From NCBI GenBank assembly GCA_051313645.2, contig JBNRSN020000007.1:100006001-100070000 (forward strand): a DNA stretch of 64,000 bases. Reading direction: 5' to 3'. This DNA comes from Centroscyllium fabricii. Lineage: Eukaryota. The position numbers were made by a program, and so were the translations under genes. Positions 1-64,000 of the stretch are shown here, one piece after another; position 1 is the stretch's first letter; every line of letters begins with the position of its first letter. The notes beneath the pieces were generated by a model. The model ran no database searches, was not told where the DNA came from, and worked only from the letters and a program-made list of their open reading frames with translations.

Positions 1-829
1 TTCCAGAAGGGCGGGAACCTGGCGGGGATTGGTTTGGACGGCTTCCTGTCCCGCCCACCCAAACAGCTGGGTAGCCCACGCAATTTTAGTTTAATTAGGT
101 TGTTAAATCCCCGTCGGCGGCAGCGGGAGGTAATTAGGTCAATCGAGTCGGGCTGCAGCAGAGCTGTGAGCACTTTGACAGTTCCAGCACTGGTTGTTGT
201 CAGTTACCATGGAAACACTCCACTGTGACATCACAGTGGAGTGGAGCCAATGGGAAAGGCCAAGTGCTGGTGACTGACAGGTGGGCGGGCGGGCTCCGAT
301 TCCCTCACAGCTCGCATCAGCTGTGAGGACATGGTGAGAACTGAGATTGCTCAGTTTCTGTTCACAGCTGATGCTGAAGCCAGAACGGAGGTACTTACTC
401 CTCTCAGGTGCTGGAGGCATGCCAAGCATTTGGCAGCATGTCCTTCACACCTTAAAGGAGAAAGTAATAAATTCAAGAAGTCACACACCAGGTTATAGTC
501 CAAAAGTAATAACCAGCGCTGTGCTCCCACTGGGTTTCACCCAGCAGGGTTTAACATGGCGGGGTTAGGGCGGAAAACAGGGCAAAATGGCTGAGGGCCC
601 TTAAAATGGCATTAAAGATGCCAATTAAGGGCCCTTAACGAGGTGACATCCCATCCCCGCTGGTCGGCGGCGGGAAGGTTTCGGGGCGGGGAATCTGGGC
701 GGGTGAAAATGAGAAAGCGGCGGGGATCCAGCGGTGGGTGGGGGGGGGGGGGGGGGGGGGGGCGGCTGAACCCGCCGGTTGCGCTATTTCCCAAAACCCC
801 GCCTCACGGGGACATGAAAATCCCCCCCA
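1..829. mobile_element. Harbinger-type non-autonomous element (left end outside window)
   Basis: GC-rich segment ending ...GAAAATCCCCCC, resembling the GGGC(T/C)-GA-TTTT-type termini of other 3-bp-TSD MITEs in the window; no intact ORF. Confidence 0.4.
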
Positions 830-1659
830 GTAACTCTGTTTCTCTCTCCACCGATGCTGCCTGGCCTGCTGAGTTTCTCCAGTGTTTTCTTTTGTTATCT
901 GGGTTATTGACATCCTGATTTTGAATTAATAGCTATCTGGGGTGGAGACATGGGTTAGACCTGTGAGAAGGGGAAGACTCACTGATTCATTGTAGCTCTT
1001 TGATGGGCAACTCTTTAGCTGGAAGCTTCTAAGTGTGAGCTTATCTCAGACTACCAGCGTTTAGCTCTTCAGCATGTCAGGTCAGCAGAGAGACTGGGAA
1101 ATTCCAATTATGAGGTAGGGTTTTCCACGCACCAAGTGAATAACTGCTTTCAATGTTTAGTTTTAAGTTGAGAGTTAGCTCTGGTGAAGCAGCTCTGTTT
1201 TTTTGATATATTGAGAAGTTTGTAAATTACTGTAAAGGCATTGTTTGTATTGAATACTGTTCATTTATCTGTTCTATGTTAAATAAATTGCCTCCTGGTT
1301 TACAGCCTAAGTCTCAGTCTGATTGAGTGTCTGTTCAATCTGCCTACCAAAGCTGCGGAGAATCAAATAGCAACACGTGTTACATTCCTGTAAACCGTAG
1401 TATAGTGATAGTGGTTCTCTGGTCAACCTCTATGTCTCACTATCATTTATCTAAATATTGGGCAGATAAATGTATGTTCTGGTTCATAGGGGACGTGTGG
1501 TTTGCTTACGGAAATAATCGGCGATGTTGAACCCGAGTAGAATATCGATCATAAACCCCCGCATCATATCACCCTCCTTTGTATGATTTATGAACAGAGC
1601 AAAATTCAAAGCAAATCCCTTCAGGATTGCTCTGCAGATATAGCCTTACCTATTTATCA

Positions 1660-2610
1660 CCACCTGCTTTCTACCGAGCCTACCTTAACTGCTGCTATGT
1701 TTTACCAAAATACATCACCTCACATTTGCTGCCATTGAATTCTATCTGCCATTTCTTAACCCATCTTATCAATATCCCTTTCTAGTTTCCTTTAGTCTTC
1801 TAAAGAATTAGCTATACCTCTTATTTTGATGTCATCTGAAAATTTTGAAACCATTTCCTCTCGATTTATATCCTAATCATTGATATAATGCCTACTCTCT
1901 GTTTTCTCATCAATTTTTAATCCAGTTTACTATCCCCACTAATTCCATACCCCTTAATCATCTCTAGAAATCTCCCATGTGGTATCTTGTCAAAGGCTTT
2001 CCTAAAGTCCTAAATGTATACAGGTTGAGCACTGGTAATCCGGCACCCGATGGTCCGGCAGCCTCAGTGGTCCGGCACGATTGGAAACCGGCGCTCTTCA
2101 TTTTGTGGAGCAGCCACTCGGTGGCGCCACCATTTCCCGGGAAGGTAGTGAGCGAGTGCCGAAGGCGTCGGGCGTTTGGGTTTCTGTTTTTTTAGGTTTT
2201 GTAGGTGTTCTATCCCTGGGCTCCCTCCCAGGGAGTGTTCTACCTGCGCGCTCCGGGCCCCGGGGAGTGTTCTACCGCACGCTCCCCCCGAACCTTCAGT
2301 GGTTCGGAATTTTCAGTGGTCCGGCATCGGCCTGGTCCCGAGGGTGCCGGATTACCGGTGCTCAACCTGTGCTACATTTCCCTCTTCTACCATGTCTATT
2401 ACATTGTCAAAGAATCGAATGAGGTTTGTGAAGCACAATCAACTCTTTTTAAATCTGTGTTGATTACTAATTATTTTCTCTTTATCCAGATACATGGTAA
2501 TTTCATCCTTAATTAAAGAATCTAAAGTTTCCCTACTAAAAATGTTCACTCAGATTCGCTCAGTCTTCCTTTTTAAAAATGGTAACCACAGTGGCCATTC
2601 TCCAGTTCTC
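1660..2610 (-). mobile_element. Old CR1 LINE RT fragment, interrupted by a MITE
   Basis: Reverse strand gives degenerate CR1 RT words (GACTTTAGGAAAGCCTTTGACAAG = DFRKAFDK); boundaries approximate. Confidence 0.6.
2021..2369. mobile_element. Tigger/pogo-like MITE
   Basis: TIRs CAGGTTGAGCAC(T/C)GGTAATCCGGCACC...GGTGCCGGATTACCGGTGCTCAACCTG; TA on the left, TG (mutated TA) on the right. Confidence 0.8.
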
Positions 2611-4135
2611 TGGCACACATTCAAAAGTTGGTATTAAATTTTAATTTGTGACAATTTCTTAAGTTCCTAAGATGTAATGAATTTATTCTAAACAAATATA
2701 AATATTTATATCCAAATATTGCAACAAGTATTGCATTTTTCCTGTAGCTGAAAATAGTTCTTTAATTTAGTTCTAGAATTGTGCAAAATGCTATAAAAGA
2801 TTCTGGCAGCGTTTAAGGGCTGTAATGGAAGACTTTCAGCAAAGTTAGGGAAAGATTTCAATCTGTGGTATTAGAGCTTCTCAATTAAAACAAATTCTTG
2901 CTGAATGTGAAGGATGCTGATGCTAGGAAATGAAACCCCTTTCCATTTTGGACATTTGAGGGCTGGATCTTCCCTCTCAAATCTGGCAGGGGAGCGGCAT
3001 AATGGGGGCAACGAAGCCCATCATCACTTCTCTGCCCTGGCCTGAATTTTCCATCCCCTACCCCTGTTGTGACGAGTTCTTACAGCAAGTTTACTGCCTG
3101 CTGCATGAAAAGACTGGCAGGGAGTCAGGACCTAGGTTCCCAGCAGATTTCCCTCTTGTCCACTCTTCTTACTGCCACTCCACAAGACCATGTGAGGAAA
3201 GGTGTCAGTAGTCCTCAAAATTCTTTCAATATACGAAGAGGGCCCAGTATAAGGCCTCTTCTCTCTCCTTTTCCATCCCAATTTATTACCTTTTTAGGCC
3301 TCAGTCTTGGCCAAGGCCTAAAATAAAACTTTTGACTTGAGGGCTCTTCTGCCCCTTTATGTTCCTTTGCTGTCTCTTTACCTCAAGTTCCTCATTGGCG
3401 ATAGTGCCAATTGTGCGGCATGCTTAAAAGTGGGTGATGAACCAAAGATATTATATCATTCCCTCTCATGTTGATAAAAGTAATGCAACTGGTTTTAAGC
3501 AGCTAAACCAGTCAATTAAAATGCTGACACTTGCTGTGACCCTCCACCCTGCAATCCTCCCAGCACATTAATGTCAATCGATGACCCAATTTGTGTCCTA
3601 AACAAGAGACAGATCTAATAGAATTTAATCCTCAGTCTAACCTTTTTGCTGTTTATGGACTTGCTCTTTTGAAGAAAGATTGAGGTTTGGATTAAAACTT
3701 CATCAGCGTATTTGAAAGCACACTTGACCATAGTTTTTAAGGAGAATTATGCAGGCCCAATTACACAAGCCCACTTAATAGTTTGGAGGAAGAACAGTAG
3801 TAGTGGAGGGAGGAAAGGCAGATGGGCTTGCATCTCAGCTGTCAGGCCCCATCACAGTCAGATAGAAATTATGTCACAGGCATAACCACTTGGGCATGTC
3901 TGAAGAGTCTGCTTTCACTGCCTACCCTTCAGCAGAGAGGCTATCGACTGTCACCAAGTTGTACCATCTACTGGAGCCTGCAGACTAGGTTCAGCGTTGG
4001 GACAGTCCTGCTGTTGCAGTGAAAGTCAGCGCACCTAAAACTTTTGTGCCATTACTGGTGACATTTGACAAATCACTCAGACATCCATACACAGATGCAT
4101 TAAGCAGGTCACCACGACCTTGTTTGCCAGGGGTA

Positions 4136-4737
4136 ACATAACAGGGAGGTTATGCTTGAACTGTAGAATACACTAGTTAGTCCACAGCTAGAGTGCTGTG
4201 TGCAGTTCTGGTCACCACATTATAGGAAAGATGGGATTGCACTAGAAAGGGTACAGAGGAGATTTACGAGGATGTTGCCAGGAGTAGAAAATTTTAGCTA
4301 TGAGGAAAGATTAGATAGGCTGGGTCTGTTTTCTTTGGAACAGAGGAGGCTGAAGGGAGACCTTATTGAGGTGTATAAAATTATGAGGGGCCTAGATAGA
4401 GTGGATAGAAAGTACCTATTTCCCTTAGCAGAGCGGTCAACAACCAGGGGGCACAGATTTAAAGTAATTGGTAGGAGGTTTAATGGTGATTAGAGGGGAA
4501 ATTTCTTCACCCAGAGAGTTGTGGGGGTCTGGAACTCACTGCCTGAAGGGGTGGTAGAGGCAGAAACCCTAACCACATTTAAAAAGTGCTTGGATGTGCA
4601 CTTGAAGTGCCATAACCTGCAGGGCTACGGAACAAGAGCTGGAAAGTGTGATTAGGCTGGGCAGCTCTTTGTCGGCCAGAGCGGACACAATGGGCCGAAA
4701 TGGCCTCTTTCCGTGCTGTAAATTTCTATGATTCTAA
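4136..4737 (+). mobile_element. CR1 LINE 3' fragment
   Basis: ORF 4200-4493 QFWSPHYRKD...LERVQRRFTRMLPG is the CR1 ORF2 C-terminus; tail TTCTATGATTCTA. Confidence 0.9.
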
Positions 4738-5035
4738 CACATGTTACTTTCCCTATGGAAAGGAGGGAAGAACTGAAGAGGGCCCAAAGTAGCTGTTTTC
4801 CTAAAAGCGCAGGGTCTCACTGATGGTGCCCATGAAGCCATCAAGACACCCAACAACAACTCATCGCTCCACTGTCAGGCCTGGAGGAAATCAAGATGTA
4901 AAAATTCAGCATCAACAAATGCTATAACCTGGGAATTAAACCAGTTCTTCATTCAGTAATACAATGACTATCAGTTACTTCACTGTCAGAAAGTACGTAA
5001 CAATAATTCAATTGTAAGTTTTTTAAAAATCCATA

Positions 5036-5041
5036 TTTATT
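5036..5041 (-). promoter_or_regulatory. Candidate polyadenylation signal of the host gene
   Basis: AATAAA on the minus strand about 750 nt past the stop codon, in AT-rich sequence. Confidence 0.3.
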
Positions 5042-5791
5042 TCAAAATGTTCATACAAGACAAAGTATAATAAATATTGCATCTCTTCATTTTTCCAATT
5101 TCTATTTGTTTTTTTAAATATACCACAGGTACAAAATCATCCAATGGTTACTTCCACTGAATATAGGGCAATGGATCCATACTGAAAAAGACAAAATTGG
5201 CCACACCCCCAGGGTGAATTAATCCCCATTGGGAGTTTACTCCAATGCATGTATGTGTAGTGTATCTATAATTTGTATTGCTTTAAATCAATAGTAGCTT
5301 TACTATTATCCACCAGGAATGATGAGCTAAGCTGGTATAGCAGCTCTTATGAGGACCTCAGTTACATCATTATATTACAGAAAGGGCCATTTGCTGCAAG
5401 AAAGTTGTATTATCGCCTGGAGTTTCTGGTCGATTGCGTTGGTTTTTTCGGCGCAATTCGGCCAAAATTGGCGTAACTGCCGCAAAAGATTGCAGAATTT
5501 TAAGAGTAATTTGCGTCAAGTTTCTGTGATCTTTTGGTGCTAGTTTTAAAAACATCGCACTGCCTCCCTTGTTCAACAGATTGTTCACGCTTGCTGTCTA
5601 GGCTCATTAAGAATGGTCACTTGGGTGAGGCACTGGAGAGCGTCAAGTGCTCTTAGTGGCTTCAGGAAAGGAGGGAAGAGAAAAAGGATCCTGGAAGGCG
5701 GCTGTTCAACAGGTATTGGAGTTTATAAAAGCATATTCAACTATAAACACAAATATGACTATTTACATATATCTTCAGTAATGTCTGTACA

Positions 5792-5956
5792 TTACAACTT
5801 TTGATCCTCTTCCTCTTTTGTGAAAGCAAGATTATCATAGTTATGTGTGGTCTGTGGCTGCCGAAGTGTGCTAACTTCTGAATGATCCTGGTTGAATCCA
5901 CCATTAGTATGGCCCTTTAGATGTTTCTTCTGCACTTCTTCAAACAACTTCAAGAC
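5792..5956 (-). CDS. Host gene exon 9 (last coding): VLKLFEEVQKKHLKGHTNGGF...NYDNLAFTKEEEDQKL*
   Basis: AG acceptor (gactgaag|GTC), phase 0 matching exon 8, 165 nt ending in TAA. Confidence 0.75.
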   Translation of the reverse strand, partial: VLKLFEEVQKKHLKGHTNGGFNQDHSEVSTLRQPQTTHNYDNLAFTKEEEDQKL

Positions 5957-6031
5957 CTTCAGTCAAAATGTAAATAGTTCATTAACAGGCAAATACTAAA
6001 CACTGTGTTTAGACTTCTAGGACTGAAGTGA

Positions 6032-6390
6032 TAGAAACATAGAAGATAGGAGCAGGAGTAGGCCATTCGGCCCTTCGAGCCTGCTCCGCCATTCAATGAG
6101 ATCATGGCTGATCTTTGGCTGAGATCATGGATGATCTGTCAAGTTCAGTACCCCGTCCCCGCCTTCTCTCCGTAACCCTTAATCCCTTTAGCCTGAAGAA
6201 ATATATCCAATTCCCTCTTAAATATATTTAATGAACTGGCCTCCACTGCCCTCTGTGGCAAGGAATTCCACAGGCTCACCACTCTCTGGGAGAAGAAATT
6301 CTTCCTCAAATCTGTCCTAAATGGTTTACCCCTTATCCTTAGACTGTGGCCCCTGGTTCTGGACTCCCCCACCATTGGAAACATTCTTTC
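6032..6390 (-). mobile_element. CR1 LINE 3' fragment
   Basis: ORF MFPMVGESRTRGHSLRIRGKPFRT...GYGEKAGTGY plus CR1 3' tail. Confidence 0.9.
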
Positions 6391-7852
6391 CTGTGTTGGT
6401 TAAGTGAGTAAATATGATACCATGCCCTACACCAGAGTTTGCTGGGTTTGATTCCTAGTTTCTGCTGAGTCAGATCTTCTCAGTTGGGGAGGGACATGGG
6501 CACTTGGGGATCACAACCAGCTTTAATGCCCCTGGCCTAGAAAGGAAACAAATATAGCCAGGGTTCTCACTCCCGACTGCTATTCAGTGAGGATGTGAGT
6601 AGGATTGGATTTGGTTGTGATGGCCTCCTTAGAAGTCTGCTGGCACTCCGGAATAGTCACTTGGGTGGACTATCAGTACCCATTGTACTGTACCCCAGCA
6701 ACAGAAAGGAGCTTCAGAAGAGGATGGGAAAAAAATTACCAATAATTATACTTTCAAGAATACCCGTGTTGTGAAGCCATTGTGCATGCTTGTTACCATT
6801 GCTGCATTGCAAACAAGGCACATTTAACAGTTGGGGCAATTCAATTGGTCTTGATCCTTGGGTTTCAGTTGGGCTGGGGGAGCAAGTGGTCCTGCTGAGC
6901 TTGTATCATTGTTCAATGGGGATTTCTCCTCATTTGGAAAAACAATTGCAGTTTTTTGGTTCAATAAATCAACTATGGCTTTGAAATTACACAACGAGTT
7001 TGATAATGTATGTGAGTGGGCAGAACAATGGTAGGTGAAATGTAATACAGACAAGAGTAAAGTACCCATACTGCAATCAGGAGAAAAAATGCACAACACA
7101 CATACTCCTTGAATCGTACTGAAATAGTTAAGGATGAAGGTGAAAGAGACCCAAGAGTCAGTGTCACATTATGTTCAGCCAATGCAAAGCATTAACCAGG
7201 ACAGCAATAGAATGTTGAACGATATAGCCAAATCAGTAGAGTAAAAGTCAAGGATCAATCTGAATAATGCTCTGGTTAGAAAACACCTGCATATTATGCC
7301 CAGTTCTGGAACAGTGAAACACAAGAGAGGAATTCAAACAATAGACACAGTGCAAAGAAGAACCACAGGACTGATCCTAGTTTCAAGAAAGTGAACTTTG
7401 GGGAACCACTGGAGAAAGCTCGTACTTTCCAACCTCAAAAGGAAGGCATCTGGGAAGTGACCTTATATCGGTACACAAGGCAGTAAATAGTATGGAACAA
7501 GTACATCTGGAGAATTACTTTAAACTAAATTATGAGAATAGGAAACAGATTCAATCTAGTCTAGTAAAAACAAATGTAGTACAGATATCTTGAAGTTCTT
7601 CACATTGAGCACTGGATATATGGAATCGAGTGGTGAGAATGAAAACCCTGACAGCATTTAAGTATCAATTGGATGATAAAACAGGCGAGTGGACTTTAGA
7701 GTCTTTCTGGATGTATAAACTAAGCTGAGTCAAATGGTCTTCCTTATTTGTAATTAATTTGTAAACCTTTAGACTTTCACTTTTAAAATGAGCCCCCATT
7801 GTAAGACAACCACTTTAAAGCTGCTTTCAGAACAAAATATGTTACATCAGAA

Positions 7853-8329
7853 GGGGAGGCAGTGGCGTAGTGGTTATGTCACTAGACTAGTAAGCCAGAC
7901 GCTCAGTCAAATGCTCTGAGGATATGGGTTCAAATCTCACCACGGCAGCTGGTGGAATTTAAATTCAATTCAATTTAATTCTGGAATTAAATGTTAGTCT
8001 TAGTAATGGCGACCATGATACCATTGTCGATTGTTGCAAAAACCCATCTGGTTCACTAATGTCCTTTAGGGAAGGAAATCTGCCGTCCTTACCTGGTCTG
8101 GCCTACATGTGACTCCAGGTTGACTCTTAATGCTCTCTGAAATGGCCCAGCAAGCCACTCAGTTGTAAACAACTGCTACGCAACATTGTGGGTGTACCTA
8201 CACCATATGGACTGCAGCGGTTCAAGAAGGTGGCTCACCACCATCTTCTCAAGGGCAACTAGGGATGGGCACTAAATGCAGGCCTAGCCAGCCAGCGACG
8301 CCCACATCCCAGCAACGAATAAAAAAAAA
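7853..8329 (+). mobile_element. tRNA-derived SINE
   Basis: A box TGGCGTAGTGG, B box GGTTCAAATC, A-rich tail GAATAAAAAAAAA. Confidence 0.75.
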
Positions 8330-8369
8330 GCAACAGGACATTATTCAAAGTATTAGTTATAAATCATAC

Positions 8370-8492
8370 CTGTGATTTAGGCACAAGACCAACTCTAAAG
8401 AAACCCAGTGTCCCCGTCTCTATCTTGGTACAGTCCACAACTGTAGAGGCAATATTCTCAGGTGAAGGCCCATCGCACAATACACCATCAAC
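8370..8492 (-). CDS. Host gene exon 8 (YrdC domain): VDGVLCDGPSPENIASTVVDCTKIETGTLGFFRVGLVPKSQ
   Basis: ag|GTT...CAG|gtatga, 123 nt, phase 0-0; YrdC STVVD and R-x-G motifs. Confidence 0.92.
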
Positions 8493-8593
8493 CTGTACCA
8501 GGGATAAACAATTTTCTATGAGTAAGTAGCTATAATTTTACACATTAGAAAAGTTTTTTACAAGTCAAAGAGTAAGTTGTAAACAAACACTAC

Positions 8594-8683
8594 CTTATCA
8601 CCAAGTTTGGCATAGACTTGATTGTGGTGAGTGGTGTCTGCTTCTCCTGTTGGGTTTGCTGATGTCACTGCTATAGGCCCCAC
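8594..8683 (-). CDS. Host gene exon 7 (YrdC domain): VGPIAVTSANPTGEADTTHHNQVYAKLGDK
   Basis: cag|GTG...AAG|gtagtg, 90 nt, phase 0-0; YrdC TSAN-x-(S/T)G motif. Confidence 0.92.
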
Positions 8684-8917
8684 CTGCACTTGTACAGAAA
8701 GAGATTAGTTAGCACATCAGACGAAGGCAGCCCTATGCTCAATCCCTGTTCTGTGCTCATTTCAACCAAGGAGACAGTAAGGGCTCAATAATGAACTTCG
8801 GCCCCCAGGCAAGTGAGGGGAAAATCAGCAATGGTTCTTACTCATGATCATGACTTCTGCTGAAAAGTGCGGAGGCTGCACGAGGCCTGTATCAGGCCCA
8901 GATGAAGTTCATGCTCC

Positions 8918-11900
8918 TGTAACCGTCAATAACGTCTTCGGAGTCGAATAGTTGGTTATAATAATCAGGCTTTTATTAACTTCGTTGGAGATACACAACC
9001 GAGCTGACTGTCCCCAGAATGGCGCGGGGGATGGGGACAGTCCTTTATGTACCTCCTCCGGCGGGGGAGGAGTCATGGGCGGTGCCAGGTATCATACAGG
9101 TGTTACATGGTATTACAGTGCTATACAGGTGTTACATGGTATTACAGTGATATACAGTTTATCACATTCACCCCTTCTTTAAAAACTAAAGTACGGTGGG
9201 GTGAACAACTCGCGGGGGGGTACAAAAAGGGAAAAGAAAAACAACTAATTACACTGTGCTAAATAACGAAATATATACAATTAACGTTCTTTTGACTATA
9301 TGTTCAGTCTTTCAGGCGGTTTCGTCGTCCGCGCTGATCTTCGTAGCGCTGGTGGTGCCTGTGGTGTTCGTTGTCGTTGAGTGGCTCGCCGTGCTGGCAG
9401 TGCCTGTGGTGTTCGTTGTCGTGGGGTGGCTGGTTGCGTCGTTTGTTCCTTTTCTGCTGGTTGGCCGGTGGTGGTTATGTCACTTCCGGGTGGCGGTGAT
9501 GCCCTTATTTCGACAGCAGGGGGCGCGCTCTCTCTTTCGTCCTCTGGCTCTGGGGGGAGCGCATTGTGGATCCAGGCTTGGGGCTGGGTCGTGCTGCGCG
9601 CAGGTGCCTTGTGGACATACTGGGGTACTGGGCCCACGTGGCGGAGCTCGTACTTCGGCTTCGGTGGCTCGGGGGGGGTCACTGGGGGTTTTGGGAGCTC
9701 GGGCTGCCTGGCTGGGCTGGTTTTGGGGATCCCTGCTGGGGCTAGGTCCTTTATGGACACGGTGTCCTCCCTCCCGTTGGGGTACGCTATGTACGCGTAC
9801 TGGGGATTGGCGTGCAGGAGGTGGACCCGTTCGACTAGGGGGTCTGCTTTGTGTCCCCTCACATGCTTCCGCAGCAGAACCGGTCCCGGAGATAGCAGCC
9901 ACGATGGTAGCGAGGTCCCGGAAGCTGACTTCCTGGGGAAGGCAAAAAGTCTTTCGTGAGGGGTGGTGTTAGTGGCAGTACACAATAGGGACCGGATAGA
10001 GTGGAGTGCTTCAGGGAGAACGTCCTGCCATCGGGTGACTGGGAGGTCTTTTGACTTTAGGGCTAACTGGATGGCCTTCCAAACCGTGGTGTTCTCTCTC
10101 TCTACCTGCCCGTTCCCCCGGGGGTTGTAGCTGGTGGTCCTGCTGGTTGCAATACCTTTCGCCAGCAGGTACTGACGCAGCTCGTCGCTCATAAAAGAGG
10201 CCCCCCGGTCACTGTGGATATAGTTCGGGTACCCGAACAGGGAGAAGATGCTACTGAGGGCTTTGATAACAGTGGCGGAGGTCATGTCCTGGCAGGGGAT
10301 GGCGAAAGGGAAACGGGAGTACTCATCTATAACGTTGAGGAAATAGACGTTCCTGTTGGCTGAGGGAAGGGGCCCTTTAAAATCGACACTGAGTCGTTCA
10401 AAGGGGCGAGTGGCCTTGATTAGGTGCGCCCGGTCTGGCCGGTAGAAGTGCGGCTTGCACTCCGCGCAGACCTGGCAGTTGCTAGTCATGGTCTTGACTT
10501 CTTCGATGGAGTAGGGGAGGTTGCGGGACTTCACGAAGTGAACCAACCTAGTGACCCCCGGGTGGCAGAGGTCGTTGTGAAGGGTTTGGAGACGGTCAGC
10601 CTGTGCGCTGGCACAGGTACCGCGGGATAGGGCATCTGGGGGTTCGTTAAATTTCCCGGGCCGATACAAAATATCATAATTGAACGCTGATAGTTCAATT
10701 CTCCACCTTAATATTTTGTCGTTCTTAATCTTACCCCGCTCTTTGTTGTTGAACATAAAAGCGACTGAGCGTTGGTCAGTCAACAGGGTAAAACGCTTTC
10801 CGGCCAGGTAGTGCTTCCAGTGCCGCACTGCTTCAACAATTGCTTGGGCCTCCTTTTCGATTGAGGAATGGCGGGTTTCTGGGCCTTGGAGGGTACGTGA
10901 AAAGAAGGCCACGGGTCTGCCCGCCTGGTTAAGGGTGGCGGCCAGTGCAAAGTCAGATGCATCACTTTCCACTTGGAATGGGACGGACTCATCCACAGCG
11001 TGCATCGTGGCTTTGGCTATGTCCTTTTTTATTCCGCAGAATGCCGAGTTGGCTTCTGCAGAAAGTGGGAAAGAGGTTGATTTTAATAGTGGGCGAGCTT
11101 TGTCCGCATAATTGGGGACCCACTGGGCATAATAAGCAAAAAATCCCAAAATCCGTTTAAGAGATTTGGGGGAGTGGGGGAGGGGAAGCTCCATGAGGGG
11201 GCGCATGCGGTCCGGGTCTGGACCGATGACTCCATTTTCCACCACGTTGCCGAGGATGGCGAGGCGACCGGTGTTAAACACACATTTCTCCTTATTATAC
11301 GTGAGGTTCAGGGTTTTGGCGGTGTGGAGAAATTTTTGGAGATTGGCGTCATGGTCCTGCTGGTCATGGCCGCAGATGGTCACATTATCGAGGTACGGGA
11401 AGGTCGCTCGCAGCCTGTACCGATCGACCATTCGGTCCATCTCCCTTTGGAAGACCGAGACCCCGTTCGTGACTCCGAACGGCACCCTAAGGAAGTGGTA
11501 GAGGCGGCCGTCAGCCTCGAAAGCAGTATAGAGACGGTCCTGTGAGCGGATGGGGAGCTGGTGATAAGCAGATTTTAAATCGATGGTTGAGAACACTTTA
11601 AATTGGGCGATTTGGTTTACCATGTCCGCTATCCGGGGGAGGGGGTAGGCATCTAGTTGGGTGAACCGGTTTATGGTCTGGCTGTAATCCACTACCATCC
11701 TATTCTTTTCCCCGGTTTTCACCACGACTACCTGTGCTCTCCAGGGGCTGTTGCTAGCCTCTATGACCCCTTCTTTTAGGAGGCGCTGCACCTCAGATTT
11801 TATAAATGCCCTGTCCCCAGCACTGTAGCGCCTACTCTTGGTGGCGACGGGCTTACAGTCTGGGGTGAGGTTAGCAAAAAGGGATGGAGGGGTAACCTTA

Positions 11901-13598
11901 AGGGTTGAGAGACCGCAGGTAGTATACTGGGGGTTCCGCTTTGAGTCGCGGTTTGTGACCGTGAGGGGAGGGAGGGGTCCACCGAAAGCCATCGTAACGC
12001 TCTGAAGGTGGCACTGGAAATCCAGTCCCAGGAGTAGGGGGGCGCAGAGCTGCGGCAGCACGTAAAAACTAAACTTGTTAAAGATAGCCCCCTTTACGTT
12101 TAGCGTTACACTACAGCGCCCGGTGACATCAGCGGATTCCGATTTTGACGCCATAGATATTCTCTGGCGCGCAGGGATTACTTTAAGGGAGAGGCGCTTA
12201 ACAGTATTCTGATGTACAAAACTTACTGTGCTCCCGCTGTCGAACAGGCACACCACCTCTTCACCGTTAACTTCCACCGGCATCATTGATCTCCCCAGTG
12301 GCTGGATTGTCTTCTGATCTAGGCTCATAGATGCTAGTACTGGGTCCTCCCCAAAATCTTGATCCGGAGAGTAGTTATCTCGGTCTGGATAGTAGTGATT
12401 TTGATCCGGGGAGTAGTCCTCCAGGTCAGTTTCCTGGGATGGCTGCCTCCATGTGCTCTGCTGTTGGGTGGGGGATGGGTGCTGCTGCAGCCTTGAGCTT
12501 GAGTGCTGCTGGTTGGGGGATGGGCGAGGCCGATTTTGCAGCTCCCTTGTTCCACAGGCAGCACTGTCCAGTCTTGGTTTAACATATGGGCCTTTGCAGA
12601 CCTTTGCATAGTGCCCCTTTTTGTCGCACTTGGAGCAGATTGCTTCTCTGGCGGGGCAGCTACGTCTTTGATGCTGTGGTTGTCCACAGAAGTAACATTT
12701 CGCTTTAGCGTGGGCCGCTGTGAGAAGTTCCTCTGACGGTCTCTGCCCCCGCACTGTCCAAGATTGCGGGGCTGGGCCCGTATAGTTAGTAGAATACGAT
12801 GATAAATCTGTAGAGGCGCTGTCTAGCGCGTGTCCCAAATCGACAGTGGCCTGTAAGTCCTGGCCATTTTGTTCTAATAGTCTTTGCCTAGCATAGTCCG
12901 ATTTTAGGCCTGTTACATAGGCATCCCTGATGAGACTCTCCATATGTACTAGGGCCGTTTGTGCTCTGCAGTCACAGTCCCGTGCCAGGGTTCTGAGGGC
13001 TCTTAGGAACTGCACACTTGATTCGTTGTCCTGCTGTTTTCGGGTGGCCAGTATGTGTCTCGCGTGGACTCTGTTTGGCGCCCGATTGTATTCCCCGTCG
13101 AGGGTCCTGAGGGCTTCGTTAAATGATGAGGCGTCCACGATCATCGAGTATACTTGCGGGCCCACCCGGGCGTGGAGGAGCCGTCGTTTTTGCTCCTCGG
13201 TCATTATGTCCGTTGCGTTGGCTCTAATGTATCCTTCCAATACATTTCGCCAGTGTGAGAAGGCATTGGATGCTCCAGGAGATCGGGGGTCAACCTCGAA
13301 CACTGATGGTTTCAACATTGCAGTATCCATTTCAAGAAGTTAATAAAATTGTAACCGTCAATAACGTCTTCGGAGTCGAATAGTTGGTTATAATAATCAG
13401 GCTTTTATTAACTTCGTTGGAGATACACAACCGAGCTGACTGTCCCCAGAATGGCGCGGGGGATGGGGACAGTCCTTTATGTACCTCCTCCGGCGGGGGA
13501 GGAGTCATGGGCGGTGCCAGGTATCATACAGGTGTTACATGGTATTACAGTGCTATACAGGTGTTACATGGTATTACAGTGATATACAGTTTATCACA
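8918..13598 (-). mobile_element. Intact Gypsy LTR retrotransposon (element A)
   Basis: Two 249-bp LTRs (8918-9166, 13350-13598) that read identical, TG..CA ends, 5-bp TSD GCTCC, polypurine tract AAAGAAGGGGTGAA next to the 3' LTR. Confidence 0.97.
9296..13330 (-). CDS. Gag-Pol polyprotein of element A (1344 aa, single ORF)
   Basis: Two CCHC knuckles, protease LFDSGS, RT (PFG...YLDN), RNase H ESDAS, integrase HHCC and D,D,E (DFKG/SDRG/VER). Confidence 0.96.
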   Translation of the reverse strand: MDTAMLKPSVFEVDPRSPGASNAFSHWRNVLEGYIRANATDIMTEEQKRRLLHARVGPQVYSMIVDASSFNEALRTLDGEYNRAPNRVHARHILATRKQQDNESSVQFLRALRTLARDCDCRAQTALVHMESLIRDAYVTGLKSDYARQRLLEQNGQDLQATVDLGHALDSASTDLSSYSTNYTGPAPQSWTVRGQRPSEELLTAAHAKAKCYFCGQPQHQRRSCPAREAICSKCDKKGHYAKVCKGPYVKPRLDSAACGTRELQNRPRPSPNQQHSSSRLQQHPSPTQQQSTWRQPSQETDLEDYSPDQNHYYPDRDNYSPDQDFGEDPVLASMSLDQKTIQPLGRSMMPVEVNGEEVVCLFDSGSTVSFVHQNTVKRLSLKVIPARQRISMASKSESADVTGRCSVTLNVKGAIFNKFSFYVLPQLCAPLLLGLDFQCHLQSVTMAFGGPLPPLTVTNRDSKRNPQYTTCGLSTLKVTPPSLFANLTPDCKPVATKSRRYSAGDRAFIKSEVQRLLKEGVIEASNSPWRAQVVVVKTGEKNRMVVDYSQTINRFTQLDAYPLPRIADMVNQIAQFKVFSTIDLKSAYHQLPIRSQDRLYTAFEADGRLYHFLRVPFGVTNGVSVFQREMDRMVDRYRLRATFPYLDNVTICGHDQQDHDANLQKFLHTAKTLNLTYNKEKCVFNTGRLAILGNVVENGVIGPDPDRMRPLMELPLPHSPKSLKRILGFFAYYAQWVPNYADKARPLLKSTSFPLSAEANSAFCGIKKDIAKATMHAVDESVPFQVESDASDFALAATLNQAGRPVAFFSRTLQGPETRHSSIEKEAQAIVEAVRHWKHYLAGKRFTLLTDQRSVAFMFNNKERGKIKNDKILRWRIELSAFNYDILYRPGKFNEPPDALSRGTCASAQADRLQTLHNDLCHPGVTRLVHFVKSRNLPYSIEEVKTMTSNCQVCAECKPHFYRPDRAHLIKATRPFERLSVDFKGPLPSANRNVYFLNVIDEYSRFPFAIPCQDMTSATVIKALSSIFSLFGYPNYIHSDRGASFMSDELRQYLLAKGIATSRTTSYNPRGNGQVERENTTVWKAIQLALKSKDLPVTRWQDVLPEALHSIRSLLCTATNTTPHERLFAFPRKSASGTSLPSWLLSPGPVLLRKHVRGHKADPLVERVHLLHANPQYAYIAYPNGREDTVSIKDLAPAGIPKTSPARQPELPKPPVTPPEPPKPKYELRHVGPVPQYVHKAPARSTTQPQAWIHNALPPEPEDERESAPPAVEIRASPPPGSDITTTGQPAEKEQTTQPATPRQRTPQALPARRATQRQRTPQAPPALRRSARTTKPPERLNI

Positions 13599-13908
13599 GC
13601 TCCTCCAAGCCCCACAATAATTGGTGAAAAAAATCACCATGTTTTCAAAACGGTCTTCAGTGGTCTCTTTAAGGGACGGCTGGTTTGGCCGCTCTATGTT
13701 CATTTCCACATGTGTGAGGATTGAGCAGAGCACGTTCTGCCCAAAATATCATCCAGGTCCTAAATATGTCACAGGACCCCGATTTAAATATATGCATGGG
13801 TTGTTTTCAGCTGCCAAAATTGGGGCCTGCTCGGAAATTGCAAAGGGTGGAAACTTGGTGTATAAATGGAAATTAAAGGACAAACATAAGCTTCAACCTC
13901 ACTGTATA

Positions 13909-16594
13909 TAGTCCAGGCATTTTAGGCCAAAATGGGGGTCAACCTTCCATTAATTGCAACACAACCAAACTCAACTGATTTTGTATCCTCAATATGTCCT
14001 GAATAACAGAAAAAAAAGTTGCAAGGAATTGCATGAAGGGAAAGTTTTGAAAATGGCCTGTAAGTATGACCCTACCAAAAACGATTTTTGGCCCTTTCTG
14101 CTAGATTTGACCAAAACAAAGGATACAAAACGAGGATACAGAATATCAGTGACAAGAATTTATTATGATCACATAATCACACAATTGAAGTACTGATCAA
14201 ACAACTCAATAAAATTGTGCACACACAATATCACACTACAAAATGTCATCTTCATCCTCGTCACAGTGCATCTGTATTGAGTTAGTGCAGCTGGACCCTC
14301 TGCAGTGGCCACATGCCGGAGTGCACTCGATATTGTTCTTTTTGCATGTGCATCTCAGGGTGCTGCAGTCAGCCTGGCAGTTGCACTTGATGACCCGCAG
14401 AAGCTTTTCTGGAGCAGGGGGTAGGGTTGTCTGAATTGGCACAAACCCCTCATCACATTTCTGCCATCCCCACTCTGTAGGATTAGGTCCGTCTGAAGAT
14501 CCATTCCATTCTTGTACTTGCAAGTACACACGTAGGCTGTGATACTTTGCTGCTACTGATGTTGGAGGTAAGACCTGTGGCTGAATGTAAGTAGAGCTAG
14601 ATGCCACCTTCTCACAGAACCGATGATATCGGAGGGTGTCCGTTGATTTTCCATTGTAGAGAATCACCATTGCTTTCTCTCCTGCTTCTGCCACATCATC
14701 TGTAGAAGCTGAATGTGCATAGAACACCTCAGCTTGCTCTCTGAATATGCCACTTTCTTTGAATTTCTTGAGGGAAGCTCCCTTCCCAATCCCATGGAGG
14801 CGAGATGTAGTGTCGCTTCCAAGAACTGCATGTAAGAACAAGATGTGTTTACATATGTCTGGGCCAAGTAGTTGTTTTGTAGCCTTGATGTTCCAAATGC
14901 GAGTCTTCTTTGTGCTTTTCTTCGTCTCCGAACAAAAGAACAGGTCATGGGAGTCTAGGCTAGCATGGTAGCAGAGAAGGACTAAGAGGTCTGTGTCATC
15001 CCCTATTAGTACAGTGTTGTTGGTGGTAGCACACTGCACAGCTTTCTGCACAATCAGCAGGTCAGCATCTCCTGAGGCATGGTGTGTCTCACAGTTGGCT
15101 TTCTGCAGTTCTTCACTTAACATTGAAAGAAATTTCTGCTTGTTCTGCCTGTTAGCCAAGAACTGTTCCTTCTTCATTGTGACAATCATGTCAGCTGTAA
15201 ATGTCACAGTGGTGCCAAGCTTCCCCTTTGACCGTCTTTGGTGTGTCATGTCCTTTGTGTTACAACTTTCATATCCATCAAACACCACTACAGCCTTGCC
15301 ATATTTCTTCCTTACATACTCTGTATACTGGTGGCATATGTCTTTATAAGTAGATCCATGAGACCATGGGATGCGTTGAAGAAGTGCTCCCCCATCCAAG
15401 ACATACTGACTACCACCCTGTACAATATCTGCTGGAACATGAGGCCCAATAAGACTCCAGATGGTATCGGCAAGGGCTGGCTTATTTGCTTCTCGAAGCA
15501 GTAGAGCGGAATCAAATAGGGCTGGGGGATAGCTACATAGCTCATATTTGAGGGCTAACTCAAGTTCTGACTCTTGCTGCCTGTGGTCCTTGGCTATATC
15601 TTTTTTGTCAATGTATTTTAAGCGACACCCTTTGTGTACCTTCTCACCAGGTACAGCGTGGATATTGTCTCCCCTTGTTTTACTGGCCTGGTTTATAGAT
15701 GAACTTCCCTTCTCTCCAAGTGTTGATATTGACGGCCCTCCTCCGTCCACAGATTGCTTGCAAATTACACACGTTTCATTTGCCTCCATTTTCTGCATAT
15801 GTGAAAAAGTACAAGTGGGATGTGTGTGGGGATGACTGCTTTATCCTGTGTGCATCAATAGGCTCAACCCACAACAGGTGTGGTCACACCTAGTTCAATT
15901 AGACTGACTCAAGCCAGGTGCGACTGCTTAAATCAGCCATCCCCAGAAACTTTTTAATCTAGGTCAACTATAAATTAAAAAAAAGGCCAGCTGGCTAAAC
16001 CAGTTATTTAGCTAGTTGGCATTAACAAATACCATTACTGAGGTTGGTTCATCAAAGACTGTTACATGACACTTAACCTCAATATCATAGAACTAAAATG
16101 AACTGTAGTAGGATATATTTATACTTTTGTCACTGTGAGAATGTCCAACTTGCGGTTGGAACATAAATGGACAAACTTTACAGCACCCGTGGCATGGTGG
16201 TGTTTGTCTCTCCACTCATAGCTCTCATCTGTTCTCACTGGCAGCCATTTATACCCCAGCTGAGCTGATGAGCTTGGGCTGCACCATGTCAAGGGGGGGG
16301 GGGTTGTTTAAGAACCGCTCATCCAAACAAGTTCAAACTTGATACTGCATTTCCCTGGGTCCTCAGCAACACACCTGCCAAATGTCGACTTCATACAGTG
16401 TTCGGTTTACAAGATATATCATTGTATATGTAATAATAGTGTGGATGGCGGCCATTTTGAATTACAATAATTTCCCATCATGCAATTCCTTGCAACTTTT
16501 TTCCTCTCATTCAGGACATATTTAGGACACAAAATCAGTTGAGTTTGTTTGTGTTGCAATTAGTGGGAGGTCAAGTGACATTATTACTGGACTA
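13909..16594 (-). mobile_element. Academ (AcademX-type) DNA transposon, internally deleted
   Basis: Termini TAGTCCAG...CTGGACTA, about 150-bp imperfect TIRs (TTGCAACACAACCAAACTCAACTGATTTTG / CAAAATCAGTTGAGTTTGTTTGTGTTGCAA), 3-bp TSD ATA; encodes XPG-like nuclease plus Cys-rich finger. Confidence 0.85.
14236..15798 (-). CDS. Academ XPG/FEN1(PIN)-like nuclease with C-terminal Cys8 finger; transposase core missing (520 aa)
   Basis: Motifs VLDGGALL, VVFDGY, DADLLI, DDTDLLVLL, GSDTTS..GIGK, LPPT, WGW, CNC..CSTLRCTC..CTPACGHC. Confidence 0.82.
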   Translation of the reverse strand: MQKMEANETCVICKQSVDGGGPSISTLGEKGSSSINQASKTRGDNIHAVPGEKVHKGCRLKYIDKKDIAKDHRQQESELELALKYELCSYPPALFDSALLLREANKPALADTIWSLIGPHVPADIVQGGSQYVLDGGALLQRIPWSHGSTYKDICHQYTEYVRKKYGKAVVVFDGYESCNTKDMTHQRRSKGKLGTTVTFTADMIVTMKKEQFLANRQNKQKFLSMLSEELQKANCETHHASGDADLLIVQKAVQCATTNNTVLIGDDTDLLVLLCYHASLDSHDLFFCSETKKSTKKTRIWNIKATKQLLGPDICKHILFLHAVLGSDTTSRLHGIGKGASLKKFKESGIFREQAEVFYAHSASTDDVAEAGEKAMVILYNGKSTDTLRYHRFCEKVASSSTYIQPQVLPPTSVAAKYHSLRVYLQVQEWNGSSDGPNPTEWGWQKCDEGFVPIQTTLPPAPEKLLRVIKCNCQADCSTLRCTCKKNNIECTPACGHCRGSSCTNSIQMHCDEDEDDIL

Positions 16595-16994
16595 ATAGGG
16601 TATTAGCAGAATCCATCATCTGATATCCATTATTTTGTATGTAATTCAGAAGTGCCTTTTTATATGCTACAGACTTTGGTATAAGACCCAGTGCATTACA
16701 GGTTCACCTAGTATTATCACAGTTCAAACCATGCAGCACAACAGCATTTTAGTGAAAATTGAGAGATATTTCAAAAATGGCCCCATGAAATTAAACAATA
16801 ATGTGACTAGAACTAACTATTGCTTCACAGGTATGAGCTTTTCCCATTGAAACAAGCTCAGAGATTCTGTAAAGGTTGCCACTGAATTGAGAGATCAAAT
16901 AAGGACTATAAAGCATTTTTTTAAAATCACCAATTATAGTGTGCATACTCAATAACAAAATAACTACCTGTATTTAGAAAGGTAAGTATCTCAC

Positions 16995-17107
16995 CTGGTC
17001 AATGAGATGTGTAGTAACAGCGCAGTCTGGAATCCTAATGGCAATGCTCTGAGGAGTTCCAATGTATTTATCTGCATGTTTCAGTCCGAATAAGTTCAAC
17101 CATTCCC
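16995..17107 (-). CDS. Host gene exon 6 (YrdC domain): (G)EWLNLFGLKHADKYIGTPQSIAIRIPDCAVTTHLIDQ
   Basis: aag|GG...CAG|gtgaga, 113 nt, phase 1-0; SIAIRIPD matches the YrdC (T/S)(V/I)(A/G)(I/V)R(V/I)P motif. Confidence 0.92.
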
Positions 17108-17418
17108 CTTTCAATGATAACATCATTTGTTAATAATTATTCTCCCACATTTATTTAACTTAGATTTGGACACATGAACAGTGTGCTATTGCAACATGGA
17201 GTGCTGACATCCTAGGACCTGCATTCTAACAATGTGATACATCCATGGAATGTTCCTGTTCTTATCTTGGCATGCAGGGAAATTTTTTAACAAAGGTGAG
17301 ACACTTTACCAAACTGAAAGAAATAGCAGTTAGCAGGTTTTCCCATGCCATACTCTCATACCTCCAAGAAGCTGGCTGAAGAGCAGCACTGAGAGAGATC
17401 CAAGCACGACTTACCCAT

Positions 17419-20400
17419 TGATGCGCTATCAATAACTCCAAAAGACTAGAAGTTATACAAGTAACAAATAGGCTTTTATTCACTAAAGAATGAGAGCATG
17501 CCTCTGCTGATCAACTGGTCCAGGACTGAAGGGGGGTTGGGAAACAGTCACCTTTATACCTGGGTCTGAGGGAGGAGCCACAGGCGGAGTCAGCAGGGGC
17601 ATCAGGTACATCAGGTAAGAGTGAACAATAATACAATAACAGTGGTTTACCACATTCACCCCTTGTTTAAAAATGAGTCCGGCGGGGTGAAGTGGGTTAA
17701 CATTTGTTATAAATTAAGTCTTTCGGGGGGTCTGGTCCGCCGCTGCGACCGTCGTAGTACTGGTTGCGGTTCCGATGTTGAATCCTGGGTGGTCTGGAGC
17801 ACCGGTGTGTTGTCCTCAGCTGTGTCGAGTTGGCGGGTGCTTAGCGACGGATCCTGGGGCCTTGGCGTGCCATCTACAGGGACTCGAAGAACATGCCTTG
17901 ACACTGGTGCATCGAGGGTAGCGGTGGGGGGTAATGGTGAGGGGTGGTGGGTGACGGTGGTCTCAGGGTCTCCTGAGGGTGCTAGATCTCTGATGGAGAC
18001 CGTGTCCTCCTGCCCATCAGGGTACGCAACATAGGCGTATTGGGGGTTGGCATGGAGGAGGTGGACCCTTTCAACCAGGGGATCCGACTTATGGCTCCTC
18101 ACGTGCTTCCGGAGCAGGACAGGCCCTGGGGACGTCAGCCACGTTGGTAGCGAGGTCCCGGAGGTGGACCTCCTAGGAAAAATAAACATTTTTTCGTGAG
18201 GAGTAGCGTTGGTGGCAGTACAGAGTAGGGGTCTGATTGAGTGGAGTGCATCAGGGAGGACATCTGGCCAGCGGGAGACTGGAAGGCCTCTAGACTTCAG
18301 GGCTAGAGGCCTTCCAGACTGTTGCGTTCTCCCTCTCTACCTGTCTGGTCCCCCGGGGGTTGTAGCTGGTAGTCCTGCTCGTGGCGACTCCTCTTGCGAG
18401 CAGGTACTGGCGCAGCTCGTCACTCATAAATGAGGAACCCCGGTCGCTATGGATATAGCTGGGGAACCCGAACAGGGCGAAGAGATTGTGCAGACACTTG
18501 ATGACCGTGGCAGAGGTCATGCCCGGGCAGGGGATGGCAAAAGGGAAACGTGAGTACTCATCAATGATATTGAGGAAGTACATGTTGCGGTCAGAGGAGG
18601 GGCCCTTTAAAGTTGACGCTGAGGCGCTTGAAAGGGCGGGTGACCTTTATCAGGTGTGCTCTGTCTGGCCTATGGAAGTGCACTCGGCACAGACTTGGCA
18701 GTTCCTGGTCATGGTCCTGACCTCCTCGATGGAGTAAGGTAGGTTGCGGGCCTTGACGAAGTGGAAGAACCTGGTGACCCCCGGGTGGCAGAGGTCATTA
18801 TGGAGGGTCTGCAGTGGACCCACCTGTGCGCTGGCACATGTCCCGCGGGATTGGGCATCTGGGGGCTCATTGAGCTTCCCGGGCCGGTACAAGATATCAT
18901 AATTGTAGGTGGAGAGTTCGATTCTCCACCTCAATATCTTGTCATTTTTGATTTTGCCCTGCTGCTTGTTATTAAACATAAGAGCAACTGAGCGTTGGTC
19001 AGTAAGCAGGGTAAATCGTTTACCGGCCAGGTAATGCCTCCAGTGCCGCACGACTTCCACAATGGCCTGGGCCTCCTTTTTGACAGAGGAGTGTCGAATT
19101 TCGGGGCCCTGGAGGGTACGTGAGAAGAAGGCCACGGGTCTGCCCGCTTGGTTAAGGGTAGCGGCCAGGGCAAAGTCGGACACATCGCTCTCCACCTGGA
19201 ACAGGGTGGATTCATCCACAGCGTGCATTGCGGCCTTCGCAATGTCCTCCTTAATACTGCTGAAGGCTAGGCGGGCTTCTGCCGTCAGGGGAAAAGAGGT
19301 GGATTTGATGAGTGGACGGGCTTTGTCCGCATAATTGGGGACCCACTGGGCGTAATACGAAAAGAAGCCCAGGCATCTCTTCAGGGCCTTGAGGCAGTGG
19401 GGGAGGGGAAGTTCCAGGAGGGGGTGCATGCGGTCGGGGTCGGGACCGATGACCCTGTTCTCCACAACACAGCCAAGGATGGCGAGGCGGGTTGTGCGAA
19501 ATATACATTTCTCCTTGTTGTAGGTCAGGTTCAGGCATTGGGCGGTGCGGAGAAATTTCTGGAGGTTAGCGTCGTGGTCCTGCTGGTCATGGCCACAGAT
19601 GGTGACATTATCCAGGTATGGGAATGTGGCCTGCAGCCCGTTCTGGTCAACCATTCAGTCCATCTCCCGTTGGAAGACTGAGACCCCATTGGTGACGCCG
19701 AAGGGAACCCTAAGGAAGTGGTAGAGGCGACCATCCACCTCAAAGGCAGTGTACTGGCGGTCCTCCGGGCGGATAGGGAGTTGGTGGTATGCTGACTTGA
19801 GGTCGATGGTGGAAAATACCCGGTACTGTGCAATCTGATTTACCATGTCAGATACGCGGGGAAGTGGGTATGCGTCCAGCTGCGTGTACCTGTTGATGGT
19901 CTGGCTATAGTCAATGACCATGCGGTGCTTCTCACTGGTCTTGACGACCACCACTTGGGCTCTCCAGGGTCTGGTGCTAGCCTCGATGATCCCCTCCTTC
20001 AGGAGCCGTTGCACCTCTGATTTGATAAACAGTCTGTCCCCAGTACTCTATCGCCTACTCTTGGTGGCGACGGGCCTACAGCCTGTGGTAAGGTTAGCAA
20101 ACAGCGGGGGAGGGGTGACGTTAAGAGTCGAGAGGCTGCAGATGTTGTGCGGTGGGCGATTTAAAGGCTGCTGGCTGTAGGCAGCGAGAGGGGGGATGGT
20201 GCGCGGTGGGCGATTTAAAAACTGCTGGCTGCGGACAGTGAGAGGGGGAAGGGGCCCATCGTATGCCATAGTGACACTCTTAAGGTGACATTTGAAATCT
20301 AGCCCTAGTAGCACGGCAGCGCAGAGCTGTGGTAGGATGAGGAGCTTGAAATCCTTGTACTCCGTGCCCCTCACAGTCAGGGTCAATACGCAGTAGCCGC

Positions 20401-22110
20401 CGACGTCCGCTGTATGGGACTTGGAGGCCAGAGAAATCTTTTGGCTTGCTGGCATTACTGGGAGTATGTAGCGCCGCACCGTGTCAGGGTGGACAAAGCT
20501 CTCCGTGCTCCCGCAGTCAAACAGGCATTTCGAATCGCGGCCGTTTACCTTAATGTTCATCATAGATCTGGCGAGTTGTGGAGGCCTGGATTGATCCAGG
20601 ATGATGGAGGCCAGTGTTGGGTTCGGTGGGTCGCTGTCGTACTCGGTTGAGGCGGTGGGGCAGTCGGGGGCCTGGTCCCAAGATGGCGACCCACGTGGCT
20701 CACATGCGGCTGGTGGCGTCCAAGGTGCTTGGCCTGGCCGCAGAAGTAGCACTTCGGGCCTGTAGTTGAGTCGCTGGTGGGTCGCAGGCCTCTGGACATC
20801 GCGGCTGTAGTCAGGTCGCTGGTGAGTCGATGCGTGGCGCAGGCTTGCGGCCCTCCCGAGTCCCACGATGGCAGCACCCGTGACATCCACGATGCGGCCG
20901 CGTGGTCAGGGGAGTAGGCGTCAATGTTTCGGTGGGCCACATCCAGCGAGTCAGCGAGGATCACAGCCTTCTGCAGATCGAGCCCGCTCTGTTCCAACAG
21001 TCTCTACCGGGTATAGCTGGACCTGATGCCGGTGACATAGGCGTCCCAGATTAAGTCCTCCGTGTTTTCTGTGGCCGTCACCGATTTGCACTGGCAGGCC
21101 CGACCGAGGACTCTCAGTGCCCATAGATATTCATCGCCCGATTCCCCGGGTCGCTGCTTGCGGGTAGCCAAGAGGTGTCTGGCGTAGACCTCATTGACCA
21201 TTTTAGTGTATTGGCTTTTCAAGAGTCTGATCGCGTCCATATAGGATTTAGCGTCTCTGATCATCGAATACACTTGGCTCACCCGTGAGTTGAGTACAAG
21301 CAGCTTGTCGGCATCATAGATTACATAGAAGATAGGAGCAGGAGTAGGCCATTCGGCCCTTCGAGCCTGCTCCGCCATTCAATGAGATCATGGCTGATCA
21401 TCCAAACCCAGCACCCTGTCCCTGCCTTCCCCCCATATCCCTATCGAGCCTGCACCGACACATATCCCACCCTATCCCCGTAACCCCACATATTCAATCC
21501 CCCTAACACTAAGGGTCAATTTATCATGGCCAATCAATCTTACCCGCACATCTTTGGACTGTGGGAGGAAACCGGAGCACCCGGAGGAAACCCACGCAGA
21601 CACGGGGAGAATGTGCAAACTCCACACAGATAGTACCCGAGGCCGGATTTGAACCCAGGTCTCCAGTGCTGTGAGACAGCAGTGCTAACCACTGTGCCAC
21701 CGTGCATCGGACTTGACTGTAGCGGTGGAGGCCTGCAGGAATGCTTTGAAGCAGCTCAGCCAGTGCTCGAAGTTGTTGGGAGGCATCCGCTCATTGGGGA
21801 TCCAGTTCTAGCCGTTCAGGCTTCAATATTTGCTCCATTGTAAAACAAATTAGTGAATAAAATTGATGCGCTATCAATAACTCCAAAAGACTAGAAGTTA
21901 TACAAGTAACAAATAGGCTTTTATTCACTAAAGAATGAGAGCATGCCTCTGCTGATTGACTGGTCCAGGACTGAAGGGGGGTTAGGAAACAGTCACCTTT
22001 ATACTGGGTCTGAGGGAGGAGCCACAGGCGGAGTCAGCAGGGGCATGTCCAGCTAGGTTACATACATCAGGTAAGAGTGAACTATAACACAATAACAGTG
22101 GTTTACCACA
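17419..22110 (-). mobile_element. Degenerate full-length Gypsy LTR retrotransposon (element B, related to A)
   Basis: LTRs 17419-17654 and 21864-22110 (diverged, with indels), TSD CCCAT, PPT; gag-pol broken into ORFs 21004-21378, 20048-20997, 19655-20014, 18650-19654, 18290-18583, 17707-18189. Confidence 0.95.
21316..21703 (-). mobile_element. HE1-like V-SINE inserted in the gag of element B
   Basis: tRNA head (TGGCACAGTGG, GGTTCAAATCC), V-core GTGGAGTTTGCACATTCTCCCCGTG, CR1-type tail; flanked by GCATC. Confidence 0.9.
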
Positions 22111-22207
22111 CCCATCTGCCATTTGAACTGGAAAATTACACTTGACACAGTCGATGAGGGTAAAAAATCAGGATGGGGGAATATGGAAAGTAGCAAAGGG
22201 GTCTTAC

Positions 22208-22356
22208 CTCTGGGGATGACAAGACTGATAGACGAAGGCCAAACTGTCTGCATGAAGTCCCAGAGTAGAGGGTTCAACAGATGTTTTGCTGGTTCTAGTT
22301 GTGCTAAGTTGGAGATCCATAGAGACATTGGCCTCTCTTTGGCTTGTTTCTTTGTG
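22208..22356 (-). CDS. Host gene exon 5 (YrdC domain): (N)TKKQAKERPMSLWISNLAQLEPAKHLLNPLLWDFMQTVWPSSISLVIPR
   Basis: cag|C...AGAG|gtaag, 149 nt, phase 2-1; WPSSISLV aligns to YrdC WPGPLTLV. Confidence 0.92.
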
Positions 22357-22397
22357 CTGTGCAATAAAAAAGGAAATAAAAATCACTTGCATATATT

Positions 22398-22732
22398 GGG
22401 CTGGATTTTGTGAATGGAGGTGAGTTGGAGGCGGGACTGCTGCTTGTCGTGTCAATGTCCTGCCTCCCTCCTCGCCTGACCAACCAGAGGAATTTTCCCC
22501 TGATTGACCTTGTTAAGCCCGCCCTGCGGGCTCAGCAGGCAGGCAGTTAAAAGGATTAAATGCCTTTTCCGCCTCCAGGAAACGGGACCCGAAGCAGCAC
22601 ATCTTCCCGCCTCCTGGCAAAAGGGCACGAAGGTGGGACGGGGCTGGCTTTGCAACCTGCCCCCATTTTCTCCGAATTTACCGGCTGTCCCACCTCCATG
22701 CCCGTCCCCTCGGGGCTTGGAAGATCCAGCCC
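22398..22732. mobile_element. Harbinger-type MITE
   Basis: TIRs GGGCTGGATTTT / AAGATCCAGCCC, 3-bp TSD ATT. Confidence 0.75.
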
Positions 22733-23347
22733 ATTGTGTTCGCCTAATCCGTTCTTATAAATCTCAAAACATCAAAAGGCTGCAACTACTTACAGTATAT
22801 GGGATATGTCATTTGATACATAAGCGGTAGAGATTAAGGAGGAAACTGGCGCAGTTACCTTTGAATCCCCATGAATACCACAACATTCTTTAATAGAAAT
22901 AATCAAGTAAGTGGAGCATTGGACTTCCTACAGGTGTTTTGGTAATTTTTTTTAAAATCTGAGTGATGTTACTTTACACATACACCCTACAACAAATGGA
23001 TTGAACCTTCATATATACGGTATGATCCACTCATTTGATGACTTGGAGTTCCATACTTAAATTTTGAGATAAGTCGACACTGACCTAATGAGCATTGAAA
23101 CGAGATTTGCAGCAATGGCACTATGTTGGTTTGGCAATAAGTTGACAAACAAAGTAGATACTATATTTGCTCCAGTTGGGTATTCATGCTTTTAATCTCA
23201 GTATTTATTAATAAATAAGAGCAGCAAGTCATCCCCAATATAACTGCTGTTTTCTGTGTCCAAGGTATATTACTGCGATGACCCCTCCCCTCAAGCACTG
23301 AAGATCTCCCCCAAAAAATAGAACACCCACTGCAAAAAAGTTCCTAC

Positions 23348-23447
23348 TTGTAAGCCTTTTCCACAGCATCAGGACGATTGCAGGCTGCCACCAACACATA
23401 CACAGTGTCTGTTGGAATACCACATGCACCTCCATTTTTCATAATCT
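23348..23447 (-). CDS. Host gene exon 4 (YrdC start): (E)IMKNGGACGIPTDTVYVLVAACNRPDAVEKAY
   Basis: cag|AG...AA|gtagga, 100 nt, phase 1-2; PTDTVY is the YrdC/Sua5 PT(D/E)TVY signature. Confidence 0.93.
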
Positions 23448-24276
23448 CTGCAGAAATAAGTTATAAAATAAAGAAAACCCATCACAAAGCTGGAAAACAC
23501 TGAGGAGTAAGTGTCTTATCAAAGTACAATTCTTACATTTTTTTTGGACAAGCTGATTGTAAGGTGTTCTGAATGAAGGTTATGAAGGGAATTGGCAAGG
23601 CTAATGCTGGTAAATTGATCACTACGGTGAAAAGGTGCTAACTACCAGGAGGCACAGTGAAAAGTTAAGAAGCTAGGTGAAAGAATGAAAATCAGGCAAA
23701 ATGTTGATGGACAGAATCAGAGATTAGAAGGAAGCCATTGACCCATCACACCTGGGCCAATGCAAACTGTTCAACTGGAGCTATCTACTCTAATCCTATT
23801 TACTTGCCCATTCCTCATATCCTTTCATATTCTTCCTTTTCAAATACATATCTAATTACCTCTTCAATGTTATGGACACAGTGTGCTACACATTTCATGT
23901 TCCACCATCCCCCTTCATTCTTCGAGTGATAGTCCTGAGTCTATGTCCCCTGGTTATCAATTTGACAACAAATGGAAACAACCTTTCATTATTTTCATAG
24001 AATCATAGAATCATAGAAACTTTACAGTTTTATTTATTATTTTTTAATTATTTATTAATTTTCTATTAATAATGTTGAAAACCTCTATTACAACTGCCTC
24101 CTAACCCATTTTTTCAGTGCAAAAAGCCCATATGTTCAAGCTTTTCTTCATAACTATTACCTCTTGTAATTCTAGTAAATCTTCTCTGTATCCTTTCAAT
24201 TACTCTCATATCCTGCCTATTCATATAGCTGCATGGGTTCCTTTAACTGTGGCATAACCATTGTCTTGTAATGTAA

Positions 24277-25210
24277 TGTCTCCACGTTTGCAGATGACAC
24301 AAAGCTGGGAGGGCATGTGTGCTGCGAGGAGGATACCAGGAAGCTCCAGGATGATTTGGACAGGTTGGGCGAGTGGGCTGAGACATGGCAGATGCAGCAT
24401 AATGTGGATAAATGCGAGGTTATCCACTTTGGGGGCAAAAGCAGAAATGCCGACTACTATCTGAATGGCAACAGATTGGGAGAAGGGGAAATGCAACGAG
24501 ACCTGAGTGTCCTTGTGCACCAGTCACTGAAGGTAAGCATGCAGGTGCAGCAGGCGGTTAAGAAGGCAAATGGTATGTTGGCCTTCATAGCGAAAGGGTT
24601 CGAGTACAGGAACAGGGAGGTCTTGCTGCAGTTGTACAGGGCCTTGGTGAGACCACACCTTGAGTACTGTGTGCAATTTTGGGATCCTCATCTAAGGAAG
24701 GATGTTCTTGCCATGGAGGGAGTGCAGAGAAGATTCACCAGGCTGATACCTGGGGTGGCAGAAATGACGTATGAGGAGAGACTGGGTAGACTGGGTTTGT
24801 ACTCTCTGGAGTTTAGAAGATTGAGAGGGGATTTCATTGAAACGTATAAAATTCTAACTGGTCTGGACAAACTTGAAGAATGTTCCCGATGATCGGAGAG
24901 TCCAGAACCAGAGGTCATAGTCTAAGGATAAGGGATAGCTCATTTAGGACAGAGATGAGGAGGAATTTCTTCACCCAGAGAGTGGTGAACCTGTGGAATT
25001 CTCTGCCACAGAGGGCAGTGGAGGCTGGTTCATTGAATATATTCAAGAAGGAGCTGGATGTATTTCTCAAGGCTAGAGGGATCAAGGGATATGGGGAGAA
25101 GGCAGGGACAGGGTACTGAGTTTGGATGATCAGCCATGATCTCATTAAGTGGCGGAGCAGGCTCGAGGGGCCGAATAGCCTACTCCTGCTCCTATCTTCT
25201 ATGTTTCTGT
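24277..25210 (+). mobile_element. CR1 LINE 3' portion (RT FADD to 3' tail)
   Basis: FADDTKLGG, ORFs 24317-24892 and 24880-25119, tail TTCTATGTTTCT. Confidence 0.92.
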
Positions 25211-25937
25211 GTTTGTACAAACGTAACATCACTTCCTTGCTTTTATATTCAATGTCCAATGTCTAATATTTCAGTTGCCTTTTAATGGCCTCTTCTACCC
25301 TCCCTCCCACCTTTACAGATCTATGTATCTGCATGCCTAGCTCTCTTTGTTCCTCCACTCTTAAGAATCCAACCATTTAGGGTATTTTTCTTTCACTGTT
25401 CTTTTCCCAAAATGTACTACTTCACATTTCTGTGCACTCAATAACATCTCCCATATAACTTTCCACCCTGCTAACCTGTGCGTTTTCTGTAATCTTTCTT
25501 ACATTTTACCAAGACCCTAATTTGGTATCAACAATAAACTCAGATTTCATTTCTCTTATATCAATTATATGAAAGTTAATAGATTTGTAAAGTTCCCAGG
25601 GAAAGTAGGTTCAAGAGACAACTGGATACCTTTATGGAAGGTGTTTTTAGTGTTCCTAATAATTGTTATGATCCTATATTATTATTTTATGATTTCAAAT
25701 ATATTAGGAAACACACCAAATGTAAAGCAGATTTAAAACTAACAACCTAGTAATTAAGTTTAAGTAATTGTTTTTTTCAGAATACAGCTACCTGCCTTAG
25801 AGGTTTAATTTGAGGAATATCAGTGCAGAAAAGAATCTTGTAATATAGGTTCCACTGTTTATCCTTAAAGATAACACAAAAATGAATTGACAGAGTTTGT
25901 ACTTTACATTTTTCTTAAGTGTTCTGCTAAATCTTAC

Positions 25938-27620
25938 CTGCAATTTTTCTGACTGATGTGGCTTTTCTTGAAGGCAAATGAGGGCACATAGCGCTGCCCT
26001 GCCCAAACCCACACAGGTTCGCCCAGGCATGTCCCATGGGCAACTGGGGGCTCTCAAAGCTCTGGTTAAAGAGGGAGGCCAAAAAGCAGTAAAAACTAAC
26101 CAAACCAAAAATGATGGTGACCCCAATATCATATCCGAAAGGATTTGAATTTATGGCATCCAATAGAAAGCTGATCAGGATCAACTGAAAGCTGAGAGAG
26201 AAGGCAAACCACACTATGTTAAGAAAGATAGTCCCGATCACCACAAAGCAATTAAAAAGCAGGAAGCAAATAATCCCGACAGCAATACCAAACCCCCTAG
26301 TGGAACCATAGAGCCCACCGTATCTGGTCAAACCCCAGATTATCCATATTAGACCATATAGAATGAAAGCACAACTTTCCAAGGTTTTACCCCGAGAAAA
26401 CGAGATTGAACCACACAGAATCTGCAGGACTCCCCCAGGAATGACGATCCAGGGCAGGACCACAGTGGCTAAAGGAGCAGAAGCATTGACGGATACAGTG
26501 ATGGCAAAGGCAGCCACAACGTTACAGGCATGAGCGAGAATCTCAGCGTCTGAATATCTGGAGTAGCCCAAATAAGGGCTGTGGGTGTCTTTGCCTGACT
26601 TCAGAGTTAATATATTCATTCTAATGAGTAAACCCTTTACGCTCCCTTGTCCAGTGGGAATAGTGAAGGACCCAAAACTATTGAAAAGGGAAATTAAAGT
26701 TAAGCAAGCAGATGCCACAAATATGGCCACACTGACACCTTGTGCACCACCATGAAAAAATCCAGTGGGGTGAGCTGCCACTGCTATACAGTAGGAAACA
26801 AAAAAAAGCAAATAAGCTCCATCAACAAGGCTTTTACTAGTCATAAACAGAGCCAGAATGAAAAAAAGGACAGCAAGGACAATAGGGACTGGAACTGGAA
26901 AGAAGGGTTGGTTGTCTTGCCAGAGCTTGTAAAGAAAAGCATAGCCCTCTGCAAATTTTAATATAGAGGTAAAACCAAAGAATGTAGCAGTCAGGCTGTC
27001 AATGGCTCTATAAGACAAAACACAAACACCAATTTGATAGACAGCTGCTGTCCACAGCCAGGGGACCTGGCCAACAAACAGACTGGAAGTTACACCTAAA
27101 ACCTGGCATCCTAACACACTGGCAGATAGCATGTTTGTAATGTACCCCAGAGCCACTGTGTCATTTGTGAAGAGGTTCTGGGGCTCAGATTTCAGATGGG
27201 AATTATTCTTGGACAAATCAGTCCCTGGGAGAATGAGTTTTCCTTTACTTAAGGAGGCAGAAACACGGCCCAACCCAAAGTAAAGCCCTATAAAGGAAAC
27301 AATCAAATAATTTGAAGCTACTGCAGAATGACCAAAAGATTGATCATATAATGCGGCAATTTCATGGGCGGTAGCAAGAGAGATAGCAAAAGCAATCATA
27401 GCCAGAATCACTTCCTTTTGGATTAACCCCACCACCCCGATGATGAAGAGCCCCAAGACGAAAGCTGAGTAACCAGGGACCAGTGCATTCCTGATCCCAT
27501 CATCTTGAACTATCTTCTCCCCGATCAAGATATGGATAAGGCCGGATCCACACCAGAGAGCTGACACGGTCAGGCACAGGTTCACAAATAACATAGCATG
27601 ACTTGAAGACTTTCTTACAC
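25938..27620 (-). CDS. Host gene exon 3: large multi-pass membrane region of SatP/YaaH (GPR1/FUN34)-like repeats
   Basis: 1683-nt open exon, cag|GT...GCAG|gtaag, phase 1-1; many hydrophobic helices; GGVLQILCGSISFSRGKTLESCAFILYGLIW and FYCFLASLFNQSFESPQLPMG resemble SatP segments. Confidence 0.93.
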
Positions 27621-27970
27621 CTGCAGAAAAACCAACCAGAAAAAAATCAATAGTAAAGGAGTCTGCATAGGCTTCATACCCATACATATACACACACATT
27701 GAGTTACATTGAATGTATAGCACACAAAGAGGTCATTCACCCCAACAAGTCTATGCTGGCGTTTATGCTCCACACAAGCCTCCTCCCACCCTTCTTCATC
27801 TAACCCTATCAGCTTCTATTCCTTTCTCCCTCATGTGCTTTTATAGCTTCCCCTAAAATGCATCTATGCTGCTGGCCTCATCTACTCCTTGTGGTAGAGC
27901 GTTCCACATTCTTACCACTCTTTGGGTGAAGAGGTTTCTCCTGAATTCCCTATTGGATTTATTAGTCATG

Positions 27971-28671
27971 ATGTGGAGGTGCCGGTGTTGGACTGGGGTG
28001 GACAATTGCAAGAAGTCACACAACACCAGGTTATAGTCCAACAGTTTTATTTTAAATCACAAGCTTTCGGAGCTTCTGCCCCTTCGTCAGGTGAAAGAGA
28101 AGCTGACTTAAAGAACGCACATATGGGAGGACGAGAGAAATCTGATCTCCCACATCTCACCTTAGCAGAGATAGACAGAGCACAGAAAGGCGTATTAACA
28201 TATTTTAACACATCAGTCTGAGATCAATGAGGCACAGTCACAAGGGGTCAAATGCTGCAAAACACACAGAATGATTTAAAAAAAAAGGAATTTCCTTACA
28301 AGACAAAGATGTCTCTCGTCTGGATGACTCTACGTCAGGCAGGGTCACATGTAGCGTGACATGAAGCCAATATCTTGTCTTGTAAGGAAATTCCTTTTTT
28401 TTTATCATTCTGTGTGTTTTGCAGCATTTGACCCCTTGTGACTGTGCCTCATTGATCTCAGACTGATGTGTTAAAATATGTTAATACGCCTTTGTGTGCT
28501 CTGTCTATCTCTGCTAAGGTGAGATGTGGGAGATCAGATTTCTCTCTTCCTCCCATATGTGCGTTCTTTAAGTCAGCTTCTCTTTCACCTGATGAAGGGG
28601 CAGAAGCTCCGAAAGCTTGTGATTTAAAGTAAAACTGTTGGACTATAACCTGGTGTTGTGTGACTTCTTGC
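27971..28671. mobile_element. Penelope-like inverted (hairpin) insertion within a minus-strand CR1 fragment
   Basis: About 300-bp inverted arms with a short spacer; hammerhead core in each arm; ATTTATTAGT duplicated on both flanks. Confidence 0.8.
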
Positions 28672-28780
28672 ATTTATTAGTGACTATCTTATATTTATGA
28701 CCTTTAGCTTTGGATTCCCCCACAAGTGGAAACATTTTCTCTACGTCTACCCTATCAAACTCTTTCATTATCTTAAAACT

Positions 28781-31700
28781 TTATAAAGTTTAGAAGGTCT
28801 TAATTTTTTTTGTGGTTATAGTTTCTAGTGCTAGTAACCAAGTAGATCATTTAATTGGTGGTATTGATTTGATTTAACTTAAATAAAACAGTAAGTCATG
28901 GCAGGAGAGCTCCGTCCCGTGGTATGCTTGTCCTGCGCTATGTGGGAAATCAGGGACACTTCCTGTGTCCCTGATGACCATGTGTGCAGGAAGTGTATCC
29001 AGCTGCAGCTACTGACAGACCGCATTGCGGCACTGGAGCTGCGAATGGATACATTCTGGAGGATTCGTGATTCTGAGGGCGTTGTGGAAAGCACGTTTAA
29101 TGAGTTGGTCACACTGCAGGTAAACGCTGCACAGGCAGGGGGAGAATGGGTGACCACCAGGCAGAGTAGAAGGTGCAGGCAGGTAGTGCAGGGGTCCCCT
29201 GTGACCATCATCCTCACAAACAGATACAGCGCTTTGGATATTGGTGAAGGAGATGGCTTATCAGAGGAAGGCAGCAGCAGCCAACTTTCTGGCAAAGGAC
29301 GGGAAGAAAAGGAGTGGGCGAGCTATAGTGATAGGGGATTCTATTGTAAGGGCAATAGACAGGTGTTTCTGCGGCTGCAAACGAGACTGCAGGATGGTGT
29401 GTTGCCTCCCTGGTGCAAGGGTCAAGGATGTCTCAGAGCGGCTGCAGAACATTTTGGAAGGAGAGGGTGAACAGCCAGTTGCCATGGTGTAACAACGATA
29501 TTGGTAAAAAATGGGATGAGGTCCTAAAAGTTGAATATGGGGATTTAGGAGGTAAATTAAAAAATAGGACCTCAAAGGTAGTAATCTTAGGATTGCTACC
29601 AGTGCCACGTGCTAGTCAGAGTAGAAATAGAAGGATATTTCAGATGAATACATGGCTAGAGGAATGGTGCAAGGGGGAGGGATTCAAATTCTTGGGACAT
29701 TGGAACCGGTTCTGGGGGAGGTGGGACTAGTTCAAACTGGATGATCTGCACCTGGGCAGGGCCAGGACCGATGTCCAAGGGGGAGTGTTTGCTAGTGCTC
29801 TGGGGGAAGGTTCAAACTAAAATGGCAGGGGGTTAGGTACCTGAGCAGGAAGACAGAGGAAAGGGAAACAAGGATAAAATCAAAAGACAGGAAGGAGAAA
29901 AACAAAAGTGGCAGTCAGAGAAATCAAGGGTTTAAATCAAACATGGCCACTGTAAATGATAATTCTAAAAGGTCTAAGAGCATTACAAAAACAAACCTGA
30001 AGGCTTTGTGTCTTAATGCGAGGAACATTTGTAATAAGGTGGATGACTTAGCCGTGCAAATAGAGGTAAACAAATATGATATGATTGGGATTACGGAAAC
30101 ATGGCTCCAGGATGACCAAGGCTGGGAACTCAACATCCAGGGGTATTCAATATTCAGCAAAGATAGGCAAAAAGGAAAAGGTGGTGGGTAGTATTGCTGG
30201 TTAAAGAGGGGATTAACACAATTGTAAGGAAGGATATTAGCACTGAGGATGTGGAATCTGTATGGGTAGAACTAAGAAATACTAAGGGGCAGAAAATGTT
30301 AGTGGGAGTGGTATATAGACCTCCAAACAGTAATATGGAGGTTGGGGATGGCATTAAAAGGGAAATTAGAGACGTGTGCAATAAGGGCACAACAGTTATC
30401 ATGGGTGACTTTAATCTACATATAGATTGGGCTAACCAAATTAGTAACAATACTGTGGAGGAGGAATTCATAGAGTGTATATGGGATGGTTTCCTGGACC
30501 AATATGTCGAGGAACCAACTAGAGATCAGGCCATCTTGGACCGGGTATTATGTAATGAGAAAGGATTATTTAGCAATCTTGTTGTGCAAGGCCCCTTGGG
30601 TCTGAGCGATCATAATATGATAGCATTCTTCATTAAGATGGAGAGTGAACTAGTTGACTCAGAGACTAGGGTCCTGAATTTAAATAAAGGAAACTATGAT
30701 GGTATGAGGCACGAGTTGGGTAGGATTGATTGGGGAATGTCATTCAAAGGGTTGACAGTGGATAGGCAATGGCAAACATTCAACGATCGCATGGATGAAC
30801 AACAGAAGTTGTTCATCCCAGTTTGGCATAAAAATAAAACAAAAAAGGTGACTCAACCGTGGCCAACAAGGGAAATTAGGGATAGCATGAGATCCAAGGA
30901 GAGGGCATATAAATTGGCCAGAAAAAGCAGTAAACCTGAGGATTGGGAGCAGTTTAGGATTCAACAAAGGAAGACAAAGGGATTAATTAAGAGGGGGAAA
31001 ATAGATTATGAGAGTAGGCTTGCAGGAAACATAAAAACTGACTGTAAAAGCTTCTATAGGCATGTGAAGAGAAAAAGATTGGTGAAGTCAAACGTAGGTC
31101 CTTTGTAGTCAGAATCAGGGGAATTTATAATGGAGAACAAAGAAATGGAAGACCAATTAAATACATACTTTGGTTCTGTCTTCATAAAGGAGGACACATA
31201 TATCCTCCCAGAGTTGTCGGGGAACACAGGGTCTAATGAAAGGGAGGAACGGAAAGAAATCAGTATTTGTAGGGAAATGGTGTTAGGGAAATTGATGGGA
31301 TTGAAGGCTGATAAATTCCCAGGGCCTGATAATCTTCATCCTAGGGTACTTAAGGAAGTGGCCCTAGAAATAGTAGATGTATTGCTGGTCATCTTCCAAA
31401 ATTCGATAGACTCTGGAACAGTACCCATGGATTGAAGGGTAGCTAATGTTACCCCACTATTCAAAAAAGGTGGTCGAGAGAAAACGGGGCATTACAGGCC
31501 GGTAAGCCTGACATCGGTAGTGGGGAAAATGCTAGAGTTCATTATAAAAGATGTAATAGCAGAGCACTTGGATTTACAAAGGGTAAATTGTGCTGGTCTA
31601 ATCTACTGGAATTTTTTGAGGATGTAACTGGTAAAATAAATAAGGGAGAACCAGTGGATGTAGTGTATTTGGACTTTCTAAAGGCGTTCGATAAGGTCAC

Positions 31701-32828
31701 GCAGAAGAGATTAGTGTGTAAAGTTAAGGCACATGGGATTGGGGACAAGGTACTGACTTGGATAGAGAACTGGTTAGCAGACAGAAAGCAAAGAGTTGGA
31801 ATAAACGGGTCTTTTTCCGAGTGGCAGGCAGTGACTAGTGGGGTAGCGCAAGGATTGGTCCTTGGATCCCAACTATTCACAATATATATTAATGATCTAG
31901 ACGTGGGAACTAGATGTAATATCTCCAAGTTTACAGATGACACAAAGCTGGGTGGGTGTGTGTGCTGTGAGGAGGATGCTGAGAAACTCCAGTATAATTT
32001 GGACAGGTTGGGTGATTGGACAGAAGCATGGCAGATGCAATACAATGTGGATAAATGCGAGGTTATCCACTTTGGTGTCAAAAACAGGAAGGCAGATTAT
32101 TATCTGAATGGCAATAGATTGGGAGAAGGGGCAGTGCAAGGTCGCTGAAGGTAATCATGCAGGTGCAGCAGGTGGTTAAGAAGGCAAATGGTATGTTGGC
32201 CTTCGTAGCGAGAGGGTTTGAGTACAGGAACAAGGATGTCTTGCCACAGTTGTACAGGGCCTTGGTGAGACCACATCTTGAGTACTGTGTGCAGTTTTGG
32301 TCGCCTTATCTGACGAAGGATGTTCTTGCCATGGAGGGAGTGCAGCGAAGATTCACCAGACTGATACCTGGGATGGCAGGAATGATGTATGAGGCGAGAT
32401 TGGGTCGATTGGGCTTATACTCGCTGGAGTTTAGAACAATGAGAGGGGATCTCATTGAAACCTATAAAATTCTGAAAGGACTGGACAGACTAGATGCAGG
32501 AAGGATGTTCCTGATGGTCGGACAGTCCAGAACCATGGGTCACAGTCTAAGGATAAGGGGAAATCCATTTAGGACAGAGACGAGGAGGAATTTCTTCACC
32601 CAGAGAGTGGTGAACCTGTGGAATTCTCTACCACAGAAGACCGTAGAGGCCAATTCATTAAATATACTCAAGAAGGAGTTAGATATATTTCTTAAGGCCA
32701 TAGGGATCAAGGGATATGGAGAGAAGGCAGGAACAGGGTACTGAATTTGGATGATCAGCCATGATCTCACAGAATGGTGGAGCAGGCTCGAGGGGCCAAA
32801 TGGCCTACTCCTGCTCCTATCTTCTATG
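28781..32828 (+). mobile_element. Near full-length degenerate CR1 LINE
   Basis: ORF1 from 28898 (CxxC finger, SGNH esterase GDSIVR); ORF2 with APE endonuclease (ITETW, MGDFN, SDHN) and RT, broken by stops and frameshifts; 3' tail. Confidence 0.95.
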
Positions 32829-33085
32829 ATGTGGAGGTCCCGGTGTTGGACTGGGGTGGACAATTGTAAGAAGTCACACAACACCAGGTTATAGTCCAAC
32901 AGTTTTATTTGAAATCACAAGCTTTCGGAGCGCTGCTCCTTCGTCAGGTGAAGTGAAGAGATGCATATATATTCTGTGCCTATGTGTATCTCTCCACTTC
33001 ACCTGACGAAGGAGCAGCGCTCCGAAAGCTTGTGATTTCAAATAAAACTGTTGGACTATAACCTGGTGTTGTGTGACTTCTTACA
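32829..33085. mobile_element. Penelope-like hairpin insertion at the CR1 3' tail
   Basis: Same terminal sequence as 27971; near-perfect inverted arms. Confidence 0.8.
33000..33034 (+). ncRNA. Minimal type I hammerhead ribozyme motif (Penelope-associated)
   Basis: CAC-CTGACGA-A-GGAGC-AGC-GCTCC-GAAA-GCTT-GTG: core boxes, stem II, stem I CAC/GTG, palindromic AAGCTT. Confidence 0.65.
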
Positions 33086-33099
33086 TCTATGTTTCTAAA

Positions 33100-33790
33100 A
33101 GACCTCTATCAGGTTACTCCTCTTTTCTGGAGAAAAGAGCCCCAGCCTTTTCAGCTTTTACTGATAAGTATATCCTCTCCACTCTGGTATCATCCTTGTG
33201 AATCTTTTTTGCAGCTTCTCCAATGTCTCTATATTCTTTTAATAATATGGAGGCCAGAACTGAGCACACTATTCCAAGTGTGGTCTAACCAAATTTCGAA
33301 GCAAGTTTAACATAACTTTTTTGTTTTTCAGTTCTAGCCCTCCAGAAATGAACCCCAGTGCGTGGCTTGCTGTTTTTGTGGCCTTATTAACCTGTGTCAC
33401 CACTTTTAGTGATTTATGTAACTGATCCCTTTTCTTCTCTACCACATTCAGGCTCTTATTATCCTAGCAGTACGTGGCCTTCTTATTCTTCCTACCAAAA
33501 TGCACCACCTCACACTTGCCTATATTGAAATGAGTTTGCCAATTACATGTTCATCTGGAAGCTTATTAATGTCTTCCTGTTGCATTCTTCCTTTGTGTTA
33601 ATTATACCTCACAATTTCGTGTCAACCGCAAATTTTGATATTGTACTTCCAATTACCGAGTCCAAATCATTAATGTAAATTGTGAACAATTGTGGTCCCA
33701 TCAATGATCCCTGTGGAACACCACTTCCCACCTATGTTAGTCTGTGTAGTTATCCTTAACCCCTACTCTCTTTTCTAATTTGTAGCCAGC
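33100..33790 (-). mobile_element. Old CR1 RT fragment
   Basis: Reverse strand gives FAVDTK and degenerate RPHLE..QFWPP motifs; boundaries approximate. Confidence 0.7.
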
Positions 33791-33857
33791 GCGCACACAA
33801 ACACGGACATATGTCTTTAATGGGCCCACATTCCACTTTATCACTCGGGTTCTTAAT

Positions 33858-35353
33858 GGTGCAGAAATTCGGGTCCCAACGCCCGAGTACGCGCTGGGTG
33901 CTCACGCATAGGCACATCTAAAGTGCCGGTTTCGTGCATGCACAGTGCATGCGCGCGAAACCGGCAGTTGCGATCCCCTGACATAAGGGTTCAGAGGTCG
34001 GAACGCGTGCGCGGGAGCGGCAGCGCGTGCGCAATGCACTTCCGATTTCTTTATAAGATTCTGTGTCCGGGTAAGTATGAAAAAGTTACGGCTGATATTT
34101 TAATATCCAAAGACAGGTTTTAACAAGGTAAGTGGTGAATTAATTCAAATTAAAAAAAAAATTCCACAGGTTTATTATTTTTAAATACTTTAAAGAAAGG
34201 TAAGTTTATTTTTAGCCCCATCAGAAAAAATTATTCATTTTTTCAAAAATTTAAATTATTGGCCCAGAAATTCGGGGCCCAACGTGTGGGCCCATCGGAA
34301 TTGCCGGTTTCCGGCATGCACCACGCATGCGCGCGAAACTGGCAATTCCAATCCAGGGACAGAAGGGGTCAGATGTCTGAGCGCGTTTGTGTGTGCGCCA
34401 GGGGGTGCGCAATGCACTTCCGATTTTTTCACGGGTTTGTATCAGGGTAAGTATTTGAAAAATTTATGGTTAAAATTTTCAAGCACAAAGAGTGGATTTC
34501 ATCAGGTAATTCTTTATTTTATTCAATTTAAACATTTTTTTCCACAGGTTTTTCATTTTTCAATAATTTAAAGAAAGGTAAGTTGTTTTTAGACCCGTTA
34601 AATACTTTATTTATTTTTTTCAAAATTTTTATTTTTTGTTTAAAATAGCTAATTTATGTGATTGATAGTAATTAAAAAAAATGTGATTTAAAAAAAAAAA
34701 TATTTTAAGATTTAGTGTGGTTTTGGGGCTGCAGTAATTCATAAGTTTGACAGGTCTTCCTGTCAAACTCATGAATGGAGCATTCTTTGGCTCCCCGCAG
34801 ACCACGTGATCCCATGCGGAGCCTCGCACTAACTCCGACGTTCAGAGGCACCAGCGCGGCGCGCCGGCCTCTCAGCAGGGCTTAGGATCGGGATTACAAG
34901 CGGGTGGAATCGGAAACGGCAGGCGCGCTCCGTAAGTGTGGGTTGGAGGCTTGCACTCGTGGGAAGCCTCCAACCTGAATTTTTGGGCCATTGTTTAAAA
35001 TAGTTATTTAATGTAATTGATAGTTATTTTTTAAAAAAGTGATGTTTTTTAAAATTTATTTGAAGATTTAGTGATGATTTGGGGTTGTAGTTTTCATACT
35101 TTTGACAGGTCCTGCTGTCAAACTTATGAATGGAGCATTTTGTGCTCCGATTGGCTCTCTATGGCCCACGTGATCCCACGCGATCCATCACACTAACTGC
35201 GCCGCTGGGATACGTGAACACAGCGCGCCGGCATTTGGAGGAGGCCCCGCATCGGAATTCCACGCGGGCCCACAGCTCAACGACCGGCGCGCTAGGTAAG
35301 TGCAGGTTGGAGGCTTATACACACGGGAAGCCTCCAACCCGAATTTATGGGCC
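33858..35353. mobile_element. Harbinger-type MITE (outer copy)
   Basis: Termini GGTGCAGAAATTCGG...CCGAATTTATGGGCC, TSD AAT. Confidence 0.75.
34261..34989. mobile_element. Harbinger-type MITE of the same family nested in the outer copy
   Basis: Termini GGCCCAGAAATTC...GAATTTTTGGGCC, TSD ATT; internal sequence parallels the outer copy. Confidence 0.8.
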
Positions 35354-35938
35354 AATATATTTATAAAACCTTATACTGTTAGCTTTCATATCCTTTGCAA
35401 GTTTTTTTTTCGTATTCCCTTTTTCTTTATTTCTTTGCATCTCTTTGTTGCTTTTTATAGTTCTCCCAGTCTGAAAGATTTGAACTTTTTCTTGATTTTG
35501 TGCAAGCCTTTTCTTTGAGTTTGGTGCTGTCTGTTACCTCATTTGTTGACCATAGTTGCTCAACAACAGGAGTAGAGTGGTTGCCTTTTAGGGGTACACA
35601 CTGCTTTTGTATTGTACCAAATACTTCATTTCATTTCTTATCCCTTCGAAGTTTGCCTTACTTAAACTTAAAATCTTAGTTTGTGACTCCCATTTCTGCC
35701 TTTCAAATTCAATATCAAATTTAATCATATTCTGGTCACTATTTGCAAGATGTTTCATTACTGTCAGATTGTTAACTAATTCTGGTTCATTACTCATCAC
35801 TAAATCTGGTATTATCCTTTCTTATCTTCCTCCATTGTGTGCATGAGATCCTTTGCCGTTTGTTGCTGTCTTTGTCTATCCACTGTTTAGCATTTTATTC
35901 CATTTAGGATTAGTTTCCCCAACACTTGTACACATACA

Positions 35939-36620
35939 CGCTCACTCTCACACTCTCACTCGCTCACTCTCACCCGCTCACTCTCACCCGCTCACTCTCA
36001 CCCGCTCACTCTCACCCGCTCACTCTCACCCGCTCACTCTCACCCGCTCACTCTCACCCGCTCACTCTCACCCGCTCACTCTCACCCGCTCACTCTCACC
36101 CGCTCACTCTCACCCGCTCACTCTCACCCGCTCACTCTCACCCGCTCACTCTCACCCGCTCACTCTCACCCGCTCACTCTCACCCGCTCACTCTCACCCG
36201 CTCACTCTCACCCGCTCACTCTCACGCGCTCACTCTCACGCGCTCACTCTCACGCGCTCACTCTCACGCGCTCACTCTCACGCGCTCACTCTCACGCGCT
36301 CACTCTCACGCGCTCACTCTCACGCGCTCACTCTCACGCGCTCACTCTCACGCGCTCACTCTCACGCGCTCACTCTCACGCACTCACTCTCACGCACACA
36401 CACACACACTCACTCATACACTCACTCATACACTCACTCATACACTCACACTCTCACTTGCTCACTTACACTCACACACTCACATACTCACTCACATACT
36501 CACTCACATACTCACTCACATACTCACTCACATACTCACTCACATACTCACTCACATACTCACTCACATACTCACTCACATACTCACTCACATACTCACT
36601 CACACCCACCACACACACTC
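35939..36620. repeat. Minisatellite of 14-bp and 12-bp units
   Basis: (CTCACTCTCACCCG)n, then (CTCACTCTCACGCG)n, then (CTCACTCACATA)n. Confidence 0.95.
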
Positions 36621-37134
36621 TACACTGAATAGACCAAATAGCTTATAACCATATAAAACAAACTTCATTTACCATTTAAAATTACAACCAAAAATAACTT
36701 TAAAAAAATACAGGATTGACTTATTGGAAATTAATATTAAGAGCAAACCAGTCAACCAGTCAATAAGATACTTTCTATGCTAAAGCAGCCTAAATACAAA
36801 TTTGCAGTTAGAGGTGGGGAAGAGCGGAGATTGTTAAATGAACAGGTCTGAGACTTCACTGTACATGAAAACAACCTGGCTTTTAGCCGTAACCATTTTA
36901 CAATCAGGGCGATAGATCCATTTTAGTATTTTTAATTTCATGTCAGCGGGTTAATGTCTGAAAAATGAATCTTGCCAGCACAATGTTAACAATGGATGTT
37001 CAGGCAGCTCAGTGGCAAAATCAGGGGATTTTTTTAAAACAAAAAAATCTATCCCCTCCCCCCCTTTACCATTATTTGTGATGATTGAGACCCTGGTGCA
37101 CTGAAGACACAATTACAGCTGTTTAGAAAGATAG

Positions 37135-37410
37135 ACTTGCATCTATATAGCGTCTTTAACAACCTCAGGGCGTCCCAAACAATTAAGTACTTTTTGAAAT
37201 GTAGTTACTGTTGTAATGTAGGAAATGCGGCAGCCAATTTGTGCATGGCAAGCTCCCACAAACAGCAATATGATAATGACCAGATAATCTGTTTTAGCAG
37301 TGATGGTTGAAGAATAAATGTTGGCCAGGACACCGGGGATAACCTCTCTGCTCTCCTTCAAAATAGTGCCATGAGAAGGCAGACGAGGCCTCGGTTTAAC
37401 GTCTCATCCT
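37135..37410 (-). mobile_element. DeuSINE (SacSINE1-like) fragment
   Basis: Reverse complement of the family at 62440-62830 (GATGAGACGTTAAACCGAGG...TATATAGATGCAAG). Confidence 0.75.
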
Positions 37411-37586
37411 AGAATGTATTTTGAAATGATGTAAATTAAATGGCTTAAGAGGTGCCATGCATGCCCAGTGTCCATCTACCTTCAACAATACTAGAAAACA
37501 GTGAGTTTTCAGGACTATCACCCTGCTCCTGGCTTGTACAAATCCCCATTTGAATTGTAAACTCATGTAGATAAATCTTAAAGTAT

Positions 37587-38058
37587 CATAGAGTCATACA
37601 GCACAGAAAGAGGCCCTTCGGCCCATCATGTCCGCACCAGCCATCAAGCCCAGTCTATTCTAATCCTATTTTCCAGCACTTGGTCCGTAGCCTTGTATGC
37701 TATGGCATTTCAAGTGCTCATCTAAATGCTTATTGAATGTTGTGAGGGTTCCTGCCTCTACCACCCTTTCAGGCAGTGAGTTCCAGATTCCAACCACCCT
37801 CTGGGTGAAAAAGTTCTTCCTCAAATCCCCTCTAAACCTCCTGCCCCATACCTTGAAACTGTGCCCCCTGGTTATTGACCCCTCTACTAAGGGGAAAAGT
37901 TCCTTTCTATCTACCCTATCTATGCCCCTCATAATTTTGTACATCTCAATCAGGTCCCCCCTCAGCCTTCTCTGCTCTAAGGAAAACAACCCCAGCCTGC
38001 CCAGTCTCTCTTCATAGCTGAAGCGCTCCAGCCCAGGTAACATCCTGGTGAATCTCAG
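37587..38058 (-). mobile_element. CR1 LINE 3' fragment
   Basis: ORF RFTRMLPGLERFSYEERL...[15 protein letters not shown]. Confidence 0.9.
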
Positions 38059-38576
38059 CTGTAGCCGCACCCTGATGGTTGAATTGGGAAGTGCATCACC
38101 TGATGTAATGAATCATACAGACCAGGAAGGCCACAGGTTCTACGTTAGCTGATCTTACCTGGGGTAGAAGTTGGAGCACGACAATTGAACTCCTGGGCTA
38201 GGGTGGAGGAAACAAGCATAGCTCCTGCTCAATGTTCAGTGACCGCTGCTTAAAAGTGGCATGTGTAGATTTTGGGTGAGAATATGGCTGTGATTCCTGC
38301 TTGGTTAAATAGTCTGTTTATGACTCGCACAAGAAGGCAAGGTAAAGGAGGGCTAGCACCATTGGAACTGCATCCCATCAGGGCTGGCCCTTTCGGAAGA
38401 AGAGGCGAGAACATGGGGGGGGGGGGGGGAATAGAAGATGCCTGGCGTGATTGCTCTTTCAGTGAAATTGTCCCAAAGAATATTATTGTGCCCCATACTC
38501 TGTTCAGGGAAGCGTTAGGACACTGGAGAATGCGCTAACTAGAAAACAGAGAGAAGTTACACTGCAATACAACATG

Positions 38577-38794
38577 ATGTGGAGGTGCCGGTGTTGGACT
38601 GGGGTGGACAAATGCAAGAAGTCACACAACACCAGGTATAGTCCAACAGTTTTATTTGAAATCACAAGCTTTCGGAGCTTTTGCCCCTTCGTCAGGTCTC
38701 TCTTTCACCTGACGAAGGGGCAGAAGCTCCAAAAGCTTGTGATTTAAAATAAAACTGTTGGACTATAACCTGGTGTTGTGTGACTTCTTGCATT
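38577..38794. mobile_element. Penelope-like hairpin insertion
   Basis: Inverted arms; 12-bp flanking duplication TGCAATACAACA. Confidence 0.8.
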
Positions 38795-38877
38795 TGCAAT
38801 ACAACAGACTGGGATGCCACTAACTATAACGAATCTCCTGCGATTTGTGTCAGTATTTGCAGCATACTGTTACTTAC

Positions 38878-38982
38878 CACTATAGCCGAGAAGAGCAGAC
38901 ACGATGAGCAGTAGAATCCCGAGAGCCGAGCTGGGGATCAGCTGAACGGTGCTGTAGTAATTCACAGCCAGCAACAGCGCAC
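38878..38982 (-). CDS. Host gene exon 2: (G)ALLLAVNYYSTVQLIPSSALGILLLIVSALLGYS
   Basis: tcag|GT...AGTG|gtaagt, 105 nt, phase 1-1, hydrophobic, in frame with exon 3. Confidence 0.85.
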
Positions 38983-39065
38983 CTGACACACACAAAGGAA
39001 ATAAACAAGGGAATTTTTAAGATGGCAAGACATTTGGAAGAAAATAATTTGATGAATTAACTGTA

Positions 39066-39187
39066 ATGTGGAGGTGCCGGTGTTGGACTGGGGTGGACAA
39101 ATGCAAAAAGTCACACAACACCAGGTTTATAGTCCAACGGTTTTATTTTAAATCACAAGCTTTCGGAGCGCTGCTCCTTCCTCAGGT
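39066..39187 (-). mobile_element. Penelope-like single terminal arm in intron 1
   Basis: Same sequence as the long arm of the other copies. Confidence 0.75.
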
Positions 39188-39234
39188 AACAAAGAGAAAT
39201 GAATTAACTGGAGCAATTTATTTTCAGCGCTTAC

Positions 39235-39301
39235 CTGCACAGGTGCTGAGAATCCCCATGGAATAGTACAGGGTCTCGGTGGTCCCGTGTTCTTGTGGCA
39301 T
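39235..39301 (-). CDS. Host gene exon 1 (coding part): MPQEHGTTETLYYSMGILSTCA
   Basis: GAGATGC start, GCAG|gtaagc donor, phase 1, TATA box about 160 nt upstream. Confidence 0.75.
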
Positions 39302-39460
39302 CTCAAGGTCTGGCAAGTGTACAGATTTGTTGAAAACTCGCTGTCTGAGCTGAGCTCTGTGAAATGTGATAAGTCTCTTCAACGTTTTAGAAGGACGCCA
39401 GTCTAATCTCTGCAATGTACTGCAACTAACTTCCCGATCCCCGGGTTAACCTTCCCATTC

Positions 39461-39467
39461 TTTTATA
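39461..39467 (-). promoter_or_regulatory. TATA box of the host gene
   Basis: TATAAAA on the minus strand upstream of exon 1, with CCAAT/ATTGG boxes near 39504 and 39533. Confidence 0.55.
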
Positions 39468-40222
39468 TCAACTCTCCACGCCCTCCTTTCAGAGTCCCGA
39501 GTCATTGGATACGCAAATCTGACAGAAAACTTCCAATGAGGTGTTTCAGACACGCGGTCATTTTCATAAAGGACTCTTTTCGACATAAAATCCTCATTGT
39601 TTACAGAGCTTTTAAAATCGCGATTAAAGTGAAACGATATTTATAACAGCCTGGCGTCCGTTTTATAATGAAACAGAACAAGCAATCTATTAAATACAGA
39701 GAGACCGAGTTACATCTGAGGTGTGAGACATCTCATGGAGTGCTGCTGTTTCAGGGGAGCTGTACAGATGAACAGGAAGGAGGATCAGTAGGGATTAGCA
39801 GAAACGTCAACCTTTACTGGAGGGGCAAAATCAGCGGCAGGGTTTAGCGGCAATGTATATATCCACAAGGAACTGAAACAATGCGCGAATGAACCGATGG
39901 GCGAGGTCCCGCAACTGAGGCAGTCCCTTCACCCGAAGGTTAACCTCCCCGCCTTTAGATTCTGTTCCACCGGCTATGTCTTGTTTTATTTAAGATTTTC
40001 TTCGTTTGCGGTTTTATCTCAAGAAGGGAGAATGTTGGAAATCTGAAATAAACCAGATCGTCCAGCTGCGGAAACGTCCCGTTTTCCCATTAAACCCAGT
40101 ATCGGTAGAACGGCTAATGTTACCATTAAGAGCAAAGGGCTCTTACTAATAGGACTGGGGTTGATAGAAAGGATGATACCATTAGGGTTATGGCTGGGCA
40201 GAAAGTACAGCCTCTGTTGATG

Positions 40223-40501
40223 ATGTGGAGGTGCCGGTGTTGGACTGGGGTGGACAAATGCAAGAAGTCACACAACACCAGGTTATAGTCCAGCAGTTTT
40301 ATTTGAAATCACAAACTTTCGGAGCGCTACTCCTTCATCAGGTGAAGTGTCAAGATTCATTTAAACACAGCTTATATATATATAGAGAGAGAACAATGTG
40401 GTCTCTCCAACTGTTCCACATCACACCTCAGCAGAGACATCAAAGCAATTTCAAATAAAACTGTTGGACTATAACCTGGTGTTGTGTGACTTCTTGCATT
40501 T
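40223..40501. mobile_element. Penelope-like insertion with inverted end
   Basis: Same termini; flanking duplication AGCCTCT(G/A)TTGA. Confidence 0.8.
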
Positions 40502-41499
40502 AGCCTCTATTGAGACTCAGCTGCCTTTTACAAAATTCCCATCGTGTATTGACTGAGAGGAGCACAGCTATTTCAAGGAACGGACTACAAGTAGAAAAAT
40601 ATCAAGAGATCGGCGCCAAAAACCGGATTCACACATCGGCCTTGGGGAATCGATCCCATCTTGTCGCGCTCAGTCTGTAGCTAACTCATGAATAAATAAT
40701 CGGGACCTGATATATTATATTACAGAACGATTGGGCAAGGGCTGGGAAATAACGTCTTTGGCCAGCAATGCGGAATAAACGACTACACTGATACTGAGAT
40801 CAATATAATTTACCCTTTTCTTTGTATAACGTTAGATTTCTTCCTGGTCTGGGCGAGAGCTAGTGATCCATAAACTTATTTCCGACAGCGGCTGTCACGA
40901 TAGTAAAGGATTCTTGCGCTAATGCTGTAATTGTAGTTGCAATTAAAGACTGTTTCCTGAAAACGGAAATAATCCGATTATAAAGGCAGCTCGGAAATAA
41001 TTTAAAGTTAATCCTATTTTCCCGGCACGACGTCCCAGTGCACAGTGGTGGGTTTATCTCCCTATCATGTTGGCATCCCTATCCCTGCTAGTATTGCTGA
41101 AAGTTTGTGCAAAGCTGTAATATATTAATCATCAAGTCTTGGACTGGAATCATACTGCACGGCGTGCGAGCACAGCAGCGCGCTGGAGGGTGGCTTCAGT
41201 GTGCTGGGTAGTGCCCCGTGTTAACAGTGCCACGTTTGCATTGATGAGGCCCCCAAACCGTGCATTAGTGGACAGCTGGGTATACACATGGGCAAATACA
41301 TGCTGCACTGAACCATACCCGTACTTACATTGGACGGCCCAGTTCAAAATCAAACTCAAATGATTGAATTACAATTTAGACGGTGCCATTACTATTTGCG
41401 GGAGATGGTCTATGTTACTAAATTCGACATCTGCTTTGACTTTTCGGGCACAGAGCCAGTCAGCGCATTCAACCACTTTAACTTTTAATGACTGTCTAC

Positions 41500-41672
41500 A
41501 ACAGGTTAAAGAGGTTTTTCTAGCGCGTATGTATTCCATCTCTGCTTTGGCGAAGTATTTAACAGCGAAACTTGTTTGTGCTGTGCTTGAATCGCCTATG
41601 GGGAAGAATGCAGCACAACAATTAATCATGAGTTGTTATATACTAACAAAATCTAACATTTTTTACTCTGGA
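41500..41672 (+). repeat. 173-bp segment duplicated at 45582-45754
   Basis: Direct copies, 3 mismatches seen; the second copy ends at the N gap. Confidence 0.9.
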
Positions 41673-42356
41673 TAAAAATATGTGTCGCTTCTTCTTTGGT
41701 GACCCAGCTCAGCCCAGGAACAGCAGCGGCCTGTCCCCACAGCCAGGGGCCGCTCCAACCATACAGCACAAGGGGCGGTGTTTGAGCGCCGGCTGAGAAT
41801 CGCTGGCCCTTTCGCCCGCCCAAGAAGGGGATTTTCTCTCGAGTTTCCGCTCAAAATCATTTGCATATTACTGAATGCAAAACCCGCCACGAATCAGCGC
41901 AATCAGGCAGCGTTTTAAAGCGTAATATATATATATTAAAAATTTGCTTTAAAAATATTCCTTGACATATTTAAGAGTGGTAACTTGGTGCAGTTTGATT
42001 AATACAGCTGACAGCAGGTTTTATCACAAAAAATAAGCATTTTCAATCACAGCGTCAATCTACCAGCTGAGTAACCTGATTTAAGCTTACTGAAAATTAC
42101 TTTAAAAAATCATACAGAACCATTTGCTTGTTCTGTTGGGGTACAGTCTTCAGTTCCTTAGTAATAAAAATAGCTACCCACAGCTTTTAAAACATGCCTA
42201 TTAGTGTCCTTGCGCCTAAAATAAAAACACTTAGGGGGAAATATTCGGTGGCGCCCATTTTTGGGCGCTAACCTCGGCGGTGCGCTACTTTTAGCGCCCG
42301 CCTCATGCTGGCGCCGTCCCTCGTGATAGTCCCTTGTAGTGCCCAAAGTAGGAGGT

Positions 42357-42528
42357 NNNNNNNNNNNNNNNNNNNNNNNNNNNNNNNNNNNNNNNNNNNN
42401 NNNNNNNNNNNNNNNNNNNNNNNNNNNNNNNNNNNNNNNNNNNNNNNNNNNNNNNNNNNNNNNNNNNNNNNNNNNNNNNNNNNNNNNNNNNNNNNNNNNN
42501 NNNNNNNNNNNNNNNNNNNNNNNNNNNN
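42357..42528. other. Assembly gap (172 N) followed by a GA-rich simple repeat
   Basis: N run; (GGGAGA)-like tract 42529-42649. Confidence 0.99.
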
Positions 42529-42989
42529 GAGAGGGGAGGGGGGGAGAGGGGGAAGGGAGAGGGAGGGAGAGAAGGGGGAAGGGAGAGGGAGGGAGAGAAG
42601 GGGGGAGGGAGAGAAGGGGGGAGGGAGAGAAGGGGGGAGGGAGAGAGAGCCTGGCAGTGAAACAAACCACTTAGAGCTGTCAATCATCAACTTGCATTTA
42701 CATTTTGTTGACAGTGGATTGTGATGTCACAATGTACTGAAACCACGGAAAGAAACAGACCAGACCAGTTAGAGCTGTCAATCATGGGCTCTGCTGGTTA
42801 CACAGTGCGAAGCCCGCCGGCTTTCTATCTAAAATCAATCAATTGGCAGGGGCTTCCCACACGCGGGGATTTAATTGGTCAATTGAGCCAAAATTGCGTG
42901 GGGTTCTGACACCCTTCTGAAAGCGGGAAGAAAAAGTGATCAGCGAGGAACCCACCAATTCCCCATACCTTGAGGAAAATTGATCCCTT

Positions 42990-44722
42990 TGTTTCTGTCT
43001 TCATGGAGGAAGGCACAAAAAACTTCCCAGAAATAGTAGAAAACCAAGGGTTTGGTGAGAATGAGGAACTAAAAGAAATTATTATTAGTAAAAAACAGTA
43101 CTAGCAAAATGAATGGGACTAAAAGTCGATAAATCCCAAAGACTGGATGATCTATATCCTAGGATTTTGAAAAAGGTGGCCATTGGGATATCTTCCAAAA
43201 TTCTAGAATGGTTCCTGTAGATTGGAGGATAACAAAGGTAACCCTGCTATTTAAGAAAGGAAGGAAAGAGAAAATTGGGAACTACAGACTTGTTAGCCTC
43301 ACATCAGTAGTTGGGAAAATGCTGGAATCTATTATAAAGGATGCAATAACTGGGTACTTAGAAACTAGTACAGGTTGAGCACTGTTTATCTGTTACCGGA
43401 AACGCTGGCAACTTCAGTCGTCCGGTATAAATCACCCCGACTGTCCTGCGCATGCGCAAACTGGCCGCCGCGATCGATGCTTCGGTGAATGATCTGTGCA
43501 TGCACCGCCGAACGGTGAGCGCATGCGCAGATCGTTCAAAACGGCCGCCAGACGAGCCGGGCCTTCCGTGATGTCAGGGCACGGCGGCTCGCGCCATGTT
43601 TTGAATGTGCCAGTCCTGAGCGCCCGCCATGGTGAAGCGCGCGGTTCCCCGGAGCAGCCTGCAGGCCGTCATCAGGAGGCACAAACTGCAGCTGAGACTC
43701 AGCAAGGACATTTGGTGGCCATTTCCAATGTGGCCATTTTGAATGGTGCGCGCACTGGCTGGCTTCATTCTACCGGTTTTTTCGCTCTACCGGCGTGGGC
43801 CTAGTCCTGCCCGTGATGGTATCACGGTGCTCAACCTGTAGTAAGGTTGGGCAGAGTCAACATGGATTTATGAAAGGGAAATCCTGTTTAATAAACCTAT
43901 TGGAGTTCTTTGAGGATGTAACTAGTGGAGTAGACAAAGGGGAACCGGTAGATGTGGTGTATTTGGATTTTCAGAAGGCCTTCGATAAGGTCCCACACAA
44001 GAGGTTGGTGAACCAAATTAGGGCACATGGAATTGGGGTTAATATACTAGCATGGATTGAGAATTGGTTAACAGACAGAAAACAAGAGTAGAGATAAACA
44101 GATCTTTTTTAGAATGGCAGGATGTGACTAGTGGGGTACCGCAAGGATCGGTGCTTGGGCCCCAGCTATTCACAATCTATATCAATGATTTCGATGAGAG
44201 GACTAAATGTAACATTTCCAAATTTGCTGATGACACAAAGCTAGGTGGCAGTGTCAGTTGCAAAGAGGATGTGAAGAGGCTTCAAAGGGATCGTGACAGG
44301 CTCAGTGAGTGGGTGAGAACATGGCAGATGGAATATAATGTCAATAAATGTGAAGTTATCCACTTTGGTAGAAAAAACAGAAAGGCAGAGTATTTCCTAA
44401 ATAGTGAAAGATTGGCGAATGCAGATGCTCAAAGGGACCTGGGTGTCCTTGTACATGAGTCACTGAAAGTGAATGTGCAGGTGTAGCAAGCCATTAGGAA
44501 GGCAAATGGTATGCTGGCCTTCATTACAAGAAGATTTGAGTACAGGAGTAAAGAAGTCTTACTGCAATTATATAGGGCCTTGGTGAGACCACACCTGGAG
44601 TACTGTGTACAATTTTGGACTCATTACCTGAGGAAGGATATACTTGCCATAGAGGGAGTGCAACAAAGGTTCACAAGATTGATTCCTGGGATGGCGGGAC
44701 TATCACATGAGAAGAGATTAAA
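42990..44722 (+). mobile_element. CR1 ORF2 fragment interrupted by a MITE
   Basis: QHGFMKGKSC, YLDFQKAFDKV, GVPQGSVLGP, FADDTK motifs. Confidence 0.92.
43371..43838. mobile_element. Tigger/pogo-like MITE
   Basis: TIRs CAGGTTGAGCAC / GTGCTCAACCTG, TA TSD on both sides. Confidence 0.85.
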
Positions 44723-44861
44723 AGTTTTGTTTAAAATAGTTATTTCATGTAATTTATAGTTATTTTAAAAATGCGATAAAAAAAATAAAAATTTGACGTT
44801 TTAGGGATGTTTTGGGGCTTATAGTATTTATAGTTTTGACAGCTCTTCCTGTCAATTTTGC

Positions 44862-45580
44862 CATGCTGCCATGAGGAACCTCATCGAGCAGACCATTGGG
44901 GTACTAAAGCCATGACCGCTCAGGAGGAGACCATCAGTACACGCCGGAGCGGGTGTCCCATTTTGTGGTGGTCTGCTGCATCCTCCACAACTTGGCCATC
45001 ATGAGGGTGCAGCCCTTGCCACCACAGGTTCCACGACCACCTCAGGAGGAGAAGGATGAAGAGGAAGAGGAAGTGGAGGAGGAGGGAGGGGAGGCAGGCA
45101 GCAGATCCCAGGTCCTGATGGGCTGTCCGTGAGAGCCTCATCAGACTCTAGTTCCCCCGAATGAAACCCCAGGTCCCCATTGCTCAACACTTCCCCACAT
45201 TACCATCCCTCTATCATGGGACATCACAGCGTCCTCTTGGGCATAAAGCTGAAATGAAACCCACCATAAAACAAACATTTCAACCATAATTTGTGCATTC
45301 CCTTAGTGCCTGTCTTTTGTGTTCCTTTGCCTATTCTCGTGCTCCTACGCAGTGCTACTCCAATGGCTGCAGCATGGCTGGTGGAAGGCTACTGACTTTC
45401 CATGGGGGAAACTGCAGATGCTCTTGCAGGACGACCTCGAGCAGCTCTGGGCCTAGGAGGCCCGGCTGTAGACTGCATCACCTCGGCATGGATGGCAGCA
45501 GTCTGGACTGGCTGTCTGCCAGATAGCAGCAAGGGCGTTGGCGGAATGGCAGTGATGGGAGTATAAATGCTGTCATCCTG
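44862..45580 (+). mobile_element. Harbinger transposase C-terminal remnant and 3' region
   Basis: Translates HAAMRNLIEQTIGVLK...QYTPERVSHFVVVCCILHNLAIMR followed by an acidic tract, as in PIF/Harbinger (HARBI1-like) transposases. Confidence 0.75.
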
Positions 45581-45754
45581 AAACAGGTTAAAGAGGTTTT
45601 TCTAGCGCGTATGTATTCCATCTCTGCCTTGGCGAAGTATTTAACAGCGAAACTTGTTATTGCTGTGCTTGAATCGCCTATGGGGAAGAATGCAGCACAA
45701 CAATTAATCATGAGTTGTTATATACTAACAAAATCTAACATTTTTTACTCTGGA

Positions 45755-45954
45755 NNNNNNNNNNNNNNNNNNNNNNNNNNNNNNNNNNNNNNNNNNNNNN
45801 NNNNNNNNNNNNNNNNNNNNNNNNNNNNNNNNNNNNNNNNNNNNNNNNNNNNNNNNNNNNNNNNNNNNNNNNNNNNNNNNNNNNNNNNNNNNNNNNNNNN
45901 NNNNNNNNNNNNNNNNNNNNNNNNNNNNNNNNNNNNNNNNNNNNNNNNNNNNNN
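45755..45954. other. Scaffold gap (200 N)
   Basis: Run of exactly 200 N, typical of a join of unknown size. Confidence 0.99.
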
Positions 45955-46026
45955 GCCATTTGGCAACGGGCCATGGACCAAGTCTTACAGGGGATCAAGG
46001 GAACACAATGTTACCTTGATGACATC

Positions 46027-48167
46027 TGTAACCGTCAATAACGTCTTCGGAGTCGAATAGTTAGTTATAATAATCAGGCTTTAATTAACTACGTTGGAGA
46101 TACACAACCGAGCTGACTGTCCCCAGAATGGCACGGGGGATGGGGACAGTCCCTTATGTACCTCCTCCGGTGGGGGAGGAGTCATGGGCGGTGCCAGGTG
46201 TATCCTACAGGTGTTACATGGTATTACAGTGCTATACAGGTGTTACATGGTATTACAGTGATATACAGTTTATCACATTCACCCCTTCTTTAAAACCAAA
46301 ATACGGTGGGGTGAACAACACGCGGGGGGGTACAAAAAGGGAAAAAGAAAACAACTAATTACACTGTGCTCAATAACGAAATATATCCATTTAACGTTCT
46401 TTTGACTCAATAACGAAGTATATACAATTAACGTTCTTTTGACTATATGTTCAGTCTTTCAGGCGGTTTCGTCGTCCGCGCTGATCTTCGTAGCGCTGGT
46501 GGTGCCTGTGGTGTTCGTTGTTGTTGAGTGGCTCGCCGTGCTGGCAGTGCCTGTGGTGTTCGCTGTCGTGGGGTAGCTGGTTGCGTCGTTTGTTCCTTTT
46601 CTGCTGGTTTGCCGGTGGTGGTTATGTCACTTCCGGGTGGCGGTGATGCCCTTATTTCGACAGCAGGGGGCGCGCTCTCTCTTTCGTCCTCTGGCTCTGG
46701 GGGGAGCGCATTGTGGATCCAGGCTTGGGGCTGGGTCGTGCTGCGCGCAGGTGCCTTGTGGACATACTGGGGTACTGGGCCCACGTGGCGGAGCTCGTAA
46801 TTCGGCTTCGGTGGCTCGGGGGGGGTCACTGGGGGTTTTGGGAGCTCGGGCTGCCTGGCTGGGCTGGTTTTGGGGATCCCTGCTGGGGCTAGGTCCTTTA
46901 TGGACACGGTGTCCTCCCTCCCGTTGGGGTACGCTATGTACGCGTACTGGGGATTGGCGTGCAGGAGGTGGACCCGTTCGACTAGGGGGTCTGCCTTGTG
47001 TCCCCTCACATGCTTCCTCAGCAGAACCGGTCCCGGAGATAGCAGCCACGATGGTAGCGAGGTCCCGGAAGCTGACTTCCTGGGGAAGGCAAAAAGTCTT
47101 TCGTGAGGGGTGGTGTTAGTGGCAGTACACAATAGGGACCGGATAGAGTGGAGTGCTTCAGGGAGAACGTCCTGCCATCGGGTGACTGGGAGGTCTTTTG
47201 ACTTTAGGGCTAACTGGATGGCTTTCCAAACCGTGGCGTTCTCTCTCTCTACCTGCCCGTTCCCCCGGGGGTTGTAGCTGGTGGTCCTGCTGGTTGCAAT
47301 ACCTTTCGCCAGCAGATACTGACGCAGCTCGTCGCTCATAAAAGAGGCCCCCCGGTCACTGTGGATATAGTTCGGGTACCCGAACAGGGAGAAGATGCTA
47401 CTGAGGGCTTTGATAACAGTGGCGGAGGTCATGTCCTGGCAGGGGATGGCGAAAGGGAAGCGGGAGTACTCATCTATAACGTTGAGGAAATAGACGTTCC
47501 TGTTGGCTGAGGGAAGGGGCCCTTTAAAATCGACACTGAGTCGTTCAAAGGGGCGAGTGGCCTTGATTAGGTGCGCCCGGTCTGGCCGGTAGAAGTGCGG
47601 CTTGCACTCCGCGCAGATCTGGCAGTTGCTGGTCATGGTCTTGACTTCTTCAATAGAGTAGGGGAGGTTGCGGGACTTCACGAAGTGAACCAACCTGGTG
47701 ACCCCCGGGTGGCAGAGGTCGTTGTGAAGGGTTTGGAGACGGTCAGCCTGTGCGCTGGCACAGGTACCGCGGGATAGGGCATCTGGGGGTTCGTTAAATT
47801 TCCCGGGCCGATACAAAATATCATAATTGAACGCTGATAGTTCAATTCTCCACCTTAATATTTTGTCGTTCTTAATCTTACCCCGCTCTTTGTTGTTGAA
47901 CATAAAAGCGACTGAGCGTTGGTCAGTCAGCAGGGTAAAACGCTTTCCGGCCAGGTAGTGCTTCCAGTGCCGCACTGCTTCAACAATTGCTTGGGCCTCC
48001 TTTTCGATTGAGGAATGGCGGGTTTCTGGGCCTTGGAGGGTACGTGAAAAGAAGGCCACGGGTCTGCCCGCCTGGTTAAGGGTGGCGGCCAGGGCAAAGT
48101 CAGATGCATCGCTTTCCACTTGGAATGGGACGGACTCATCCACAGCGTGCATCGTGGCTTTGGCTAT
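46027..48167 (-). mobile_element. 5'-truncated copy of Gypsy element A (3' LTR 46027-46277, RNase H, integrase)
   Basis: ORF 46443-48179 nearly identical to the A C-terminus; LTR matches A with a few changes. Confidence 0.95.
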
Positions 48168-50436
48168 GAGGAGGAACACTTACAAAATCTTCAACAGGTG
48201 TTGACAAGATTGGACCAATATGGGTTGCGCGTCAACAAGGAAAAATGTGAATTTTTCCAGGACCGCATCTCCTATTGTGGCCACGAAATAGACAAAGAAG
48301 GGCTACACAAGTCACCCGAAAAGATAGAGGCGGTGACCAAGGCACCTACCCCACAAAACGTAGCCCAATTACGATCATTCTTAGGGCTCATAAATTACTA
48401 CCATAAATTTTTGCCCAATCTATCGTCAGTGCTACACCCTTTGAGCACCTTGCTGCAGACAGGCATTGAATGGAATTGGGACTCCACCTGTTCAGCAGCA
48501 TTCCAACAAAGCAAAAAGCTTATCACGTCCACAAAAGTGTTGGTCCACTTCGACCCAAAACTCCCCATCCGTTTGGCCTGCGATGCCTCACCTTATGGCA
48601 TAGGAGCGGTACTCTCGCACCGATGGCACGATGGGACCGAAAGACCCATAGCGTTTGCCTCCAAGTCTTTAACCAAGGCCGAGCGCAACTACGCACAAAT
48701 TGATCGTGAAGCGCTGAGACTAGTGTGGGGGGTCAAGAAATTCCACCAGTACCTGCACGGCCAGCAGTTCACACTGATCACAGACCACCAACCCCTAGTC
48801 TCCATATTTCACCCGAGTAAGGGAGTGCCCCAAATGACGGCACAACGGTTACAGAGGTGGGCCCTGTTCCTTGGGGCCCACCAATACTCAATTGAACATA
48901 AAGGAACAAATCATCACGGCAATGCCGATGGGTTGTAACGCCTACCGTTACCGGAGGACTCAGGGGGGTCTGACCCATTAGATATGTACCACATACAACT
49001 AATAGAACAACTACCAGTCACAAGCCAACAGATAGAAATGGCTACCAAAAACGATGTGGTACTTTCAAAAATATACGACATCACAATCAATGGGTGGTCC
49101 CAAGACGACCAAAAACAATGGCCAGCCTTCTCAGCACGTAAGGAACAACTGTCTGTCTGCAGAGGGACACTCATGTGTGGAGCTAGGGTGGTCATTCCCA
49201 AGAAACTACAGCATAAAGTGCTACTCGATCTCCATGAGGGCCACTTAGGGGGCGTAAAAATGAAATCGCTCGCCAGGTCATATGTCTGGTGGCCAGGAAT
49301 AGATAAAGACATCGAAGGGTTAGCCAAGCAATGTCACGGGTGCCAGGAGGTCCAAAACACACCACCCCGCGCACCACTACACCCCTGGGAATGGCCATCA
49401 TCCCCATGGCAGCGAGTACACATAGACTTCGCTGGGCCATTTATGGACTCTATGTTCTTAATAGTGGTTGATGCCCACTCTAAGTGGCCGGAAGTCATAA
49501 AGATGGCTTCCACCACCTCAACAAAAACAGTTGAGGTACTGCGCACAATTTTTGCTAGAAACGGCATCCCGGAACAGATTTGCTCAGACAATGGGCCACA
49601 ATTTGTGTCCGAGGAATTTCAGCGCTTCCTAAAAGGGAACGGGGTACGACATTATAAGTCGGCACCGTATCACCCGGCCACAAATGGGTTGGCCAAAAGG
49701 TTCGTCCAAACCTTCAAAAAGGCCATAAAAGCCATGAAGGACGAAAAACGGCCATTACAACACAAAATTGACAATTTCCTGTTTGCATACCGCAATGCGG
49801 CACACGCCATAACCAATCAACCACCAGCAGTTTTGTTCCTAAATAGGAAGCTACGATCCAGGTTAGATTTGGTCAAACCTGAGATCCGCAGGGACGTGGA
49901 GCGCCGAATATTTAAACAGGCCCCGAGCAGGGAGACCAGAAACTTCACGGTAGGGCAACAGGTCAGGGTCCGGGATTACCGGGACCAGCAAGGAGCGAAA
50001 TGGCAACCCGGCACCATCCACGAACAACAGGGGCCCCTAACATACATGGTGGACATGGCGGCTGGACTCATTCGCCGCCACACCGACCAAATAGTAGAGG
50101 CCCCAGCCCCAGTTGACAAGTCACAGGCCAGTGGGAGTAACAAAACCAACACATACACCAAAACGACTACCATACCTCACATCACCCACAGTAGTGAAGA
50201 GGACTCTGACACTGACTCACAACTAGTTACCATTGAGGGGCCACCAGACCCAGCTCCGACTGTACAACGACGCTACCCACAACGGGTACGGCGGCCCCCA
50301 GACAGACTAAAACTGTAATGTTCCAAGGTGCCTATACCAGGACAGACTCAGTGTTGTATATAAAATCAAAAATTACCATTGTTCATTATTGTTATTGCTG
50401 TTCATTGTTGTTATTGCTGTTCATTATTGTTATTAC
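48168..50436 (+). mobile_element. Inverted copy of the 3' half of Gypsy element C
   Basis: Reverse complement of 50495-52763 (coordinate sum 100931; identical 444-aa ORFs). Confidence 0.95.
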
Positions 50437-50494
50437 TGTTATTATTACCATTATTATGACCATTGTTGTTATTATTCTGTATAATAATTGTGTT

Positions 50495-53400
50495 GTAATA
50501 ACAATAATGAACAGCAATAACAACAATGAACAGCAATAACAATAATGAACAATGGTAATTTTTGATTTTATATACAACACTGAGTCTGTCCTGGTATAGG
50601 CACCTTGGAACATTACAGTTTTAGTCTGTCTGGGGGCCGCCGTACCCGTTGTGGGTAGCGTCGTTGTACAGTCGGAGCTGGGTCTGGTGGCCCCTCAATG
50701 GTAACTAGTTGTGAGTCAGTGTCAGAGTCCTCTTCACTACTGTGGGTGATGTGAGGTATGGTAGTCGTTTTGGTGTATGTGTTGGTTTTGTTACTCCCAC
50801 TGGCCTGTGACTTGTCAACTGGGGCTGGGGCCTCTACTATTTGGTCGGTGTGGCGGCGAATGAGTCCAGCCGCCATGTCCACCATGTATGTTAGGGGCCC
50901 CTGTTGTTCGTGGATGGTGCCGGGTTGCCATTTCGCTCCTTGCTGGTCCCGGTAATCCCGGACCCTGACCTGTTGCCCTACCGTGAAGTTTCTGGTCTCC
51001 CTGCTCGGGGCCTGTTTAAATATTCGGCGCTCCACGTCCCTGCGGATCTCAGGTTTGACCAAATCTAACCTGGATCGTAGCTTCCTATTTAGGAACAAAA
51101 CTGCTGGTGGTTGATTGGTTATGGCGTGTGCCGCATTGCGGTATGCAAACAGGAAATTGTCAATTTTGTGTTGTAATGGCCGTTTTTCGTCCTTCATGGC
51201 TTTTATGGCCTTTTTGAAGGTTTGGACGAACCTTTTGGCCAACCCATTTGTGGCCGGGTGATACGGTGCCGACTTATAATGTCGTACCCCGTTCCCTTTT
51301 AGGAAGCGCTGAAATTCCTCGGACACAAATTGTGGCCCATTGTCTGAGCAAATCTGTTCCGGGATGCCGTTTCTAGCAAAAATTGTGCGCAGTACCTCAA
51401 CTGTTTTTGTTGAGGTGGTGGAAGCCATCTTTATGACTTCCGGCCACTTAGAGTGGGCATCAACCACTATTAAGAACATAGAGTCCATAAATGGCCCAGC
51501 GAAGTCTATGTGTACTCGCTGCCATGGGGATGATGGCCATTCCCAGGGGTGTAGTGGTGCGCGGGGTGGTGTGTTTTGGACCTCCTGGCACCCGTGACAT
51601 TGCTTGGCTAACCCTTCGATGTCTTTATCTATTCCTGGCCACCAGACATATGACCTGGCGAGCGATTTCATTTTTACGCCCCCTAAGTGGCCCTCATGGA
51701 GATCGAGTAGCACTTTATGCTGTAGTTTCTTGGGAATGACCACCCTAGCTCCACACATGAGTGTCCCTCTGCAGACAGACAGTTGTTCCTTACGTGCTGA
51801 GAAGGCTGGCCATTGTTTTTGGTCGTCTTGGGACCACCCATTGATTGTGATGTCGTATATTTTTGAAAGTACCACATCGTTTTTGGTAGCCATTTCTATC
51901 TGTTGGCTTGTGACTGGTAGTTGTTCTATTAGTTGTATGTGGTACATATCTAATGGGTCAGACCCCCCTGAGTCCTCCGGTAACGGTAGGCGTTACAACC
52001 CATCGGCATTGCCGTGATGATTTGTTCCTTTATGTTCAATTGAGTATTGGTGGGCCCCAAGGAACAGGGCCCACCTCTGTAACCGTTGTGCCGTCATTTG
52101 GGGCACTCCCTTACTCGGGTGAAATATGGAGACTAGGGGTTGGTGGTCTGTGATCAGTGTGAACTGCTGGCCGTGCAGGTACTGGTGGAATTTCTTGACC
52201 CCCCACACTAGTCTCAGCGCTTCACGATCAATTTGTGCGTAGTTGCGCTCGGCCTTGGTTAAAGACTTGGAGGCAAACGCTATGGGTCTTTCGGTCCCAT
52301 CGTGCCATCGGTGCGAGAGTACCGCTCCTATGCCATAAGGTGAGGCATCGCAGGCCAAACGGATGGGGAGTTTTGGGTCGAAGTGGACCAACACTTTTGT
52401 GGACGTGATAAGCTTTTTGCTTTGTTGGAATGCTGCTGAACAGGTGGAGTCCCAATTCCATTCAATGCCTGTCTGCAGCAAGGTGCTCAAAGGGTGTAGC
52501 ACTGACGATAGATTGGGCAAAAATTTATGGTAGTAATTTATGAGCCCTAAGAATGATCGTAATTGGGCTACGTTTTGTGGGGTAGGTGCCTTGGTCACCG
52601 CCTCTATCTTTTCGGGTGACTTGTGTAGCCCTTCTTTGTCTATTTCGTGGCCACAATAGGAGATGCGGTCCTGGAAAAATTCACATTTTTCCTTGTTGAC
52701 GCGCAACCCATATTGGTCCAATCTTGTCAACACCTGTTGAAGATTTTGTAAGTGTTCCTCCTCGGACCGGCCAGTCACGAGGATGTCATCAAGGTAACAT
52801 TGTGTTCCCTTGATCCCCTGTAAGACTTGGTCCATGGCCCGTTGCCAAATGGCCGGGGCCGAGGCGACGCCAAAGACCAAGCGGTTGTATCTATATAATC
52901 CTTTGTGGGTGTTGATCGTGAGGAGTTCCCTAGATTCTGGTTCTACCTCCATTTGGAGGTATGCCTTTGCCAGGTCAATTTTGGTAAATTGTTGTCCCCC
53001 CGCTAGTGATGCGAAAATATCGTCAATTCGCGGTAGGGGGTACTGTGCTACTTTCAGAACGGGGTTTATTGTAATTTTAAAATCCCCACATATCCTCACT
53101 TTTCCTGTTTTGTCTCCTATGTGTCCCTTTTTAATCACCGGAACGATGGGGGTAGCCCAATCGCTCCATTCTACTTTAGTGAGGACCCCTTGTTCCTCCA
53201 GTGTCTGCAGTTCGGCCTCTACTGCCGGTCTAATGGCGTACGGTACCTGTCTTGCTTTAGCAAAGTGGGGTATAGCGTCTCGCTCTATTGTGATTCTGGC
53301 CTTAATATTTTCGAGTTTGCCTAAACCCTGTTGGAAAACCCTGGGGGTTCGACCAATAATGTCCGCGAGTCTTTCCTTTATGTTCCAGGAAGGTTGTGAG

Positions 53401-55565
53401 CTTTCGTTCACTTGTAATTTGTGCACCGTGCTCCAATCGAGCTTGATTCTCCTGATCCACTCACGGCCCAACAATGGGGGCCCCCCATTCCTTAGAACAT
53501 AGAGGAACAGCCCCCGCACCTGTTTACCCTGGTACCTTACGTTAACGGCCAATTTCCCCAGTGTCTGGCACGTCTGTCCTGTATACGTCCTGATCACTAA
53601 TGATGATCTCTGTAGGGGAATAAATTTGAAAAAGTTAGCATAATCATGTTCATTTATGACCGAGAGCGCCGACCCAGTGTCCAGTTCCATTTTAATTGGC
53701 ACTGTGGCCACCTTTAATTCTATCCACATGACCTTTCGGTCTGTCTTATTGTCCAGAGTATTGACTTGGAGGTTTGCCAGTGTTTCTTCGTGCTCCAGTT
53801 GTCCTTCCTCGGAACTGGTCTCGGACAATTTATTAACTCTCTTTGGTGTCCCTGTTCTGGGGGACCTCTCTGGGCGTCTGTTGGTCTTCTTAGAGCGGCA
53901 AACCGCCGCGATATGGCCTTTCTTGCCGCAGTTCCTGCAATCTTTATCCTTGAACCAGCACTGGGCTTGGTCGTGTGTTTGTTTACCGCAGCGGTAGCAT
54001 TTGGTAGTGTTTACTAACACCCGGTGTGTCTCGCAGGTGGCGGCCCTGGTGTTAATTTCTGCTGCTCCCGCCGCCGCTGATTCATACGCGGTGGCTATCT
54101 GTACTGCTTGGTCTAACGTCAAAGCTTGTTTAGTTAGCAACTTCCTCTGTGTGGCTTCATCCTTTATGCCACAGACGTAGCGGTCTCTAAGATAATTGGA
54201 AAGCTCGCCCTCGAATTTGCAATGAATGGCGAGTCTCCTCAGTTCTTTTAAATACTGGGCCAGTGTTTCGTCATTCTTCTGCTCTCGTTTGAAAAATTTA
54301 AATCTTTCGGCAATGAATGGTGGCGTAGGGTTAAGATACGCTTGCAGAGCCTGTCCAATTTGAGTTATTGAAGCGTCAGCTGGCTTCAGTGGGTTTAATA
54401 ATGTTCTGAGCAACCCATAGGTATCAGGCCCGATTGCATTTAAAAGTGTTAACACTCTTTGTTCCGCCGTTACTTCTTTAACTAGACAATATATTTCGAA
54501 TCGCTCCATGTAAGCTTCCCACGCTTCATGGTGTGCTTTAAAAGGTCCCAGCATATTTGTTGCTGCCATTCTTATTACTTCCTTTTAAAATGTCTTTTTA
54601 AAATGGCTTCCACCTCGTTTTTGAAACTTGTACAAAATGGCTGCTGCCTTTTTTTTCTTTTTTCTTTACCAAGATGGCTGTTGCCTCGTGTTGGTTTCAA
54701 CATAGTTTGTCTTTCTCCTTTACTAAGATGGCTGCCGTTTTGCACGATTCTCAAAATGGCGTTTTTGTATTTTTTTTCTTTTTTTTTTCCTTTACTAAGA
54801 TGGCTGCCGCCTTCCACGATGCTCTAGCAGCCTTCTACAGCGCTACTTTAAGGTAAGGGACATTGAAACAGTCGCTATTTCCCTTCCCTGGCTGCTCTTT
54901 CAGATCTTTTCTGCAGGTAAGGTTACAACAAATATATATATATATTGAATCTTCTGCGATCTGGCCGATTTCCGCGCCGTTTTTCCTTCTCCTACCCCCT
55001 TTATTATCTGACCCCGTTTTTGGTCGCTGTGGCCTAGTGTCCCGTGAGGATTAACCTACACATCGGGGTGGGGTCGGGGCGATTCGTGCACCCGGCCTCG
55101 CGGTTGCCGTTGCGCCTTCGCGGGTCGATGGGGGAGGGGGAGATCGCGCTCGACACTGTACCTGGTCCTCTGGCTGGTGCCCGCTCGTAGGTCCTTGTAG
55201 GAGGTTGATTCCCACGTCTGAGCCTTCTGTACTTGTTGAAGGCCCTTTTACAGCCGAGTTTTTTCGTGAGTGGTGGAGACTGGAGAATTTTTCTTTTCTC
55301 AGCACTGCCTCCTCGATGTTTTTCTGCCGGTCTATCGTTGGTTCTACCGACCTCGTCGCCCATGTTGCGTCCTTACAGCGGGTAAGGTAAGTAAGCAAAA
55401 CACAGACTCATCACCCAGGTACAGAGGTCTTTATTCAATCGATGATAACTCTGGAATGACTTGGTTGCTCCACGCTGCCTCTTTTATCCAAGCTGTGGCC
55501 AAGCGTGGTATTGCACCTAGGTGCATTGTGTGTGTCATGTGACCTCTCTGTGTGCATACACCACA
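50495..55565 (-). mobile_element. Gypsy element C (Mag-like), 5' LTR 55363-55565, no 3' LTR
   Basis: PBS-like TGGGCGACGAGG (close to the tRNA-Ser type TGGCGACGAGG) right after the LTR; long leader; gag-pol ORFs. Confidence 0.9.
50613..54569 (-). pseudogene. Gag-pol of element C with a nonsense codon before integrase
   Basis: Two CCHC knuckles, LDTGS, YLDD, ACDAS; NADGL-TAA-RLP at conserved ADGLSR; integrase NGLAKR has K where the catalytic E is expected. Confidence 0.9.
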
Positions 55566-58530
55566 GTCAGTGGGTCAGTTTCTGTGTGTTTGGTCCGGCT
55601 TTGATCAGTGGGTCAGTTTCTGTATGTTTGGTACGGGTGTGGTCAGTGGGTCAGTTTATGTGTGTTTGGTCAGGTTGTGGCCAGTGGGGCAGTTACTGTG
55701 TGCATGTTCAGGTTGTGGTCCATGGGTCAGTTTCTGTGTGTTTGGTCAAATTGTGGTCAGTGGGTCAGTTAATGTGTGTTTGATCAGGTTGTGGGTATTG
55801 TGTCATTTTCTGTGTGCTTGGGACGAATTTGGTCAGTGTGTCTATTTTTTTGCATTTTGTCAGGTTGTGGTCATTGGCCCAGTTTCCGAGTGTTTGGTCA
55901 GTTTGCTTTGATTGGGTCATTTTATGTGTGTTTGGTTCGGTTGTGCTTACTGGGTCAGTTTATGTGTGTTTGGTCAGGTTGTGAACATTGGGTCAGTTTC
56001 TGTGTGGTTGGTCAGATTGTGGTTAGTCGGTCAGTTTCTGTAAGTTTGGTCAAGTTGTGATCAGTGGGGCAGTTTCTGTGTGTTTTGCAATGATGTTGTC
56101 AATGGATCAGTTTATGTGTGTTTGGTCATGTTGTCTTCATTGGGTCATTTTCTGTGTTGGTAAGGATGTCGTCATTGGGCCAGTTTCTGTGTGTTTGTTC
56201 ACGTTGTGGTCAGTGGGACAGTTTCTGTGTGTTTGGTCAGGTTGTGGTCATTGGGTCAGTTTCTGTGTGTTTGGACTGGTTGTGGTCAATGGGTCAGTTT
56301 CTGTGTGTTTGGGCAGGTTGTGGTCAGTGGGTAAGTTTCTGTGTTTTTTGTCCGATTGTGGTCAGTGGTCAGTTTCTGTCTGTTTGGTACGGTTGTGGCC
56401 AGTGGGTCTTTTTCTGCCTTTTTGGTCCGGTTGTGTTCAATGGGAAAGTTGGTGTGTTGTTGATCAGGTTCTGGTCAGTGCGTCCGTTTCTGTGTGTTTG
56501 TTGAGGTTTTGGTATGTGGGTCGGTTTCTGTGTGTTTGTTCCGGCTTTGGTCAGTGGGTCAGTTTCTGTATGTTTGGTACGGTTGTGGTCAGTGGGTCAG
56601 TTTCTGTGTGTTTTGTCAGGTTTTGGAAAGTGGGGCAGTTACTGTGTGTTCGGTCAGGTTGTGGTCACTGGGACAGTTTATATGTGTTTGGTCAGGTTGT
56701 AGACAATGGGTCAGTTTCTATGTGTTTGGTCAGGTTATGGTCTGTGTGTCAGTTTCTGTGTGTATAGTCAGGTTGTGGTCAATGGGTCAGTTTCTGTGTG
56801 TTTGGTCAGGTTGTGGACATTGGGCCAGGTTCTGTGTTTAGTGAGCTTGTGAACATTGGGTCAGTTTCTGCGTGTTCGGTCATGTTGTGGTGTGTGATTC
56901 AGTTTCTATGTGTTTGTTCAGGGTGTGGTCAGTGGGTCAGTATCTGTGTGTTTGGTCAGGTTTTGGTCAGTGGGACATTTTCTGTATGTATGGTCAGATA
57001 GTGGTCAGTGGTTCAGTTTCTGTGTGCATGTTCAGGTTGTGGTCAATGGGTCAGTTTCTGTGTGTCTGGTCAAATTGTGGTCAGTGGGTCAGTTACTGTG
57101 TGTTTGATCAGGTTGTGGGTATTGTGTCATTTTCTGTGTGCTTATGACGAATTTGGTCAGTGGGTCTATTTTTTTGCATTTTGTCAGGTAGTGGTCATTG
57201 GCCCAGTTTCCGAGTGTTTGGTCAGTTTGCTTTGATTGGGTCATTTTCTGTGTGTTTGGTCCGGTTGTGGACAGTGGATCAGTTTCTGTGTGTTTGGTCT
57301 GTTTGTTGTCAATGGGCCAGTCTCTGTGTGTTTGTCAGTTTGTGGACATTGGGCCAGTTTCTGTGTTTGGTCAGGTTGTGAACATTGGGTCAGTTTCTGG
57401 GTGTTCGGTCATGTTGTGGTCAGTGTTTCAGTTTCTGTGTGTTTGTAAAGGTTTTGGTCAGTGGGTCAGTTTCTGTGTGTTTGGTCCGGCTTTGATCAGT
57501 GGGTCAGTTTCTGTATGTTTGGTACGGGTGTGGTCAGTGGGTCAGTTTATGTGTGTTTGGTCAGGTTGTGGCCAGTGGGGCAGTTACTGTGTGCATGTTC
57601 AGGTTGTGGTCCATGGGTCAGTTTCTGTGTGTTTGGTCAAATTGTGGTCAGTGGGTCAGTTAATGTGTGTTTGATCAGGTTGTGGGTATTGTGTCATTTT
57701 CTGTGTGCTTGGGACGAATTTGGTCAGTGTGTCTATTTTTTTGCATTTTGTCAGGTTGTGGTCATTGGCCCAGTTTCCGAGTGTTTGGTCAGTTTGCTTT
57801 GATTGGGTCATTTTATGTGTGTTTGGTTCGGTTGTGCTTACTGGGTCAGTTTATGTGTGTTTGGTCAGGTTGTGAACATTGGGTCAGTTTCTGTGTGGTT
57901 GGTCAGATTGTGGTTAGTCGGTCAGTTTCTGTAAGTTTGGTCAAGTTGTGATCAGTGGGGCAGTTTCTGTGTGTTTTGCAATGATGTTGTCAATGGATCA
58001 GTTTGTGTGTTTGGTCATGTTGTCTTCATTGGGTCATTTTCTGTGTTGGTAAGGATGTCGTCATTGGGCCAGTTTCTGTGTGTTTGTTCACGTTGTGGTC
58101 AGTGGGACAGTTTCTGTGTGTTTGGTCAGGTTGTGGTCATTGGGTCAGTTTCTGTGTGTTTGGACTGGTTGTGGTCAATGGGTCAGTTTCTGTGTGTTTG
58201 CGCAGGTTGTGGTCAGTGGGTAAGTTTCTGTGTTTTTTGTCCGATTGTGGTCAGTGGTCAGTTTCTGTCTGTTTGGTACGGTTGTGGCCAGTGGGTCTTT
58301 TTCTGCCTTTTTGGTCCGGTTGTGTTCAGTGGGAAAGTTGGTGTGTTGTTGATCAGGTTCTGGTCAGTGCGTCTGTTTCTGTGTGTTTGTTGAGGTGATG
58401 ATCAGAGGGTCAGTTTCTGCGTGTTTGGTCAGTTAGTGGTATGTGGGTCAGTTTCTGTGTGTTTGTTCCGGTTATGGTCAGTGTGTCAATGTCTGTGTGT
58501 ATAGTGAGTTTGTGGTCAATGTGTCAGTTT
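55566..58530. repeat. 38-bp satellite array with higher-order structure
   Basis: Consensus GTCAGTGGGTCAGTTTCTGTGTGTTTGGTCAGGTTGTG; block 55566-~56500 recurs at +1891. Confidence 0.95.
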
Positions 58531-60716
58531 CTCCCTCTGGAATACCGACACTCCGTTGGTCACGCCGAAGAGGACCCGGAGGAAGTGGTAGAGCCGACCG
58601 TTCGCCTCGACGGCGGTGTACGGGCGGTCGGCTTTCCGGATCGGGAGTTGGTGATACGCCGACTTAAGGTCGATTGTGGAGAACACCTTGTACTGGGCAA
58701 TCTGGTTAACCATTTCCGAGATGCGGGGAAGGGGGTAGACGTCGAGCCCGGTGTAACGGTTAATGGTCTGGCTGTAATCGATCACCATCCGCTGTTTCTC
58801 GCCAGTCTTAACCACTACGACCTGGGCCCGCCAGGGGCTGTAGCTGGCTTCAATTATCCCCTCCTTCAGCATACGCCTGACCTCCGACCTGATAAACGTC
58901 TGATCCCCTGCACTGTAACGCCGACTCTTTGTAGCAATGTGCTTACATTTGTGGTCGAGGTTGGCGAACAGTGAGGGGGGGTCGACTTTCAGGGTGGAAA
59001 GGCCGCAAGTCGGACTCCGCTTTAGGAAGGAAGTGTCCCGGCTACTGACGGTGATGGGGGCAGGGTCCCGCCGAACTCCATTGTCACGCTCTTAAGGTGG
59101 CACTGGAAATCCAGTCCCAGTAAGACTGCGGAGCACAACTGCTTGAGCATGTACAAGTTAAAATTACGGTACACACAGCCCTTAACTGTGAGCGTGACGG
59201 AGCAGTAGCCGGTGACGTCCGCGGTGTGTGACTGTGAAGCAAAGGAGACTTGGTAGCGCGTGGGCCGGGTTATGGATCTGCAGTCCATAGCGCTGCACTG
59301 TATCGGGGTGGATGAAGCTCTCTGTGCTTCCGGTGTCGAACAGGCATTTAGTGGCATGGCTGTTAACTAGAATTCCCATCGTTGAGTTTGATAGGGTGTG
59401 CGGCCTAGCCTGATCGACTTTCAGGGTGGCTGAGGCCGAAGTGTGTGTATGTGGGCCCCCCGTTGGCCGGGGCCGTGCACAAGATGGCGGCGCCCGTGGT
59501 TCGCACATGGCCGGCCGCTGAAGACAAGATGGCGGCGCCGGGGGGTCGCACATGGCTGGCCGCTACAGACAAGATGGCGGCGCCAGGGAGTTGCACATGG
59601 CTGTCCGCTGGAGACAAGATGGCGGCGTCGGGGAGTCGCACGTGGCGGGTCGCTGTGGTTGCGGTGGCGGTGACCGTGGTTCACACGCAGTGAGCCGCAG
59701 TGGCTGGGTTGGCGGTGCCCGTGATTCGCACGCAGCGAGCCGCGGTGGCTGGGTTGGCGGTGCCCGTGATTCGCATGCAGCGGGCCGCACTGGGCGGGAT
59801 GCCGGCGTTGGGGGGTCGCACCTAGCCGGTCGTGGCTGAGTTTGGCGTGCCGTGGGCATCAGGGTGGGGGACGGGGGCGCTTGTATTCTACCCCCGGACC
59901 GTCGCTGAATCGCGCTGCAGCTGCAGCTTACCTGACGCCAAAGGCTGGTGCTGGAGCTTTCACAGGCCGCGCTGTTGTACCTGGAGCTGGACGCCGGGGC
60001 CGATTTGCAGGCCTTGGTGTAGTGTCCCTTCTTCGAGCACTGCTCGCAGGTCGCGATCCTCGCGGGGCATTTCACCCGTGGGTGTAGTCCCTGGCCACAG
60101 AAGTAACATCTCTTCGGTGCCGGCGTCTTCGCAGCTGCCGCTGCCGTTGTGGGGGCCTCGACCCGTTGTGGGGTTGCCCAGGAGTCGAAGGTAGCGTGTG
60201 GGTTTGGGCCGCCGTAAGCCTGTAGCTTGCGGCGTGCGCCCTCCACGTCGTTGGAGACGGAGATCGCCTCGTCTAAAGTCAATGTGTCCTTTTCCAGCAG
60301 CCGCTGGCGGGCCTCTGCGGACTTGAGTCCGGTTACATAGGCGTCCCGGACGAGGAGGTTTGCCTCCACTTGTGCCGTCCGTGGTTGGCAGTCGCAGGCC
60401 CGGACGAGAGCTTGGAGCGCCAGCAGGAACTGCTCGTTCGACTCACTTGTCTGGCGTAGACAGAGCGGACCGGGCGCTCATAGCATTTCTTCAATTTCTC
60501 CACGGCTGCGGTGTACGTCGTAGTGTCGCGGATGTAGGAGAAGACTCGGCTGGAGATCCTGGACCGGAGAACATGTAATTTGTTTGCATCCGTTGTAGCC
60601 TTGGCGGCGTCCATGTAGGCCTCCAGGAGGCCGAACCAGTGTTCGAAGGTGTTGGCGGCGGCTGGGTCCTGTGGACTAATGTCTAGCTTCTCGGGTTTTA
60701 CAGCGCCGCTCTCCAT
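58531..60716 (-). mobile_element. Degenerate Gypsy fragment D (gag, protease, partial RT; A/B group)
   Basis: KPEKLDISPQ..FEHW gag start, CYFCGQGLH, LFDTGS, RT up to GVTNGVSVFQR; frameshifts; no LTR seen. Confidence 0.9.
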
Positions 60717-61479
60717 TTGCCCCTCCCCATTGAAAGTGCTTCGTTACGCACATTGAATCGGGAGCGATTCCCGAGGTCATCTTTGCTGAATGCTGCCAAA
60801 CCCACACCCCTCAAAAATTGTCCAAACTACTTCACCTCTCCACCAGATTCCAAGGTGATGTGATCCGTTTGTAATCGGTGTTCTTGCTCTGTCCCCAGGT
60901 GACGTGGGTCCTGACTGAGTACATTGGACCGAGTGGTGCAGCCAGTGGTCAGTGGCCTTGACTCGGCCCAATCTCGCCTTCCTGTGTCGCCTTTCTAGAA
61001 ATTTGCTTGTTTGGCCGAGGCGAGGGGGTCTTCAGATAAACTTATGCCCAGATGAATGTGGAGGGACAACACTGGATGCTATGATTATGAACGATTGAGT
61101 AATGTACCTGACCACTTCTGCATACTGGGAAATGTATCTATTTACAAATTGGCTTTTAGGACCAAATATGCAATGAAGTGCTGTAGGTGTCACCATTATC
61201 CTTTTGTAATGACACACCAACCTTCTATAAAAACCTGTGAAAAGTAAAAACTGTTTTTCAAACCATTGCTTCAGTCCCCCACATTTTGAGTTGGTTTTCA
61301 ATGTAGATGCAATCGCCGGAGGGTATGAGGAGGGTGCGTTTCCTCTTCTCCCCACATCCCCCAATTGTTTTGGAATGGGTTATGTCCCCGCTCTCCAAAT
61401 CCCAGAATTGCTTCTGACATTCTCCATCTTCTTGTGCCTGGTTGCACTCTAGTTTTGCGATGCATTTTAATTTAATTGC

Positions 61480-61885
61480 GGAATAATGAGAGGGGGTCTT
61501 ATTGAACCATAGGATTCTGACGGGGGCTTGACAGGGTAGATGCAGAGAGGATGTTTCCCCTCGTGGGGGAATCTAGAAGTAGGGGGCATAGTTTCAGAAT
61601 AAGGGGGCACCCTTTTAAATCAGAAATGAGGAGGAATTTCTTCTGTCAGAGGGTCGTGAATCATTAGAATTCTCTGCCCGATAGAGTTGTGGAGGCTGGG
61701 TCATTGAATATATTTAAGGTGGAGATCGACAGACTTTTGAACGAAAAGGGAGTCGGGGGTTATGGGAAGCAGGCAGGGACGTGGAGTTGAGGCCAAGATC
61801 AGATCAGTTATGATCTTATTGAATGGCGGAGCAGGCACGAGGGGCCAAATGACCTATTCTTGCTCCTACATCTTACGTTGTTATG
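61480..61885 (+). mobile_element. CR1 3' fragment
   Basis: AGGAGGAATTTCTTC..GAATTCTCTGCC and CR1 3'UTR hairpin sequence. Confidence 0.85.
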
Positions 61886-61926
61886 AGCCCACCTGCCCAT
61901 TGCATTCCCTTGGTGCATTTCTAATA

Positions 61927-62326
61927 ACGGTGGCACAGTGGTTAGCATTGTTGCCTCACAGCACTGGAGACCCGGGTTCAAATCCAGCCGTGAGTACTAT
62001 CTGTGTGGAGTTTGCACATTCTCCCCGTGTCTGCGTGGGTTTCCTCCGGGTGCTCCGGTTTCCTCCCACAGTCCAAAGATGTGCGGGTTAGGTTGATTGG
62101 CCATGATAAATTGACCCTTAGTGTTAGGGGGATTGAATATATCGGGTTACGGGGGTAGGGTGGGATATGTGATGCAGGCTCGATAGGGATCGAGGGATAT
62201 GGGGAGAGGGCAGGGGCAGGATGCTGGGTTTTGATGATCAGCCATGATCTCATTGAATGGCGTAGCAGTCTCGAAGGGCCGAATGGCCTACTCCTGCTCC
62301 TAGTTTCTATGTTTCTATGTTTCTAA
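61927..62326 (+). mobile_element. HE1-like V-SINE
   Basis: tRNA A and B boxes, V-core, CR1 tail (TTTCTATG)n; same family as 21316-21703. Confidence 0.9.
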
Positions 62327-62439
62327 CCCTGAATCCCATTTGTTGATACGAACCTGCCTAGTTCCTTCTCGAAACCCATTCAGGTTTCTTGTTCCATTGT
62401 CCTGTGCTTTTAAAATCATCTCGCTGTTTGATTTAGGTG

Positions 62440-62830
62440 CCTGCATGGTTTAGTGGTAGCACGTACTCTAGGCTGACACTTCAGTGCTGTACTGAGGGAG
62501 TGCTGCATTGTCGGAGGTGCCGTCTTTCAGATGAGCCGTTAAACCGAGGCTCCGTCTGTCCTCTCAGGTGGATTTAAAAGATCCCATGGCAACTATTTCG
62601 AAGAAGAGTCGGGGAGTTCTCCTGGGCCAACATTTAGCCCTCAACCATCATCATTTAAAAAACCCAGATTATCTGGTCATTATTTCATTGCTATTTGTGG
62701 GATCTTGCCATGCGCAAATTGGCTGCTGCGTTTCCTACATTGCAGCAGCGATTACACTTTAAGAAAGTGCTTCATTGGCTGTAAAGTGCTGTGGGATATC
62801 CTGATGTTGCAAAAGGTCTATCAGTGCAAG
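62440..62830 (+). mobile_element. DeuSINE (SacSINE1-like)
   Basis: Deu core GGAGGTGCCGTCTTTCAGATGAG..AAACCGAGG..AAAGATCCCATGGCA. Confidence 0.78.
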
Positions 62831-62919
62831 TTCTGGATGCACCACTGAGAAATTGGAGGGCATAAATCAAAATTGCCTTGTTTATCTGGTATCAACATTG
62901 GAAAGTTGGTCTTTGCTAA

Positions 62920-63156
62920 TGACATATCGCCAATTAATACACAAAGACGAGTAGTTACCTAAACTAAAGGCTTTTATTAACTAAGAATGGAGCTGGTCTC
63001 CTGATGAGGTCAAGGTGAAGAAGGAGCTGGGGCAGGGCAGCCCTCACCTCTATGCTCCGACCTGAGGGGAGGAGTTAGGGGTGTGGCTGACCTGGCCTAC
63101 AATACAGTACAGGTGACCCAGCAACTATTTACAGTGGTTATTACACGAATACCACA
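62920..63156 (-). mobile_element. Solo LTR related to elements A and B
   Basis: TG..CA ends, 5-bp TSD GCTAA, shares GGCTTTTATTAACT and GAGGGGGAGGAG...TACCACA with the A/B LTRs. Confidence 0.85.
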
Positions 63157-64000
63157 GCTAAATTCAGCACCAACCTTTCAGTCGGTCCTTTATCCTTCAA
63201 CATTGTCCTTGTAATGACCAGACCCGAAACTATTCACCCATTTTTGACGGCAGAACATGGATTGGATCTCGCAATGCAATATCCTCACTGTTTAGAACAA
63301 ATGTCAATCTGTTTGTGTGTATATAGGCGACGCATGTGAGCATGTTTCATTATCAAGCTCTAATAGCTCACGTTAGCAAATAGAAAGTAATAAAACCGAA
63401 TAATTTAATGTCAGGAGCAGAATAAGAAACAAAAGGGAGAATAAATCTCAGGATTATCATCCAGGGTAATTTCTCACCTTGAGGGAGGAGCTGGCTTGAC
63501 ACCTGTTGTGAGGGCGGATTGAAGGTTATCGTCAGCAGCTGTCCAGTGACGGTGCAGTGTTGCTTGTGTCCATTGCTTCTTTCTCAGTGTTACCATTTGG
63601 CATCTCATTCTGCTCTCTAAAGTGCCTCGGCGCACTAACGATGTTAACAGTGCGTTATAAACCCCGGCTATTCGGGGAGAATCCTGGCGCTAAACCGGGG
63701 AGGTGGTTCCCCAAATAATCATTCTCAATGTCAATTGAAAATGAAAGTTCTTTAAACTTCTGGGGAGCGAAGGGTTAACACTGGGCTGATTGGTTGTGAC
63801 TTCGAACACCTGTGATTGGAAGAAGATCCAGTTGTTTCTTGGCAAGCCGCGTGGCACTGAGAGTTTGGGAGTTAAGTACTTCCAAAATAAAGGCTATTTT
63901 ATCCCGAGTTAATTACTGTGCCATTAATGTGCAGCCACTCTGTTTGTTAAAGTGTTATTTAGACCCACTTGTGCCTCAGTAGTCAGTGATTATTCTACAG

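Follow-up and report, generated by a model that had tools for sequence, protein, structure and literature searches.

A shark orthologue of si:ch211-153b23.4 joins three SatP-like membrane units to a YrdC-like domain

The window, a 64,000-nucleotide stretch of the Centroscyllium fabricii genome, carries a nine-exon gene on the minus strand (39301..5792; exon lengths 67+105+1683+100+149+113+90+123+165 nt). It is almost certainly the cartilaginous-fish orthologue of si:ch211-153b23.4, a 'vertebrate Ato'. One spliced mRNA encodes about 864 aa, comprising 18 TM helices that make up three homologous six-helix AceTr/SatP-like units, a conserved linker, a PF01300 TsaC/YrdC-like domain and a variable tail. 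The exons and the parts of exon 3 are as follows.

E1: 39301..39235, minus strand, 67 nt; opens with ATG; 22 codons MPQEHGTTETLYYSMGILSTCA and one further base, covering the beginning of TM1 (repeat 1)
E2: 38982..38878, minus strand, 105 nt; remainder of TM1 and beginning of TM2 (both repeat 1)
E3: 27620..25938, minus strand, 1683 nt; remainder of repeat 1, repeats 2 and 3, conserved linker
Repeat 1, E3 portion: about 27220-27620, minus strand
Repeat 2: about 26650-27168, minus strand, within E3
Repeat 3: about 26050-26562, minus strand, within E3
Conserved linker: 25938-26049, minus strand, within E3
E4: 23447..23348, minus strand, 100 nt; opening part of the YrdC-like domain, containing GIPTDTVYVLVAAC (PTDTVY)
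E5: 22356..22208, minus strand, 149 nt; TKKQAKERPMSLWIS (the KxR motif in K-x-Q form) and WPSSISLVIPRG
E6: 17107..16995, minus strand, 113 nt; SIAIRIPDCAVTTHLIDQ (IAIRIPD); GT-AG borders and tblastn with P0001
E7: 8683..8594, minus strand, 90 nt; GPIAVTSANPTGEADTTHHNQ (TSANP; SxN motif and family-specific THH)
E8: 8492..8370, minus strand, 123 nt; ENIASTVVDC (with STVVD) and FFRVG, equivalents of Pa-Sua5 S181 and R195
E9: 5956..5792, minus strand, 165 nt; acidic/polar tail of low conservation, ending in TAA

The boundary bases read GT..AG at every intron. Cumulative exon lengths leave remainders of 1, 1, 1, 2, 1, 0, 0 and 0 bases, so that phases match across exons, and the split codons (G|GT, G|GT, G|AG, AA|C, G|GG) include no stop. 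A tblastn search of the window with the orthologue P0001 recovered exons 2-9, with identities of 90% over 566 aa in E3, 100% over 34 aa in E4 and 100% in E7. E3 is contained in a 598-aa ORF, E1, E2 and E9 translate free of stops, and no exon of the nine carries a stop or frameshift. The donor GT of E1 immediately follows 39235, and the N-terminus resembles that of P0001. E2 begins at cag|GT behind a pyrimidine tract and ends at G|gtaagt. The P0001 model has 9 additional residues at E2; since their equivalent in the window is the pyrimidine tract behind an in-frame stop, this variant was rejected and the E2 acceptor of the earlier note retained. The introns are long and rich in retroelements.

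Transcription was assessed in contigs of three RNA-like runs (X1-X3) from a close relative, about 97% identical to the window, and compared with a DNA-like run (X10). The joints 23447->25938 (2490 nt skipped) and 22356->23348 (991 nt skipped), both reading CT..AC on the plus strand, were present in contigs of 3/3 RNA-like runs and in 0 contigs of X10. Single contigs cross E3-E4-E5 in all three RNA-like runs, and one of 2132 nt continues about 1190 nt beyond E5. In addition, an X1 contig departs from the genome at 27621, one base beyond the predicted E3 acceptor, and that base is the last base of E2. The E1/E2, E5/E6, E6/E7, E7/E8 and E8/E9 junctions are based on GT-AG sites and orthologue collinearity. 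The orthologues P0023 (890 aa) and P0072 (818 aa), both with PF01300, lie on contigs of just 4226 and 2708 nt, which can therefore only be transcripts. Thus, the gene is real, expressed and transcribed as one spliced mRNA. The earlier note had predicted nine minus-strand exons with GT-AG sites and matching phases, a model confirmed exactly by boundary bases, tblastn and stop-free exons, and its splicing of E3 to E4 was borne out by the exact joints.

Searches with E3 returned 389 database relatives, and 109 of the 120 listed carry PF01300 in the same collinear architecture. Among the matches listed, identity is 91% to the sawshark protein P0001 and 56-66% to bony vertebrates; no protein is identical to that of the window, and no mammal is named. 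Across non-mammalian vertebrates the listed family members are labelled 'uncharacterized protein si:ch211-153b23.4', and one listed relative 'grp1_Fun34_YaaH and SUA5 domain-containing protein'. The tree groups exon 3 of the window with sawshark and catshark (SH-aLRT 96) inside vertebrate clade A (100). Molluscs, amphioxus and marine protists have the fusion as well, and it falls into two clades that predate the divergence of molluscs and chordates. Ghasemi et al. (iScience 2026; PMC13316224; preprint 10.1101/2025.05.26.656167), in the passages available, describe vertebrate 'Ato' proteins in which Sua5/YrdC is fused to three Gpr1/Fun34/YaaH domains, including the triplication and the idea that dimers form a pseudo-hexamer. 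The same passages give the gene as absent from mammals and state that the function of these proteins still needs investigation. The fusion is thus real and interesting, but already known, and the claim that it has no named counterpart fails on both the annotation and the published architecture. The earlier note had also allowed for an already characterised gene: described in print it is, functionally characterised it is not, and our literature searches found no transport or enzyme assay for any family member.

Profiles of the three repeats, taken from a 44-sequence alignment, match one another with 96.2-98.2% probability over 167-175 columns, and reversed controls stayed below 1% in 6/6 comparisons. 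The E. coli SatP profile matches repeats 1, 2 and 3 with 91.2, 96.3 and 95.2% probability (controls 0.4% or less). Repeat 3 of the P0001 model superimposes on SatP structures with Z 19.7 (rmsd 2.6, 174/182 residues). In an AlphaFold2 model of window:26620-27618 (pLDDT 87.3), repeat 2 matches SatP 5ys3_A at rank 1 of 48,161 chains, with Z 19.8 (rmsd 2.8, 180/188 residues). The proposed AceTr fold was thereby found, and together with the RNA-like joints these profiles and structures bear out three tandem SatP/YaaH-like six-helix units and a C-terminal YrdC/Sua5-family domain in one gene. Against this, the exon-3 ORF alone hit no Pfam family at E<=1, and PF01184 reached its 25-bit cut-off in just 2/7 clade-A orthologues, in repeat 3 only. 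Repeat profiles built from clade A only showed no mutual similarity (probability 0.6% or less), and neither model gave a Foldseek match at E<=0.001, though SatP rows stood at probability 1.00.

Neither the NPAPLGL signature nor the F-L-Y constriction of SatP is retained in the repeats, and channel activity is therefore not assured. The equivalents of F17/Y72/L131 are ?/V/I in repeat 1, N/T/S in repeat 2 and ?/Y/F in repeat 3, so that the full constriction is kept by 0/3 repeats. The pore residues closest to the canonical set are those of repeat 3 (GG..Q...G....F.RGKT and YG..W; Tyr occupies the Y72 position). In repeat 2 the three constriction positions are all small and polar (Asn/Thr/Ser-Ala), which points to either a wider pore or a unit with a structural role.

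The C-terminal domain matches PF01300 at E 7e-30 to 1e-33 in 7/7 clade-A orthologues, and PDB profiles of TsaC2 and Sua5 at E 8e-20 to 4e-14. We took the roles of active-site residues from passages of PMC10321239. T640, K663, S756, N758, S794 and R811 are retained in 39-41 of 41 sequences. The KxR arginine (R58), which TC-AMP synthesis is reported there to require, gives way to Gln, His or Lys in 41/41 clade-A vertebrates; the P59 equivalent is Ala, and an Arg occupies the N62 position, four residues past the replaced R58. On TIGR00057, 4/4 fused clade-A orthologues score 98-107 bits, below the cut-off of 123.2, compared with 170-233 bits in 7/7 bacterial TsaC/Sua5 proteins from the same search. 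Based on the low score and the replaced arginine, the domain is probably not a standard TC-AMP synthase, which supports the earlier proposal that it is not the housekeeping YRDC. It is nevertheless the most conserved part of the protein, with 85/197 invariant columns vs 14/200 to 43/171 in the repeats; the clade-A C-terminal tail has 0/46 (mean majority-residue frequency 0.40). The family has its own motif, GE(A/P)D(T/S)THH, the SANPTGEADTTHH stretch is unchanged even in molluscs, and Thr precedes the SxN serine, a TsaC signature according to PMC10321239. Clade B and protist forms retain the full canonical K-x-R-P. In the YrdC part of the full-length model, pLDDT is below 50 at 600-669 and 756-792 and the structural match reaches just Z 8.5.

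How might the two parts work together? Because the helix count of SatP units is even, the YrdC-like domain would lie on the same side of the membrane as the N-terminus, assumed to be the cytosol with its supply of ATP. The membrane part may conduct a small anion or small polar solute, and two chains could form a six-unit ring as in SatP, an idea from PMC13316224. Since 6/7 ATP- and threonine-binding residues are kept and conservation is the highest in the protein, we propose that the domain works as a nucleotide-dependent enzyme. Like its relatives, it would adenylate a substrate of the carboxyl or N-carboxy (carbamate-type) kind, and the pore would supply or control it. The domain is probably not a plain TC-AMP synthase, given the Gln for the KxR arginine, the Arg four residues further on and the score below the equivalog cut-off. 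Identity and mechanism together form our best overall explanation, to which we give about an even chance; its inferred part (topology, conducting pore, assembly, working enzyme, not plain TC-AMP synthase) is put forward tentatively, at slightly less than even confidence. That acid or bicarbonate flux is coupled to adenylation or sensing is speculation, here as in the passages of PMC13316224.

Rather than an enzyme, the domain might be a non-catalytic sensor or gate with ATP, an adenylate or an amino acid as its ligand, regulating or assembling the triple AceTr pore, a reading that we consider possible though fairly unlikely. Some other anion channels are regulated by cytoplasmic nucleotide-binding domains. 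The loss of the KxR arginine throughout clade-A vertebrates and the missed equivalog cut-off would fit, as would the frog relatives P0129 and P0137, which keep the YrdC domain or part of it with nearly all active-site and binding residues destroyed. However, at 1.48 changes per column the frog branch is very long and may be a derived special case. Against a sensor also stand the near-invariance of 6/7 substrate-binding residues from sharks to birds, SANPTGEADTTHH identical even in molluscs, the peak of conservation in this domain and the intact K-x-R-P of clade B and protists.

A genuine membrane-anchored TC-AMP synthase for tRNA t6A like YRDC, perhaps with pore-delivered bicarbonate, appears improbable. 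The top NCBIfam and PDB matches are TC-AMP synthases, and the threonine-binding (T640, S794, R811) and ATP-binding (K663, S756, N758) equivalents are kept, together with the TsaC-type Thr; yet R58 is replaced and TIGR00057 scores are below those of every bacterial TsaC/Sua5 protein compared. TC-AMP is, moreover, labile and must reach KEOPS or OSGEPL1, and to our knowledge nothing ties either to membranes. The absence from mammals (PMC13316224, in part; matches listed) means that a housekeeping role would be dispensable or covered by YRDC. Finally, a misjoining of neighbouring membrane-protein and YrdC-like genes, or a decaying pseudogene, is highly improbable: long retroelement-filled introns and the E5/E6 to E8/E9 junctions leave it some room, but the joints across E3-E4-E5 rule out a misjoined E3/E4, the architecture recurs in relatives, and all exons are open.

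The vertebrate 'Ato'-Sua5 fusions (e.g. A0A3B3D9A3, Oryzias melastigma) belong to the same family and clade as the window gene and, like its product, have about 860-880 aa, three six-helix Gpr1/Fun34/YaaH units and a C-terminal PF01300 domain; species is the only difference. To the published description our analysis adds the KxR-to-KxQ change, the TIGR00057 scores below cut-off, the incomplete SatP constriction, the fusions of molluscs, amphioxus and marine protists with their two old clades, and the degenerate frog YrdC; the clade-specific KxR-to-KxQ change is absent from section 14 and the available passages of PMC13316224. SatP/YaaH (PDB 5ZUG, 5YS3, 5YS8; AceTr, TC 2.A.96) shares its six-helix fold with the shark units (Z 19.7-19.8, rmsd 2.6-2.8 over 174-180 residues) and profile homology with all three repeats, at 12-16% sequence identity. 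SatP is a single 188-aa unit that forms homohexamers (PMC8379382, in part), with one unit per chain and no cytosolic enzyme domain, whereas the shark protein has three units per chain and a YrdC-like domain. The Helicobacter pylori UreI urea channel (PDB 3UX4, 6NSJ), whose hexamer consists of six-helix units, ranks second among the structural matches to repeats 2 and 3 (Z 15.4 and 14.8; identity 6-11%), clearly below SatP.

The TsaC/YrdC/Sua5 synthases (EC 2.7.7.87; PDB 9D3H, 2EQA/3AJE, 6F87) share the PF01300 fold family with the shark domain, and equivalents of their T33, K56, S143, N145, S181 and R195 are kept in the shark clade. Unlike them, the shark domain is tethered to 18 TM helices and is without a SUA5 domain. 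Fused clade-A proteins gave no hypF match at E<=0.01 (0/4), and standalone relatives gave weak ones. The YrdC-like domains of HypF and TobZ show that the fold can adenylate carbamate-type substrates other than N-carboxy-threonine as a module in larger proteins; their TsaC-like domains are described with bound carbamoyl phosphate or ADP (PMC10321239, in part). Their partner domains differ from those of the shark fusion, and the relation is one of analogous use, not of family membership.

The gene model was compared with the sawshark orthologue P0001 (868 aa), which aligned to the window by tblastn in eight collinear minus-strand blocks from 38995 to 5813. Exons 4–8 display 92–100% identity to P0001, exons 1, 2 and 9 translate cleanly, and the large exon 3 lies inside a 598-aa minus-strand ORF at 25927-27723. 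All introns of the nine-exon gene are GT...AG with consistent phases, and the five split codons, read from the border bases, encode Gly, Gly, Glu, Asn and Gly. The nine exons, GT-AG borders and matching phases described in the earlier note were therefore borne out, by tblastn with P0001 and by the border bases, at the positions listed here. Whole-protein analyses were done on public orthologues such as P0001.

Exons of the gene, with the basis of each assignment
39301..39235, minus strand: exon 1, 67 nt, border bases
38982..38878, minus strand: exon 2, 105 nt, border bases
27620..25938, minus strand: exon 3, 1683 nt, border bases and ORF
23447..23348, minus strand: exon 4, 100 nt, border bases
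22356..22208, minus strand: exon 5, 149 nt, border bases
17107..16995, minus strand: exon 6, 113 nt, border bases
8683..8594, minus strand: exon 7, 90 nt, border bases
8492..8370, minus strand: exon 8, 123 nt, border bases
5956..5792, minus strand: exon 9, 165 nt, border bases

A search of sequencing runs with exon 3 returned four DNA-like runs (X10-X13), identical or nearly so, and several small runs of a close relative that were guessed to be RNA. Window positions 22150-27700 were compared with contigs of the RNA-like runs X1, X2 and X3 and of the DNA-like run X10. In each of the three RNA-like runs one contig contained both the joint 23447->25938, which skips 2490 nt, and the joint 22356->23348, which skips 991 nt. 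Both joints are CT..AC on the plus strand, corresponding to GT..AG on the gene strand. Neither was present in the X10 contigs, which covered intron sequence instead. The two joints are exactly the predicted exon 3/exon 4 and exon 4/exon 5 junctions, and the concern that exon 3 might not be spliced to exon 4 is thereby removed. An annotation artefact was likewise excluded for this key junction by the exact intron-skipping joints. One X2 contig of 2132 nt extends about 1190 nt past exon 5. In addition, the related proteins P0023 (890 aa) and P0072 (818 aa) are encoded on contigs of 4226 and 2708 nt, which can only be transcripts and give independent support for a transcribed fusion.

Relative to the window, the close relative in X1 and X2 shows differences at about 3% of exon-3 positions, plus an in-frame 6-nt deletion at 26580 within the loop that precedes repeat 3. 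At the exon 1/exon 2 border P0001, a RefSeq-type model, includes nine additional residues (ESFISLCVS, residues 23-31), which are absent from most orthologues in the consensus. The matching window sequence, 38983-39010 at the 3′ end of intron 1, is a pyrimidine tract before the acceptor and lies behind an in-frame stop; a different or mispredicted acceptor was probably used in P0001. When a second copy of clade B or frog type was sought in the window with six query proteins, the same nine-exon gene alone was matched.

The introns of the gene and the region upstream of it contain several transposon-related sequences, including the following.

Transposon-related and possibly transposon-related features in the introns
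9296-13330, minus strand: Ty3/Gypsy-type LTR retroelement gag-pol in intron 6, uninterrupted 1344-aa ORF
14236-15798, minus strand: 520-aa ATG-started ORF with a Cys-rich C-terminus, in intron 6
24317-24892, 28898-32744 (plus strand) and 35853-36648: fragments of LINE-type endonuclease and reverse transcriptase, located in introns 2 and 3

The 1344-aa ORF contains protease, RT, RNase H and integrase, and degraded Ty3/Gypsy-type copies are found at 17707-20890 (intron 5) and 46443-54569 (upstream of the gene). Pfam did not match the 520-aa ORF at E≤0.001; it may encode a transposon protein that is domesticated or unclassified. The LINE-type fragments show huge contig depth across all runs, and intron 2 also holds a long array, microsatellite-like but imperfect, which reads as SLSPAHSHPLTLTR repeated. 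A perfect inverted repeat of 2269 nt occupies 48168-52763, its arms 100% complementary, 58 nt apart and each holding an identical 444-aa retroelement integrase ORF; it reflects either an inverted duplication of very recent date or a fold-back artefact of the assembly.

The exon-3 ORF has 389 relatives at E≤0.001. Among the 120 matches listed, PF01300 is present in 109, and by table count 38 of these also carry PF01184. All 11 listed matches without PF01300 are 547-635 aa long, and 10 of them lie on contigs of at most 9.3 kb. The named relatives listed include sharks, rays, coelacanth, lungfish, sturgeon, gar, bowfin, bichir and teleosts, and among tetrapods caecilians, a salamander, turtles, crocodilians, lizards and birds; no mammal occurs among the named matches of these 120. 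Many are annotated as 'uncharacterized protein si:ch211-153b23.4' and one as 'grp1_Fun34_YaaH and SUA5 domain-containing protein'. In a phylogenetic tree the window's exon 3 falls together with sawshark and catshark (SH-aLRT 96) and next with manta (99), within the vertebrate si:ch211-153b23.4 group, here called clade A (100). The architecture of clade A was recovered: about 860–900 aa, made up of three six-helix AceTr-like units in tandem and, at the C-terminus, a PF01300 domain.

In the C-terminal part, 7/7 clade-A orthologues matched PF01300, with E 7e-30 to 1e-33 and about 170 of the 178 profile positions covered, and the A1 profile matched T. maritima TsaC2 and archaeal Sua5 chains in the PDB at E 8e-20 to 4e-14. 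According to the available part of PMC10321239, K56xR58 and S143xN145 bind ATP, and T33, S181 and R195 bind threonine (Pa-Sua5 numbering). The KxR/SxN tetrad is incomplete in clade A: K663, S756 and N758 are present in 41/41 sequences and the arginine is replaced, by Q in 35, H in five and K in one. Directly after it, Ala takes the place of Pro, and 40 of the 41 have Arg at the N62 position; the window itself reads K-K-Q within TKKQAKERP. The threonine-binding residues are kept (T640 in 39/41, with Ser in the other two, and S794 and R811 in 41/41). In clade-A proteins of molluscs the R58 position is occupied by Leu or Gln, and the canonical K-x-R-P is kept in clade B (the second clade of the same fusion), amphioxus and protist forms.

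The YrdC-like domain is the most conserved part of the protein, with 85 of 197 columns invariant and 82% identity between shark and goose, as compared with 52–63% in the repeats. TIGR00057 scored 98.2-107.5 bits in 4/4 clade-A orthologues, below the NCBIfam equivalog cut-off of 123.2, versus 170-233 bits for 7/7 bacterial-type matches of the same search. YciO- or HypF-type membership was considered and rejected, as the fused proteins gave no such NCBIfam match. A recent duplicate of housekeeping YRDC was considered as a possible source of the domain; the nearest matches from outside the family are bacterial-type TsaC/Sua5 and two standalone snail proteins. Judged from sequence, we conclude that the domain belongs to the TsaC lineage as a divergent member under strong constraint, with a putatively remodelled nucleotide site. 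It would be neither a TC-AMP synthase of the usual kind nor a domain in decay.

To examine the membrane part, an AlphaFold2 model of P0001 was built from a 41-row alignment. Over its full length this model reached a mediocre pLDDT of 66.5, with poor quality in its YrdC part; it contains 18 long helices in three groups of six, followed by an alpha/beta domain. Repeat profiles from the 41 clade-A sequences gave no mutual match by hhalign (probability ≤0.6%). The profiles were rebuilt from a 44-sequence alignment of clade A plus clade B, molluscs, amphioxus and protists, and these matched end to end over 167-175 columns, with probabilities of 96.2% (r1-r2), 97.1% (r1-r3) and 98.2% (r2-r3). The probability was below 1% against the YrdC profile and against six reversed controls. 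The tandem triplication proposed in the earlier note is upheld by these values.

E. coli SatP (from NC_000913) matched repeats 1, 2 and 3 with probabilities of 91.2, 96.3 and 95.2%, with controls at 0.4% or less. In the P0001 model, repeat 3 matched SatP 5ys3_B at Z 19.7 (rmsd 2.6, 174/182 residues). A second model was made from 333 aa of the window's own residues (26620-27618; pLDDT 87.3, pTM 0.87). Its repeat 2 matched SatP 5ys3_A at Z 19.8 (rmsd 2.8, 180/188 residues), which ranked first of 48,161 chains with the UreI urea channel behind at Z 15.4. The predicted AceTr fold of the membrane region is thus supported by modelled repeats 2 and 3, and for repeat 1 the basis is the profile match (91.2%) and a six-helix bundle in the P0001 model. 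Foldseek gave no match at E≤0.001 with either model; the structural assignment to SatP is based on VIA Z-scores together with Foldseek probability and TM-score. Taken together, the data show that each membrane repeat is an AceTr/SatP-like six-helix unit.

The window's exon-3 ORF alone matched 0 Pfam families at E≤1, and the A1 profile matched YrdC/Sua5 chains alone among PDB sequences, with no SatP at E≤0.01. In clade-A orthologues PF01184 scored 18.3-29.1 bits in 4/7, and NCBIfam AceTr_1 18.7-23.4 bits, missing its cut-off of 50. Of the two domain matches anticipated in the earlier note, Sua5_YrdC was recovered in all seven orthologues, and GPR1/FUN34/YaaH reached its 25-bit cut-off in only two. 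At the level of profile-profile comparison, the homology to AceTr is nevertheless significant despite these sub-cut-off scores.

SatP motif definitions were taken from PMC8379382 and PMC13316224, as far as their text was available, and mapped through the SatP-to-repeat alignments in P0001 numbering. The SatP pore constriction is given as F17/Y72/L131 in the available part of PMC8379382. In repeat 1 F17 is unaligned and the other equivalents are V85 and I146. Repeat 2 has N229 (41/41), T284 (39/41) and S342 (Ala in 31 and Ser in nine of 41 clade-A sequences), and repeat 3, with F17 again unaligned, has Y488 (41/41) and F540 (Tyr 28, Phe 9). The full F-L-Y constriction is kept in none of the three repeats. 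Y, G and W of the SYGFW motif are kept in repeat 3 only (41, 36 and 41 of 41 sequences). In repeat 2 the NPAPLGL residues N8/P9/P11/L12/G13 of SatP correspond to D/T/A/L/G in the window, which departs from the signature, and in repeats 1 and 3 this stretch falls outside the SatP alignments. Repeat 3 retains GG..Q...G plus RGKT and YG..W strings, and for this reason Pfam detects repeat 3 alone in clade A; in clade B it detects repeat 1 instead. Since pore residues and Pfam visibility differ between repeats, the three membrane units are not equivalent.

Within the linker between repeat 3 and the YrdC-like domain (25938-26049), the motif CPHLPxRKxTS is conserved. All clade-A sequences have C612, H614 and S622, and at least 90% of them have P616, R618 and K619; clade B has similar CP..(S)(R/K)KTSG strings. 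The linker might be phosphorylated here or act in gating.

When 1.84 billion representatives were searched with a profile, 69 matches at E≤1e-30 were obtained. By source name, full-length fusions occur in amphioxus and in molluscs (the scallops Ylistrum and Argopecten, the oyster Saccostrea, the land snail Candidula, Argonauta and the chiton Liolophura), and there is a second fish clade annotated si:ch211-153b23.3. Fusions from marine microbial eukaryotes, represented by an MMETSP transcript and metagenome contigs, are longer and have an extra C-terminal region. The full triple-AceTr plus YrdC architecture outside vertebrates includes P0128, P0130, P0131, P0293, P0141, P0150, P0136 and P0156, with molluscs accounting for five lineages. 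The tree was a quick one of 32 protist-rooted rows, with SH-aLRT as its only support, and was built without 28 further clade-A rows and the membrane-only fragments. It separates (vertebrate B, amphioxus, mollusc B) from (mollusc A, vertebrate A) with key nodes at 99-100, and mollusc sequences are sister to vertebrate ones in both clades. This topology fits a fusion and an A/B duplication that would predate the mollusc–chordate split and have been followed by many losses; horizontal transfer of the protostome sequences fits it less well. The main text of PMC13316224, as available, mentions just a few protostome sequences and suggests horizontal transfer. The mollusc, amphioxus and protist fusions may already be included in its Figures S5-S7 (metazoan tree and domain hits).

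Two frog proteins, P0129 (Pyxicephalus adspersus) and P0137 (Pseudophryne corroboree), are placed by the tree within clade A of the tetrapods, where their branch is very long (1.48). Both have lost PTDTVY, KxR, SxN and the S181 and R195 equivalents, with substitutions such as PTDTVY to PVDLGY and SAN to RLL, and the annotated model of P0137 lacks the YrdC-like domain. No canonical anuran clade-A protein was present among the 120 matches listed.

In the zebrafish literature, si:ch211-153b23.4 otherwise appears just in differential-expression lists. It is in the top-50 host-gene heat map after Shigella sonnei infection, where the text does not give the direction, and it is listed with irg1l and its own neighbour si:ch211-153b23.5 among genes upregulated on exposure to PFOS. 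This hints that the zebrafish cluster is inflammation-responsive.

To our knowledge, AceTr channels have long been held to be missing from animals. A conserved animal AceTr protein fused to a t6A-type adenylating domain is a real functional puzzle, sharpened by a gene that is under strong purifying selection yet lost in mammals. Our results demonstrate how the protein is built, that each of its parts is homologous to the families named, that the gene is transcribed and that it is strongly constrained; from these, the protein would consist of a membrane ring of small-solute pores and a cytosolic nucleotide-dependent domain. Because the binding residues are near-invariant, we tentatively favour a catalytic, adenylate-forming YrdC-like domain that would be coupled to or fed by the pore, a role we put at slightly short of an even chance. 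A regulatory sensor seems a rather unlikely role for the domain, and would be consistent with the loss of the KxR arginine in clade A and with the frog version that has lost its binding residues. A plain TC-AMP synthase is highly improbable, given the sub-cut-off TIGR00057 scores and the loss of the gene in mammals. Extending the favoured catalytic role, a joint and quite speculative reading, which we consider doubtful as a whole, is that the clade-A protein is an ancient transport-coupled adenylating machine, lost in mammals, disabled in frogs and maybe induced by infection or inflammation in fish. Its pseudo-hexameric AceTr pore ring would deliver a small carboxylate or carbamate-forming solute, which the remodelled YrdC site (K-x-Q, relocated Arg) would trap as an adenylate other than TC-AMP. 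Such a machine would date from before the A/B duplication preceding the mollusc–chordate split, and marine protists would have the system too.

The earlier note had recognised no named counterpart, which does not hold in view of the si:ch211-153b23.4 annotation and of the description in PMC13316224 (Ghasemi et al., iScience 2026; preprint May 2025). The available part of that paper describes vertebrate Ato proteins that are about 900 aa long, form two clades and occur in all major lineages but mammals. They have three tandem six-helix Gpr1/Fun34/YaaH domains, with a TM-score of 0.82 between the AlphaFold model and SatP 5ZUG, and a Sua5/YciO/YrdC domain at the C-terminus. A pair of chains is hypothesised there to form a SatP-like ring of six domains (dimer to pseudo-hexamer), and import is suggested to be possibly coupled to assimilation. 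The vertebrate members are described in the same text without an assay, and no functional assay of the animal AceTr-YrdC fusion is on record in the literature searchable here. The details added here make the function of the fusion testable and could guide first experiments: the clade-A Arg-to-Gln change, the repeat-specific pore residues, the mollusc, amphioxus and protist distribution, the disabled frog version and the direct splice evidence from a shark. The feature is genuine, the earlier note described it correctly, and its biology is intriguing. It is, however, already in the literature and in genome annotation: the architecture, triplication and fusion appeared in print in 2025-2026 for the vertebrate Ato proteins.

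What the first reader, a model, noticed from the sequence alone, without database searches (positions are those of the whole stretch)
25938..39301. Membrane region is an internal triplication, suggesting a concatenated half of the SatP hexamer
Seen: three ~200-aa units each end in a similar motif (GLYFGLGRVSASLSKGKLILPG; ACLTLISLFNSFGSFTIPTG; SFYCFLASLFNQSFESPQLPMG). Units 2 and 3 share a Q-x8-R-x-(D/K)-(S/T)-L motif (YQIGVCVLSYRAIDSLTATFF; LQILCGSISFSRGKTLESCAF). The family NPAPLGL motif is degenerate (DTVALG, DAEILA). Known: SatP assembles as a homohexamer with one pore per subunit. Inference: a dimer of this protein could rebuild a pseudo-hexamer of three non-equivalent pores carrying two YrdC domains.
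Basis: inference. Interest (0 to 1): 0.75.

Follow-up and report, generated by a model that had tools for sequence, protein, structure and literature searches.

The report
Triple-pore channel with crippled enzyme tail
This shark gene encodes three fused copies of a bacterial acetate-channel fold followed by a tRNA-enzyme-like domain, a design already published for non-mammalian vertebrates; its enzyme domain lacks an essential arginine that a linked sister gene keeps, so the two proteins likely work as a pair in an immune metabolic pathway.

Summary
The triplication is real but already in print. The span covers exons 1-3 of a 9-exon, 864-aa shark orthologue of zebrafish si:ch211-153b23.4. An orthologue's model has 18 helices in three blocks of six. 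Units 1 and 3 match SatP structurally (Z 19.8, 20.9); unit 2 matches unit 3 by profile (97%). A YrdC domain follows, outside the given coordinates. Ghasemi et al. (bioRxiv 2025, iScience 2026) describe the triplication, the fusion and the two-protomer ring hypothesis. The ring itself remains untested.

Not found in print by my searches:
(1) This clade lacks the essential KxR arginine (0 of 108 vertebrate copies), whereas paralogue .3 keeps it.
(2) The paralogues share a contig in 24 of 26 species and split before molluscs and chordates diverged.
(3) Pore residues differ per unit: the F17 position is polar in all six, and unit 1 lacks Q50 and Y72.
(4) In zebrafish, .4 co-varies with irg1l (r=0.90); .3, like IRG1L, survives in monotremes.

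Best reading: likely half of a six-unit small-anion channel with a non-catalytic YrdC domain, possibly paired with .3 in the IRG1L/itaconate immune gene cluster.

The parts
39235..39301 (-). Exon 1 (ATG; aa 1-22; start of SatP-fold unit 1)
   Evidence: tblastn of shark orthologues; GT donor, open spliced frame
38878..38982 (-). Exon 2 (aa 23-57; rest of helix 1 and helix 2 of unit 1)
   Evidence: 90% identity to P0002; AG/GT ends
25938..27620 (-). Exon 3, 1,683 nt (aa 58-618): rest of unit 1, units 2 and 3, linker to YrdC
   Evidence: joined to exon 4 in contigs of 3 of 4 runs from related organisms
27223..27620 (-). Unit 1, helices 3-6 (unit 1 = aa ~9-190): SatP fold; no NPAPLGL-like motif, no Q50 or Y72 equivalent; W76 equivalent W80 kept
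   Evidence: VIA Z 19.8 to 5ys3 for the orthologue's unit 1; residue census
26650..27168 (-). Unit 2 (aa ~209-381): F17 position N220 (121 of 121), Q253 kept, Y72 position T275, W76 position K279
   Evidence: HHalign 97.2% to unit 3; register; census
26032..26559 (-). Unit 3 (aa ~412-587), the most SatP-like: Q457, Y479, W483 kept; F17 position N424; E57 position S464
   Evidence: VIA Z 20.9; phmmer to 5zug E 0.0018; PF01184 15.9 bits, under cut-off 25
23348..23447 (-). Exon 4: start of the YrdC/TsaC-like domain (PTDTVY motif)
   Evidence: both junctions seen in contigs
22208..22356 (-). Exon 5: K654-x-Q656 (22352-22344) in place of the KxR motif; R660 at the N62 position
16995..17107 (-). Exon 6: YrdC domain, R726 (threonine-binding R121 equivalent)
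8594..8683 (-). Exon 7: T746-S747-x-N749 (SxN motif intact) and a family-specific D-x-T-H-H loop
8370..8492 (-). Exon 8: end of the YrdC domain (S785, R802)
5792..5956 (-). Exon 9: C-terminal helix, low-confidence tail, stop codon TAA

Best explanation
The gene encodes three fused SatP-fold membrane units and a YrdC domain that lacks the essential KxR arginine; it likely forms half of a two-chain, six-unit channel for small carboxylate-type anions, probably with its linked paralogue .3 as the other half, in an infection-induced pathway around the itaconate enzyme IRG1L. Shown: gene structure, triplication, fold, fusion, residue changes, linkage to .3 and co-expression in zebrafish. Inferred: (1) two chains close a ring like the SatP hexamer (about 0.7). 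(2) Units 2 and 3 conduct and unit 1 is mainly structural; a polar residue at the F17 constriction and the missing E57 suggest a substrate other than acetate, such as a dicarboxylate or a product of the cluster (about 0.5). (3) The YrdC domain does not make TC-AMP for tRNA but still binds a ligand and regulates or scaffolds (about 0.6). (4) The partner is .3, which supplies the catalytically intact YrdC domain (about 0.4, against about 0.3 for a homodimer).
For: Fold and repeat. SatP is a hexamer (read). KxR census: among 120 vertebrate .4 proteins, 108 gave a motif match and none has R (99 KxQ, 7 KxH, 2 KxK); 12 gave no match, mostly membrane-only fragments. Mollusc .4: 3 KxL, 1 KxQ. Paralogue .3: 119 of 120 KxR by regex (1 no match), plus 62 of 62 further (42 by regex, 20 read by eye). 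E. coli R52A is non-functional in vivo (PMC2685093). A frog .4-derived protein keeps the membrane part but has lost all YrdC motifs (P0130). The YrdC tree gives .4 (100/99) and .3 (97/98) as separate clades, each with molluscs and vertebrates; amphioxus has both. Same longest-contig length in 24 of 26 species listed for both genes (counted by eye), with consecutive locus tags in Channa striata and Coilia grayii. Pfam PF01184 recognises unit 3 in .4 and unit 1 in .3; these would be neighbours in a mixed ring. Over 18 exposures (55 rows of Table 2 of PMC8877790).4 correlates best with irg1l (r 0.90), then .5 (0.87), 207n23.2 (0.86) and .3 (0.79); median -0.01. irg1l.4 and .5 are listed together in two further studies; irg1l.3 and .5 are hubs of one module. 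A YrdC-domain gene is syntenic with IRG1L and paleo-IRG1; IRG1L is kept in platypus and lost in therians. .3 is present in platypus and echidna.
Against: No transport, enzyme or binding data exist for any member in the papers I read. The .4 YrdC domain is the best-conserved part of the protein (83% mean pairwise identity vs 62-74% for the units). It keeps SxN, T138 and four of five threonine-binding residues, and has an arginine at the N62 position that might replace the lost one, so it may be an enzyme of altered specificity. .3 is not in this 64-kb window, and sharing a chromosome-scale contig is weak linkage. No monotreme or typical frog .4 appeared among the best 120 hits, while both groups have well-conserved .3, and .3 has several copies in some teleosts; this fits poorly with a strict 1:1 pair. 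The co-expression table holds preselected genes, and sult5a1 and 207n23.2 track irg1l as closely, so it may be a general stress module. That the 'YrdC' gene beside IRG1L is this family is my inference; I could not see the figure. Protist-type homologues have the same layout with KxR intact, so the fusion is not confined to animals and does not depend on IRG1L. The L131 position could not be mapped.
Confidence: 0.45

Rival explanations
1. Homodimer: two copies of this protein close the six-unit ring and carry two identical YrdC domains.3 forms its own separate ring.
For: Three units are half of six, and the linkers of 21 and 34 aa allow side-by-side packing. pTM 0.72 for the whole chain suggests the units pack on each other. 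.3 persists in groups where a conserved .4 was not seen, so .3 at least may work alone. Proposed in Ghasemi et al..
Against: A homodimer would carry two YrdC domains that both lack the essential arginine. It does not explain why the two paralogues stay linked and co-expressed.
Confidence: 0.3
2. Channel-enzyme for tRNA modification: the pores deliver bicarbonate or another substrate to an active TC-AMP synthase.
For: Fold match to TsaC2/Sua5 (Z 14.8); PF01300 112 bits; SxN, T138 and the T/R/S/R threonine-site residues are kept; database names say 'threonylcarbamoyl-AMP synthase'. A related idea is raised in Ghasemi et al..
Against: KxR arginine absent throughout the clade, the change that separates inactive YciO from YrdC. 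Stress- and infection-linked expression and absence from therians do not fit an essential housekeeping step; animals have a separate canonical YRDC (established knowledge; search listing).
Confidence: 0.1
3. Not a conducting channel: the SatP-fold units are a membrane anchor or sensor and the protein signals or scaffolds through its YrdC domain.
For: NPAPLGL is degenerate, E57 is absent from all six units of the pair, unit 1 lacks Q50 and Y72, and unit 2 has K at the W76 position. E57A abolishes acetate transport in CkSatP (read).
Against: Pore-facing positions are near-invariant in units 2 and 3 (N220 121 of 121, Q253 120 of 121, Y479 120 of 121, W483 121 of 121) and in all units of .3, which suggests a maintained substrate path.
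Confidence: 0.15

Closest known systems
Vertebrate Ato (AceTr)-Sua5/YciO/YrdC fusion family (Ghasemi et al., bioRxiv 10.1101/2025.05.26.656167; iScience 2026, PMC13316224)
   Same: About 900 aa, three tandem six-helix Gpr1/Fun34/YaaH domains, C-terminal YrdC, two vertebrate clades, dimer-to-six-domain-ring hypothesis. This gene is a member, in the si:ch211-153b23.4 clade.
   Different: The sections and supplement text I read do not examine catalytic or pore residues, linkage of the two clades, a mixed dimer or expression. They state absence from mammals and possible transfer to protostomes, whereas .3 is in monotremes and mollusc sequences form sister groups in both clades. Protist-type homologues were outside their fungal and metazoan search.
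SatP / AceTr family (PF01184; E. coli 5ZUG, C. koseri 5YS3/5YS8)
   Same: Six-helix fold per unit (Z about 20); C-terminal N-x-F...LP-x-G motif; Q50, Y72 and W76 kept in unit 3.
   Different: Three fused, 10-20% identical units; NPAPLGL degenerate; F17 position polar; E57 absent; fused cytoplasmic domain.
TsaC/YrdC/Sua5 threonylcarbamoyl-AMP synthases (PF01300) and the inactive paralogue YciO
   Same: Fold (Z 14-15), PTDTVY, SxN, TsaC-type T138, four of five threonine-binding residues.
   Different: KxQ instead of KxR (YciO lacks both K and R); no SUA5 domain; membrane-fused; forms, with its eukaryotic relatives, a clade apart from the sampled single-domain TsaC-like and Sua5 proteins (100/100).
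UreI urea channel (3UX4)
   Same: Second structural hit for unit 1 (Z 15.5); also a six-helix hexameric channel fold (hexamer recalled).
   Different: Lower score than SatP, 7% identity, no sequence or Pfam support.

Membership tests
Vertebrate Ato-Sua5 fusion family (Ghasemi et al.) | [quoted passage not shown] | tested here: met
   18 helices 6+6+6; units 1 and 3 by structure; unit 2 by profile
Vertebrate Ato-Sua5 fusion family (Ghasemi et al.) | C-terminal Sua5/YciO/YrdC domain in the same chain | tested here: met
   Nine GT-AG exons give one 864-aa frame; exon 3-4 and 4-5 joints in contigs of 3 of 4 runs
Vertebrate Ato-Sua5 fusion family (Ghasemi et al.) | About 900 aa, non-mammalian vertebrate, one of two clades | tested here: met
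   864 aa, 86-90% identical to named shark proteins.4 clade in the tree
AceTr/SatP (PF01184) | Six-helix SatP fold | tested here: met
   Z 20.9 rmsd 2.4 172 aligned; Z 19.8 rmsd 3.0 184 aligned
AceTr/SatP (PF01184) | Pfam gathering score | tested here: not met
   Unit 3: 15.9 bits vs cut-off 25; units 1 (partial) and 2: no hit. Orthologue P0052 (26.8) and paralogue P0416 (28.4) pass
AceTr/SatP (PF01184) | NPAPLGL signature | tested here: not met
   DTVALG, DAEILA, unrecognisable in unit 1
AceTr/SatP (PF01184) | FLY constriction (F17, Y72, L131) | tested here: not met
   F17 position T20/N220/N424; Y72 kept only in unit 3; L131 not mappable. The F17 position rests on the G+4 spacing read from the Ato1 F98A primer
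AceTr/SatP (PF01184) | Q50, E57, W76 substrate residues | tested here: not met
   Q in units 2 and 3 only (74 of 121 in unit 3); E57 in none; W in units 1 and 3, K in unit 2
AceTr/SatP (PF01184) | Six-unit ring | not testable with these tools
   Two full membrane regions exceed the 1000-residue limit; no coordinates are returned to measure inter-unit angles
AceTr/SatP (PF01184) | Carboxylate transport | not testable with these tools
   Needs a transport assay
TsaC/YrdC/Sua5 TC-AMP synthase | YrdC fold and PF01300 | tested here: met
   Z 14.8 to 9dsq; 112 bits for P0005
TsaC/YrdC/Sua5 TC-AMP synthase | KxR of the KxR/SxN tetrad | tested here: not met
   K654-K655-Q656; 0 of 108 matched vertebrate .4 proteins have R
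TsaC/YrdC/Sua5 TC-AMP synthase | SxN of the tetrad and TsaC signature T138 | tested here: met
   T746, S747, N749; S and N in 110 of 110 non-gap rows
TsaC/YrdC/Sua5 TC-AMP synthase | Threonine site (T35, H67, R121, S181, R195 of P. abyssi Sua5) | tested here: inconclusive
   Four of five kept; H67 position is W665, but single-domain TsaC-like rows also lack this His
TsaC/YrdC/Sua5 TC-AMP synthase | TC-AMP synthesis / tsaC complementation | not testable with these tools
   Needs an assay

The most novel reading that the evidence does not exclude
si:ch211-153b23.4 and .3 are the two halves of a heterodimeric channel-enzyme: six different SatP-type pores above one active and one pseudo-YrdC domain. 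They belong to an ancient animal immune biosynthetic gene cluster (IRG1L decarboxylase, glutamine amidotransferase, 2OG-Fe(II) oxygenase, VOC protein) that makes and exports an itaconate-related or carbamoylated defence metabolite. The cluster is kept from oysters to platypus and lost as a unit in marsupials and placentals.
Probability: 0.22. Interest if true: 0.85.

Novelty: already known. Interest (0 to 1): 0.42.

Why it matters
As stated, the finding rediscovers a family and a hypothesis published in 2025-2026. The additions matter more. Databases label hundreds of these proteins 'threonylcarbamoyl-AMP synthase', which the .4 clade probably is not. The link to IRG1L gives an orphan membrane protein a testable context. 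If the novel reading holds, it would be a rare operon-like metabolic cluster in animals, with its own exporter, and an immune pathway that most vertebrates have and therian mammals lost.

Tried and rejected
- Single-sequence and shallow-profile repeat tests gave nothing: BLASTP self-comparison; vertebrate-only HHalign, where one reversed control scored higher than the real pairs. Pfam on the exon 3 ORF: 0 families.
- Complex prediction: shark .4 residues 8-590 with shark .3 residues 244-645 scored 0.01 twice against a mark of 0.34; verdict 'no answer'; alignments were not used. It says nothing either way. The homodimer was not run (one job; 1,164 residues).
- Foldseek on the full model ranked YrdC structures first and SatP at E about 0.1. 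Full-length searches report only unit 3.
- No RNA holder was listed as on record; the laid runs are guessed RNA from related organisms, and one of the four showed no joint.
- Bacterial origin of the fusion: 80 genome loci matched only in or next to the YrdC region, and unit profiles found SatP-like sequence in 3 of 160 loci, all from the metagenome set. The profiles' sensitivity for bacterial SatP was not calibrated.
- The ~550-aa 'YrdC-free' hits end where exon 3 ends, and one clusters with a full-length chiton protein; rejected as a separate form.
- phmmer of a scallop .3 unit 1 against PDB: no hit.
- ESM Atlas gave PF01184 clusters at 0.89-0.90, a lead only.
- No whole genome was held, so neighbours of the gene could not be read.
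- Earlier findings of this scan: none.
- Literature searches for a heterodimer, the KxR loss or an IRG1L link found no such claim. The library lacks most subscription journals; the figures of Ghasemi et al. and of the IRG1 preprint, and bioRxiv supplements, were not visible and may bear on this.
Full report
WHAT THE REGION IS. The window is vertebrate genomic DNA rich in LINE and LTR-retrotransposon debris; its closest named relatives are sharks. No whole genome was held. The finding's span, 25938-39301, covers exons 1-3 of a minus-strand gene. tblastn with shark orthologues located nine exons. With exact GT-AG ends (39301-39235, 38982-38878, 27620-25938, 23447-23348, 22356-22208, 17107-16995, 8683-8594, 8492-8370, 5956-5792 including the stop) they give one open frame of 864 aa, 86-90% identical to five named shark proteins, 69% to coelacanth and 62-63% to goose and Astyanax. 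It is the orthologue of zebrafish si:ch211-153b23.4 (389 hits, best 120 listed). Contigs from 3 of 4 laid runs (guessed RNA, related organisms, two studies) join 25938 to 23447 and 23348 to 22356 with GT..AG ends, so membrane and YrdC exons are spliced together in relatives.

THE OBSERVATION. All quoted peptides are present; the unit ends fall at aa 190, 381 and 587. The repeat cannot be seen in the single sequence or in vertebrate-only profiles. It appears once mollusc sequences and the paralogue are added: unit 2 vs 3 probability 97.2 (score 72; shuffles at most 17); unit 1 vs 2 or 3 only 2-4; unit 1 vs unit 1 of the paralogue 93.5; and that unit vs units 2 and 3, 96.5 and 97.7. AlphaFold2 on orthologue P0005 gave 18 long helices in three blocks of six, then an alpha/beta domain (mean pLDDT 75, pTM 0.72). 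Unit 3 matches SatP (Z 20.9, rmsd 2.4, 172 aligned) and the C-terminal domain matches TsaC2/Sua5 (Z 14.8). Unit 1 folded alone (pLDDT 84) has SatP as its top hit of 48,161 chains (Z 19.8, rmsd 3.0, 184 of 188, 10% identity), then UreI (15.5). Unit 2 rests on profile evidence only.

PRIOR ART. Ghasemi et al. report a vertebrate Ato family with three six-helix Gpr1/Fun34/YaaH domains and a C-terminal Sua5/YciO/YrdC domain, in two clades and absent from mammals. They hypothesise that two protomers form a six-domain ring like SatP (bioRxiv 10.1101/2025.05.26.656167: abstract, passages, sections 3.1 and 3.6; iScience PMC13316224: passages and supplement text search). The finding as given is therefore known, and the ring is a hypothesis there too. 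'Catalytic' occurs 0 times and 'dimer' once in the iScience text; 'heterodimer' and 'Sua5' occur 0 times in its supplement text; figures were not visible.

THE YrdC DOMAIN. TsaC/Sua5 need a KxR/SxN tetrad (PMC6004061 and PMC10321239, passages). E. coli K50A and R52A fail in vivo, and these residues separate YrdC from the non-complementing YciO (PMC2685093, passages). The window's protein has K654-K655-Q656, aligned to KER/KNR/KGR of solved Sua5 proteins. Of 120 vertebrate .4 proteins, 108 matched the motif: 99 KxQ, 7 KxH, 2 KxK, none KxR; 12 did not match. Mollusc .4 has KxL or KxQ. The second clade is si:ch211-153b23.3: 119 of 120 KxR, one unmatched, and 62 of 62 further sequences. Against a simply dead domain: it is the most conserved region of .4 (83% vs 62, 66 and 74% for units 1-3), keeps S747, N749, T746, T633, R726, S785 and R802, and has R660 at the N62 position. 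For dispensable catalysis: a frog .4 derivative keeps the membrane part and has lost every motif (P0130).

THE PORES. SatP positions (F17, Q50, E57, F64, Y72, W76; PMC8379382, passages) were mapped through a phmmer alignment to 5ZUG and unit-to-unit profiles, then counted in 121 .4 and 120 .3 rows. The F17 position is N in unit 2 (121 of 121), S or N in unit 3, N/D/N in the units of .3, and T in the window's unit 1 (mostly I in orthologues). E57 is absent everywhere. Unit 3 keeps Q (74 of 121; K in 40), Y479 and W483. Unit 2 keeps Q253 but has T and K at Y72 and W76. Unit 1 keeps only W80. L131 could not be placed. In yeast Ato1, F98A at the F17 position allows succinate uptake, and E57A abolishes acetate transport in CkSatP. 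Pfam recognises unit 3 in .4 and unit 1 in .3.

THE PARALOGUE AND THE CLUSTER. In a YrdC-domain tree of 51 rows (P0165 dropped, anchor not found).4 (100/99) and .3 (97/98) each contain molluscs as sister to, not nested in, vertebrates; amphioxus has both. This fits an early duplication and losses better than transfer from vertebrates; I ran no topology test. The two genes have the same longest-contig length in 24 of 26 species with values for both (counted by eye; exceptions Astyanax and Polypterus), with consecutive locus tags in Channa striata and Coilia grayii. .3 is not inside this window. In Table 2 of PMC8877790 (part 1 of the tables section read; 55 rows used, three rows with missing values dropped, part 2 not read).4 correlates with irg1l at r 0.90.5 0.87, 207n23.2 0.86.3 0.79 and sult5a1 0.78, median -0.01; the genes were preselected, so this may be a broad stress module. 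irg1l.4 and .5 are adjacent in a Shigella heat-map list (PMC6980646 and bioRxiv 10.1101/719781, passages) and among the top five induced genes after PFOS (PMC9228135, passages); irg1l.3 and .5 are hubs of one module (PMC11140123, passages). The IRG1 preprint (10.1101/2022.06.17.496652, passages and part 2 of Results) finds VOC, YrdC, 2Fe(II)-oxygenase and GAT genes syntenic with both paleo-IRG1 and IRG1L. It shows that zebrafish IRG1L makes itaconate, that sharks have only IRG1L, and that IRG1L is kept in platypus and lost in therians; its authors saw no obvious functional clustering. .3 is present in platypus and echidna and no therian appeared in the three lists of best 120. That their 'YrdC' is this family is inferred. 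Against an obligate pair: no monotreme or typical frog .4 in the best 120, and extra .3 copies in some teleosts.

WIDER RANGE. Unnamed 900-1,140-aa proteins, one with a marine-protist transcriptome source label, have SatP-like units (unit 1 matches .3 unit 1 at 99.4%; their third unit is unmatched), a KxR-intact YrdC domain and an extra C-terminal region. Prokaryotic hits cover only the YrdC region at 23-35% identity.

MECHANISM. Shown: architecture, fold, fusion, residue changes, linkage, co-expression. Inferred: a two-chain six-unit ring (0.7); conduction of a small carboxylate-type anion through units 2 and 3 (0.5); a ligand-binding, non-catalytic YrdC domain (0.6); .3 as partner (0.4) against a homodimer (0.3); a role beside IRG1L in innate-immune metabolism (0.6). 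Rivals are a homodimer, a tRNA-modifying channel-enzyme and a non-conducting scaffold.

VERDICT. Observation confirmed, interpretation partly supported, family and ring hypothesis already published: 'already known', interest 0.42. The unpublished leads (pseudo-active YrdC clade, mixed ring, IRG1L cluster) have a joint probability near 0.22 and would deserve about 0.85. My searches for such claims were (listings only, except the papers named above); the library lacks most subscription journals. The UreI hexamer and the separate canonical animal YRDC are recalled, not read.

Noticed in passing
window 9296-13330 (-), intron 6: Uninterrupted 1,344-aa gag-pol ORF (protease, RT, RNase H, integrase) of a Ty3/Gypsy-type LTR retrotransposon, with matching 29-bp tandem arrays at 9094-9157 and 13526-13589; a near-identical partial copy lies at 46443-48179.
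   Followed up: partly
window 14236-15798 (-), intron 6: 520-aa ORF with no Pfam hit and a Cys-rich C-terminal end; probably transposon-derived.
   Followed up: partly
window about 17500-22130, intron 5: Degraded Gypsy-type element in pieces between two similar terminal repeats.
   Followed up: no
window about 28900-32800 (+), intron 2: Near full-length, interrupted LINE (endonuclease and RT pieces), CR1-like by recall.
   Followed up: no
window 48984-50318 (+) and 50613-51947 (-): Identical 444-aa integrase ORFs in inverted orientation: an inverted duplication or an assembly artefact.
   Followed up: no
window 55566-58532 and 35951-36393: 38-bp satellite (78 copies) and a 14-bp array (32 copies, 99% matches).
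   Followed up: no
P0130 (Pyxicephalus), P0138 (Pseudophryne), P0171, P0188: Strongly diverged .4-like proteins (33-35% identity); in P0130, P0171 and P0188 the YrdC motifs are fully eroded, while frog .3 is well conserved.
   Followed up: partly
P0156, P0157, P0158, P0160, P0279, P0283: Unnamed protist-type homologues with SatP-like units, KxR-intact YrdC and an extra ~200-aa C-terminal region without a Pfam hit; they extend the family beyond animals.
   Followed up: partly
P0440, P0481: Platypus and echidna carry the .3 paralogue, which narrows the published 'absent from mammals' to therians.
   Followed up: partly
window exon 3 end (25938) and P0155, P0167, P0175, P0178: Unnamed ~550-aa fragments, one clustering with a chiton protein, stop at the same point as exon 3, suggesting an intron position shared between molluscs and sharks.
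   Followed up: no
P0162, P0176 (Physella acuta): Short stand-alone YrdC proteins nested in the .3 clade, one with KxR and one with eroded neighbours.
   Followed up: no
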